Notes: generated from the sequence alone by a model not told the origin. A DNA stretch of 64,000 bases from Vicugna vicugna (GCA_013265495.1 MU057989.1:62001-126000); one strand, 5' to 3'. Counted from the first letter of the stretch, positions 1 to 64,000 are shown. Numbers and translations: made by a program.

Positions 1-179
1 GTAAAGGTGAGACAGGTCTCTCTCCCCACCCCCAAAATGGTTGCTTAGTTAGGGAGATGACAGTGTCAGGTGTTAAATGGCATCATCTGGACTTTCCTAA
101 GAATGGAGAGAGGTGATGAAGGCAAGAGTTATCATTGCAGATGTGTGGTTTGGAAGATGAATTAGTGATTAAGCTGGCC

Positions 180-405
180 TTGGTGTCTTAACTTCAGCAT
201 TGTTTGACATTTGGAACCAGATAATCCTGGGTGAGATTGTCTTGTGCATTGCAGGATTATTTAGCATCTCTGCCACTACCAAAGGTGGCCACCTACTCAC
301 TAGATGCCAGTTGCAGTGCCCCCGATCCCCAGAAGTTAGGACAGTTAAAACTGTCCTCAGACATGACTAGCTTCCTCCCTGGGCAATCTAATCAGTTGAA
401 ATCCA
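180..405. mobile_element. MER20-like hAT MITE
   Basis: tgacatttgg..cagataat..cttgtgcattgcagga..ctagatgccagt..tgtcctcagacat. Confidence 0.7.
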
Positions 406-429
406 AGTCAGGTCGAGAGTTTCCCAGGT

Positions 430-810
430 AGAAGTACACTAGAAAAGTTATAGCGTTCATTTGCTTTGTGCTGAGGTGACAGCAGAAACAAGACAGGAAA
501 AAGTCTTCCTGGGGCTACTGTTCAGTGAGGAAAGCAGCTGGTCAAAACGGGTGGGGTAGTAGTGTAACGTAGAGTGACTGGGGAAGGCATCTCTGAAGAG
601 GTGATATTTGAGTGCCCCTGGATGCCCAGAACAGCCAGTCATTCTGAGTGGCAGGCTAGGGACCACCAAAGGCCCTGAGGCAGGAAAAGAACTTGATGTG
701 GGAACATGGGGAGCACAAGGACAGGTGGAGAGATGTAATGGCATGAACTTGAGATTTTTCTTCAAATTACAATGGGAAGCTATTTAGGGGAGGAATAAGA
801 GGTGTTAAGG
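430..810 (-). mobile_element. L2 LINE fragment
   Basis: gggaaggcatctctgaagaggtgatatttgag..aaaggccctgaggcagga. Confidence 0.6.
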
Positions 811-843
811 GAGCAAGGAGGGGGAGATTTGGGGAGATTGTAG

Positions 844-1095
<252 letters not shown>

Positions 1096-1127
1096 GTGGG
1101 CCGCCGCAGCGCCCCCACTTCTCCCCC

Positions 1128-1133
1128 AATAAA
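1128..1133 (+). terminator. ELOB: ELOB proximal polyadenylation signal
   Basis: AATAAA 33 nt after the stop codon, followed by GT-rich sequence. Confidence 0.85.
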
Positions 1134-1430
1134 AAGATTTGGGTGTCTGCCTGGTTGCTGCCTCTTTCTGCACACCCTCACTGGGGTGGGACCCACTACA
1201 GCCCACTCCTCAGGCTTACCAGGCTGGCCTTCTGGACAAGCTCTCTGGATCCAGCTATCCTATCCTTCAGGCCAGCCTTCAGAGTGGTCCCCTCCCAGCA
1301 TGCTGGTTATCAGCTAGAAAGCCAGCGTCAATTTGGGAGAGGGTTCTGCGGGAATCCATAGCCTAGAGCCACCCCAAGTGGCTCCTCCCTCAATAAACAG
1401 TCTGTAGACCCAGTTCCTGCATTTCTCATT

Positions 1431-1436
1431 TTTATT
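1431..1436 (-). terminator. SRRM2: SRRM2 polyadenylation signal
   Basis: TTTATT on + (AATAAA on -), about 600 nt downstream of the SRRM2 stop. Confidence 0.75.
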
Positions 1437-1793
1437 TGACAGAAAAAGTTGCTCTTGCTGTACAGATTTTAAAAAACCAAAATGCCTTTAAGAAACGTGA
1501 AGAAAAGTTGGGGGGAGGGGGCCACAACCTCACTGGGAGGCTAGGAAAGGCCAACTAATTTCAACTCCTGCCCCTTCCAGGAATACCTCACTCAGGTTCC
1601 CAAGACCCAAACCTTCATTTCCCCCCCAGAAACTTGGGGATAAAAGGGGGGCAGTGTTTCCCAGGCCCTTTCTAACTCAAGAGCTGGGAGTTCCAAGCTG
1701 TATTCTCCCCTCCCACAACTCCCATTCTCCTTCCCACCCACCCCAAACCCCCCAAAAAATGTGAACCAGGAAAAACTCACAGAGTAACATTTC

Positions 1794-1830
1794 NNNNNNN
1801 NNNNNNNNNNNNNNNNNNNNNNNNNNNNNN
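1794..1830. other. Assembly gap (37 N) in the SRRM2 3' UTR, next to an A-rich tract
   Basis: Run of N in the sequence. Confidence 0.99.
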
Positions 1831-2032
1831 NATCAAAAGAAAAAAAAAAAAAAAAAAAAAAACAAAAAAAAGGAAGAGGGAGAGAAAGAAGGGAGTCCTC
1901 CTCACAAGATGCTGCCAGGGTTCAGGGAGGGGGTGGGCAGACAAGGACCCCTCCCACGGCTCTGCTGGGGAGAAAGGGGGCACTCCCTGTGGCTCCAGAA
2001 CTTGGGGTGTGGTGGAATTCCCCCAAAAAGAT

Positions 2033-2042
2033 TCACGGAGAC
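2033..2042 (-). CDS. SRRM2: SRRM2 final coding exon (..SP*)
   Basis: Acceptor tttCAG at 2045-2043, then G TCT CCG TGA, completing ...HRSSRSP*. Confidence 0.9.
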
Positions 2043-2127
2043 CTGAAACAGAAGCGAGTTATCAATGCGGAGGCAAGCCTGGAACTCTAGGAAGGGAGCC
2101 CAACCCTAGAGTGTGACTAAGACAGAC

Positions 2128-2241
2128 CTGGAGGACCGGTGCCGGGCAGATGCACGGGGACTAGGTGTCTCTCTCCTGCGCTTGTGGCCCGGGGAGCGGC
2201 TGTCCCCACGCTGGCCTCTCCGGGAACCCCGCTCGCTGTTG
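2128..2241 (-). CDS. SRRM2: SRRM2 exon 14
   Basis: AG/GT bounded, 114 nt. SNSERGSRRGQRGDSRSPGHKRRRETPSPRASARHRSSR. Confidence 0.9.
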
Positions 2242-2358
2242 CTGCAGTGAACAACAGACATGAGTCCATGTACAGGGCACCACCAACCCCTGGCACATTG
2301 GGCCCTCAAAAATTCGTTAGTCAGTGGTGGCCAGACTGAGACACACTGGCTACCCTAC

Positions 2359-2472
2359 CTCTGCTGGTCTCGTAGCGAGGGCTGGGGTGAGGGGCCGCGG
2401 CGCTCGGCAGGCGAGTAGCTGAGGGACCGGGAGTCCCGAAGAGAGTCTATTGGCTTCCGGGGGCTGCGGGAC
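2359..2472 (-). CDS. SRRM2: SRRM2 exon 13
   Basis: AG/GT bounded, 114 nt. SRSPRKPIDSLRDSRSLSYSPAERRGPSPQPSLRDQQ. Confidence 0.92.
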
Positions 2473-2854
2473 CTAGGAATCAGAGTAGGTCCCCATAGTG
2501 CCGCTCTCTTCCAAACCCACCAGCCAGCACTCAGGACCACCACCCCAGGTCCTGACCACCAAACCTCATACCACACGGGGCCAACCTCAGACCCACCTTC
2601 GTCCGCTCACTCACCCATCCGCCCGCACACCATCCACCGAGTGCCCGAACGGGCGGGGTACGGGGTGCAGCGGGGGGAGGCAAAGATAAAGACAGTCCCT
2701 GCCCTTGGAGGGACTCAGTCTGAAGGCAGGCCAAGGGAGGCTTGCTTGGCCCCGTGTGTGGGAAGCAGCCCCGCAGGACTGATATACATGGGTCAGGGGA
2801 CCCAGGGGAGGGAGACGTGGGGAGGGGATGGGGCGGGGCAGGGCAGGGAAGGGG

Positions 2855-3400
2855 CAGGGTAGTCTTCTTGAAGGTGCTGTTTGAGCGGAGTCTTGCAGAA
2901 CGAGGAGTTCACCAGGCGGACAAGGGAATTCCAGGCAGGAGGAACAGCATGTCCAAAGGCATGGGGTTCTCCTTAGACTGCAAGGCGCTGAGTGTGGCTG
3001 GAGCACAGGGCATGTGTGGGGGGCGGGCAGGAGAGGAGAACACAGGGCAGGCAAGGCCAGTTGGTGAAGAGCCTCACACGCCATTCCCGCAGAGGTGGGG
3101 CTTTATCCTGCAGGCCACAGGGCGTCCCGGAAGGATTTGTGGAGTGAAGGGAGTAACCAGATGTGCGTTTTAGAAAGATCCCTCTGGCTACGTGTGGAAG
3201 AGAATGGCGTGGAGGCAGGGAGACAGGGAAGAGGCTGTGGATAGAGTCCGGAGAAGATGATGGTGGCCAGACCAGAGAGGCCTGGCTGTAGCAACAGGGA
3301 GACTTAAAAGCTAGAATCCCTGGAACCTGGGAGCATGTTAGGGGTAGGGAGAGGAAGAAACCTATGACTCCCAATTCTGGCCTGAGCACTCACTTGGATG
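2855..3400 (-). mobile_element. L2 LINE fragment in an SRRM2 intron
   Basis: attccaggcagg..aacagcatgtccaaaggc..ttttagaaagatccctctggct. Confidence 0.65.
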
Positions 3401-3564
3401 GTACAGCCCTCTGCCAGAACAGGGCACAATGGAGTAGCAGGGAGAGAAGAGCCCAACTTCTCCCATACAACCAGACATCACAGTCCACGTAAGACAGCCC
3501 AACAGGGATCTCACACCCCAGGGTCACATCCCACCCCTTCCATCTCAAACAAGGCAGCACTCAC

Positions 3565-3675
3565 CTCCTCTCACCAGGGGGTGGCTTCTTGGGGCTTGCA
3601 GGTTTGGGCAAGGCCTGAGGACCAGGCTTAGCAGGGGAAGGGGAAGAAGAAGTAGAGGAGGAAGAGGAGGAAGAA

Positions 3676-3722
<47 letters not shown>

Positions 3723-3849
3723 TGATGATGAAGAGGAGGAGGAACTGGAACTGGAGCTGCTAGAACGCCTCTTCCGCTTGGCTGGAGTTGGCTCCTGAGG
3801 ACGTCCTTCTCGAACAGCCTCCTTTGGGGCTGGGGCGGGGCTAGGGACC
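3565..3849 (-). CDS. SRRM2: SRRM2 exon 12 (poly-Ser tract)
   Basis: AG/GT bounded, 285 nt. VPSPAPAPKEAVREGRPQEPTPAKRKRR(S)n...PKKPPPGERR. Confidence 0.92.
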
Positions 3850-4591
3850 CTGTGGGAGAAGAGTGTGTCACAAGGAGATAAGCTGCCCCAGCCCCAACCC
3901 TACCTTCCTTGGCCTGGAGGAACGGCAGTGGGGGAGGGGTGCCTGAGAAAGGCCCTGGGACTCTCCAAGCCGGGAGCTGGTGAGCGCATTGCATTCTCTG
4001 GAGAGCAGTGGCCCCAGCTGACCCAACCTCTGCTAACACAAGCAACAGGCTGGGGCCCGCAGCAAAAGGGATCAAGGTTAAACCTCAAGAATGTCCCTGA
4101 TGGAGGAATAAGGCCCCTGGGCTCAGGTGTGGAAGCCGAGCTGGGTGGTCTCCTTCCTCGGAGAGGAGAGCCGCAGCTTGGGGAGGCCTCTGTGCATGAA
4201 GGTTGGCTGGGGGTGGGGCCGTCCTGCCTGGAGGCAGGGAGAGGGATAGGATGACCTCTGAAGATCCTTCCAGCCCAGGGAGTTCCTCTTGAGGTCTAAC
4301 TGCCATCCCTCCTGCTGTAAAATTAAGTCCATTTCCTCTAGTTCTGTCCTCTGTAGAGACGGAAAACTTATCATTATCCTCTAGAGAATTAACCTTTTGA
4401 GACTTTTATCTGTCCCACTCCTCCCCCCACCACTGCCCCCACCCAGCATTCTCTTCTAACCCCAACTTAAGGGTCAGGATCCCCATACCTCCTCAAAGAG
4501 CCAAGGACCTCTGGATAGGGCTTCTCCCTCCCCACCCCCACCAACCATCCCCTAAACCTTCCCCGTAGACAAATTCTAAAAGTCCCCTCAC

Positions 4592-7500
4592 CTCTTCAGT
4601 GCTACCTCAGGTTGAGTGGGAAGGCTAGAGCCCTCCGAGTCGCTAGAACTGGACCCAGAGGAAGAGGAGGATGACGATGACGATGACGATGACGAAGAGG
4701 AGGAGCTAGAGGAGGAGGACGATGACGAACTCCGCCGCTCCTTTGCTGGCTGCAGGGCAGCCACTGCAGAAGGCTGCTGGGCCCCCGTAGAGGCAGGTGG
4801 TTGCCCACCCTCTGGGTGGGACACCCCAGGGACAGGGCCAGAGAGCATGCCATTGTGGTCACCAGCAGAGGAGGTGGTTTTTGCCACCGTCCCGGAGGAA
4901 AGAGACTGAGACCCGGCTACAGGGGTGGTCTGGGCAAGCAAAGATCGGGATTGGTCAGAAAAAGCAGATGGCACAGGGGACCTAGGCCGATCCTGAGCTG
5001 GAGGAAGAACAGACTGTGAAGCCTGGGCCATTCTAGAAGCAGGGGAGGGAGCCCGCTCAGATGTCATCCTAGACTGGCTTGGGGCAGATGGTGGGGTTCT
5101 GGAGCCTGGGCCTCCTGGTGGGGTTCTAGACCTGGCTCGGTCCAGGAGCGGTGGTGAGGTTCTGCCACTAATGCGCTCATAGGCAGAGAGAGGCACCCTG
5201 GGGCTGGTGAGGTTTGCACCAGACAAGGCTGGAGCCATTCTAGCACTACTGAGGTTTGCAGGGGCCAATGCTGGAGGCGTTCTGGAGCTGGCAATATTCA
5301 CAGGTGCTGTGGCATGTGCAGATCTAGGACCCACCAGGTTTGCAGGGGCCGGAGCCTGGGGTGTTCTGGAGCTGGACGGATAATTTGCAGCTGTCGGGGG
5401 TGTGCCAGAGCCCGTGAGACTCAAAGCTGCCAAAGCAGCCGGGGTTCTGGCTCCTGCTAGGTTCACAGCTGGGGCTGTTGGGGTACGGGGGTCAGCGAGG
5501 TTGACAGCCGAAGGTGCCACTGCTGTTCTGGGGCTGGCCAAGTTCATGGCTGCTGCTGCAGCTGGTGTTCTTGAGTCAGCCAGGTTCACTGCTGCTGGGA
5601 TGGCAGGTGTTCTGGCACTGGCCAGGTTCATGGCTGCTGCAGAGGCTGCAGGAATCCTGCTGGCAAGGCTGGCAGCTGGGGCTGTTCTGAGACTCATGAG
5701 AGGCACTGGAGCTGGAACCTGGGACATTCTTGCAGCAAGGCCAGCTGCAGACATGGACGGAGGAGGCCGAGCAGTGCCAAGACTGATGGCCGTCAGGGCA
5801 AGTGCAATTCTAGACTGAGCATGGTTTTCTGGCACAGACGTTCTTGGGTGATCAGGAATGCGAGGACCTGGACCATCCATCATGGAACCACCAGCTTGCT
5901 GGAGGACAGACATGGGTGTTCTAGAGTTGCCAAGGGGTTCGAGCATTCCAGGTGATCTACAGCGGTCGAGAGGAGTTGGTGACATGCTAGGACGACTGAA
6001 GCAGCTCATTCTGGAGCTATTGAGTGCTACCGGGGGCGTTCGAGAACCAGAATGATTTCTTGTTGCTGGAGGAGTAGCAGAACGTGAGCGATCAGAACTA
6101 CTTCCAGATGCAGAACGCCTGCGGATAGCTGGAGGAGATCTTGTTAAGGACCGTTTGCCCCGAGTTGTTCGCGGAGTACGGGATCTAGAACGGCGGCGAA
6201 TAGCAAGCGGAGAGCGACTCCGTGAACGCTTGCGTGGCAACAGTGGGGTTCGAGACCTAGAGCGGCGCCGAATAGCTGGAGGTGTTCGGGACCTAGATCG
6301 GCGGCGTGTCACTGGAGAGGTTCGAGAGCGGGATCGCCTTCGAGTTACTGGAGATGTGCGAGATCTTGATCTCCTGCGGGTAACTGGGGACGTTCTAGAT
6401 CTCGATCTTCTGCGAGTGATAGGAGAGGTTCTGCTTCGAGATCGCCTCCTGGTTACTGGTGGAGTCCTAGATCTGGACCTTCTCCGAGTCACTGGTGGAG
6501 TTCTAGAACGGGAGCGCCGGCGAGTTGGTGTTCTGGACCTTGAACGACGGCGGGTTACTGGTGGTGTTCTGGACCTGGATCGCCTTCGACTCACTGGGGA
6601 AGCTCTTGATCGAGATCTTCTTCTTGTCACTGATGTCCTGGACCTCGATCGTCTCCGACTGACTGGTGAAGTCCGAGACCTGGACCTACGTCGGCTGACC
6701 AGAGGTGTTCTGGACCTTGATCGCCGGTGAGTGGCTGGAGAGGCCCGAGACCTGGAGCGTTTCCACGGGGCTGGTGATGTGCGTGAGCGGGACCGCTTCC
6801 GACTGGTTGGGGGTGTCCGAGAGCGGCCTCTTCGACGTCGAGAGGAGGTTCGGGAACTCTCCTGCCGGGCAGGAGACCTTGAATGATAACCAGAGCCTCC
6901 CCTACGACGCCGAGTTACCCGAGACCTTGACCGACTCCGCTGTCTTCTCCGAGAGGTTGACTGAGAAGATCCGGACCTATCTCGACGTCGGGTTGTTCTG
7001 GTTTTCTCCCTCCTTGAGCGGGAACGGGACCTCTGGAGCCCTCGAGGCTTTGGTGAAGGAGAACGGCCTCTCCTTGAAGTTGTCTTTGTGCGTGGAGATG
7101 AAGCTGAACGGCGCCGGCGTGAGGATCTCGACTTTTCAGCTGGCTCTGGGGAAGAAACTGAAGGACTCCTTCGGCGTCTTGGGGGAGTTCTAGAGCGAGT
7201 CTCTGGTGAGGACGATGCAGAGCGGCTTCTACGGGAGAGTCTGGTCTTCCTAGTCAGCTCAGGAGATGATCGAGAGCTGCGACGGCGAGGTGGAGTGCGA
7301 GACTTGGTCTTGGGCTCTGGTGACAACCTAGAGCTTCTTCTAGCAGTTCTGGATTTGGGAGGGTGTTCTGGAGAGGACTCAGAACTGCTGCTTCCTTCAG
7401 GAGAAGGGCCTCTGCCTTTGCTTGATGAACCAGATCTGCTTCGTCTAGGAAGGACCCGAGGGGCAGGAACCTTGTGTTCAGGAGAGGAATCAGAACCACT

Positions 7501-10500
7501 CTGCGCTCTGGGTGCTGCTCTTGGCTTATCTTTAACTTCAGGGGATGAGCCAGACCTACTACGCCGAGGAGAAGGCCGGGATTTGCTGTCAACTTCTGGA
7601 GATGATACCGAGCGACTCCTCTGTCTAAGTGGCACTCGTGTCTTAGCTTTAGAATCCGGGGAAGAGTCTGATTCACTTCCCTCCTGAGGGGATGCACTGG
7701 GTTTCCCATCAAGTTCTTGAGAAGATCCAGACAGACGTCTCTGCCCAAGAGGAGTCCTAACCACAGTCTTTTGTTCAACTGATGATTCTGAACCACTTCT
7801 TTCTCTCTGGGGGGTAAGACACTTGTTGTTGAGTTCTGGGGATGATGGAGAACGACTCCTTGGCCTAGGAGTCTGAGGCAAAGCCTTTGGTTCTGGAGAG
7901 GAATCACATTCACTTCTTCCCCTGGATGGTGTTCTAGGTATATCTTTCATTCCAGGAGAGGACCCAGATAAGCTGTGCCTTGATGGAGTCCCAGACCCAT
8001 CTCTAAGGCCTGGGGAAGACCCAGACCTGCTTCTCCTTGAGGGGGTTCTGGGTAAACCATCTTTCAGTTCAGGAGAAGATGCAGAAGTACTTCTTTCCCT
8101 TGAGGGTGTTCTGGGTATAGCATCAAGCACTGGCGACGAAACACTCTGATTTGAAGACATTCCTGCTTTTTCCACTGCATCTGGGGATAACTCAGAACTG
8201 CTGTGTCTGGAGGACCTTGTTGATTGTTCTTTCATGTCTAGAGATGGTTCTGTCTCTAGCTGATTAGGAAAAGGTCCATGCAAATCTTCTTTAACCTCAG
8301 GAGAAAATCCAGTATTCATTTCTGCAACAGGACCTGAGTTTCTAAATTCTAAAGGTGATCCAAAGCTATTCTCCCTGGGAGGGGAGTTAGACAGTTCTTT
8401 ACGTTCTGGAGAAAAATGTGGCCCACTCCAAGTTGAAGCCACTGCAGGGACTTCTTCCAAAGCCACCTGCGACTGGCTTTGGTCAAGAGTCAAAGACACA
8501 GCAGGCCTCTCTTCTATTTCAGGAGATGATTCAAAGTTACTTCTAGCCATTTCTTTAAGTTCTGGAGACAAATGGGGCAGGACCTGATTTGATGATTCTT
8601 CAGATTTCTCTACCACCTCCATTAATTCCTCATCTTGGCTTGGCTTAGCTAAAGCACTACTTTGGTCTCTTGTATCTGGAGATGACCCAACACCACCACT
8701 TTCCCTTGATGGTGTTCTAGGGGTGTCTTTGAGTACTGGTGAGGACTCAGGCCTATCCTGCACCAAAGGAGGACTCAATTTGTCTTTTGGTCTTGGAGAT
8801 GATGCAGTAACATCTTCCTGAAGGAGTAAGCCAGCATTCTCTTTAGATTCAGAAGGCTCCAATCTACTCTGCCCCAGAAGAGACTTAGAGTCCATTGCAG
8901 GATATGGGGAAGAGTCAGACTGAGACCTACTCTGCTCAGGAGACATTCTGGATTTCAGCCTAGGACTTGCTGACAATTCACTTCTATCTTGTCTTGTTGG
9001 AGATCTGGGTGCCAGCTCAGTGATTGGAGATGAGGACCTGGACTGGCCACCCTTAGGAGGTGTCTGAGATTTGCTCTGCAGAGATGGAGATTCAGAATGA
9101 CTCTGTCTCATTTCTGGACTTGAAATACCCAATCTAGGGTCCGGTGAAGTTGAAGATTGTCCTTTCTGTTGCAGAGATGAGGAACTGAAATAGCTCTCTC
9201 CAGGTGGTGTGCTAGACTTTACTCCTGGACAGAGAGAGAAGGATCCAGAGCAACTTTGTGCTGGTGAATCTTCAGACTTCTCTTGGGAACACAATGACTT
9301 TGACCCAGGAAGGTTATGCCCTGGTGGAGTCTGGGGCTTCACTTTGGGGCATGGAGAAGTAGACCCTGAGTGACTCTGTCTTAGTGGTGTTCCAGGTTTC
9401 ACTTTGGTATCTGGAGAGGAGGATCTAGAATGGCTGTGTCTTTGCAACAATCTAGATTCCACCTTGGAGCAGGGAGACTCTGATCTGCTTTGCCTTGGAG
9501 GTGTTTTAGATGTTACTCTACTAGGACTTGGTGAAGAGGAGCCAGACTGGCTTTGGATTGGTGATGTTTTCGCCTTCACTTTGGGTTGTGGAGATGACGA
9601 TCCAGATCTGCTCCTTCTTAGAGGTGTGCTAGATTTCACTCTAGGAGACGACCCAGAGCAGCTATGTCTCAAAGGGGTCCTAGACTTCACCTCAGGGTCA
9701 GGCGATGATTCAGAACGGCTCCGTCCTTGTGGTGTTGAAGATTGTTCATTTGCCTGAGGACTTGTTACAGACCCTTGCTGTGGGGGCGTTCCAGATTTCA
9801 CTTTAGGTTGAGGAGATGAACTGGAATGACTTTGTCTTGATGGTGTTTTAGATTTCTGATTAGGAGGAGGAGAAGAACCAGAGCGACTTCGCCTTAGTGG
9901 TGTTCTAGATTCAGCTTTAGGCTGGGATGACCCAGAGCGACTGCGCCTTGGTGTCTGAGACTTTTGTTTAGGGCGTGGAGAGGACCCTGAAAGACTTCGC
10001 CTCAAAGACAAGCGGGATTTTGCTTTGGACCTTGGTGAAGAGAGAGACCTGCTCCGCCTCGAAGAAACTCGAGATTTTTTCATTTCTGGGCTTGAGTTGG
10101 ACCTGCTCCTCTGTGACGTTCTAGATTTGTTCTTCCTTTCTGATGATGAACCAGACCTGCCTCTTCTTTGTGGTGTTCTAGAATGGGATCTTCCCCGTCT
10201 AACTAGACTTCTACTACGGGATCGCCCTCGTCTTGCTGGTGTCCTAGATCGAGATCTCCCTCTCCTGGCTGGGGTTCTAGACGGTGACCGACCACTTCGT
10301 CTGGCCGGGGTTCTAGACCGTGACCTGCCACGTCTGGCTGGGGTTCTAGACCGAGACCTGCCACGTCTGGCTGGGGTTCTAGATCGAGACCTGCCACTTC
10401 TCCTGGCTGGTGATCTACTACGAGACCTCCGTCGTACTGGTGATCGGGTCCTAGATCTGCGCCTAGCAGGTGTCCTTGACCGAGACCTGCCCCTCCGGGT

Positions 10501-11292
10501 TGGTGTTCTAGACCGAGACCTGCGCCTAGTGGGTGTTCTAGATCGTGATCTCCGTCTGGCGGGTGTCCTAGACCGAGACCTGCCCCTCCGCGCTGGTGTT
10601 CTAGACCGAGATCTACCCCTAGTGGCAGGGGATCTAGAGTGTGACCTCCCTCGCCTTGCTGATCTAGACCTGCCTCTTCTCTGGGTATTTCTGCTCCTGG
10701 ACCAGGCTGGTCGCTGAGGAGACCTAGAGCGGCCACGTCGCTGAGGACTTCTAGATCGTCCCCACCTCTGTGCAGACCGGGACCTACGCCACTGAGGGGA
10801 CCGGGACCGAGAATGACCTCTCTTAGTAGGGGTTCGAGACCTAGATCTCCCCCTCTTAGTGGTGGTGGGGCTACGGGACCTTCCCACCCTACGAGAAGGA
10901 GTATGAGAATGTGACTTTTCCCGTTTTGTTCGGCCATGTGAGCGACTCTTGGATGCAGGAGAAGAAGAAATCTCTCGGCGGGACCCTGGAGCTGGTGTGG
11001 GTTTAGGGCTTTCAGGGGAAGAGCTGGCATGCCGAGAAACTTTGGTAGGTTGAGGGGATGGTGGGCAGCTCTCTGAAGAAGACTGGGGAAGTTTCTCAGG
11101 AGACTTAGGTGGTGAATGTCCCTGAATTGGGGAAGCCTCAGATGGGGGGTTCACTGGCTCCTGACTTAAGGGGATTGCTGCATGGGGTTGTGGGGAGCCA
11201 CCATGTTGCTCAGCAAGGAGCGGAGTGGGAACAGATGGTTCTGGCCCTGTGCTGCTCCTTTCCGGAGAGGGACTAGGTCGAACTGCAGATTT
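4592..11292 (-). CDS. SRRM2: SRRM2 exon 11, a 6701-nt exon encoding the RS/SP-rich disordered region
   Basis: Acceptor TAG at 11295-11293 and donor GTGAG at 4591. In frame with the 2188-aa ORF 4588..11154, which carries RSRSRTP repeats typical of SRm300. Confidence 0.97.
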
Positions 11293-12376
11293 CTAAGAGT
11301 GGAAAAGAGAGTAGGGATAGGGACATGTAAGCACCAAAACTTCCTCACCCCTGTAAAATCCCAGCACCCTTTTCAATGAAACTTTTCCTCCACACATCCC
11401 ATCATACTAACTGATCCTTTTCCTCACCACAGGCAGTCATTTTCATTCAATAACAAGAGATCACAGAGCACAAAGAAGAAACATTTGAAGATTCGGATCT
11501 GAAGAATTTTACAGACTAAAGAAAAACATAATGTGCTACATTTCACAAGATAACCATATAATGCTGAGTGCAGAAAAAAGGTTATTTTAGAATTTTAAAA
11601 TGAAGACAAAGTAATTTCCCCAAATGGCTGACTTCACTTTTAAAAAACAACTACTTAAGTAAAAAAATAAAGACAAAGACTTGAAAACATGATTTATGTG
11701 ACTCTAAAAACGAAGATGACGTACAGGAAAATATAAAAAAAGAAAACAACTCACAAAAGCCTTAAACATAAGTCAAGAATAGTAAGAAGCAAATTAAGTT
11801 TCTCAGGTGATTCAATTTATAGTTTGGAAAAGCAACTCTGGATAACGTGGGAAACAGACAGGAGAGCTACAAGTTTAGCAAAGAACAATTAAAAATATAC
11901 TGTTATAGTTGAGGGAAGAAAACACGATTAGGGCTTAAATTAGAATAACAAGTATAAAAGAACAGGTACTGAAACGACCTTTCTAAAGTAGTATTTTCAG
12001 ACTGTAAGCAGCAACGGTTGAGTTGAAAAATTTTAATGAGACACAACCAGCACTTAATGAAACAGATACTAGAGACATGGTAAGTAGTAAAGTTGAATGC
12101 AGTTTATAAGAATTTTTTTGTTCAAGTTCTACCTAGGTACACATATAAACAGAATACTGATGTAAAACCTATTATATCAAATTAAATTTGAAAGCCACAA
12201 TTCTGAAAGATTTGCAGATGCAAAAAAGAACTTTATGAATAAGTAAGAGAAGAATGCAGAAAACAAAACTGATTTCATTTCTCTTAATCAGCTCTTCCTT
12301 CTTTCCTTCACTTCGAACACCTATCCTAAGTCCACACCCTGCAACCTAATGAACAACCATCAACTGGGGAACATAC

Positions 12377-12572
12377 CTCCTTCTTGTCTTTATCTTTGTC
12401 TTCATAAGGGCTGCTAGGCTTTGTAAAAGGCTCTGGGCTACTAGGCTGTCCTGTGTTGGTGGTACCTGGTTCCCTGGAAGGTGCATCTCCCTCCCCTCGA
12501 CGCCCAGAAGCAGGGGAAGGACTTCGCCCAGTCAAGGTAGCTGTATGAGTTTTAGCTGCAGCACTTCGAGAC
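12377..12572 (-). CDS. SRRM2: SRRM2 exon 10
   Basis: 196 nt, phase 2 to 0. SRSAAAKTHTATLTGRSPSPASGRRGEGDAP...DKDKKE. Confidence 0.92.
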
Positions 12573-12869
12573 CTGAGGGAGGTAATTGAGGATGGGAGGA
12601 GAGAAAAGAAATCAGTTCAGGGGAGCACAGGAAAACCCCCTCCCCAGCTCCCTTCCACCTTTCCTGACTACAACCCTTTTCCAAAAAGCCTTCTCTCATT
12701 CACAAGATTCAAATCACTCACATCGAAATTTAAGTCCAGTTCACTTTGCTCCTTCTCTTCTCAACAATTCCCCCAAATGTTCTCCCTCTACCCCTTTATC
12801 TTCACCTCCCCCAAACCTCCCCAAACCCTCCACCCAGTCCATTCCCTACCCACTTCATTTACAACTCAC

Positions 12870-13192
12870 CTCGGAGCCCACCTCCTTCAGGAAGCCTTCC
12901 CCGATTAAGGAAGCCAGGGTAAGGATTCCTTCCTCCCCCAGACACCACGAACAAACCACCACCCCCCCTATTCTGGCAGTCCATATACATCAGAACAGAA
13001 CAAAAAATAACAAAATTTAAAACAACAAACAAAAAAAAAACAAAAACAAAAAAAAGAGAAGGGGAAATGTATATGTCTGTCCATCCTGTTGCTTTAGCCT
13101 GTCAGCTCCTAGAGGGCAGGGACCGTGTCTTCCGAATGGTCTGTGCAGCGCCTAGCACACCGTGGGCGCTCAATAAATATTAAATTGATTAA
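12870..13192 (+). mobile_element. L2 3'-end fragment in SRRM2 intron 9 (antisense to SRRM2)
   Basis: cacctccttcaggaagccttcc and agctcctagagggcagggaccgtgtct..gcgcctagcac..ggcgctcaataaatatt are L2 3' hallmarks. Confidence 0.75.
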
Positions 13193-13236
13193 CCCACAAG
13201 TCCCTCTCCCTCCCTTCCTCCTGGACCACCCCTTAC

Positions 13237-13329
13237 CGACTGCGGGAAGTATCAGAAGAGGAAGCAGAGTCAGCAGAAGTTGAACGGTGGGCCCGCCGGC
13301 TCTTGGGGGCTGGTGTTGTACTTCGAGAC
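13237..13329 (-). CDS. SRRM2: SRRM2 exon 9
   Basis: 93 nt. SRSTTPAPKSRRAHRSTSADSASSSDTSRSR. Donor GTAAG. Confidence 0.92.
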
Positions 13330-13499
13330 CTGATGGGAGACCACACCACAGCTCAGGGTACTGTCACACATGTACTGGATCCCCTTCATCCAGCCCTCAA
13401 CCCTTTACCAGCAAGGGGCATGACTGAGTCTACCCTATCCCCCAGGTGCATTCAGCTACCCCTTAAGCAAATTCCACTCTAATTCACAAATTCACTCAC

Positions 13500-13550
13500 C
13501 GCTTCCGTTTCTTATCCTTAGATTTACGTTTGCTCTTTGGAGTAGGAGAC
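13500..13550 (-). CDS. SRRM2: SRRM2 exon 8
   Basis: 51 nt. SPTPKSKRKSKDKKRKR. Donor GTGAGT. Confidence 0.92.
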
Positions 13551-13765
13551 CTGGGAAATAAAGCAAGATTATTTAAAATAGTAATTTTTAAAGAAAGAAA
13601 CAAAATCAAAAGTGAAATGGAAAGAGTTACTGACAGCAGGAAATTAAGGAACTGACTGATCTTTACTTCAAGAAAAAGAAACCCCCCAAAGAGCAAGTAA
13701 GGCCATCAAGCAATGGCTCAGGGTTCCACATGCCACCATGTTTCCCCGCAACAAAGAGCTCTTAC

Positions 13766-13798
13766 CTATGCTTCCGTTTCTTGGATTCAGATTCTGAC
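13766..13798 (-). CDS. SRRM2: SRRM2 exon 7 (33-nt small exon)
   Basis: SESESKKRKHR. CAG acceptor and GTAAG donor. Confidence 0.88.
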
Positions 13799-13900
13799 CT
13801 GTTGGTTTAAAAATAAATTAATTAAAAAAAAACATAAACCACTATCTATGCCTAGACTTACCAAACTTCTCCAATTACTCCACATAATCCCACCTCATAC

Positions 13901-13960
13901 CTGTGCTTCTTCTTCTTAGAGCTCTTCTTCCTCTCTCGTCGAGGAGAGCTGCTCTCTGAC
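13901..13960 (-). CDS. SRRM2: SRRM2 exon 6 (NAGNAG acceptor; alternative start 13963)
   Basis: SESSSPRRERKKSSKKKKHR. Acceptor TAGCAG and donor GTATG. Confidence 0.88.
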
Positions 13961-14406
13961 CTGCTAAAAATGAGTTGAGACAAGGTTATTCAGCTTGGCT
14001 CCTTCCCTGGCCCACTTACTCATAATCAATCCCAAGAAAAGGCTTCTAAAGCACAGAACAACTCGAACAGCATCAATGTGCCAAACCTAAGCCCAGAACT
14101 ATTTATTCTCCAAGAAGCGTTAAGTACTTCCTATTATATCGACAAACCTCAAAATGGGAAAGAAAAAAAAAAGAAATCCAAAATTCTGCCGATCAGTCCT
14201 TATTGAAAGAACTGCAGAATCAACCCTTCCCTCCTAAAGCTGCACACATTACCTCTCCTGACTAAGACTTAAATGGTAACTCCCTCTTCTCCAAATTTTA
14301 TGACAATTCTCTCCTGCTTCCTAGAAACAAAAATTCTCTATTTCCAGAGACAGAACATGACAGGATTGGTCCTCTGGCTACTAGAATAACTTTCCAACCA
14401 ACTTAC

Positions 14407-14484
14407 CGTCCTCTATCTTTCTTCTTTTTCTTCTTCTTTTGCTTTGGGGTTGGTGAGCGAGAACTGCTAGACTCCCGAACAAGG
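14407..14484 (-). CDS. SRRM2: SRRM2 exon 5
   Basis: 78 nt. LVRESSSSRSPTPKQKKKKKKKDRGR. Donor GTAAGT. Confidence 0.92.
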
Positions 14485-14651
14485 CTGGGAAAAGATGAAG
14501 AGTCAGAGGTGGGTGCTAAGACAAATTTTCTTAAACATTGCAACTTCAGAAAAACAAAATCTGAAGATTCTGGAAATAGTCCACCAAAAAAAAAAAGCAC
14601 TTAGTGCTTAGAATTAAGAGAAACTGACACTGGTTTCTTTGTCTTGTGTAC

Positions 14652-14816
14652 CTGTACGGTTTGGGAGGCTCAGGAGCTGGTTGTTTAGCTTCTCGAGCAC
14701 GACGCTGAGGATCAAAGGAGCTGCCATCCACATAGGAATCACTGATGCCAAAGGCAGCCCGGAGTCGCTCATTCTTCTTCTCATTCAATTCTGCCAACTG
14801 GTGAGTCTCAGTTACC
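14652..14816 (-). CDS. SRRM2: SRRM2 exon 4
   Basis: 165 nt. VTETHQLAELNEKKNERLRAAFGISDSYVDGSSFDPQRRAREAKQPAPEPPKPY. Confidence 0.93.
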
Positions 14817-14996
14817 CTAGAGGAAAAAAGGTCAAAGGTCTGAAGGAGATAAGAGTAAAAAGCAGAGTCATATTCATACAACTGTAGTCAGGGCACAGGA
14901 AAACGGAGATGAGAGCAGGGAGAAAGTCTAAAGGAGAGAGGAGAGCAAAAGCAGCAGAACAGAGTCCCGAGAAAATCGAGAGAGGAAAACACTCAC

Positions 14997-15104
14997 GATG
15001 GCCTCTGCCCTGGGGTCTCCTCCTTGCCCCCAGGGTTCACATCCTTCTCCAGCAACATGAGTCGAAAGGTCGCCACTTTTTCCTGAATTTGCTGTTCCTC
15101 GTAC
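14997..15104 (-). CDS. SRRM2: SRRM2 exon 3 (cwf21 domain)
   Basis: 108 nt. YEEQQIQEKVATFRLMLLEKDVNPGGKEETPGQRP. Confidence 0.93.
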
Positions 15105-16000
15105 CTAAAGAATAAATCCCTTCAGGGTTAGAGTCTGACTAGACACTCTTCCCCAGTCCCACGTTTACAGTTCCCTCATTCCCAGCAGGATCCCTTCCCT
15201 CTCCATGCACACACAGAATTTTTCATTCACTGTCACCCAAAGGGCCCTTCTATTAAATCCTACTCTATTCCTGTCATCTTTCATCCTTCCACTTACTACA
15301 CCCTCTAGAACAGTGGATTTTAAACATGCTACACTCCAGGGGCCAAGAGAGGAAAGTTAAGCAGGCAGAGTTCCAGGTGTTCCTCCCCAACTTCAACAAG
15401 AACAGATCTTTCATTTCCTGGGATTCCAAAGTAATGTGCGTTGTTTAAAAGGGGAACCACTGCTGAAGTTTGAAAACCACTGCTCTAAAAGGTTTTCTAC
15501 CTGAATGTGCTCCTTTTCCAAAATTTCACTTCCCTACCCAACCCATGATCCCCTTTTCCAGGTATTACTCCTCCCTGTTTTCCTGCCTTTGCTATTCTCC
15601 AAGGCCTCAATCCTTAAATCCATTTACCTTCCTTTTTCTCTACCAATGACAACACGTATCAGCTTCAACTTATCTAACTCTTGTCTCTTGCTTGGTCTGC
15701 TTTCCCACCTCTCCCTTAAAGCACATTTTTGTTTCTCAGTGGCCTCCCTCTTTCCCCATGTGCCTCCATCTAACTAATTCAGACTCCCTCACGTTCCCTC
15801 TTATGTCCTAGACACAGTTTCTCCATCTCCCACTTTGAACTGTCCCTTAACTCCTTTCACTTTGCTAGCCCTTTACCTCCTCCCCTCCTACAACTCCTCT
15901 CAGGCCTCTTTCAACCAGCCCTAAGCTCCCTACATATCCCACCTAACACCCCCAGCTCTGCACTCACTCAGTGCTTGGCTCTCCCCCAGCCCTCCCTCAC

Positions 16001-16242
16001 CCCTGCTCTTCCATCATCTCCTCCAGCTCGAGGCATCGCAGCTCCACGCGCCGCTTGCGCTCGTGGTCCAGGATGTCAGGATTAGGCCGCTTCACCAGGG
16101 CAGCCTCCAGGCGCCGCAGTTCCTCCTCTCCCTTGTAGTCAGGCCGCTCACCCCGGCGGCCCCGCACCAGGGACAGGTTGCGCTGGACGTAGCCGTTGGT
16201 GCCGCTGCCCCGGGGCGTCGGCAGCCCGATCCCGTTGTACAT
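16001..16242 (-). CDS. SRRM2: SRRM2 exon 2 coding part (start codon; exon acceptor at 16274)
   Basis: MYNGIGLPTPRGSGTNGYVQRNLS... is the diagnostic cwf21/SRm300 N-terminus. Donor GTGAG at 16000. Confidence 0.97.
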
Positions 16243-18949
16243 GGCCCCGTGCCCGGGGGGGGGCACCACCGCTCCTGAAGGGGAGCGGGGAGACACGGGT
16301 CAGGCCCCTGGCCCCAAACTAACCACTTACCACCCACAAATCCCTGTTCTTCAACCCTATTTCAATGTGTATCTCCATACTAAACCTCCTTTAGCTGCAT
16401 TATTTTCCTGGTCTCCTAACAAAATCCCTTCTTCATCCTTCCCAAACTTTTCTTTCCACCAGATAACCGTTTCCCTCAGTGTGCAAGAGCCATTCCTGCT
16501 TGCACCTAGATTTTCTTTCACATCCCAGACAAAGATTCTATTTCTCCCAAGTTTCTCCACACTGTCCCTTACTCTCCTTTGGCCCCAATAAGCACAAGCA
16601 ATATCCTCACCAACCACTCTAACTCCTAACCTCTGGTAACTAACTGAGGCCTCCAAACAGGGAAGAACAAACACCAAAGATCTGTGGCACCCAAGGGCCT
16701 GCAGTCCAAGTCTAAAGACTCCTCCAAAAACTGACCTATGGATTTCAGGCTACCCTAAAGATAGCCTTAAATTATGAATAAAAACTGACTGAACAGCCCC
16801 TAGATATCCAAACAGGCAGACCGATTGTTTAAGATAAACCGAAAGTGTCCTGTGCAGCCTCACGACCAGACTAAACATCAGCATGAACATCAGAAACACA
16901 TGAACCTTGGATACGTTATCCTCTTAGCCTTCGCCTCTCAAGGAGCCATTTCCTATCAACTATACTGACTGATATGTATTCCCTCAAATTCCTTCCCAAT
17001 AGAATTTCTCACGTGATTTGCAGCTCACCTTGCTCCTTTTAAATAGCACTGGTTTTCAACTCAATGCTTTTAAACACATCACACCAGCCTCCTCTGTTCC
17101 AACTGTCCCCATACCTTCCCTACATTCCTTCTCCTATACATATTCAGAAAACTCCCACTTTTTATACCTCACTTTCATTAAAGTCAAACTGTCAGCTTTC
17201 CCTAACAGTCCTGTTATCTCACTTTCTAGTTTTCCAGCCCTGCCTTAACCCTCTCACGTGTTATCACGTGCCTACCACCAGGTTCTGTCCTCTCAATCTA
17301 TCCCAACCCCAGCAGGATTCTGAATTTTTCAGACTCTAATTTTTCTGATCAAAATTCTTGACTACACATACTCTACTACTTTCTCTTGCTATATATACTC
17401 TTATTTCTTTCTCCAACTCATCCTGTCGAAGATAGTTTCACAGGGGAAATGTATGAGGGAAAACAACCCCAGGGAAGAACTCAAAGAATAAAGTGGAGAG
17501 ATTAATGAAGTAGAGGGAAAAAACAGAACTGGATAAAAGGGAAGGCTTTATTTTTAAAAATTCCAGAAGAAACATCATACAAATAATAGGAAAAATACAC
17601 TTAAGTCCTCTCTCAAAGTTTAGGAAAATGTTGAATGAAAGGGAGACAGCCCAACTCTAGCACAGTTTGGAGCTCACTACCCCCAAACTCTAAGGCTGGA
17701 TCCCTGCCCACTTCCTGTAGCATACTCCAGAGAAGTAAAATTTTTAAAAATATAGCCAAACTAGAATAAAGTGACAGATGAAGCTAAATCTAGGGAAGGC
17801 AAATGGAATTGTGTGAAGAAATGAAATATTTATCACACAAGAAATCTTCCAACCCTCACTTTTTCTCAAATACCAATCCTCCCCACTCTAAACCTAGGTC
17901 TCCTTTGGTTCTCTATACCCCACCTAGTTTCTGCTGCCCTTGCAGAATGCTTCTGACCTGCAATTAATTCTTCAGCATAACCATTCACCCACACTTCCAT
18001 ACCACCTCACACAATAATCCTCCCACTCCTTGGAGAAGGAAAACCATTAAGCAAAGGGTATTAAGTCACAGTAGGTTAAACTTTCAGGGAATGTGCTTAA
18101 AAAAAAAAACCCCACATAAATACTACAGCATCCAAGACAGTGCTCAAAACACTAAAAACAAAAACAAAAACAAAAACGGACGGAGAATATCAACAATGCA
18201 CACACAAATCACCAAAACCAGGCAATTTTGTAAAACAGGGATTCATAAGCTGCAGGCCAGGGACTGTGGGTATGCAAAAGTCACCCAAGCTAAAAGCAGA
18301 AAATAAAAGGAAGCTGCAAAAAAAAGCAAGTTTTTTTTTTCTGTTGGAAAATCATCACAATGCCAAAATAACGAAATAGAAGGGAGTCTTGAAATTCAGT
18401 ATCACGATATCGAGGGGAAAAACGCACCAAAAAGGGAGAGGAGTGTGCAGGAAAATGGATCTAAATAAGCACAGCAAGCTCAGCACTGGGGCACTGTAAC
18501 AGCTGAGTGGACATTACAGAATCCAGAAAGCTAAAACACTAACTTAAAAAGAAACCTAGACTCCCACACTTAAGAGGAAAGACAACAAGACACTTTTCAA
18601 TTTTTTTTGACCCAGGAGATCTTTCATAAGCGTTTGAGTGGAAACCAAGGCTTAGAAGAGTTGTATGCCAAATAATGACAAAGTCCAGACTTTTCTTCCT
18701 AAGGAAGGGCTCCAAAAGCCTCGTCTCCAGCTTTCACACAACTTTTGGGAAGATGATGAAAAGTGTAAGAAAAAAAGGAGCACATGACCGCCTTTACACA
18801 CCTAAGCTGAGTACGCAATTTTTTTTAAAGGTTTAGCGCTTTCTCTAACACTTCACGGCGGACAGTAACGAGTCCAAACGGTCTCATTCTCCCGGGCATC
18901 TAGTTCAAGGCCTTCTCTGCATTAGCAGAGCGGCCAAGACCTATTTCCG

Positions 18950-20400
18950 GCCTTGAGGGATGAGGGAGGGGGCTGCGCGGCGCCCCGCAGTCTCGGTGGC
19001 TCAGGACCGGACCACAGGTCGACAGGAGGGACGGGTAGGCCAGAAGCAGGAGAGGCGCGGGGGAAAGGATATGGGGGCAGAATCGCAGCCGCCGCAGCCC
19101 CCTTCCCGCCGAGAAAATGTCGGAAAGGACAGCTGCAGGAGGACCTCCTCGGTCGCACGCCTCGGGGAGGCGAGAAACCGAGTCGCGCGCTCCCCCTTCC
19201 TCGCAGAGGACGCGCGCGAGTCCGAGTGCAGTCGGCGGCGCGCGCCGTTGCCATGGGGGAGGGGGAAGGAAATAAAAGCACGCGCGCGACAGGAGCCGCG
19301 AGGGGGGGAGGGGAGGCAGGCGAGCGAGGACGTCCGCGCGAGCTAGGGGCGGCGAGCGCGCGTGCGCGCGGCGGCCTAGGCCGTTCTCCGCGGGCTTTGG
19401 CCTGGCGCCGGGGCCGCCGCCCCTCCCCCACCCGGCTCGCGCGCTCCCTCACCCTCTCACCCGCCGCCGCCGCCGCCGCCGCCTCCGCCCGCTGCCTCCG
19501 AGGGGGAGAGGTGCTGCCGCTGCTCGGGCTCCTGAGTCCCTCGGGGCCTGGAGCCGCCGCCTCGCCTCGCCTGTCCGTCTGCCTCAGCCGACACCAACGC
19601 CTCCTCGCTTCCTCAGGGGCCGCAGCGGGCTCTGACTGCGCCACTCGCACCCGCCTGGGTCGCGCTGCACGTCAGCACGACCAACTAAGCACGTCAGCAC
19701 GCAGCCGCGCGCGTCGCAGGGCCCGCCGGGAACCGTAGTACACCCCGCAGCGTTGTGCGCAGGCGCTGAAGCTGTACCGGGAAGTGTAGTTTTTTAAAGC
19801 CCGAAGGAGAATCACCTCTGTAATGGAAAAACTACGATTCCCAAACGGTCAATTGCAAGTAAGGGCATGGGAGCGGACCGGAGAAAGCAGTGTATTCCGG
19901 AGAGTTTCGCTGAGGAAGCGGCACGCGGCAAACGCGACATCGCGAGCGTCGCCAGCGCTCTCCCCGGCCTCCCGCCTTCGTCCCAGAGTATTCTGGGAGT
20001 TGTAGTTCTACTGGGGCGCGGAACCCGTATGTAGCTGCGCCCTTCCCCCTCCACCCCCACGACCGCCATTTTGTCTCCCCATGTTGGGAGTCGATGGGCC
20101 CGACCCTAACTACGCTGCCGCTTCCATGTGACCACAGGCCTCCCAGGGCGAGAGCGGGGCCGCGCCGCACTCGTCCTTCCGCACCAGGCAGAATCCCGCA
20201 CCAGGCAGAATCCCGCCTCAGGGCCGGGCCAGCGGACACCCCTGACACTCCGGAGCCCAGCTTCAGGCCCAGGGCCCGAGCCAAAAGCCGAGGCAGCAGG
20301 CCGTGGTGTTAGCAGTTTACACCCGCTTAGACGGTACTGAATAGGGCCGGCTACCGGTAGAGAAAAATTTTTGTTACCATCGAGTAAGGCGGCCAGGCAG
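18950..20400. promoter_or_regulatory. SRRM2 CpG-island promoter
   Basis: Dense CpG. ZNF143/THAP11-type ACTAC..TTCCC motifs at 19777-19792 (-), 19829-19843 (+) and 19988-20008 (-). NRF1-like TGCGCAGGCGC near 19756. YY1 CCGCCATTTT at 20063. Two TGACGT sites on the - strand. Confidence 0.88.
19461..19700 (-). other. SRRM2: SRRM2 non-coding exon 1 (5' end approximate), with a short (CGG)n run next to the donor
   Basis: Donor GG|GTGAGA at 19460 inside a CpG island. TSS inferred from the promoter motifs. Confidence 0.7.
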
Positions 20401-21239
20401 CGATGTGATTAACTCCTTCAGAACCTCGGACGTGTTATACGTGACAGGGCGGACAAAAACGTTAGAAACGCTCTTAGCTATTTCACCCCTTTACAGAATC
20501 TTATGTTAATTGTTTTAAACCCCCCCCCCCGGAACCCGAGAACCAGCCAGTTTCCCTCAGAGCAGAGTTGAAAGAAGCTGGGCTTCTCAGGCAGGCCAAA
20601 GTTTCATCCCATCTTACGGACTCGCACTCAGCGGTCCTGGTTTTCCGTGGAGTCTAGAACTCTCAGCAGAACCCAGCATATGGCACCTAATTGATGAACT
20701 CTGGTCCGTTTGAATTTGAGGGATTGTATTTGGTATTACTCAGTTTTCTTTGTAAGCTGCCCACAGAAGGATAAACTCATCTCAGATGCTGGAACTGGGA
20801 GACTCACCGCTCTGTGTAGGAGCTGGAGCTTCGGCTTACAGTGCCCAGGATGTTGTTCTAACCCTGCCTTGAACTTGGGCACCTTTGGATGTTGCTTCCA
20901 TGAGCTGAGTAATTTATGGCGAAGTGGGAAAGCCTTTGTCTTTTGGGTCTTAAGCTGGTATTTCTGAGGTTGAGGTTGAGTTTGGTGGTTTCTTAAAACC
21001 CACCACTTTCAGTGAGACCCATTCTTGTAACCAAATTCCCAATGATACTCTTCATTGTATTTACTGAACATTTTGTGCTAAATGCTGATCAGGAATCACT
21101 GCATTAAACTTGCATGACAACCCCGTGGGGTAGGTGTTACTCTCCTTTTCCTATGGGGACAGCTAAGGATTCCCTTACCTAACCAGACTACCGTTTTAAA
21201 AAATAAGGAAAGTGATAGTGAAATACTATAATCTACAGA

Positions 21240-22030
21240 CGATGGAGGTGATATCAGTTGTTCTGATAATATCCTTAATAGCCAAAGAAAATTCAGAATC
21301 ACGCATGTTGCATTCAGTTGTCATGTCCTTTAATCTGAACAGTTTCTGATCTTTGTACGTCATGACATTGCCATTTAAGGATACAAGCCGTTTATTTTGT
21401 AGAATGCCCCTCAGTTTGGGTTTGTCTGATGTTTCATCACATTTAAATTCAGATTAGACGCTTTTGGCAGGAAGACCACGGAAGTGATATGCATTTTCAG
21501 TGCAGAGTAGGAAGACATATATCTTTCCCAATAATTCCAATTACTAATGACACTGACTTTGATCTGACCTTGATCATTTTGTTAAGAAGGAGTCAACCAG
21601 GTTTCTCTAACATAGAATATCTAGTTTAAGTAATTAAAAAAAAAAGTTACCTACTGGAAATTGTATTTAGAAACTAAGATCTTGGTTCTAGATGTACTTG
21701 TAGTTACTGTGGTGTCATTACTTTTAGGCCTTCTTGAAGGATAGAGCTGAAACATGCTTGAGATGTATATGTCCAAAAGTTTATACTCATATCCCCAATT
21801 CCAATCTAATACTGCAGAGTGTATTCCATTCTTCTCTTTATCCACATTTGTAACACCATTCTCCAACTGTGAAGAACTTGGCTTCCATTTCCTCAGTATG
21901 TTTACTTGTTTGCTCAATCCTAGAATTCCAAAAAGTATCTTCAAGATTGTTCATCCATTATTCTTTAAAAAAAAAAGTCTATTTGGTTAGAGTTCTTTTT
22001 TTCTTTAGCTTGAGGGTATCTGTTCTATTT
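21240..22030 (-). mobile_element. Old L1 (L1MC/ME-like) fragment
   Basis: cacgcatgttgcattcagttgtcatgtc..ttttgtagaatgcccctcagtttgg. Confidence 0.6.
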
Positions 22031-22045
22031 AAATACTATATTCAA

Positions 22046-22936
22046 GTCACTAATTATCAGAGAAATGCAAATCAAAACTACAATGAGGTATCACCTCACA
22101 CCAGTCAGAATGGCCATCACTAAAAAGTCCACAAACAGTAAATGCTGGAGAGGGTGTGGAGAAAGGGAACCCTCCTATACTGTTGGTGGGAATGTAGTTT
22201 AGTGCAGCCACTATGGAGAACAGTATGGAGGTTCCTTAAAAAACTAAAAATAGAGTTACCATATTGATCATCATTGTCCATTGATCAGCAATCCCACTCC
22301 TGGGCATGTATCCAGAGGAGACTCTAATTCAAAAAGATAACATGCACCCCAATGTTTATAGCAGTACTATATACAATAGCCAAGACATGGAAACAACCTA
22401 GATACCCATCGACAGATGACTGGATAAAGAAGTTACAGTATATTTATATAATGAAATACTACTCAGCCATAAAAAATAATAAAATAATGCCATTTGCAGC
22501 AACATGGATGGACCCAAAGATCATCTAAGTGAAGTAAGCCACAAAGAGAATGAAAAATACCATATGATATGGCTTATATGTGAAATCTAAAACAAATAAA
22601 AAAGACACAAATGAACTTATTTATAAGACAGAAACAGACTCACAAACATAGAAAACAAACTTATGGTTACCATGCAGGGAGAGGGTAGAAAGGGATAAAT
22701 TAGGAGTGTGAGATTTGCAGGTACTAACTACCATATATAAAATAAACAAGTTTATAAAGAGTAGCACAGGGAACTATATTCAATATTTTGTAGTAACCTA
22801 TAATGAAAAAGAATATGAAAAGGAATGTATGTATGTGTATGTATGACTGAAACATTATGCTGTACACCAGAAATTGACACAACATTGTAAACTGACTATA
22901 CGTCAGTAAAATAAATAAATAAATAAATAAATAAAT
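22046..22936 (+). mobile_element. 5'-truncated younger L1 with (TAAA)n tail and 15-bp target-site duplication
   Basis: L1 ORF2 3' end (agagaaatgcaaatcaaaactacaatgaggtatcacctcacacc). TSD aaatactatattcaa at 22031-22045 and 22937-22951. Confidence 0.9.
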
Positions 22937-23605
22937 AAATACTATATTCAAAAGTTACTCGAGTTACTTGGTGTTAATTTTCCTCACCTTTGAGTGTGTT
23001 TATGTTATTCTTATGCTTTGGTTCATTTGTTCCTGTTTGTATTAAATCTTCGGATTTTTTTTTCTCCTAAACTTGGAGATTTTATTTAGTTTATTTTTCT
23101 GAAAATGTGAAACAGTAAGATGGTTACAAAAGGCAAGTCTGTATGAAAAATTATACTCAGAGAACTGGCTTCTTTGCCATTCCCTCTGTCCTCTCCATGC
23201 AAGTCCTGCCCACTACTTTTTGCTAATCGATCTCAGTCCTCTCTGCTCTTTGCTCCATAGCTTTCTTTTTGCTCAAGTGAGGAGGCAAATGTATATATTT
23301 TTTTAATTCCCCTTTCTTATGCAAGGGTAGCATACTAACGATACTCTTGTGCACTTTACTTTTTTCACTTAGCAGTATATGGAAATCATTCCATGTCAGT
23401 TCACAGAGATGTGTGAGTGGACTTTTATTCAACTACTCTTAGATGTATGGGTGTCTGAATTCTTTGATATTTTGTAATCACAAACCATGCTGCAATGAGT
23501 AACCAAGTGTACATGTGTTTTCATATTGTTGGGGTAGCAGTAAATCTTCAAGGTAAATTCCTAGAAGTGGGATTGCTAGGGCAGAAGGTAAAGACAAATG
23601 TAGGT

Positions 23606-23788
23606 TTTTTTTTCAATTTCAGAGTTTTGGGGTTTTTTTTTAAATTAAGGAATGTCATTTTACAATGCTACATCAATTTCTGGTGTACAGCATAACATTT
23701 CAGTCATATATATATACATACATATATTCCTTTCACATTCTTTTTCATTTTCATTATAGGTTACTACAAGATATTAAATATAGTTCCA
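23606..23788 (-). mobile_element. Short L1 3'-end insertion
   Basis: Reverse complement of the same 3' UTR seen at 22750-22900, flanked by acaaatgtag direct repeats. Confidence 0.7.
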
Positions 23789-23969
23789 ACAAATGTAGTT
23801 TTGTTAGTAATAACAGTCCTCTCAGTGAGGGTTATACCAATTTGCATTCCCCCTGGTAAAACACAAGAGGGCCTGCCTTCCCACAGCCTCGCCAGCAGAG
23901 TAGGTTACTATGCTTTTCAATTTTTGCTAACCTGATAGGTGAGAAATGATATTCCACTGTCAGTATTTT

Positions 23970-24560
23970 TTGTGTGAGGTAAAATGTAGATAATGTAGAA
24001 TTTACCATTTTAACTATTTTTAAGTGTACAATTCAGTGGCATTAACTACATTCACAAGGTTGTACAACCTTCACCACTATCCATTTTCAGAACTTTTTCA
24101 TTCCCCAAACTGAAACTCATTAAATAGTAACTCCTCATTCCCTGCAACTCCAGCCGCTGCTAACCTCTGTTCTGCTGTCTCTCTGAATTTGCCTATTGTA
24201 GTATGAGTGGAACCATAAAATAGCCATCTTTTCATATGTGGCTTATTGTACTTAGCATACTGTTTTTAAGGTTTATCTGTGTTGTAGCATGTGTCAGAAT
24301 TTCATTCTTTTTTGAAATTTTGTTTTTTGGTTTTTTGGGGAAGTAGGTAATTTGGTTTATTTATTTTTTATTATTGTTTTTTAATTTAACAGAGCATTCT
24401 TTTTCAATGCTGAATAATATTTCGTTGAATGCATATATGCCACATTTTGTTTACCCATTCATTCACTGATGAACATTTGACTTGTTTCCATATTTTGGGT
24501 TTTGTGACTAGTGCAGCTGCTAACATTGTATGCAAGTCCTGTATGGACAGACATTTTCAT
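23970..24560 (-). mobile_element. L1MB-like 3' fragment
   Basis: aagtgtacaattcagtggcatta..tttatctgtgttgtagcatgtgtcagaatttcattc. Confidence 0.7.
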
Positions 24561-24673
24561 TTCTGTACTCCAGAGATGGCCTCCTCTTTGGGCCTCTGGG
24601 CTTCGCCTCCAGTCTTCACGAGAACTCCAGAAAGATTTTTAAATTTTCCTTTGAAACTTTATTTGTATCCTAC

Positions 24674-25108
24674 GTTGTTGGGTGTTGAATAGTGGCCCCC
24701 CAAAACTTCGTGTCCCTCTAGAACCTCAGAATGTGATCCTATTGGAATAAAGGGCTTTGCAGGTGTAATCAGTTAAGGATCTCCAGAAGAAACCATGAAT
24801 CGTGAACTTAGAGTAGGTCCTAAATCCAATGACTGGTGTCCTTACAAGAGGAGACACAGAGACACACAGTGAGACAAGTCCATGGGAAGGTGAAGACAGA
24901 GGTTAGAGTGATGCAGCCACAAACCAAGGAATGCCAGCAAGCTGGAAAAGGCAGGAAGAGGCCTCGCATAGAGCCTCTGGAGGGTGGGAGGCTCTGCAAC
25001 ACCTTAATTTAGGACTTTTGGCCTCTAGACTGTGAGAGGCAAACTTCTGTTGTTTTAAACCACCCAGTTTGTGGCAATTTGTTACAGAAGCCACAGGAAA
25101 CTCATACA
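24674..25108 (+). mobile_element. MLT1 (MaLR) solo LTR
   Basis: tgttgaatagtggccccc..gtttgtggcaatttgttacagaagccacaggaaactcataca. Confidence 0.8.
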
Positions 25109-28100
25109 CGTAGGTAAGCCATGTTCATCGCAGGAAACATGAGAAAATACAGATAAGTGAAAAGAAAGGAAAAACTGCACGTAGGCAGTCCCACCCCCAG
25201 AGACAACCATAGTTAACATTTCGGTCTATTTCAGAAGTCATGTTTCTAAAATGCAACCTCCTGGAATGCTTGACACTATCCCAAATGTCTTCAGGATAAA
25301 ATCTGAAACTGCTTAATAGGGCCTCTCAGAACCACGCCTTTTTCAAGCCTCTTTTCCTTCCAGTCTAAGAATCCACGTGCACACTGGCTTCTGCTTGCTC
25401 CCCAGGTGGACAGGCCTTGCCTGCGCTTTCAACCTCTGGTTCACCGGCCGACCTGCAGCGCCCCCCGTGGAAGCACTCCTCCTGCTGGAATTTAGGCCGC
25501 TGGACGGTGGGGCCCGAGAAGTGACCCCTGCAGCGGGAGTGGGCGAAGCGGCTCCCACTTCCACTTCTTGATTTCTGGACCTGGGTATCCTGGAGCTGCT
25601 ATTCCACCAAGACAATGCAGACCACAAACAAACAAATACGTAAGCAATTACCAAGCACGGGAACGGCTAGGCTAAGGAGGACATAAATGGGGCACGCGTG
25701 GCGGCGGGGTAGGGGTGGAGGTCTGGAAAAGGATCTCACCTTCGCCTCCAGAGGGAGACCAGATCCCTGCAGAAGGGCAGCTCCTGGGGCCACTTGTGAA
25801 GGTTTCCAACATCACTTTTTTATCTAGAGACCTCAGTCCCAGTCCAGCCCCTCCCATAGGCCTGCAAGACGGTCCTGGCCAGGCCTGGTAGCTGTCAGGC
25901 CTGGTAGCTTCCAGGCCCTGTGTGGGCTCCATGGCCTGGCTCAGCACAGGTGGGGCTGGGTACGCACCAAGTAGAGTGCTTGCCTGAGCAGCCTCTCGGC
26001 AGCACTTGGCACCCAAAGAAACCTTAGAGCCCCTGGAAGGTGCCCCTGTTCTTGTGCCCAGGACAGGAAGAAGTCAACCCCCAGCGAGGACCCTGATAAG
26101 GGAAAGCCTTCCCTGGGCAACAAGGCTGGTCCTGAGCCTGAGCCCTCACGGGCACCGCCTCCTTCCTGTACCCGGCAGCCCTTGTGCAGGGTGCCCTGGC
26201 CCAGGTCAGCGTTGGACTGCCCACTCCTTCCTTCTCAGGCTGGATGCCCTCTGTAATTTGGGAGTTTCTGGAGCTTTTAAAGCACCAACTTTATTTGCTC
26301 GGGACTGTTTCTTTAGTCTCTTTCGAGAGGTTAGCAGTGGAGGCTTTATGAAAATGCAGATGAATTATAACTGCCAGGCCTGGCAACTTTTTATTTTAAA
26401 AAATACTGAGAAAAAAAAACACTGAAAAGTAAAAGATCAACTAACCAAAATCTCATTACTTAAAAATGATAAAATATAAATATATTTTGTAAAATATAAA
26501 GTGGTGCTTCCCCAACTGGTGCCCCCTACTGCAGCGCCCTCAGAGCCTTCAGAGGGAGCTGCTTGCTGGAGGGGCCACAGAGCACTGCATGGGCAGAAGC
26601 TCAGACAGAGACATTCGTGCATGCATAGTGTTGGCAAAACTTCATAATACAAGAAGAATGGGAAAAAATGCTCATCTATCGGATATTAAAGTAGCTGTGA
26701 AATAACCTCGCCTTAAAAGAGAAACTCTTTATTCTCCTGGTTCTCAAGGGACACATGTCAGGCAGGCTGCAGTCTCTCCTCAAAGGTAGGTAGGTAGATG
26801 CAGAGACAGTGGGATGGTGGGTGGTGGATGGCAAATGATTAAGGCGAGTGGCATTTTGTATGTGTCAGGGACCCTGGCCCCTCCTGGGCCTCCCCCTGCA
26901 GGACCTGTGCCCAGAAGGCCTCGGGCTCCCTCCTGGTAGCCCTCCCCTCCCAGTCCCAAGTGTCACCTCCTCCAGGAAGTCTGCCAGGACTGAAGCCTCC
27001 TCCTGTCTGAACTCCCAGGGTAAGTGTCTTCTGCCAAAAATGCTGGCCCTCCGGGGATTATGAGGAGTATGGCCTGGAGCTGCAGACTGAGCAGAGGGGG
27101 TAGGGGTGATCAGATTTAGGGGCTGGATTTGAAGGAGCTCAGCGTCCTCTTCAAATGGCTCAGAATTCTGGAGTCTTTGGCCCCACTCCCTGCAGCCAGT
27201 GGCACTGCCCGCTACATTCCTTCTCTGCCAGCTCCGTGGGAAGCCTGCCCAGGTGCCAGCTCTCTCCCTCTCTCCCTCACCCGCACATGGAGTCCCTAGT
27301 TGTCTCATAACTAGGTACATTTTAAATGCTTTTATTTCAGAGCAAGTGAAGGAGAAAAATAGAATGAACCACAGTGACTTCAAAAAATGTCACATGGTTT
27401 TCGTGAAACCACTGCTTTTCTAAGAAGCCATCATGAGCGCACAAGAGAGAGGAACCAGGAAATATCACTCCAAAGTCCATTTCTGGTCTGGCAGCCCATC
27501 TAGAATCTGAAAGCCAGAGAGGAGAGAACTTGGCTTTCTTCAAAAGGTGAAGGCAGGGTGACAGGTAGGGGACCAGGGCGGGGGAGTTGCTCCACCAAGA
27601 TGTGCTCCGTTATTGGGGATGGGCAGCAGGGTTAGCCTCCAAGAATAAGTGGGGTCTCTGTAGGGGTGGAGATGGAAGCTGCAGATAAGTCCTCAGCCAA
27701 GGGACGCCTAGGTAGACTGGAGATGTTTGCATGCAGGAATCAGACCTTCCCTCCAGAAGGGGCAAGAGGATAAAGGATGAGGGCCAGAGTCAGCTGGGAC
27801 ATCCACACATTCTTAGCCTCTGTATCTTGGAACTGGCTGGAGGGTAGGGGGGAGTTGGGCAGAGAGTCGGGGGGAGGGGAGGGATGGGTCCCAAGCTGCT
27901 CCTCTCTCTGCTCCCAGCAATCCCTGGGGTGGCCCTCCCCCACCCCACAGTCACCTACCAGAAGACCATCACCCCTCAGGCCAGCTCCAGGCTTGTCCCA
28001 TGGCAGGTTCTTAGGACAAGCGTGTCCTGCTGGGAGCAATGAGAGGGGTGAGGGGATGTCGGGAGCCTGAGCAGCCAGATGAAATTGCCTGGGGTACAGG

Positions 28101-30039
28101 AAAGGGAGGTCAGGGGGCTGCTGGTGGGTGTTCAGAGGAGAGGAGAGGAGCCCAGGGGCCAAGCCTGGGGCTGCAAGGTGGAGGGGACAGCTGGAGGAGG
28201 CTGAGGAGGGGGGGCAGGAGGAGAGGGCGGAGGGGAGGGGGCCAGGCTGGTGGCTGCAGGAGCCGCCTCAGAAGGTAGTCTCCTGAGGTGGGTCAGGATT
28301 CAGGTAGCCATGAAGGCTGACCCCAGGGGGAGTGGTCACCAACCACAGGCCTGAAGGGGCTCTGCGAGGAGTCCAGCCAGAGCTATAGCTGAAAGGGGTG
28401 ACAGAAGCAGAGAGCCACTGGCCCAGTGGGGCAAGGCAGGACAGGCTGGTCTCCCTCCTTTCAGCTCCAGCCTTCTGCTGCTGCCTCCCTGGTCAGAACC
28501 ACCAGAGACCCAGGGCCCCTGGCAGAACCAGGGTGTGGGGTGGGTGGAGAGAGTAGCTGCTATGATGGCCCCTGTTGTGTGGTACCTGTGTGGCAGGGGA
28601 CTGTGCCTCCAGCAGGCCTGAGGAGCCCAGGAGGCAATGGGCCCCCAGCCCAGAGTCCTGAGACCTCAATAGAGCCCTGAGGCCTCCACAGAGCCCCATG
28701 GAGAAGGTGCCCAGGGCAGCCCTGTAGACTCCAGGCCAAGTGCACTTGGGTCTCTTGTCCAGGTGACCCTCTTCAGGCAGAGTCCCTTTGAGGTTGGGAC
28801 CCAGCCTCGGCCTTTGGGGAGGGGATCCCAAGAGTCTTGGGGGAATCAGAGTGTGCGGGAAAGAAGATGACCTGGGGTGTTCTCCCCGCAGGGGTGAGCT
28901 CCGATACCTTGAGAAGATGGTCGCAAGAGAGGTACCCGTGAGACCCATCACCCTGGTAAGAGATAAAAGTCCCCACTCCTCACGGTCAGCCAGACCTGAC
29001 CAGGCCCAGCCACCAGCTACCATGACAGGAGCAGGACCCTGGTTGCTTCCAGGACAAACAAAGGCCCCAGGGACCTGTGTTGGTTGGGGAGGGAGGAAGG
29101 TGGGGCACTGGTACCCCCAGACTGAGACCCCAGGACACCTAGGAGCTTCAGCAGACCTAAGGGAGAGGGAGTCCTCAGCCTGCATCCCCTGCTGGGGGTC
29201 CAGGCCTGGCTGGAGCCTTGCCTGAGGAGTCAGAGGGACCTCATTCCCCCAGACCCTGCAGCCCACACCTGGCTCATCCAGAAGTACTCCCACCAGCCAG
29301 TCATGCGTGAGATGCTGCCACATGTCCACTTCTGTCCTCCCACCAGCCCAGGGGGTGGACGGTGTCATCTTCATGGTCTGTGGGAGGCAGGGCTCAGAGG
29401 GGCCAAGTCACTGCCCTAAGGCCACCAGATTGTCACCACAGAGGGCGGAGCAAGGCTGACATCTGACTTGGAGCGCATTCATTCTGCTGAGCTTTGTGGA
29501 ACGGAAGCATCTCTAGCGTCCCTGTCTTTTCTCTGGTTCCTGCCCCCCACCTGTCAACCTGCGACCCTGAGCCCTAAAATCCCCTAACTGTCTCTATCCT
29601 GGAGGGTCACCCTGGGGTCACTCAGGTCACTCCACCCCATTTTTCTCCCATGTAGACAGCGGCTCATGTGTCTCTGAGTTTACTGGCCACAGGATCTGCA
29701 GTGTGGCCCACTGCATTAGTGGTGCTTGCCGGGATCGCCTTCTACTTCTGGACAAAGGTCAGAGCAAGCCTGGGGTTGCATCGAGGGAGGTCCTGGGTTG
29801 GCTGGGGGTGGGGTAGCAGGACCTCCAGCATCACCTTCCCCTGGTGACCGCTTTTCCAGCCTTCACTGTCTCCATCATTTTCAGTTCCTAAGACCGTCCA
29901 CACAAAAGAGAAATTTTATGAAGTAAGTATGAAGTAAGAGCACAGTCTTTCCATCCCATTGGCCCCAATTACAATCCTCATTTCTAGTAGATTGGACCTT
30001 CTTCCTCTGGATGTTTTGGTGCAAAGACAATCCAGAGTA

Positions 30040-30490
30040 GATGCGTTTGTCCCCTAGGGCTGCCGTAATAAATTACCATGAACTATGTGTCTTAAAACAA
30101 CAGAATTTTATTCTTTCTCAGTTCTGGGGTTCAGAAGTCCAAAATCTATAATTGTCACTGCCTCTCAAGGTTCTAGGGGAGGATCCTTCCTGCCTCTTCC
30201 AGCTTCTGGTGTCTCCACTGTTCCTTGGCTTGTGGATACATCGCTCCAATCTCTGCCTCCAACATCACATGCCTTCTTACCTGCGTCTCTGTATCTGCAT
30301 CCCCATCTCCCTTTCTTTTCTCTTTTAAAGACACTGGTCATTGGATTTAGAGCCCACCTGAAATCTATGATGATTTTGTCTTTTGAGATCCTTAACTAAT
30401 TACATCTGCAAAGATCCTAGTTCCAAATAAATGCACGTTCACAGCTATTGGGGATTAAGACTTGAATGTATCTTTGGGGGGACAAAATCA
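30040..30490 (-). mobile_element. MLT1 solo LTR
   Basis: cctagggctgccgtaataaattacca..cttaaaacaacag..acatctgcaaaga. Confidence 0.8.
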
Positions 30491-30870
30491 TACATTTTTT
30501 TACACACAAGGGAGATCATACTACAAATGTGTTAATTTCCATGATGAAGTGGGAAACACACATTTCTCTAATATACGTTACCATCTTACTTAACTCAAGT
30601 AATTAATCATAGAAATGAACATTGATACAATCACATTATCTAAACCCTTAAACTCCCAAACTTGGTCAAATTTCACTGGATTTTCCACTAATGTCTTTCT
30701 CTGGTCCAGGATATAATCCAGGATCCCAAATGCATTTATGTCAGGCATCCTTAGCCCCCTCCAATCAGTGATAGCCAGCTAGAATATTTGTAAGACATTA
30801 GTAATTTGAAATGTATGTGTGATCCAAATTTTCATCAGTCCTATTTTATTTTAAAAATATGAACAGGGTT

Positions 30871-31000
30871 GGGGAGGGTATAGCTCAGTGTTAGTGTGTG
30901 TGCTTAGCATGTAGGAGGTCCTGGGTTCAATCCCCAGTATCTCCATCAATCAATCAATCAATCAACCTAATTACTTCCCCCGAAACAAAAACAAGCAAAC
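30871..31000 (+). mobile_element. tRNA-derived SINE (camelid Vic-1-like)
   Basis: ggggagggtatagctcagtg..gaggtcctgggttcaatccccagt with A-rich tail and near-matching atgaac(c)agggt flanks. Confidence 0.8.
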
Positions 31001-31519
31001 AAAAATGAACCAGGGTATTGAATGTGTGTTCTCATCTGCCAGCTTCCACATAACAATAGCTTGGTTTAAATTTCAAGCTACTAAAAAGAATTGAAACAGA
31101 AACTGAATACTTTAGAAATGAGAACCATCTCGTGTGGATATGTGCACCTGGTTTAAGGCACATTTGTAATCTGATTCCGATGGCATACCTGCCAGAGTAC
31201 ACATCCCTTCTTCACCCATGTAAAGGCCACGACTTTTCAACAATTACACCATCTGATTGAAAAATGTACATTTGGTGGAGCCAGGATCCACTAACCGCAA
31301 CAAGATCAGTATCAGCGATATTCACAAGTATTGCTGAAACAATTAATGATTTTAATGTGAAAGAGGCTAGAAAAATATGCAGAAAGTACATGTCTAGAAT
31401 CAAGGAACAAAAATATTTTAGTTTCACTTTTTGGTATTTAAAATGAAATTATATAAAATAAAGGAAACTAGATATTCAAACCATTTTTGAGGGAGGAATT
31501 TTAATATATCTGCCACTTG

Positions 31520-32000
31520 TTGACCCTTCTTTTTTCATTGAGATTTAATTCAGACGCCATAAAATCCATCATTTTAAAGCGTACAACTTTGTAGCTTTTC
31601 GTATATTTGCAACATTCTGCAACCATCACCATTATCCAATCATAGAACATTTCCCTTTTCCCAAAACAAACCCAGGACCCATTAGCAGTCACTCCCCATT
31701 TCTCCCCCCCGAATCTCCGGCCCCCAGCAATCACTAATCTACTGTCTGTCTCTTTGGATTTACCTATTCTGGGCATTTCACGTAAGTAAAATCATGCAAT
31801 ATTTGTCCTTTTGTGTCTGGCTTCTTTTACCCAGCAGAATCTCCCAGGTTCATCCCCGTTGTAACGGGTATCTGTACTTTGTCCCCTATTTTGGCTGAAT
31901 AATATTGCATTGTCGGGATAGAACACATTTGTTCATCTATTCAACATCCGATGGACATCTGAGTCAGTTCATATTTGCTTCACTGTTGTAAATAATTCAA
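31520..32000 (-). mobile_element. L1MB-like 3' fragment
   Basis: cactaatctactgtctgtctctttggatttacctattctgggcatttca. Confidence 0.75.
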
Positions 32001-32509
32001 AAACCCTTGAGGCAAAATCCGTGTCTCATCAGGATAGGCCAAGGAGTGAAACTGCGATGAGACAACTGTGCCACAAGGAAAAACAGGACGTATTCTGATT
32101 ATTCAGTAACTGGGGATCGGGTGGAGGCGACGGGTAAGGCCAGACAAACCGAACCCTCCTTCAGCCTTCTGCACACGACCTCTGTTTTTTTCACGGTCTT
32201 CATCCACGTTTCCCATCCACGGACACTTGGTGACTGATGTTCCCGGGGGCCGGGAGGGGGCGCGCGCGGACTCCCCAGTTCCCAGGCGGCGAGGGCGCCA
32301 GGAGTGCCGTCTGCCCCAGCAGACGCCGGACGCCCACCTGGGTCCTTCAACGTGCCTTCTGCAGGGGTGCGAGGCGGCGGCGATTGGGCCGGGAGGGTTC
32401 CTCAGTGATGACCCAGCAGATGACCGGCACCTGAAGGATGCGGGTAAGATCCGTACTCCACCCCGAATTCCAAAATAAATCTTAATATTAAGTGCAGGCT
32501 CCTGTTCGG

Positions 32510-32650
32510 TCTCCCTCCCTCCCTCCTTCTTTCCTTCCTTCTTTCTTTTTCTCTTCCTTCCTTCTCTTCCTTCCTTCCCTTTCTTCCTTCCCTCTCTCCC
32601 CCCCTCTCTCTCTTTCTCTTTCCTTCTTTCTTTCTTTCCTTCTTTCTCCA
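32510..32650. repeat. (CTTC/CTTT)n pyrimidine-rich microsatellite
   Basis: Visible directly in the sequence. Confidence 0.9.
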
Positions 32651-33061
32651 AAACACTCACTTTTTACAAAATCAATTTTCTTGACGTACAGTTGGCATAA
32701 AGTAAAATTTGCCCTTTGGAAATGTATATTGGCCATATATATAAACATAACCGTCACCCTAGTCAAGGCATGGAACATTTCCACTATCCAAAATATTCCC
32801 TCAGGTAGCGCTTACATTTACACAAACTATATAACTTGATCACATACTATATCTATTTTATTATGTCTCCTCCGTTGCCCCTACAATGTGGGCTCCCAGA
32901 GGAAAGGATTTTTATTTTGTTCACTGAGGTTCTCAAGTTCACAGTGCCAGATAAATAGTAGCTATTGGACACATATTTATTGAATAAATAAATTCCAAAA
33001 CATGAGAGAATCAAGTGGAAAGGGAGTGATTATCAAGCCACTAGAAGAAAGTAAAAGCAAA

Positions 33062-33478
33062 TGCTATGAGTTGAATTGTGTACCCCGCAAAAGAGAAGTT
33101 GAAGTCCTAACCCCCAGTGCCTGTGAATGTGACCTTATTTAGAAACAGGGTCTTTGCAGATGATCGAGCTAAGACAAAATCATTAGGGTGGACCCTAATC
33201 CAAATAACAGGTGTCCCTATGAAAAGGGGCAATTCGGACACAGAAACGCACACAGGGAGAACACCATGTGAAGATAAGAGCAGAGATCGGGGCGATGCAT
33301 TCACAAGCCAAGGAGAGAGGCCTGGAATCGATTCTCCCACCCAAACCTCAGAGGGAACCAGCCCTGTCCGCACCTTGATCTCAAACTCTGGCTTCCAGAA
33401 CTATGAGATAATAAGCTTCTGTTGTTTAAACCACTCAGTTTGTGACATTTTGTTTAGTGTCTCTGACAAACTAATATA
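33062..33478 (+). mobile_element. MLT1 solo LTR
   Basis: tgctatgagttgaattgtgtacccc..gaatgtgaccttattt..aaactaatata. Confidence 0.8.
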
Positions 33479-34520
33479 GAAACTATCCAATATTTATTCA
33501 AGTCAGTAAGGGAAGAACTTGCTTAGGATAATTTATAGAAAGAAAGAAATGCAAATTGGAAAAGACCATTAAATTTAGCTATGTAAACACATACACATAT
33601 TTCCCCAGTTCCCTCCCGCCCTCAATGCAAATGATAATATTTCCATCACATGTGGAATGCTAGGGTTAATCTCAGTTCAATAAAAACTTTCTTAAGTCAG
33701 TGAGAAAAAGATGAACAACTCAATAGAAAATGAATAGTGCAGCAGTTCTCAAAGTGTGTTCCAGTGACCCCTAGGGGTTCCCAGAGCCCTTTCAGGAGGT
33801 GCTTGATTATTTTCATAGTCATGCTAAATCAATGTTTGCCTTTTTCTCTGTGATGGCTTTGTACTGGTGATGCAAAAGCGATGGTGGTTCTTAGTGCGAA
33901 TCAGGGCAGTGACACCAAACTGATAGGATTTGTTGCCAATGATAAAATTCTAGCCTTCTGGGAAAAAATAAAATTTTGCAAAACTTGTATCTGCCACCTT
34001 TAGCTTCACAGCTTCCCAGTATTGCCAGATTTCTGTGTTAAGATTGGTGGCAGCATTAATAAATTTTACATATTTTTCCATATTGTTTAATAAATGTATC
34101 AACATTTGCAATATCTGTATATGTCAATGAACCAATATTTTCTTACTTTTTTTCAGTGCACCAATATTTTCAAAAAGACCAACACATGTTACAAAATCAC
34201 ATGTGAGTAAAAAGATCCTTTCAAAGTGCAAGATAGATCAGTGGATTTTAATGTAATGGAATACAAAAACGGTACTGATACCATTTCAGATCCCATGTTG
34301 CAGCTAACCTTCAAAAAAGTACCACGTGTTGAGTGTTGGTGTAGTATCAAAGAAGAATATTCAGTTATCTGAAGAGCTATGAAAATACTCCTTCCTTTTC
34401 CAATTATTTATCTGTGTGAGCTAAATTTTCTTCATGTACTTCAGCATATCCCAGCAGAGTGAAAGTAGACACAGATATGAGAATCCAGCTCTCTTTTCTC
34501 AAATGTGATATTAAATAGAC

Positions 34521-34617
34521 TTTTTACTCTCTGTCTTTCTTTTAATAGAGGTACTAGGGATTGAACCCAGGATTCATGCATGCTAAGCATGGGCTCTACC
34601 ATTGAGCTATACCCAGT
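34521..34617 (-). mobile_element. Vic-1-like SINE
   Basis: gaggtactagggattgaacccagg..tgagctataccc. Confidence 0.8.
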
Positions 34618-34828
34618 CAGATTAAATAATTTTTTAAAAAATAGAACACTGCTACTCTTCTCATTCACTTTTTAATTTGAAGATATAGTTATGCAGTGAA
34701 TTTATTATTGCTATTTTGAATGCTTAGATTTCTAATATTGTAAATATTGGTAGATGTAACCCATGTAACAAAAGCCCTTTAAGCTGTTCAATAATTTAAA
34801 GAGTGTAATCACTCTTCAAAGGGGTTCT

Positions 34829-34970
34829 GGAGGGTGGGTATAGCTCAGTGGTAGAGTGCATGTTGAGCATGTATGAGGTTTTGGGTTCAATCCCCAGTAC
34901 CTCCATTAAAAAAAAAAAATCAAAGACCCTCCAAAATAAATAAAATAAAATGGTTAAATTTTTTAAAAAA
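34829..34970 (+). mobile_element. Vic-1-like SINE
   Basis: gggtatagctcagtggtagagtgcatg..gggttcaatccccagtacctccattaaaa. Confidence 0.85.
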
Positions 34971-35084
34971 GTAATAAAGGGGTTCAGAGACCAAAATGTT
35001 TGAGAATAGCTGGACTAAGGAATATGAATGTTAGAACCCAAGACCCACATGACAATACTCTGTGAATTCTCACAATTACTCCAT

Positions 35085-35220
35085 TGGATAGGTGACACTA
35101 TTATTCCCACTTACCAGATGAAAAAACTGAGGCACAAACAGGGAAAGGAATTGCTTGTCATACAGTTAGCCAATGCCAGAGCTGGGATTTGAATCCAGAC
35201 ATCACACTCCAAGCTTGTGC
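35085..35220 (+). mobile_element. MIR SINE
   Basis: cagatgaaaaaactgaggcaca..agagctgggatttgaatccag. Confidence 0.7.
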
Positions 35221-36559
35221 ACATCCTTGGGGAAAATTTTAGCAACATGTTTAAAAAGCCCTTAAAAATATTTGTCTTACTAGACCCTTTTTTGGAATTT
35301 CAGAAAAGGAGATAATCAGAAATGTCAGAAGTTTGGATACAAAGATATTTATAACGTAATAAAATTAGAAACAACCAGTAGTTAGTGGATTATTAATAGA
35401 TTATGGCAAATAAAGTCATGAAGACCTTTGAATGACCCTGGAGAATATCCAGGAAATAACTCGGCCGTGAGAAAAGGGCTGGAGGACTGTGCAAGCCGTC
35501 GCTGCTGAATCGAGGGTGTGAAGCAGGGATCTGCAAAGCCAGGGCAGGGAGAGAGCAGGGAGCCTTTCTGGAGGCGGGTTCGGGTTCTGCTGATAGTTGG
35601 ACTTGAGGAGAAGGAGGGTACAAGGGAACGTGGGAGAACTGGAGGACGCAGAGGATGTAGAAATTGCGGAGAATGTGGGAAATGCCTGAAGCCCAGGGCA
35701 GGTGGGCCTCAGAAGACCTGGACCTGCATCTGCCCGGAGCCCCGGAAGTGGGGAGGGGGTTACTTCCAGCAGCAGCTTTAGAGCGAGAGAAGGGAGGCGA
35801 AGGGGAGGTGTTTTGGCGGAGTAGGGTTTTCTAGAGAGGAGCAGCGTCTTCACTCTGCAAACGTGAGGAAGCGCAGCCAGAAGACTGGGGGCTCCGGCTT
35901 GGAGAAAAGGAGAGGACAGAGGGAGGAGCCTGCGGGGCTGGGGAGGGTCGCGGTGAGAGGAGGGTTCCCGGCGCGGTGCAGGCAGGAGAGGAAGGGGTGT
36001 CGCCGCGCCTGAGGCTGGTGAGAGGCAAGGTGTGCACCAGTTCCGGTGATGTTGGGCAGCTCCGGCCGCCACCCGTCAAACGTCCAGGAAAGCAACCCGC
36101 AGGGCCCGCAGCTCCCTGAGCCGGAGCAATCAGGGCGCCCTCGTCACAGCACGGTCGGAGAACGGCAAGTGTCCAGCGGCTGTGTGCCGAGAATGGGGGC
36201 TGAATCGGTAGGCAACGGCTGGACCAATAGATGAGGGCAGGATCTGTGGGCGTGGAAGGGACTAATAGCGAGGGAGGGACCACTGGCGAGGGCTGGCCCG
36301 AGTATCGGGGAGTGACCAATAGCGAGGATGTTGCGACCTCAAGGATGCTAGGCGGAGCAGAGTCTGTGGCTTTGATGAACATAAAGGAAGTTCTTCCCTC
36401 AGCTCGCTCTGAACGACGGAGACGAACAAAGCCTTTAAACAAATGCTCCGGCTTCCTCCGCTGGGAGCCAAGGTCAAACCCTGGGGAAGTTCCGGTGGTC
36501 TCAATTAAACTCTCTTGTGCTGGGAGAACGGCGTCCAAAACTCGAGGCGGGTCTGGCTG

Positions 36560-36960
36560 ACACTTAGCCCACCAGGCGCCACCGCCCCAAACCGGCATGG
36601 TCCCGCCCACTCGCGAGACCTGAGCCCGCCCCCGCGCGCCGATTGGTCAGACCGCCAGTTCTGCTCAGTGTGGGGAAGACCCGGAGAAACGGAATTCGCC
36701 CAAGGAATGGGCTCCTCAAGCCCTGCTGCGCATGCTCGCGCCGTGACCCCAGCTTGAGGTGACTGCCCAAACCCAGGCGGGGGCCCCAGGCACGGAGGCT
36801 GAGGGACCTGCCGCGGCTCGGTCTCCGGAGAGGGAGGGCCCTGCTGCCGTCGCCACCCAGCCGGTGCCCGGTGAGGACGGGCCCTAGCGGATCGGGGAGG
36901 GTCTCGGGTCCCAGCCGGCCTCCCCCGGGGGTCCCCAAGGGCTGCTGATGCTAGAGGGGA
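36560..36960 (+). promoter_or_regulatory. FLYWCH2: FLYWCH2 CpG-island promoter and non-coding exon 1 (donor at 36871)
   Basis: GC boxes, inverted CCAAT at 36641, NRF1-type TGCGCATGC at 36727, donor CCG|GTGAGG. Paralogous to 52200-52700. Confidence 0.7.
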
Positions 36961-37904
36961 GGCGCCCCCCGGCTCTGCAACCCAGCGCTCAAGTCGCCTC
37001 CCTATCCTTCACCAGCGATTCAGCTCCTTTCTCCTCTCTCCTCGTTACCCCCAACCAACCCGACTCTGGGACTGAGCCCTCATACCCTAAATTTAGGGAT
37101 CCCCACATTGGTTTGCCTTTCCTTGACCGTGGCCGCCTCCCTCAGCACTGCCTCGCCCTTGCACACATCCCCAGTCCTGTCCCATTCTTGTGTCTCTAGA
37201 GATCCTCCCAGGAGTGGCAATTGGAGGTCTGAGATGTTGGGGCTGGGGACCCACTCTGGAGGCTTGGTCGGGTGGTGGCGGTAATGGTCGGAGAGAAGAG
37301 GAGCGGGAAGTGGGGGAGGGCATTTGGGTGCAGCATAGACAGGTCTAATGACAAGTTACAATGAACTTGTAAGGAAAAGTAAAAGTAATTAGGATGCCAA
37401 GCTATGGTGATTAGGGGAAAAGAGGTGCCATCACATGAAATTCCCACTTAGGGGGAAGCTCTTCCCTGCCCAGTACAAAGTAGCAATTCTTGACCCATTT
37501 TGGGTCACTGCTGCTTGGAAAATCTCCCTGTAAGGATGTGTACCTGCATACCTAAGTGAGTAGATCTTCCCACCAGCAATCCAATCACAGCTCTCCAAGA
37601 ACTACATGGGACCGTGATTATAGAAGGGGCAGCTGTCAGTATCACTGGTAACTTTTGAAAATAAGGACTTCACCTTTGCCTGTCTGTTATTAAGAACCTC
37701 TGCCAAACTAGCCACTACTGCCATTATACAGGTGAAACCAGCCCAGAGAGGGTGAGGGGTTTGTCCTTATAGATGAGGATGAAGATGTTGCTGGACATTG
37801 ATGGTATTTCTCTCCCATGTATATGAAGGAGATTCTCTTGATCCATCCTAAGCTGCCAGGCAATGATCCTGGCTTTCAGAATCTCCCCATCAAGGACTGG
37901 ACCT

Positions 37905-38395
37905 CGTACTACTTACCTATTGCTGCCGTAACAAATTACCACAAATTTAGTGGCTTTAAACAACACAGCTTTGTAATAATCTTACAGTTCTGGAGCTCAG
38001 AAGTGTGACATGGGCCTCACTATGTTAAAATCAAGGTGTGTACAGGGCTTTCTGGGGACTCTAGGAGAGACGGTCTGTTTCTATGTGTTTTCTGGAGGCG
38101 TCCAGCATTCCTTGCCTCATAGCCTCCTCCTACATGTTCAGTGTCAGCAGTTTCGAATCTCTCATCTCTCTGACCCTGCTTCCATCATCACACTACCTTT
38201 TCTCTTCTGCTGCCTGCCTTTTCTGCTTTTTAGGACCCTTGTGATTGTGATTGGGCCCCCTGGATATTCCAAGCTACTCTAATTAGTAATCTTCATGCCT
38301 TCTGCAACCTTAATTCCCCCTTTGCCATGTAAGGTAACATACAGATTCCAGGGATCAGGACCTGGACATCATTGGGGGGCATTATTCTGCCTCTC
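37905..38395 (-). mobile_element. MLT1 solo LTR
   Basis: attgctgccgtaacaaattaccacaaatttagtggctttaaacaacac. Confidence 0.8.
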
Positions 38396-38904
38396 AAGGT
38401 GTCTAAGAGGCTCCTACCAGTTCTTAACATTGTGTGATTTGGGGTTTATGCTGAACCATCTTATACTCCTGGGTCTCCCTTGTGTAGACTACTATCATGA
38501 TGGCTGGTTAGGACAGATGGGTGACTAGAGACCCATAGCAACTTCGAACCATCATATTGGGGATTTAGGTGGAGCATGTAAAGTGAGTAAAATAAGGTAG
38601 ATATTAAGCTTTTTGGTCTTTTTAATTCATTTATGCTTCACTTCTAAAAATTCTGTTAATTCAATGAATTTTTATTGAGTAAAAACTTAATTTTCAAAAT
38701 ATGTGTTTTAGACTTAAAATAGCTGTGTCTCTACTCTTCCATTAACATCTTCAAAATAAATTGCTAGAATGTTAGGGTTGAATCCAGAAAAGAGACTGAT
38801 CCAGGCTGAAGGACTGTCCACCCTTGCACATGGGGTGACTAAAGAACACTTCAACCATGAACAAGAAATCAGAAACTTCTCAAGCAGAGGGCCCCTGGCA
38901 GCAT

Positions 38905-39082
38905 CAATGTTTCACGAAGTATCAGAATCAAATAGGCTACTGGTTTAAAAACAAATGTAGATTCTCAGGTCCCTCTTCAGTCCCTCTGAGTAAGAAGTCT
39001 TGGAGTAGAGTGGTCCAGGACTGCATTTTTAACAAGAATTCTGGGTGATTCTTAGGTATAGTGAAGTTGGGAAACCACTGTT
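38905..39082. mobile_element. MER5A-like MITE
   Basis: tcagaatca..ctgcatttttaacaag..gtgattct..gaagttgggaaaccactg. Confidence 0.65.
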
Positions 39083-39109
39083 TATAGACTTAATTTCCCT
39101 TTTCTTAAT

Positions 39110-39810
39110 ACGTAAGTTTTCCTGAGATAATTTGCATACCATACAATTCACTCACTCACAAGGCACAATTCAATGGCTTTTAGTAAACACAAAGTTGAGC
39201 AACCATCGCCAGCCACAATCACTCTTAGAACATTTTCATCACCCCAGAAACCCCATACGTATTAGTAGTCACTCCTCACTCTTCTGTTCCCCACCCCTCC
39301 CACCTCCAGCCCTAGTCAACCACGAGTCTATTTGGATTTGTCTACTCTTTAGGTTTTCTGTAGACTCCAGGTCATTTTATGTAAATGAAATATGTAACGT
39401 GTGATCTTTCCTGACTGGCTACTTTCACTTAGCATAATCTTTCCAAGGTTCATCCATGTTGTAGCATGAATTTTTTAAATTATCAAATAATATTCCATTG
39501 TATGGATATGCCACATTGTATGTATTCACTTATCCATTGGTGGATATTTGGGCTTTTCCACTTTTTGTCATCTATGGATAATGCTGCTATGAACATTCAT
39601 GTACACGTTTTCATGTGGACATCAGTTTTCATTTCTGCTGGGGATACACCTAGGAATGGAATTGCTGGGTCATAGGGTAATTCTATATTTAACCCTTTGA
39701 GGAATTGCCAGACTGTTCTCCAAAGTGGCTGTGCTATTTACATCCCCACCAACTATGGATGAGGACTCCAGTTTCTCCTCATCCTCACCAACACCTGTTA
39801 TTGTCCATTT
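39110..39810 (-). mobile_element. L1MB-like fragment
   Basis: ggataatgctgctatgaacattcatgtacac..ggaattgctgggtcata. Confidence 0.8.
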
Positions 39811-39814
39811 GTTT

Positions 39815-39950
39815 GTTTTGATGTAGCTAATTTTGTCTGTTTGGGAAGGGAGGTAATTAGGTGCATTTATTTATTTTTTAATGGAAGTACTGGAGGTTGA
39901 ACCCAGGACCTTGTGCATGCTAAACATATGCTCTACTCTTTTTTTTTTTT
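39815..39950 (-). mobile_element. Vic-1-like SINE
   Basis: aggtaattagg..ttgaacccaggaccttgtgcatgctaa. Confidence 0.75.
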
Positions 39951-41478
39951 AAAGAATTTTATCACTAGCTCTTACAATTAAGTCTATGATCCATTTAGAG
40001 TTGATTTTTTTTTTGTATAGTGTGAGGAAGGGGTCCAACCCTGGAGTTTCATCCCCAGACTACAGAAGTGTGAACTGCTGGCCAGGGGTGTGCACCAGAG
40101 CCAATCAGAGTGTTGGGGCAGGGGCCTCTGGGCAGGACTTCCCATCATAACCCTTTCCTGCCCAGAGTGGCTCTGCCGCAGGAGGCACTGGTGGTGTCTC
40201 TTCTGCTGGACCCCATGTCTCCCCAGGTCCCCAGTACCACCACGTTGCCCTGTAGGGCAAGATGAGCAGGGCTGGGAAGGACCACATGGGAGGAGCAGAG
40301 AGTGGCTAGTCAAGGCACTGAACCAGGGACAGGAGGGATAATGAGACACCAATCCTAGCCGTGTCTGTGGTCAACTGACTTGTTACCAGGCAGCATTTAC
40401 CAGGGTGGGGCACACTCCCTGGAGGTGGAGGCCCTGCCTTCATGTCTAGTGGCGAGGGACTGAGAAAAGAAGCTTGCAGTGGACAAGGCACCCCAACCAA
40501 CCACTGGCCTTGCACCTCAGGCTCCACTCAGGGATGATGAGGTCTTGGAAAACTTTGGGATGCTAGGTATGGACACCTCAAGCCATATACATCTGTTCCA
40601 AAGCAACAGAACTGAAAGCCAGTTTGGAGAAACAAGTCCAGGGGGACAAATAAGAGTCCATGGGCCTTGCTGCTGCCTAAATCCTGGACAGGGTGGATGA
40701 GATGTCTGCTAAGGCAACAGTGTTGTTCCTGGGCTAAACTGTAAACTGAGAAAGATCCTACTATCTGCCCACCATCCAGTCACCCCCAACAGACAAAACA
40801 GCCACTACACTGATGCCCCAGGGCCTGGATCTCCAGGCCTGCCCTGCCCGAGTAATCTATCCTTTCTGCTTCTCCAGACCAGAAGCCAGGGAGCCCTCAG
40901 TGACCACGGATTCTCTGGACACCCCCACAGCCCTGTCCCCTCTCAGCTGAGGCAGCGCCAGCACCAGCTTAGACACAAGGTTGCTGCCCTCATGGGGCCC
41001 TGTCATCCTGTGAACTCTAGGTGGCCCTGGGCCTCTGGCCTGGGATGGGGGCTGGATGTAGTTGTGAATCCAGAGAGTCCCGCCTCCCAGGGCCAGGCTC
41101 AGAGTAACTCACAGCTGTCAGTACCTTGGTCACCCCAGCAGCCCCTTGAGAACCCTGTATTTGGCACATTTTACAAATAGGGAAAGAGGTTTGGCTGAGA
41201 GAGGTGATGGACCCAAGGCAGCCAAGAGAGCAGAAGTGCTGGCCCAGAGTTCTCGAGCTCCATTCAGTTCCTTCCCCACCTCTCATCGCCGGGGGCCCTG
41301 ACCTCCATCCCGGATATGTTTTCCTGAACGCAGGCCCAAGGGCACCTCACTGATGGGATTTTCCCTCCTCCCTTAGGACGCAGCCCCTGGACTGCCAGGT
41401 TCCTCACCGAGGAGGTGGAGGAGAAATCCATCAGCTGGGGCCTAAGCGTGGCCTGAGGGCCAGGCCATCAGTCCCGGG

Positions 41479-41809
41479 ATGCCCCTGCCCGAGCCCAGCG
41501 AGCAGGAGGGTGAGAGCGTGAAGGCCGGCCAGGAGCCCTCCCCTGAGTCCCCTGAGCCAGGCACAGATGTCGTCCCCGCAGCCCCCAGGAAGCCCAGGAA
41601 GTTCTCCAAACTGGTCCTGCTGACGGCCTCCAAAGACAGTGCCAAAGTGGCCGGGGCCAAGCGCAAAGGAGTGCACTGCATCATGTCCCTGGGGGTGCCT
41701 GGCCCAGCCACCCTCGCCAAAGCCCTCCTTAAGATCCATCCTGAAGCTCAGCGGGCCATTGAGGCAGCGCCCCAGGAGCCTGAGCAGAAACGCAGCAAGC
41801 TGGACGCAG
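41479..41809 (+). CDS. FLYWCH2: FLYWCH family member 2, first coding exon (exon starts at 41377)
   Basis: MPLPEPSEQEGESVKAGQEP...KFSKLVLLTASKDSAKVAGAKRKGVHCIMSLGVPGPATLAKALLKIHPEAQRAIEAAPQEPEQKRSKLDA matches FLYWCH2 as recalled. Donor AG|GTGAGG at 41810, phase 1. Confidence 0.92.
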
Positions 41810-41919
41810 GTGAGGCCCCGGTCCCAGCTGGCAAGACGTGAGCAAGACCCACCTGGGGCCGGAAGTCCCCTGACACCTGGGCAGCCAGGGGGGACAGACA
41901 GGCTAGGTTGGCCCTGAAG

Positions 41920-42130
41920 TCTACACGTGTGCTGGGAACGTTGCTGCATGCATCTGTCTATATTACGTGTCAGTGTGAATCTGTGTGTCTGTTGGCTTTC
42001 ATGCATGTGTATGTTTGTCTAAAGTTCTGTCTGTCCATATTTGACAAGAAGTCCTTGTACGTCTGTGTTCCTGGGCCTGTTTCTGTCCATGTCTGCTCTT
42101 ATGTGTTTATGTGTTTATGTGTCTTTTTCA
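41920..42130. repeat. Degenerate (TG)n-rich low-complexity tract
   Basis: Visible directly in the sequence. Confidence 0.6.
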
Positions 42131-42989
42131 TGAGCTGGGGGTGTCCGCAGTCACAAGCCTAAAGTTCTCAGGGGACCCAAGGGACCCCTCAGGCTCCATC
42201 ACCCACTAGATGGAGCTGCACTCAGGGAATCAGGGACCCCAGAGGCTGGAGGCCCCTCTGCCGCATGCCGGGCTCACCCATGAGCCCTTCTTCTGGTCAG
42301 TCCCGCTCCAAGTGCCTCCTCATGGCCGTCTGCCCCTGCCCAGAGGAGAGAGGGTTCTGTCCTCATGATCTTTGGGGAAGCAGGGCTCAGAAGGGCCAAG
42401 TCACCACACTGAGGTCACCAGCAAGATCACTGCAGTGGTAGGGAGTGGCATCTGGTTCAGAGCCCATTCCTCCTGCTGAGCTGGGTAGGATGGGCCATCT
42501 TCAGGGTCCCTTCTACCCCAGGGCCTGAGACCTCTGCCCGCTTCTCAGATCTGCCCAGGCTCTGGGGCCATGTGGGCCCCACCTCGTCTGGCACCTTTGT
42601 GAGAATTAGGACAAAGCCACCCTTCCTCAGATGGAGAGAGGGAGAGCAGGACGGGGCGATGTCTCGGCCCCGTGGGCTTCCCTGAGCAGGCGCTCTTGGG
42701 CAGTGAACAACCTCTCAAACTGCCACTCTGTCTTTACCTCCATGCCTTCCAGTGTTCCCCGCCTCCTGCCCCGCCCTGGGCCAGGCTGAGGGGGTGGCAG
42801 CAGTTTCCTGGAAACAGCCTGTGTCCCTGGGCCAGTGGCCTTTGGGAGCATGTTTCTCGGGTCAGCAATTACTTTTCTAAGTCAGCCAACGGCTTCCCAC
42901 CCCTCCTCTGGCAGGGAGGACCCCAGGTTTGACGCCCCGCCCCTCCCTTTTCCCCTGACCACAGCCTGACCCGCCCCCTTCTCTTCCAG

Positions 42990-43093
42990 GCATTGAAGAA
43001 GACGGAAGGCTGGCGGGGCAGCATGCCCCCAGGCCCTCGGGGGGCGGGGAGGAGTCCCCCGCGGGACCCATCGTGCCCAGCGAGGCCCCGTAG
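42990..43093 (+). CDS. FLYWCH2: FLYWCH2 terminal coding exon
   Basis: Strong acceptor cccttctcttccAG at 42988-42989. Phase-1 join gives GIEEDGRLAGQHAPRPSGGGEESPAGPIVPSEAP*, total about 144 aa. AATAAA at 43267. Confidence 0.75.
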
Positions 43094-43255
43094 CCCTGAC
43101 AACCGGGGGTGCGTCCTTGCTGGGTCAGTGAACTTAGCTGCAACTTCTTCACGTTCCAGTGGGCTTCTGCTTGGGGCCTAGCCGCTGATTTTCACTTTAA
43201 ACATTGTAATTTTTTTCAGATCATGCATTATTTACTTTTGTAAACAGAAAAAAAA

Positions 43256-43272
43256 ATTAAAAAGAGAATAAA
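43256..43272 (+). terminator. FLYWCH2: FLYWCH2 polyadenylation signal(s)
   Basis: ATTAAA near 43256 and AATAAA at 43267-43272. Confidence 0.65.
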
Positions 43273-44780
43273 AGAAGCTGTACATTAGGTCCCATCATGG
43301 ATGGGTTTTTTAAAGTCCATGATTCTGCATGCTTTGCGGCCCCAGCTTCAACCCCACCAGCCCTCACCTGGCCATTCCCAGGGCTTCCTGGCCTGAGACA
43401 TCCCTCAGACCCAGGAGGGCTCTCCAAGGGCCTCCATCCCGCACGGCCTCATACCCCTCGGACCCCTCAGCCTGGAAAACCAGCCACTGATTCAGAAACT
43501 AGGTGGGATCTCTGAGGTCTCCACATTCTGCTGCTTTTGGTCTCTAGCCCCTGGGAAGCCAATCTCACCCATCCCTGGAGAGCCCTCTAGGGCCAGTCCG
43601 CAAGAGGCGTCAGCCTGCTGCTTCCTGCTGGACCCTCAGAAAAGTCATCTCCTCCAGGAAGCCACACAGGCCTGACAGCCCCCTGCACAGGGGCCATGAT
43701 GTTCATGGCAGCCCAAGGTTCTGCTGAGGAGGAGGTGGGCAGTCTGCAGTCTGAGGGGAGACCCCAACAGTAGTGTATGTTGCCCCTGTAATGTTCCTTC
43801 TGGATGATTTGAGGGCTGAGGGAGATTCCTGGGACCCCAAGCTCCTCCCCACATCCCCTGGGTGCCACTCTGCTGGAGGAAGAGATGAAGAAACACAGCT
43901 CCCCTACTTCAACCAGAAGTTGGGATCCCCTCCCAAAGGCTTCAGCCTCATGTTGCTTCAGCCCATGTGGTCTTCATTCTTTGAAAACTCTCATTGGGCA
44001 GAAGGAAATGGATTACTTTTGAAATGTAAAGTTTAGAGACTTAGGTTTTTAAACAACATTTTCCAAATCTACTTGGCATCTGTTGACTCCTTAGGGAAAG
44101 TTCCAGGGCGCATTTTCCTTGCCCAGCTCTCCAGTTTGCTGTGTTACATTCACAGCATGGTTGTCTGTCACATTTAGATTCTGTAACCAGAACTTGAAAA
44201 GTTCTTTTGTCTTCACTCTCTATTTAGATCCCTGTTCCCCACCACGTTTCTCCTTGCCCGAGGTTCTGAGTCATCTTCTTGGTGGGTGGGTTTTGTCAGA
44301 TGGCAAGAGCCCATGAGGGCTTGCTCAGTGTTGGACGTGTGAGGGTGGAGTGCTCCCCACCCCCTGCAGGAGTGGAGGGGCTGGCCAGGCTGGATTCCTG
44401 CCCTCAGCTCGGCCTCCAGGCAGTCCTTGCCTGAGCAGGTCAGAGAGGACTGACTTCTGCCTGCCTGCTGGGCAGGGTCACCAGCGGGCATCCACTCCCC
44501 TGTGCTTTAGTGTGGCACCATGAACCCTCCTGCTGTTACCAGGGAAACTTTGGCTGGGGTCCTCACCCTTCAGCTGGGGTCCCCAGTGAGAGGGCCTGAT
44601 TGACTCAGTGCCCCCCTCCCCTGGAGGCTGCATAGGGGTACAGCAAGGGTCCACCTCCCTCTGGGGGCCTAAGTTGCCAGTGGTGCCAGTCACCTGCCTA
44701 GAAGGTGACCAGTACTGCGGGGCAGGAAGCCACTGCCAAGCCAAGCCAGAAACCACATTCTGGGTCCGGAGGTGTTAAGA

Positions 44781-44869
44781 TTTTTTTTTTAATGGAGGTA
44801 CTGGGGATTGAACCCAGGACCTCGTGCATGCTAAGCACATGCTCTACTACTGAGCTATACCCACCCCCA
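44781..44869 (-). mobile_element. Vic-1-like SINE
   Basis: aatggaggtactggggattgaacccaggacctcgtgcatgctaagcacatgctctactactgagctataccc. Confidence 0.85.
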
Positions 44870-45887
44870 CTAAGAGTTTCTTATTTTAAAAATTTTGAGA
44901 CATCTCAAACTCACATAAAAGTTGAAAGAGCAGGCAGGGAGCACCATGTAGCTCTGACCTAGATTCACCCTCCCTCTCCCTCCCACCTTGCCCCTTCACT
45001 TCTTAAGGACCTTAATGTCTGCCCACAGCAGGATACACAGGATCTAGTGGTAAACAGATCACAGCCCCAGCCTCCCAGGGCTAGACAGGAAATACTGGAC
45101 TTCCTGACGATGAGTCCATGAAAACTGGGGCTAAGGGCTGCCCAGGAGAAGGCCAGGTGCGGCTCAGAATGACAGGGGCCTGAGGAAGACCCAAGGAGGG
45201 ACCTGAAGACCTGAAGAGTGAGGAGGGTGGGCATGGACAGAGCGAGTCTGGGGCCTGAAGGGAAGAAGGCCAAGAGGCAGGTATGGTGGACAGAGGCCAG
45301 CATCCCAGGGCCTGGAGGCCTGGAGGCCACAGTGGGATTCCAGGTTCATCATGGGCAGTGGGAGGCCGGGAAGGAGTTACACAGAAGAGGAACATGGTCA
45401 GCATCCTTTTACAAAACTCCCCTGGCACCATGAGGAGAATAGAGTGGAGGGGGTCCCAAGTGGGAGCTGAGAGGCTGGTGAGGAGGCCACCACAGATGAA
45501 AGTGAGAGAGAGGGAAGGGGAGATGGGAGATGCTGGAAGGAGTCTGAGAAGGGCTCAGTGATGGGTTGTCTCTTTCAGGGAACAGGGTATGAGTGAGAGA
45601 GAGAGAGAGAGGACTGAACTGCCCAGCTGGGGATGACAGGGCCGCCCACTAGGAGGAGTATCCACGAGGAGAAGGAAGCTGTAGGAAAGTGGTCCTTCTG
45701 GTTTCACAGAGTTGGCATCCCACTGGAGGATGTGTTTCTGTGAAGATGGGTTCCCCTGAGTGTTAGTAGAGAAGAAAACCCTCAGAGACTGCAAATTGAT
45801 ACCAGCTCTGGGTCTCTGCACTCTGTGAGAGGGTGGATGGGGACATTAATTATAATGGGGATAAAAAGCAAATAGGATGACTATACA

Positions 45888-46000
45888 CTTTCTTTTTTTA
45901 AAATTGGGGGGTAATTAGGTTTATTTATTTATTTACATGGATTGAACCCAGGACTTCTTGCATGCTAAGCATGCACTCTAACACTGAGCCATTCCCCAGT
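45888..46000 (-). mobile_element. Vic-1-like SINE
   Basis: ggtaattaggtttatttat..ggattgaacccaggac..gcatgctaagcatgcactcta. Confidence 0.75.
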
Positions 46001-48127
46001 CCCCCAAAGATCACATTTTTTTATATTCAGAAAATTGGGGTGATACACTTCCTATTTTTTAATATATACAATCGCATTTTCAGTGTCAATTTTACTGACT
46101 GCACATCGTAACACTACAGGAGTGGGTGATCATGTATCCAACCAATTCTGATTGCTGGGTCTGTCCCAGTTGTTTCCAGGTTGGTAACAATCCTTTCAAT
46201 AGCATTGGTTTTTCCTGGGACAAAGCTCTAGAAGTGAGATTAATTCTGATGGGGAGGACGCAGTCACTACAGTTCCCGGCTGCGAACACCCGGCTCTCAG
46301 GCATCCTTGCCAACACCCAGGAGAATCATTAAATAGAAAATATTAATAACGCCCTCCGCTTCATCCTGCTTGCACAATCTCTGCGTGTTTTCTCCTGGGG
46401 GTGCGTTTTCCTTGGCTAGCTTGGAGAGCTGGTCCACAGACCAGAGGGTCCCACTTTGTGGGACACTTGGTAACTGGTGCTTCCGGAGGCCAGGAGGGGG
46501 CGCGCGCGGACCCTTCGGCGATCCGAACGCTTCCCTGGTATCCAGGCGGTGAGGGCGCCACCAGCGCAGTCTCGCCAAGCGGACCCCAGACGCCCACCTG
46601 GGCCCTTTGAGGCACCGGCACTGGCTCTAACGTGCCTTCTGCAGGGGTGCGGGAGCGGCAGAGATTGGGCAAGGAGGATTCCGCAGCAATGACCCGGCAG
46701 ATGGCCGGGCTATCCGAAAGAGCGAGTGAGATCCATACTCCTTGTCATTCTCCAACACAAACTCCAACACAAGTCACAGCCCCTCCTCTCTGTTTTGTTC
46801 CTCCAGAGCACGTGCCACTTCCAATAGACATTGTAACTCATTGTTTATTACACCTCTTGCTTCTTGCCCCTCCCCCCCATAACGTAAGGTCAACGACACC
46901 AGGGTCGGGATCTTTGTTGATTTGGGCCCCTGAGGGTGGAGACCTGGGAGGGGAGCTGGCAGAGAGGCGCAGGGGTGCGGGGGGTACAGGACGCAGAGGA
47001 CAGGTAGAGGCCAGAGATGCGGGGGCAAGGAGCAAAGCAAAGGTTAGGCAAAGCATAGGTGCAAGAGGAAGACGCGGAGTATATGGTATGGGAGGCAAAG
47101 GACTGAAAGCAAGGATGGGAAAGGATGCGGGAGAACTCGGAGAGGAGGGGATTCGATGGAAGATGCGGAGGATGCGGAGAACGTGGAGCAGGTGGCGAGT
47201 CCCAAGGGCCCTGGACCTGCAGGGGAGCTTCCAGCAGTAGCTTTAGAGGAAAGGAGAGAGGCGAAGTGGAGGGGTATCAGGGAATTGGGGTTTTCTAGAA
47301 AGGAGTAGCATCATCACTCTGCAAAAGGGAGGACGCGCAGCCAGAAGACTGGGTGGTGGCTCCAGCCGGGCGAAGGCGAGCCGACAAAGGGAGGGGCCCG
47401 CGGAACTGGGAACGGTCGCTGTGAGCCCAAGGCCCAGGGCGCCGTGCGGGAGTGGAGGTGGGGTTGGGGGCGTCGCAGCGCCTGGGGCGGTGAGAGGCAA
47501 GGCAGGCATCAGCTCGGGTGATGCTGGGCAACTCCGGCTGCCACCCGTCAAGCATTCAGAAAAACAGCCCCCAGGGCCCGCAGCTCTCTGCGCCAGAACG
47601 ATCCCGGTCCCGATCGCACAGGGATGTTGGACAATGGCAAGTGTGAAGTGGCTGTGCACCGAGAGTAGGGGCTGGACCGACGTGTGACGGCCGGCTTGAG
47701 GGAGGAGGGCTGGATGGATGGGCGAGGGGCAGCCCAGTCCAGGAAAAAGACTCCCCTCACAGAATGCCAAAGGGGTGGATTTTTTCTTTGACCTTTTAGT
47801 TCGACATAATTTCACATCTACAGAAATGTTGCAAAACGTATACAAAGCATTCCTATATACTTTTCACCCAAGTTCCCCAAAAGTTAGGAATGAAGCCAGC
47901 CACAGCAGAAATGGAGAAATTTAGAAACAAAGTGTCCAATAGGAAAATAACTAAATTATGTAGCCAATCATATGCAAAATAGGCTTATAATATGGGGAGG
48001 GTTTACAATAGTTAGGTGGGGAAGTCAGGGATACAGGAAAATAATTGCTATGGAGTATGTTTGTAGCGATGTAAAACTTAAAATAGAGATTACATTTTCA
48101 AAAAGAGTGACAAGAAAGATGACAACA

Positions 48128-50365
48128 GAAACTCAAGGGACCCAGAACAGCCAAAACCAACCTGAGAAAGAACAAAGTTGCAGAACTCACACTCTCTGAT
48201 TTCAAAATTTACTTCAAAGTAACAGTAATGGAGAGTGTGGTACTGGCACAAAGAAAGACACAGACCCGGAGATAGAACTAAGAGTCCAGAAAAAAACCCT
48301 TACATCTATGGTTAAGTGCTTTTCAACAGGGAAGCCAAAATAATTAAACGGGGGAAAGAGCAGTCTTTTCAACAAATGGTACTGGGACAACTAGGATCTC
48401 GATATGCAAAAAAATGAACTTGGAGCCCTACTTTGTACCATCTACCAAAAATAACTCAAAATGGGTCCAGATCACAAATGTAAGAACTTAAACAATTTTT
48501 AGAATACATAAGGGTAAATCTTTGTGAACTTGGATTAGGCAGTGATTTCTTAGATGTGACATCAAAGCACACACAACAAGAGAAAAACAGATAAGTGGGT
48601 CACCATCAAAATTAAGAACTTTTGTGCTTCAAAGGACGTCATCTTAACCAGGGACAATAAAGTGGAAAGACAACCCATGGAATGGGGGAAGGTTTTTGCA
48701 AATCATATATCTGATACTGGGTATATATCTAGAATATATAAAGAATTTTTATGCTTAATAATAAAGTGACAACTCAATTTTAAAATAGGCAAAGGATCTG
48801 AGCAGATGTTCAAAGAAGATATAAAAACAGCAAATAAGCACGTGAGAAGAGGATCGACATCAATTAACCATTAGGGAAATGCAAATCCAAGCCAGAATGA
48901 AATGTCACTTCGTATCCATAAGCATGGCTGTAATCAGAAAGACAGATAAGAACAAATGTTGACAAGGATGTGGAGCAATTGGAACCCTCACACACTGCTA
49001 ATAGGAATGTAAAATGGAGCAGACCCTGCGGAAAACAATCTAACAAGTTCTCAAATGGTTAAACATAGAGTTACCACATGATCCAGCAATACCACTCCTA
49101 GCTGTAGACCCAAAAGAATTTGAAATATCTGTCCACACAAATTTGCATATGAGTGTTCATAGCAGCATTATCATAGTAGCCAAAAAGTGGAAACAACCCA
49201 AACATTGGTAAACAGATGAGTGGATCCATGGAGAAAAGGGAACCCTCCTACACTGCTGGTTTGAATGCAGTTTGGTGCAGCCACTGTGAAAAACAGTATG
49301 GAGATTCCTCAAAAGACTAGGAATAGACTTACCATATGACCCAGGAATCCCACTCCTGGGCATATATCCAGAAGGAACCCTACTTCAGGATGACACCTGC
49401 ACCCCAATGTTCATAGCAGCACTATTTACAATAGCCAAGACATGGAAACAGCCTAAATGTCCATCAACAGATGACTGGGTAAGGAAGATGTGGTATATTT
49501 ATATGGTGGAATACTATTCAGCCACAAAAACTGACAACATAACTCCATTTGCAGCAACATGGATGTTCCTGGAGAATGTCGTTCTGAGTGAAGTAAGCCA
49601 GAAAGAGAAAGAAAAAGACCATATGAGATCGCTCATATGCAGAATCTAAAATAAATAAATAAATAAATACAAAACAGAAACAGACTCATAGACATAGAAT
49701 ACAAGCTTATGGTTACCAAGGGGGTGGGGGGTGGGAAGGGACAGACTGGGATTACAAAATGTAGAATAGATAAACAAGATTATACTCTATAGCACAGGGA
49801 AATATATACAAGATCTTATGGTAGCTCACAACAAAAAAAATGTAACAATGAATATATGTATGTCCATGTATAACTGAAAAATTGTACTCTACACTGGAAT
49901 TTGACACAACATTGTAAAATGACTGTAACTCAATAAAAAAAAGTTGAAAAAAACAGATGAGTGGATAAACAAATTGGGGTCTATCCATACAATGCAATAT
50001 TATTGGGTCATAAAAAGGAATGAAGTACTGACACTTGTTACAACATGGATGGACTTTGAAAACATTAGGCTAAGTGAAAGACACCAGACACAAAAGACTA
50101 CATATTGCATGATTCCATTTAAATGAAATGCCCAGAATATGCAAATCTATAGAGACAGAAAGTAGATTAATAGCTGCTTAGGGTGGGAGAATGGGGGGCT
50201 GGGGGATGATGGCTAAAGATTTATTTTTTGAGTGATGAAAATGTCCTAAAGCTGATTGTAGTGGTGTTGGCATCTCTGTGAATATACGGAAAACCATTCA
50301 ATTGTACACTTTAAATGGGTGAGTTGATGACGTATGAATTCTATCCAATAAATCTATTACCAAAG
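48128..50365 (+). mobile_element. Old L1M element (ORF2 3' part and 3' UTR, degenerate) interrupted by a younger L1
   Basis: gaacagccaaaacca..tctgatttcaaaatttact..cagtcttttcaacaaatggt..attccatttaaatgaaatg. No long ORF. Confidence 0.85.
49226..49950 (+). mobile_element. Younger 5'-truncated L1 nested in L1M, with 16-bp target-site duplication
   Basis: TSD aaacagatgagtggat at 49210-49225 and 49951-49966. Same family as 22046-22936. Confidence 0.9.
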
Positions 50366-52189
50366 ATACAATAATAAACCCTTTATGTCTTAACATATTC
50401 CTATGGCAATTACTAATTTTCCAAAGTAAAGAAATTTAATGAGAGGAATGGCATTGTTTTACATTTTTGCAAATCTCTTTAGTGTAGGTTTAATGGAAGA
50501 TTATAGGTTCTCATATGTGCTTCGAGGCATTCAACCCATTACATGTCATGTAACCTTTGGAACATCACACAGGGACTTACTGGAACATCACACAGGGACT
50601 TACTGGAACCCCAGACTACTCTTTGAGAACAATTTCTTTACTGTAAAATTCATATTCTTCCCCTTGTAATTAATAAGTGTCTTGTGGGGAGATACCTACT
50701 TTGGGACTATGTAAATAATAGCTCCTTGTTAAACTTTCACCCTCTGTTTTTTAGCTATTGATTTTTGCCAGAATCAGTTATAACTTACGATGGTCTCTAA
50801 ATGGTGATTTTCTGCATCTTTCTTTCTGCATTTTTTTTAGTTGGCATTCTACTCTAAGAAAGAGCTTTCCTTAAGACAAAACGAGACCTGGAGATGGCTG
50901 TAGGAGAAAGGTGTGTAAACCATGATAGGAGATATATTGGAAATGGATGCAGAGAAGAGGAGGGTGAGAAGTTGAAGAAAACCAAGACGGTCTAAATATG
51001 TGAAAGAAGAGATAAATGCAATCCAGTCAGAAGCCTTCACTAAGAGATTACTCTGTATTCAATATGCGGGATAATTTCTTCCCAGCCCACACTCCCCTAA
51101 GAGAATTTTTCTTGGGCTTGTCCTAGAAAGGGTGACTCCTTTCTGATTGATGACAGGAGGTTTGCTAAAACAAGGGTCAAGCTGCCATAGTTAGAATTTC
51201 TTTCCTGGGTATTTATACGTGGGCTACAGTGTCTAAGTTTGCTGATCTTGTGCAGTCATGCTGGAAGATTTAGATTTCATGGGACAGGCATTGAAGGCAA
51301 TGTAAGAGTGGATGATTAATCAAGAAAGCTGGTCTATAGTGAGAGAAGGTGGGACAAAGCCATAATGAGGTGGCGGCGAGATGGGGGTGGGGAGGTGGGG
51401 GGAAGAAGAGAAAAGCCAACTGATGGCATTGTAAACTTGTTGTCTTTGGCTGTACTTTTTGAAGTTAGGGTCTTTGGGATGCCACTGCAACCACTTCTCA
51501 TGTTATTTTGAGTTTCTTTTCTTTATAACCAAATGAACTTAACTATTAAAAAGTTCAAGGAATTCTGAGTTTGGGAACCAGTGGAAAAAATATCCGATGT
51601 GTAGGTTGGGGATCTGCAAGGTAACTTTTTAGTTTGCTTGAAAGCCAAGATGGAAAAACATTAGTTTTCTCCAAGCATAGGGACTGAGGGTGATAGAGCT
51701 CACTTCGCAGCAGCAAATGGAAACTGACATTCAAGATTAAACCTAGACAGAGTTGGACTTGGGAGACTATGTTATATATTCATAATTGGTCTGTTTGCTT
51801 AACGTTTGTTCTCAAATGATTCTCACACTGAAGTAAAGCAAATATATGTTTTTAAGAGATATCCTTTCTCCCCATTTACTTATTTATGTCTCTATCAATC
51901 GTGAATTCTTATTTTATTCAAAGTTATAATCTGTTATCATTATTTATTTTGAATCTCAAATTGGCCTAGCTTTGAAATGGGTCATTTTAAGATTTCAATG
52001 AGGTGCGTAAGAAATTTCCTTCCGCTGGCTAAGAAAAGTAACGGGCCTAAGGATGCATTTACAAAAGTGCCTCTGCTCAGTGAGCACACAGTCAAGTACT
52101 GGGGCAGGTCTGGGGCCTCAGTTCAGCTCCCCGAACTCCCTTCTCTGAGCGCGTAGGACCCAGGTTCCCCAGTCCCTCAAGCAGGACCG

Positions 52190-52760
52190 AGCAAAGCCCG
52201 GTCCCAAGCCGCCGCCGCCCAATCCTGGGCCTGCCCCGCCTCTTTCGCGAGCCCTGGCCCCGCCTCTCCACGCCGATTGGTCAGGCAGCCAGCTAGGCAT
52301 CCAGCACAGAAGACCAGGAGAAGCGGAGTTTAACCAGGGAATGGTCCCCCGCGGCCCTGCTGCGCATGCTCGCTAGGAACCCTCTAGCGCGCTCCTAGAG
52401 GCCGGCTCCACCGCGGGGCGGCGCGAGCGGCACGGGGCTCGCTCCCGAGAGGGCGGGTGGGGGCGGGGAGTGGGCACCCGGGTTGCGGTGGGCGGAGGGG
52501 CCTGGCCTGCGAGGTCGACGCCTGTGGCTGCAGCGACCCGAGGCCAAAGGACCCGCCGCGGCTTGGTCTCCGGAGAGGGAGGGCCCCACTGCCGTCGCCG
52601 CCCGGCCAGTGCCCGGTGAGGACGGGCCCCAGCAGATCGGGGAGGGTCTGGGGCCCCTCGGCGTGGCCGCGCAACCGATCAGGCTCTCCGGGGGTCCCAA
52701 GGGCTGTTGATGCTGGGGAGGGGGTGTCTCTGAGTCCCGGCGCTCAGGCTGCCTCCTTGT
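52190..52760 (+). promoter_or_regulatory. FLYWCH1: FLYWCH1 CpG-island promoter and non-coding exon 1 (donor at 52616)
   Basis: GC boxes, inverted CCAAT near 52275, TGCGCATGC at 52361, donor CCG|GTGAGG. Paralogous to the FLYWCH2 promoter. Confidence 0.7.
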
Positions 52761-53878
52761 CTTTCACCTGCAATTCGCTGCCTCCTTTCTCCCCACCTCT
52801 CCTTCCCCCAACCCACCCGACCCTCGGACTGAGCCCTGACACCCCAAATCAGGGAACCCCACATTCGCCTACTTTTCCTTGACCCTGTTGGCCCCACCCG
52901 GTACCGCCCCGGCCCTGGCATCCACCCCAGCCCCATCCCATCTTTGCGGATCTGTAGGTCCCAGTGACCTTGCACTTTTTGCTGTTGTTACACCTTCTTC
53001 CACCGCTAAATTCCTGACTGCCTGTTGGGACTTTCAAACTTTTTTGACTCAACTTACAGTGAGAAATATATTTTACATGCCTGTAAGTGCAGGTTACTGA
53101 AAGATAAGTTTAAAGGGAGGTGCTTACCCTAACCTCACATGATCCAGCCAGATCTACTCTACGTGGGTTCTAATTCTATCCTCTTCTATTTTGTTCTATT
53201 TTATTCTACCCTATCCTATTCTGTTCTGTTCTTTCCATTCCAAAATGCTAACCCAGTCAACTGATTACAGGACCTAATGAGTCTGACCACAGTTTGAAGC
53301 CCATGCTTTAACCACCAGTCTTTTGCTTCCTTTACTCCTTGCCTTGGAGGATGCTGAGCTCCAATAATCAGATTATCATGTATAAACGTCAATTCCAAAG
53401 AAAGGGTATGTTTTTGTTGTTTTGATGCTTCTGCCTTTTAGGACCAAAATCATTTCCAGGACTTAGTTGGATTCGGTCAGGTTTATCTTGTTCCTCACCC
53501 TAAAGCTTGCAGCTGGCCTTGGGGAAGAGACAATATATGGAGGCTAGACTGTGGAGTGCTTATAACAGAGAGATGGAGACAACTTTCATTGTAGAGGAAA
53601 ATGATTAGAGTTGAGCTTTAGGAAGTCAGCGCTGTGTCGGGAGAATTGGATGCTGAGCAGGGAGATCATTAAGGAGATGGTGGGGATCGAAGCCCCGAGG
53701 TGATGTGAGGTGGGGAAGGTGGTGGAAGATGGTGTGATCAGGTGTTGAGAGATCTGGGGACACAGTAGGGTTGGCATGGGAGGCGTGAAAATAACGAAGA
53801 TTGTGATGTAGGAGGATTGCGCTGTTTGGGGGCTGGAATCTCCCTTTCTGTGTCCTCTATGTGTAAGTTGTTTTGAAA

Positions 53879-54046
53879 CAGTGATTCTCAGGGGACATTG
53901 AGCAATGTTGGTTGTCAGGATTCCATGGGTGCTACTGGCACCTAGAAGGCAGTACCACTCCTTGCTAAACATTTCACGGGACAACCCTCCACAACAAAGA
54001 ATTATCTGCTGCAAAATGTCAGCGATACTGAGGTTGAGAAGCCGTG
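53879..54046. mobile_element. MER20-like MITE
   Basis: cagtgattctcaggggacatt..tgctactggca..acaacaaagaattatct..aaatgtc..tgaggttgagaa. Confidence 0.75.
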
Positions 54047-55879
54047 CTTTGGAGTAGAATTCTTTGGAGGGATCACTGCCACCTTCAGCCTCTCCCAGGA
54101 ATCATGCCTGTATGCACACTCAGAGATTGCACGTAACCATAGGAAGGTCCATGAGCCAGTCAGTGTGCACCTCTAAACTTCAGAGCTCGTCAGTGGCAGG
54201 TGGTGGGGGACAGCTTTTGGAATCATCCAGAAGCTTTTGCAAATATCAGGACCTTCTCTCCTGCCCCTTGCACTATTCAGAACCGCTGCTGGGCTTGGAC
54301 AAAACACTCCTTGTTCTTACATGATGATTCACAGCTTATAGAAGAATTTCACATACAGTCTTTCATTTGCTGCTTTTCCTGTTTCACAGGTGAAATCAGC
54401 CCAGAAAAGTGATGGGATTTGCCCCAGGTCTTCCACCCAGCAAGCCAGCGTTAAGGACGGGTGTTGGTGGATGGTGATGGTCATTCTCAGTCTCGTGTAT
54501 GAAGGTAATTCTGTTGATCTACCATCAGCTGCCCAGCAAGGCTCTGTGGTTCAGGATCTTAGGGCTTGGAGCCACTGGTGTCTGAGAGGCATCTCACAGC
54601 TCGTAATATTGTGTGTCTCTTGGGAGTTAGGTTCATCAGAGCAGGCAGTCTTGAGTACTTCAGTTTGGGGGCAGGAAAAGAGCACAGAGATTGATGAACC
54701 ATGAAGTGTGAGGCTCTGGTACTTTCCATTTACATCTGCCTGACTAGAAAATACTCTAGCCACTCAATGAATCCTTACTGAGTAAAGATTGAATATTATA
54801 AAGTAAACACATTAGAGCCCAAGTATTTACCTCAAAACAACACCATCTGAAATTTAAAAAATACATTTAAATCCACCTAGATAAATATACAAGTGTATAA
54901 GAAATTGAAGTTTCATAAAATAATACTCTCTTTTGTTGCATGCAATGCAGATTGGTTATTTCCTGTGTAATTTTAACAATTGCTGACTAGAACCCAAAGA
55001 TTATAAAACCAGTGACCAGGGAGATTTGAAAAGCAGAGACTTAGACCAAAACAAAGGAAATAAAACTCTTCCACACAGAAAGAAAATGAACGTGCGTGAA
55101 AGTTTTTACTTAACTCATCAATCAAATAACTGGCAAGATCTTACAACCAGTTACAAGAGAATCCAGAGAAGATTCTAGAAGCTGTAGGTCAGACATATTG
55201 ACATGAATGTATACATGGAGACAAAACTGGCTTCTTCCAGGACAGGAGAAATTACTTACCTGCCTATACTTATTTACACGGAGAGAAGGGGAGAATGTGT
55301 CTGTAGACTAGAATTATTTTGCGTTGTTCTGTCATCTGTACAGAGCTGCAAAAACAGCTCAAATGTAGTAAATGACTAGACTCTAAAAGGCTATGTTCTA
55401 CACAAAGCACAGTTTTCCACTGAAGCACAAATTTCCCCTCTGATCTCATAATCTCAATGAAAGACAGTTTTTCTACTTTTTATTTATTTTTTATTTCTTA
55501 AGAAGCCAAGTTTTGTTTAATTGTTAAATATACAATACATACAAAAAGTATATGTATAATTTTAAGACAAATAAAATGAATACCCATATATCCTCTATGC
55601 AGTTAAAGAATCAGTTATTACTGGGCCTTCAAAGTCCCACCCCAACCATCTGTTCCCCTACCCCAAAGGAAATCATTATCCTAAATTTTCTGTTAATTAT
55701 TCTTTTAGAACTTGCTGTATATGTGGGAGTCTCTACTTAATGTACTATCTCATTTTTTCCTGTTTTTAAACTACATAGTTGGCCTCTGACTGCATATATT
55801 CATCTCTGACTTGGTTCTTTCATTTAATATTGTTTTATGATTCATCCATGTTGATACTTGTAATTATAATTCAACTAAC

Positions 55880-55971
55880 TTTTTCTTTTTTGATGGCAGT
55901 ACTGGGGATTGAACCCAGGACCTCCATGCATGCTAAGTATGCACTCTACCACTGAGCTATACCCTCCCCCC
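55880..55971 (-). mobile_element. Vic-1-like SINE
   Basis: gtactggggattgaacccaggacctccatgcatgctaag..actgagctataccctcccc. Confidence 0.85.
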
Positions 55972-56778
55972 TCAATGAAAGTCATTTTTTATGTTGATAT
56001 GAGGCTGGTCCCATGAGATTTGGCCTGACTATTTACACAGATGTGGCAGGCACGTTAATTCACTTCCTGGGCCTTCTTGAATTTGCTTTGCTGGAAGTCT
56101 CCATAAGGAATCTCAGATTCGATTTTTTAAAGTCTGATATTTATTATTCCTAGGTGCTAAAGCCATGTCCAGCAAGCTCTCGCCCCCAGATTTCACCTGT
56201 ACTGCTTAAAAATTTGGGCAAAGTCCACCCTCCTTGAGGTCCCCCAAATACCTTAATGTGTCTGCAACTTGTTAAATTGTTAAAGGATCGTTTTAGAAAG
56301 ATGCAGTCATGACTCTCCCGCTGATATAAAATAAATGGTACTGATTTTATTTAACACCTTGATGAGGAAACCTACAGGATGTGACAGATTCAATGCGATA
56401 ATGCATGTAAAACACTTCATGTGGTGCTGGTACAAAGAAAACCTCAAATCCTTCTTAGGTTAATCACTTAGCTTTGGGCTTCCTAACGTCTGTTCCAGTG
56501 TTTCTCAGAGCAGAGCTCATGATCCACCAGTACGAGAGCCTCACGGGGTACTTGTTAAAAATCCAGAATCTTGAATTCTGCTCTAGACCCGCCGGCAGAA
56601 TTTCAGATGAGAAATCCAGGCATCTGCATTTTTATCAAGTGTCCTGGGTAATTCTTAATGGAGACGAGAATTCCATATGCAAATAACTGAAATAAAAGTT
56701 TCGTGAACATTGTACTTAACTTCATCTGTGGGTGCGCTCTTTATGTTCTGTTTCATTTTTTAAAATACTGCTCTTAAG

Positions 56779-56991
56779 CCGGGTTTCTTAACCTTGGTCC
56801 TGCTGCTGTTTTGGACCAGATCCTTCCTTGTGGGAGTGGTGGGCACCATGGGACGTTGAGCAGCTTCCTTGTCCCCCACCCCTCAGATGCCAGTAGCGTG
56901 TCCTGCCCCCCAGTTGCAACAACTAAAAATGTCTCCTGACATAGCCAAATGTTGCCTGGGGGCTCAGATCACCCTGACTAAGAACCACCAG
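56779..56991. mobile_element. MER20-like MITE
   Basis: gggtttcttaacctt..agatgccagtagc..aaaaatgtctcc..agaaccacca. Confidence 0.75.
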
Positions 56992-58094
56992 TCTTAACCC
57001 GCTACATTGATAACTATAGGTCAGAATCCTCACTTTGAAAATAAAGATTAAATTTATTTTAAGATTTTAAGCCCTGAAAACAGACACAGGAGGCTTGAAG
57101 GCTGACTCTGCCCTTTAGTGGCCTGGATCTTGGTCACTGGAACCTAAGATTAAGCCTTGGGTTCCTCCTCTGTAAATGAGAGAACAGTGGATCTAACTGA
57201 TGAAGGCATTTGGAAGATAAGATGAAATAATGCCTTCCAGGCCGTAGCCTGGTGCAGGTGCCTCGTTGGTATTCGGTGAATAGGAAATGTTGTGATTATA
57301 ATCCTTTAGACTCTGAAGCATGTGTGATGAGAATCCAACTGGAGAAAAGAAACTACTGTGAGATTTCAACTGGTAATTTCATTGCTCTGCCTGGTGGTGG
57401 AAGAGCTGAGAAGCCCAACAGAAAGTGGTGAGCAGCCTGGGGATTAGCAGAGGCTGGACACAGCCACCACAGCTGGGTGAGGGGACCCAGCAAAGCTGGA
57501 ATAGACAGCGCGAGTGGAGCCACGCCAGGCAGGTTGCTTCGAGGACACCCTCTTTGCTCTCCATCCACCCTCCCGTCTCCCAGGGTGCCTCCCATTGACC
57601 AGGTCAGCTGGGAGCCACTGACCCAAACCATCAACTAGCTAGTTAGGAGGGCCGATCACTGCAGCTGATGACAGACTCAAGGCCTGACTGCAGCTCTGCA
57701 ACTGGCCCGTCTTACTTGAAGCCTCAGCTACTCAGGGCAGAGGAGGCACCCCATTAGCTCTGGACCAGCTGGGCCTGGGTTGGAGTCCGGACTCTCATTA
57801 CCTTTGGGCCACTCACTTCAGGTCTGAGCCTCAGTTTCCCCAGAAGCAGAGCAGGGATGATGGTGGCACTTGGAAGGGAGATTGTTGAGTTCCTGTATGG
57901 AAGGTACAGGCTGCCACCATAGGATTTTTGTTCCTGGTTCTCCCAGCTCCAGGACCAACCACATGGCTCTGAGCAGATGTTCTCTTGTCCCTTCCCCTCT
58001 CCCCTCTCCCCTCTCTCCCCCTTCTACCCAGGACACCTCTGGGTCACTTATTTTCTCTGTCAACTTCCATTTTGAAAACTTGGGTTTTTGAAAA

Positions 58095-58690
58095 CCTTTT
58101 ATTTTGAGTTAATTTTAGACTTTTCAAAAAACTGCAAAAATAGTGCAAAGAATTCCCATATACCCATCACTAAGTCTCCCTGAATGTCAGCATCTTGCCT
58201 AACGTTGTGCAGTGATCAAATCCAGTAAAGCAACATCGATACAATACCATTAACCTAAACTCTTGACCTTATTCAGATTTCACCAGCTTTCCGCCTTGTG
58301 TCCTTTTTCTGTTCCAGGATCCCACATCGCATTGAGTCCTTGTGTCTCCCTGGTCCCCTCCAGTCTGTGACAAGACCTCAGCCTTCCCTTGTCTTCAATG
58401 ACCGTGACACTTTTGAAGTGTCCTGGTCAGTTGTTTTGTAGAATGTCCCTCCATGTGGCTTGTCTGATTAGAATAGGGGTGTGCCTTCTGGGCAGGAAGA
58501 ACAAAGATGATGTTGTGTCCTCCTCAGTGCATTTATTAAGGAGGTCACAGTGTTGATGTGTTTTATTACTGGTGAAGTTGACTTTGAGCACTTAAGGGTG
58601 TGCCTGTGGGGTGTCTCCACTGTCAAGTCATTACCTTTCCCCCTGTAATTAATAAGTATCTTGGGGGAAATATCTTTGAGGTTCTGCAAG
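58095..58690 (-). mobile_element. L1MC/ME-like 3' fragment
   Basis: ttttattttgagttaattttagact..gttgttttgtagaatgtccctc. Confidence 0.7.
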
Positions 58691-59844
58691 TCCCACAACA
58701 GAGATTGTAAAGTACTTGACTTTCATTCCTTTCTCTGTCCCATAGTCTGTATTACTCTTTGTTTTCTTGGGTGATACATGTTGCATAGGAATGGAATCCC
58801 TGCTTTTCCAGGGAGTTATGGAGTTAAAGAAAAAAATCATCAAGCAAGGAGATGCAGCTTATCTTTAAAGTGTTTTTTTGAAAAAAAAAAAAGGTTAATA
58901 CTTTCCCACTGTAAAGAGTTCATACACACTGTAAAACAATTTTCAGAAAACAAAAGAAATTTAAGGAAAAAAATAAATCGCTTTTTTTTAAAACAACTTT
59001 TAACCTTTTGAGATGTTTCCTCCTAGTTATTTAAGGGTTTTTTTTAGCTACAAATATATAAAATAAAATTAGTTGATAAATAACAAATGTGATCAGAGTG
59101 GAGAAGAGACAGAAGAAATGAGGTGGATTGAGGTCTAGAGGTTGTGTCAGTGTCCAAGTGGTATTTTGGTCTTTTGTTTTTTCTTTTTCTTTTTAAATTT
59201 AGTCTTTGTTAATTGGATTTTGCTTTCTACCTAATATATTTTGTAAATACAAGCGTTTTTTGGAAGTCTTCTTGAATTATTTGTCCGATAGGGAAAAACT
59301 CCCAAATTCTTGTTTTGGAACCATTGTGGTGCATTTAATTTTACCAAGGATGATTGCTGTATGTACGTTTCAAGGGACAACATCGCCATCTTGTGGCCCG
59401 CTATAGTATTGCTCCTGAGGATTTAGATCTGCGTTCGTGTTAGGAGCCTGCATTACGTAATGCCCTTTACTAGGGCTCCATCTGGCCTGCAGGTGGGGGC
59501 TTCCCACTTTAAAGAGGAATAAGATAACAAACACCATATTGAACACACATGTGTGCAACAGAAATTTAAGTGTAAACCAAAGGGGCTAATACAAAAATTC
59601 GAGGGGCAGGATCCTGGGTGATTTAGGAGTATTATGTTCTTAACATTTTAAAAATGTTTTCTATATAGTTTTTACAATATAATACTAGAAACTTACAAAA
59701 TATCTCAATATATAATCCATGCCACCCCTCTCCTTTGGTGAGAAAACCAAGCCCAGGAGTGAGAAGCCTGTTTATGGTGTAGAAAACTGTTTTTTATCCG
59801 AGTGACTCTGGGGATGTGAGTCATATCTATAAGGATTTTTTAAA

Positions 59845-60465
59845 AACAACTTTATTGAGATATGTTTCATATACCATACAGTCCCCTGATCTACAGGGTA
59901 TAATTCAGTGTTTTTAGTGTATTCACAAGAGTTGTGCAACAATCACCACAATCAACTTTCTGTTTTCATTATCCCAAAAAGAAACCCCACATCTCTTAGT
60001 GTCACTCCCTAATCTCCCCCTCCCTCCCCTCCAGCTTCTGACAACCACTAATCTACTTTTTAAAAAAATTTTTTATTGAAGTATAGTCGATTTACAATGT
60101 TGTGTTAATTTTTGGTGTACAGCATAGTGATTCAGTTATACATATATATATACACATTTCTTTTGATATTCTTTTTCATCATAGGCCATTACAAAGCATT
60201 AAATATAGTTTCCTGTGCTATACAGTAGGACCTTGTTGTGTATCTGTTTATATACAGTAGTTAGTACACTAATCTACTTTCTGTCTCTATGGATGTGCCT
60301 GTACTGGACATCTTACATAAGTGGAATCAGACAACATGCTGTCTTTTGTGTCAGGCATCCTTCACTGAATGTACCGTCTTCAAGGTTCATTCACCCTGTA
60401 ACATGTATCAGAACTTCATTCCTTTTTAAAGCAGAATAAATTCCATTGTATGGATAGACCACATA
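59845..60465 (-). mobile_element. L1MB-like fragment with a nested younger L1 3' end (60060-60266)
   Basis: Nested insertion flanked by a 14-bp TSD, cactaatctacttt, at 60046-60059 and 60267-60280. Confidence 0.8.
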
Positions 60466-61544
60466 CAGTCCAGAGCAGGTGTTTTGGAAGGAAACATGGG
60501 TTATGGATCAACCCAGCTGGTGCTGATCCTGGATGGTGGCCAAAGAGGAGAGTGGCGTGTGCAGAGTTGGGGGGACATCTGCCAGGCAGTCTGGGTGAGA
60601 AGGAGGTAGTTTAGACTGTTCTTGCAAAGTCCAACTGTTGAGGGAAGGAGAGATTTTTGGTAGGTTTTGCTTTGGGATACAGGAGACCTAAGAAACTTGA
60701 GACCTGAGAACCCTAAATGCAAAGAATCAGAGAAGGCAGAGAGGTTTGGAGACCAGAGACAGCAGGATATGAATGATGGAGAAGGGGTCCCAGAGAGAGA
60801 AGGGGAGGGGAACTCAAGGGAACTGGATGGAGACACTTCATTTTCCAAATCAGGATATAATTTGTATGCTTTCTTCATCCAGACAGTGAAGAGTCATAAG
60901 AGCTTATGAAGCACCTATCCTCAGTGGAAATCATGAAAGAGATTTTTAAAAAACTGTAAAATTCTGAATCATGGACGGATAATCAGAAATCTGCATTGTA
61001 TGCAGAATCTCATTCACCAGTGTTAGGTAGATGGGACATTACTAAATGTAGTGTGTTACAGATTTTTTTTTTTTGCACGTGTGGTAAAATATACAGAAAA
61101 AATATACCATGTTAATCATTTTTAGTGTACAGTTCTGTGGCATTAAGTACCTTCAAATCATTGTGCAACCATCACCACTGTCCATCTTTTCATCATCCCA
61201 AACTGTAACAGCATATCCATTAAATACTCCCCACTCCTCCTCCCCAGCCCCTCGCAACTACCATCTGAATTTCTCTCTCTGTGAATTTGATTACTCTAGC
61301 TACATCATGTAAGTGGAATCTCACAGCGTTTGTCCTTTTGTGTCTGGCTTATTTCATGTTACAGACTTTTAAAATATGCAGCTCTCATTTGCTCATTTGC
61401 TGTCCTTTATACTTAATGTCTATGTTCCTGTCACTGGGTTACCAGCCCTTTAAACACGATCATTTTGATATGGGATATTTCACAACCATTAAGTATTATT
61501 CCATCTATCAAAAAGCCAAAACCTATTGGGTTCAGTTACTTGCC

Positions 61545-61945
61545 AAGAATGTCTATTACTGCTGTGTAACAAATGAGCCATGATCTTGCTGGCTTAAAAT
61601 AACAGTAGTTTATTATTGATCAGGTTTCCATGGGGTGCCTGGGCTGGTTCCCCTAGGCTCCTTCTTGTGGCTACAAACAGCTAAGGGGTCTACTGAGCTG
61701 GTCAGTGCAGATGGTTTCTCTCCATGCCCCGCAGCACCTCCATCCCCTACATGTGGCCTCTCATTCAGTTTCCTTCCCTGGAGTCTCAGGGTCATGTCCA
61801 TAAGGGTGGGGGCTTCCAAACCCCCACAGTGGGCTTCTGTCATACTCTATTAGTTACAGCAAGTGACCAATCTGGGCTGAAGACCAATCCAGATTCAAGG
61901 CCACATTGCAAAGGAGCCATTATACTTTATGGAAGGATTTGTGGT
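61545..61945 (-). mobile_element. MLT1-like LTR
   Basis: ctattactgctgtgtaacaaa..ggcttaaaataaca..cttctgtcatactctatt..cccagattcaagg-like segment. Confidence 0.6.
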
Positions 61946-62469
61946 CAGTAAACAATCAACACGTTAAGTCCCTTATGTGGTTGAGAATGGGAACTGTCAA
62001 TCAAATCTAAATTTTAGCCCAATGTGAGTACCCATGACTTTACACAGCCTGTGGTCAGCCACAGTTCAAGGTCTTTTGTTGTACTGGAACTTTTCCCATA
62101 TCCCTTGAGGTATATGGATACCTTAAGCCTTTTAAACAAATTTTAGTTGAGAAAATTACACTGTCTCCTGACTCAGGTTACCCATGACTCTGGGTACAGT
62201 TCCACGGGAATCGTGGGGGCTATTTGCCATGCCAACCTGCGCTGGTCATGGTTGGTCATACCAACCCTCGCTGGTCTGGAGGAGGCCAGGTTTCAGCTTC
62301 TGGTCGTCTGAGACTGAGGCGATTGGTGTGTAGGGGTCCCTGCAGCCTCCACTCCTGTCCGTTGCAAGGCAGGGACCGACGGCCAGGTCCTGTAGGAATG
62401 TGCGTGCTGGGTGAACAGTGACCGCAACGTTTTGGTGGCCTGAGTTGTCTGAAAGGCCTTCTGTGGAAG

Positions 62470-62850
62470 GGAGGGCCGGCTTCTCCGCACCCTTACGCCC
62501 TGTCGATGGAGGACGCAGGGAGGTTAAGGAATCGAGCCCGCGTTCCTTTGCCCTGGGACCGGAGCACAGCAGCCCCGGAGGCGGGCTACCGGAGGGTGAG
62601 CGCCGGGGCCAATCAGCGTGCGAGGGCGGGGTGGCCTGAGGGCGGGGCCTCCCCGTAACCCTTTCCTGCCCGAGCGGCTCTGCCTGCGAAGGCGCAGGCG
62701 CTGTCTTACTGCGGTGGCCCCCAAGTCCCCTGTACCGCCATGTCGTCCTGTGGAGCGGAATGGGGAGGACCGGGAAGGACCGCACAAGAGGAGCAGAGGT
62801 TGGGTTGTCCAGAGGCCGGACCAGGACGAGAAGGATAACGCTGGAAGTGT
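62470..62850 (+). promoter_or_regulatory. Intronic CpG-rich element, candidate alternative FLYWCH1 promoter
   Basis: GCCAATCAG near 62608 followed by two GGGCGGGG boxes. Local CpG enrichment. Confidence 0.5.
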
Positions 62851-63903
62851 CCCGTTACCTGAATTTCCATGAGTCTCGCCCCTCAGGACAGGGATTCGCT
62901 GCTGCCCGGGGCTGAGCGGGCGTGTAGGGCATGGGTGTTGGGGAGAAGTTGCAGGGGACGTGGCGCCCTTCTGGCCTTCAGCCTTGGCTGTGTGTCTACG
63001 AGGACCTAGGGGCCCCGCGCTTGGACTGACAGACCTTGGGGAGCTGAATGTGGGCCCCAGGCCACAAACTGTCAGAACAGAAGTGAAGGGCGGGGGTATT
63101 GGAAACGCAGAACTTGGGGTAGGGGTGACAGCTCACAGGCTGGAAAACTGAAACGTGAGGAAAGGCCATAGGCTGTTTCTGGGCTATTGCTGAGAGGTGG
63201 GAAAGACCCTGACATGCACCCACCATCCAGTCCCCGAGAAGACAAACCCCACACTGATGCCCCAGGGCCCGGGTCTCCAGGCCATCCCTGCCCCTGGAAT
63301 CCATCCTTTTTGCTTCTCCAGACCAGAAGTCAGGGAGCCTTCAGCGACCACGGATTCCCTGGACACCCCTACAGCCCTGTACCCACTCAGCTGAGGCAGC
63401 GCCAGCACCAACTCGGACAAGGTCGCTGCCCTCATGGGGCCTTGGCATCCCGTGATCCTCTGGCCTGGGATGGGGGCTGGATGTAGTTGTGAATCCAGAG
63501 AGTCCCGCCTCCCAGGGCCAGGCTCAGAGTAACTCACAGCTGTCAGTACCTTGGTCACCCCAGCAGCCCCTTGAGAACCCTGTATTTGGCACATTTTACA
63601 GACAGAGAAAGAGGTTTGGTCAGGGAGGTGCCAGACCCAAGGCAGCCAAGAGAGCAGATGCACTGGCCTAGAATTCTCTAGCTCCGTTCAGGTCCTCCCC
63701 CACCTCTCAGCCCCTGGTGCCCTGACCACTACCCTAGATCTATTTTCCTGAACCCAGACGCAAGGGCACCTCCACTGATGGGATTTTCCCTCCTCCCTTA
63801 GGACAGAGCCCCTGGACTGCCAGGTTCCTCGCCGAGGAGGTGGAGGAGAAATCCATCAGCTGGAGCCTGAGCGTGGCCTAAGGGCCAGGCCATCAGTCCC
63901 GGG

Positions 63904-64000
63904 ATGCCCCTGCCTGAGCCCAGTGAACAGGAAGGTGAGAGCGTGAAGGCCGGCCAGGAGCCCTCCCCTGAGTCCCCTGAGATGGGCACAGATGTCGTCC
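63904..64000 (+). CDS. FLYWCH1: FLYWCH-type zinc finger 1, start of first coding exon (exon starts at 63802; truncated by window end)
   Basis: MPLPEPSEQEGESVKAGQEPSPESPEMGTDVV, near-identical to the FLYWCH2 N-terminus. The FLYWCH1 call rests on recalled synteny; the zinc fingers lie outside the window. Confidence 0.8.
   Translation, partial: MPLPEPSEQEGESVKAGQEPSPESPEMGTDVV

Follow-up and report, generated by a model that had tools for sequence, protein, structure and literature searches.

How did FLYWCH2 come to resemble only the 5' part of its neighbor FLYWCH1, and what has passed between the two genes since? We examined this question in one stretch of DNA from Vicugna vicugna (GCA_013265495.1 MU057989.1:62001-126000), 64,000 nt of one strand, hereafter called the window, whose end cuts the FLYWCH1 first coding exon. 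It encodes all of FLYWCH2, in exact agreement with the annotation (P0001), together with the beginning of FLYWCH1 (P0205), and the gene parts are as follows.

36394-37205, + strand: FLYWCH2 promoter-like CpG island and exon 1, with a donor-like GT at 36871
40077-40343, + strand: FLYWCH2 copy of an intronic element, CCAAT box kept, CpG lost (o/e 0.08)
40711-41348, + strand: FLYWCH2 intron end, 83-100% like FLYWCH1, K2P about 0.19-0.20
41377-41809, + strand: FLYWCH2 first coding exon, acceptor 41376/7, ATG 41479, phase-1 donor 41810, encoding FLYWCH_N
42990-43290, + strand: FLYWCH2 last exon, stop ending at 43093, AATAAA at 43267, 3' end approximate
52016-52961, + strand: CpG island resembling a promoter, with FLYWCH1 exon 1 and a donor-like GT at 52616; a FLYWCH1 model from a mustelid matches this segment
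62585-62840, + strand: FLYWCH1 copy of the intronic element, a candidate internal promoter with CCAAT and GC boxes and CpG o/e 0.75
63162-63801, + strand: FLYWCH1 intron end
63802-64000, + strand: start of the FLYWCH1 first coding exon, ATG 63904, cut at the window end

The status of FLYWCH2 exon 1 is inferred from the paralogous donor at 52616, and the FLYWCH2 intronic element is probably a decayed internal promoter. The spliced FLYWCH2 product is P0001, a protein of 144 aa named FLYWCH family member 2. Its Pfam content is FLYWCH_N (PF15423, E 1e-48) alone, without FLYWCH fingers (PF04500); P0205 (FLYWCH1) has four such fingers by Pfam. Residues 1-110 of FLYWCH2 align to residues 1-111 of FLYWCH1, and both stop at the same exon boundary. 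The first coding exon of FLYWCH2 is the whole homologue of that of FLYWCH1, and the FLYWCH2 ORF is a shortened version of its paralogue's, as in partial duplicates.

The first-pass annotation had described six homologous blocks that recur in the same order and orientation. All six were found on the + strand by self-BLASTN and nhmmer, and self-alignment of the window, which that annotation had proposed as a check, places them collinearly and far above chance. Three further intron blocks were recovered by nhmmer and local alignment. The limits and identities given below are from HOXD70 local alignment.

29138-29523 and 42158-42511, + strand: block I, 234/342 = 68% identical; copy 1 is spacer DNA and the first secure position of unit 1, copy 2 lies within the FLYWCH2 last intron
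32221-32501 and 46461-46783, + strand: block X, 77%; copy 1 is CpG-rich (o/e 0.79) and a candidate regulatory element, copy 2 has CpG o/e 0.73
35608-36255 and 47105-47727, + strand: block Y, 75%; copy 1 is CpG-rich (o/e 0.66), copy 2 has CpG o/e 0.70
36394-37205 and 52016-52961, + strand: promoter/exon 1, 73%
37502-37884 and 54070-54559, same strand: extra collinear intron block, 64-68%
38388-38712 and 54570-54816, same strand: extra collinear intron block, 64-68%
38898-39054 and 56510-56657, same strand: extra collinear intron block, 64-68%
40077-40343 and 62585-62840, + strand: intronic element, 74%
40711-41575 and 63162-64000, + strand: coding exon with its flank, 86% over 867 columns

With at least nine same-strand blocks in order, the non-coding homology exceeds shared repeats, as in a tandem segmental duplication, and 4491 of the 12438 bp of copy 1 sequence can still be aligned. 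The cat FLYWCH2 gene model matches block Y copy 1 better than copy 2, and the cat and mustelid gene models are closer to the orthologous copy than to the paralogue. An Rfam search over the window returned five tRNA-like SINE matches only.

Block I locates the junction between the two units. Its alignment score of 10173 exceeds the maxima from 300 shuffles (2343) and from 836 real control pieces (2219). The 3' part is presumably MIR-like; without this segment the 5' part still scores 3644, a value reached by none of 300 shuffles and none of 1150 controls. The first refuting condition of the first-pass annotation, loss of significant collinear alignment on masking of MIR sequence, is thus not borne out. 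It had been proposed that block I lies upstream in copy 1 and is intronic in FLYWCH2 in copy 2. This arrangement is confirmed, and the intron concerned is the last one. The proposed start of unit 2 near 42.1 kb agrees with block I beginning 348 bp past the donor at 41810, but the breakpoint itself is only bracketed to the first of the following two intervals.

41810-42158, + strand: junction-bearing interval, with a TG-rich stretch at ~41915-42145 that lacks a copy 1 counterpart
28981-29105, + strand: possible upstream extension of unit 1, unproven, 60% like the start of the FLYWCH2 last intron (41791-41907)

The second interval is a weak signal which suggests that homology may extend back as far as the donor itself. 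Its score was matched by 1-12 of 1500 shuffles, one of 94 controls scored higher, and an unrelated G-rich stretch scored nearly the same. Downstream of block I, shuffle-tested alignment gave no significant homology between copy 1 and copy 2, the last exon included.

Could block I of copy 1 instead be an intron of an unannotated upstream gene for a membrane protein, which would make FLYWCH2 a chimera of two genes? A segment at 29656-29757 is flanked by AG and GT as judged by eye and encodes 34 hydrophobic residues, and donor-like sites occur at 28956 and 29923. However, among 184 candidates of 71-2000 aa there was no protein match at E up to 10 (weak evidence) and no Pfam match, and the lack of copy 2 homology downstream of block I also counts against such a gene. 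We consider this proposal highly improbable. Of the words of 25400-30050, a fraction of 0.05-0.17 occurs in three runs recorded as RNA and three presumed to be RNA, which bears neither way on the matter.

Somewhat less improbable, yet still very unlikely, is that the coding exon has a third copy, now decayed, at 28.7-29.0 kb and that the visible unit arose by unequal crossing-over between two older copies of the exon, with block I already intronic. The segment 28674-28805 does align to 41528-41662 (80/130 = 62%) on nearly the same diagonal, with an nhmmer E of 0.014 and a score reached by 0 of 300 shuffles, 0 of 796 controls, 0-9 of 1500 exact k-let shuffles, and 0 of 240 GC-matched controls. 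Nevertheless, this signal emerged from a scan of about 90 queries, and the segment was missed by protein profiles (23+23 exons), by back-translated DNA profiles (E up to 20), and by Pfam. Nor is there an alignment with the start of the FLYWCH1 exon (score reached by 183 of 300 shuffles), and a neutral copy of a constrained exon would be expected to show higher identity than block I, whereas this segment shows lower. Both the third exon copy and the upstream membrane-protein gene were thus examined and found to be unsupported.

The first-pass annotation had further held that FLYWCH2 copies only the 5' part of FLYWCH1 and so has no fingers. The presence of FLYWCH_N alone agrees with this claim, but a full duplication followed by loss would fit the sequence equally. 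In that scheme the whole gene was duplicated in tandem, the zinc-finger exons of the first copy were then deleted, and the junction is a deletion breakpoint. By logic the final sequence would be the same, and the junction cannot be compared with FLYWCH1's own intron within the window; the intron after the FLYWCH1 first coding exon lies beyond base 64000, and the junction is seen from the FLYWCH2 side alone. On the other hand, this scheme requires two events, the interval 41810-42158 holds no zinc-finger exon remnant, and a profile of the FLYWCH2 tail found no match among 106 FLYWCH1 proteins (best E 0.25). We regard it as unlikely. Peptides read through into the FLYWCH1 intron gave no match to the FLYWCH2 intron, but primate- and rodent-type FLYWCH2 tails fail in this comparison too, for which 22 of 23 FLYWCH2 and 3 of 5 FLYWCH1 tails could be used.

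The origin of the FLYWCH2 last exon had been overlooked by the first-pass annotation. Within the window this exon has no copy 1 counterpart, its score being reached by 327-351 of 1500 shuffles. Because no such counterpart was found, it is the position of the exon, between blocks I and X, that points to recruitment from spacer inside unit 2.

Also overlooked was that the pair is a mosaic, its exon block being much younger than the duplication itself. Identity is 62-77% in the old blocks versus 83-100% in the intron end and exon start, and K2P is 0.28-0.58 across the old blocks and 0.39-0.58 in neutral-looking ones. FLYWCH1 63776-64000 is 94% identical to FLYWCH2, and the intron end contains a perfect tract.

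41032-41175, equal to 63457-63600, + strand: 144 bp identical, intronic

This is the longest identical run, compared to a maximum of 101 in 20000 permutations (0/20000). Identity thus varies along the pair, with above-chance tracts that include non-coding sites, as interparalogue conversion leaves, and K2P ranges from 0 to 0.58. An exon block far younger than the duplication points to gene conversion, and dating the duplication from this homogenized block would mislead. The intron-end segments with K2P about 0.19-0.20 may represent older conversion strata. The 144-bp tract, seen here in one assembly, would be the most recent conversion or else an assembly error.

The second of these options can be widened to do without conversion, the perfect tract being an assembly error and the similar protein starts reflecting shared purifying selection. 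The length of the tract is about that of one read, and chimeric gene models are known at the locus; a fusion-detection paper labels the pair 'Problematic' on account of paralogous matches (PMC12859485). However, the intron on either side of the tract is 83% identical over about 460 bp, well above the 62-70% of other intron blocks, and selection does not account for identical derived residues and indels being found in both genes of a single lineage. We judge this account to be distinctly unlikely.

Evidence for such lineage-wise sharing comes from 23 hand-chosen placental FLYWCH1/FLYWCH2 pairs, six of them cross-species within a family or suborder and none from rodents. Over residues 1-48, the difference between the two proteins is 0.123 within a lineage versus 0.194 across lineages (0/20000 permutations). 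In the tree of this region, built from 48 protein columns and with three starred branches, the genes are intermixed, gene monophyly is rejected (p-AU 0.005), and at least six label changes are forced. Over residues 52-110 of the same pairs the genes split 100/100 with one label change, and a slight within-lineage excess is found there too (790/20000). Only eight of the 23 FLYWCH1 rows are strictly nearest their own FLYWCH2 at residues 1-48 (12 with ties). Derived residues and indels are common to both genes in pangolin, afrotherians, sloth, tree shrew, marmoset, and a bat, and the tree shrew and marmoset pairs are identical over residues 1-48 as seen in protein models alone.

The exchange appears to have a boundary. 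Identity across 28 FLYWCH2 orthologues is 0.94 at residues 42-100 versus 0.40 in the last exon, and of the 25 residues diagnostic of FLYWCH1 at most two occur in any of 109 FLYWCH2 rows. In one deer, FLYWCH1 carries three residues of the FLYWCH2 type, at positions 52-54. On the strength of these protein alignments, the pattern points to recurrent gene conversion that halts at a strongly conserved FLYWCH2-specific motif. A candidate conversion from FLYWCH2 to FLYWCH1 in shrews proved to be a chimeric isoform model, since the species also has an isoform with its own exon. Other gene models at the locus may be chimeric, as in shrew.

The species distribution bears on age. Among the matches listed (120 of 164), FLYWCH2 is named in Laurasiatheria, Euarchontoglires, Afrotheria, and Xenarthra. 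No marsupial or monotreme names occur among those listed (120 of 164 and 120 of 162) or among 22 HMMER matches, which are mostly nameless. A metagenome scan for mammalian FLYWCH1 DNA gave four loci, none of them mammalian and none with a BLASTN match to the window. The collinear units partly support the earlier view that the birth of FLYWCH2 by tandem partial duplication is visible here, but the event is old, with K2P of 0.39-0.58 and carriers in all four placental superorders.

With a probability of roughly 0.75, we propose that FLYWCH2 originated long ago as a truncated tandem copy of the FLYWCH1 front end, with a recruited last exon and repeated interparalogue conversion. This history is read from placental sequences, and the ancestral state and direction that it gives are assumptions. 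A head-to-tail duplication of the spacer (blocks I, X, and Y), promoter, intron, and first FLYWCH1 coding exon would have preceded the placental radiation. Because the junction lies within 350 bp past the exon donor, the upstream copy is without zinc-finger exons. It would have retained the ancestral promoter, while the acceptor, stop, and poly(A) signal of its present last exon may have come from unit 2 spacer between blocks I and X. Residues 42-100 of FLYWCH2 diverged from FLYWCH1 and then came under strong constraint, whereas the recruited tail drifts. Finally, the direct repeats, 22 kb apart, would recombine non-allelically; repeated conversion would homogenize some 0.7 kb at the end of the intron together with the 5' UTR and the opening 36-50 codons, independently in several lineages, and tracts overwriting the FLYWCH2-specific motif would not be retained.

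The function of the truncated protein can be addressed only tentatively. It is possible, at somewhat less than even odds, that FLYWCH2 is a small, largely disordered protein whose conserved basic/amphipathic motif mediates its action, probably by binding and modulating partners and not by binding DNA. Its AlphaFold model is of low confidence (pLDDT 59.6, pTM 0.21) and too weak for a fold search, and the ESM Atlas returned its own family at 0.95, with BRCT-type rows under 0.9. Residues 42-100, 94% conserved, are the place to seek function.

A much less likely idea is that the pair functions as a single locus in which the two first coding exons can stand in for each other. The exons share their phase-1 donor position, so that when transcription starts at the FLYWCH2 promoter and the last FLYWCH2 exon is skipped, the transcript can splice in frame to the FLYWCH1 fingers. 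Gene models joining the FLYWCH2 exon to FLYWCH1 fingers exist for five vole species and mouse, and the FLYWCH2-FLYWCH1 pattern is listed in human fusion data (PMC12859485). If this idea is true, conversion would have preserved the interchangeability of the acceptor, 5' UTR, and protein start over some 100 million years, and selection would shield a FLYWCH2-specific motif that is deliverable with or without the DNA-binding module.

In practical terms, the starts of FLYWCH1 and FLYWCH2 are unusable for dating or separating the two genes. Whatever relies on the first 50 codons or the intron next to them, from gene trees, short-read mapping, and fusion calls to primers and guides, will cross-react. 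More broadly, the locus would be a readable fossil of placental gene building, with a truncated copy, a recruited exon, and a new constrained motif.

Neither the unit boundaries nor the conversion pattern was found in print, although supplementary tables or subscription papers may list the pair, and no dedicated FLYWCH2 study was found in the literature. FLYWCH1 has five fingers and lies on H3K9me3-marked centromeric chromatin in human cells (PMC8373943); a word search of two FLYWCH1 papers, this one included, found no mention of FLYWCH2.

Partial gene duplication with recruitment is known from fog-2, derived from ftr-1, and Drosophila Hun, derived from Ballchen (PMC3449122). Like these genes, FLYWCH2 copies the 5' part of a parent ORF and adds a short new terminal exon, probably from neighboring non-coding DNA; the recruited tail is 33 residues in FLYWCH2 and about 33 in Hun (PMC3449122). 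Unlike them, the FLYWCH2 copy is tandem, its recruited exon lies inside the spacer of the second unit, and the event is old and common to placentals. The same paper requires an outgroup check for this class, in which FLYWCH2 would be placed on placental data, and the class calls for no donor of the new exon genome-wide, none having been found here in the window or 106 FLYWCH1 proteins.

SRGAP2C and ARHGAP11B are 3'-truncated paralogues with an ancestral promoter (PMC6169893). As in FLYWCH2, the promoter and first exons are retained, downstream exons are lost, and the 3' end is new, and fusion transcripts to adjoining sequence occur (PMC6169893). However, those two genes are human-specific and nearly identical to their parents, whereas FLYWCH2 spacer blocks are 62-77% identical and its protein has a conserved motif of its own. 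In placental mammals, HBD and HBB have evolved in concert and given rise to chimeric fusion genes (PMC4041002), and the FLYWCH genes are likewise tandem paralogues that would predate the placental radiation, with what appears to be repeated independent exchange in many lineages. Unlike HBD and HBB, which are both full-length, one FLYWCH partner is truncated, and the exchange zone ends inside an exon at about codon 36-50. What is new is the history of this little-studied gene pair as a fresh case of known, ordinary mechanisms.

The genes under study and their neighbors are arranged as follows.
1794-1831: assembly gap of 38 N, the only gap in the window
4588-11292, minus strand: leftmost gene, with a 2,234-residue RS-rich open frame, which we take to be SRRM2
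about 19.0-20.3 kb: CpG island, with the SRRM2-like (minus-strand) gene head-to-head with FLYWCH2
36.4-43.3 kb, plus strand: FLYWCH2, the middle gene
41377, 41479 and 41810, plus strand: acceptor, ATG and phase-1 donor of FLYWCH2
42990, 43093 and 43267, plus strand: start of the FLYWCH2 last exon, stop codon and AATAAA
52 kb to the window end, plus strand: start of FLYWCH1, the rightmost gene
The head-to-head arrangement is presumably the mouse-like gene order, from which human is set apart by an inversion. The spliced FLYWCH2 product is identical to the protein named Vicugna pacos FLYWCH2. FLYWCH_N is its sole domain, whereas the FLYWCH1 protein P0205 has four fingers besides (Pfam).

The first-pass annotation proposed that FLYWCH2 arose as a tandem partial copy of the 5' part of FLYWCH1, marked by six homologous blocks in the same order and orientation. 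Self-BLASTN and nhmmer recovered all six in that order on the plus strand, together with three or four extra collinear blocks within the long intron (64-70% identity).
29138-29523 and 42158-42511: block I, 68% identity
32221-32501 and 46461-46783: block X, 77%
35608-36255 and 47105-47727: block Y, 75%
36394-37205 and 52016-52961: promoter and exon 1, 73%
40077-40343 (FLYWCH2) and 62585-62840 (FLYWCH1): intronic element with CCAAT and GC boxes, 74%
40711-41575 and 63162-64000: coding exon with its flank, 86%
Block I scores above all 300 shuffles and all 836 real control pieces, and stays homologous without its MIR-like segment (score reached by 0 of 300 shuffles and 0 of 1,150 controls). The MIR-like part itself scores 4984 against its partner and 1826 against the best other piece of the window, so two independent repeat insertions do not explain the match.

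The alignable part of copy 1 comes to 4,491 of 12,438 bp, and much of the remainder in both units is interspersed repeat found in a single unit.
about 37905-38390: 0.5-kb interspersed repeat, presumably LTR-like, splitting the copy 1 version of an intron block but not the copy 2 version
30874-30945, 34550-34613, 34834-34905, 44793-44864 and 55894-55966: five tRNA-like matches
The first has relatives at 24.7-25.1, 30.1-30.5, 33.1-33.5 and 61.5-61.8 kb; because it is absent from that block in copy 2, it is younger than the duplication and could date it. The tRNA-like matches all belong to a single short interspersed repeat, with no insertion site common to both units.

The tandem-copy interpretation is probably right in outline, but its breakpoint, placed just after the first coding exon, is bracketed between 41810 and 42158 rather than fixed to the base. 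A full duplication followed by a later deletion fits the window sequence as well as a partial duplication does. With the donor at 41810 and the last exon from 42990, the second copy of block I falls inside the FLYWCH2 last intron. The last exon itself is flanked by blocks I and X of unit 2, where unit 1 has spacer; searches of copy 1 and of 106 FLYWCH1 proteins gave no counterpart for it, and its conservation is poor (40% among 28 orthologues). These features fit recruitment of the exon from non-coding DNA.

A 60% match between 28981-29105 and 41791-41907 bears on the junction. Among real controls, 1 of 468 and 1 of 748 reach its score, as do 1-12 of 1,500 shuffles, and read-through intron peptides from other species mildly favor it (1 of 94 controls higher). 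Its G-rich stretch, however, scores 1868 against an unrelated piece, near the 1994 observed, so a junction at the donor itself, with the TG-rich 41915-42145 inserted later, is possible only. A further weak match, which hinted at a third copy of the exon near 28.7 kb, found no confirmation in any multi-species profile.

Identity between the copies climbs toward the exon, a point that the first-pass annotation overlooked. It is 62% at 40464-40665, 84% at 40711-41012, 100% over 144 bp at 41032-41175 (as assembled), 82% at 41177-41348 and 94% at 41351-41575. The perfect run exceeds every run in 20,000 permutations, of which the longest is 101. Such a layered pattern suggests two or more gene conversion events in this lineage.

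Gene models across placentals point to recurrent, 5'-limited conversion, which this analysis adds. At the protein level we compared 23 FLYWCH1/FLYWCH2 pairs, assembled from the proteins listed (17 same-species, six within a family or suborder); rodents are absent, with no FLYWCH1 exon among the matches listed. Over residues 1-48, paralogue difference is 0.123 within a lineage versus 0.194 across lineages (0 of 20,000 permutations; 23 pairs). The tree of this region, with 48 columns, three starred branches and strictly nearest partners in 8 of 23, needs at least six label changes and rejects gene monophyly (p-AU 0.005). Residues 52-110 of the 23 pairs instead split by gene at 100/100, with FLYWCH2 evolving about 3.5 times more slowly than FLYWCH1 (0.118 versus 0.409). 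Derived residues or indels are common to both genes in pangolin, afrotherians, sloth, tree shrew, marmoset and a bat. A shrew case was apparent only, its source being a chimeric isoform model.

Among the best 120 of 164 matches, proteins named FLYWCH2 come from all four placental superorders; neither these nor the best 120 of 162 longer matches include a marsupial or monotreme name. Searching 1.84 billion representatives with a profile yielded 22 matches, all near placental sequences, and carnivore gene models are closer to their own copy of block Y and the promoter than to the paralogue. At an assumed substitution rate of about 2e-9 per site per year, the K2P distances of 0.39-0.58 in neutral-looking blocks fit a duplication roughly 100 million years old.

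Conversion probably proceeds by occasional recombination between two direct repeats 22 kb apart. It would be tolerated at the intron end, 5' UTR and low-complexity protein start, whereas residues 42-100, with 94% conservation in FLYWCH2, would not tolerate it. Two helices are predicted at FLYWCH2 residues 76-95, the rest of the model being disordered and low-confidence. Because both exons share donor phase, read-through splicing would yield an in-frame protein with a FLYWCH2 start and FLYWCH1 fingers. Predicted gene models joining the FLYWCH2 exon to FLYWCH1 fingers occur in mouse, five voles, a shrew and a desman (P0128, P0129, P0258-P0261, P0231 and P0121) and may represent either read-through or annotation merges.

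CpG richness is retained in both units at blocks X and Y and at the promoter. Since a cat FLYWCH2 model starts in blocks X and Y, these are candidates for alternative first exons or for enhancers. The intronic element has a CpG o/e of 0.75 in FLYWCH1 versus 0.08 in FLYWCH2; because CpG is kept in FLYWCH1 only, it reads better as a candidate internal promoter that decayed in FLYWCH2. A mustelid FLYWCH1 model has a 5' extension in which a run of 21 residues matches positions 54390-54452, a possible alternative 5' exon within an intron block common to both units. One stretch lies upstream.
29656-29757, plus strand: 102-bp AG/GT-flanked stretch encoding 34 mostly hydrophobic residues
Donor-like sites lie nearby at 28956 and 29923, and searches of candidate proteins gave it no protein or Pfam match.

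FLYWCH2 appeared in no title or abstract among the literature matches listed, no paper was found that joins FLYWCH1 with "gene conversion," and broader searches gave nothing on the origin of the pair among the papers listed. "FLYWCH2-FLYWCH1" was found in one fusion-detection paper (PMC12859485). The FLYWCH pair appears to be an undescribed case of two well-known processes, partial duplication and gene conversion. For comparison, we draw on reports on partial duplication with recruitment (PMC3449122), on the truncated paralogues SRGAP2C and ARHGAP11B (PMC6169893) and on HBD/HBB (PMC4041002).
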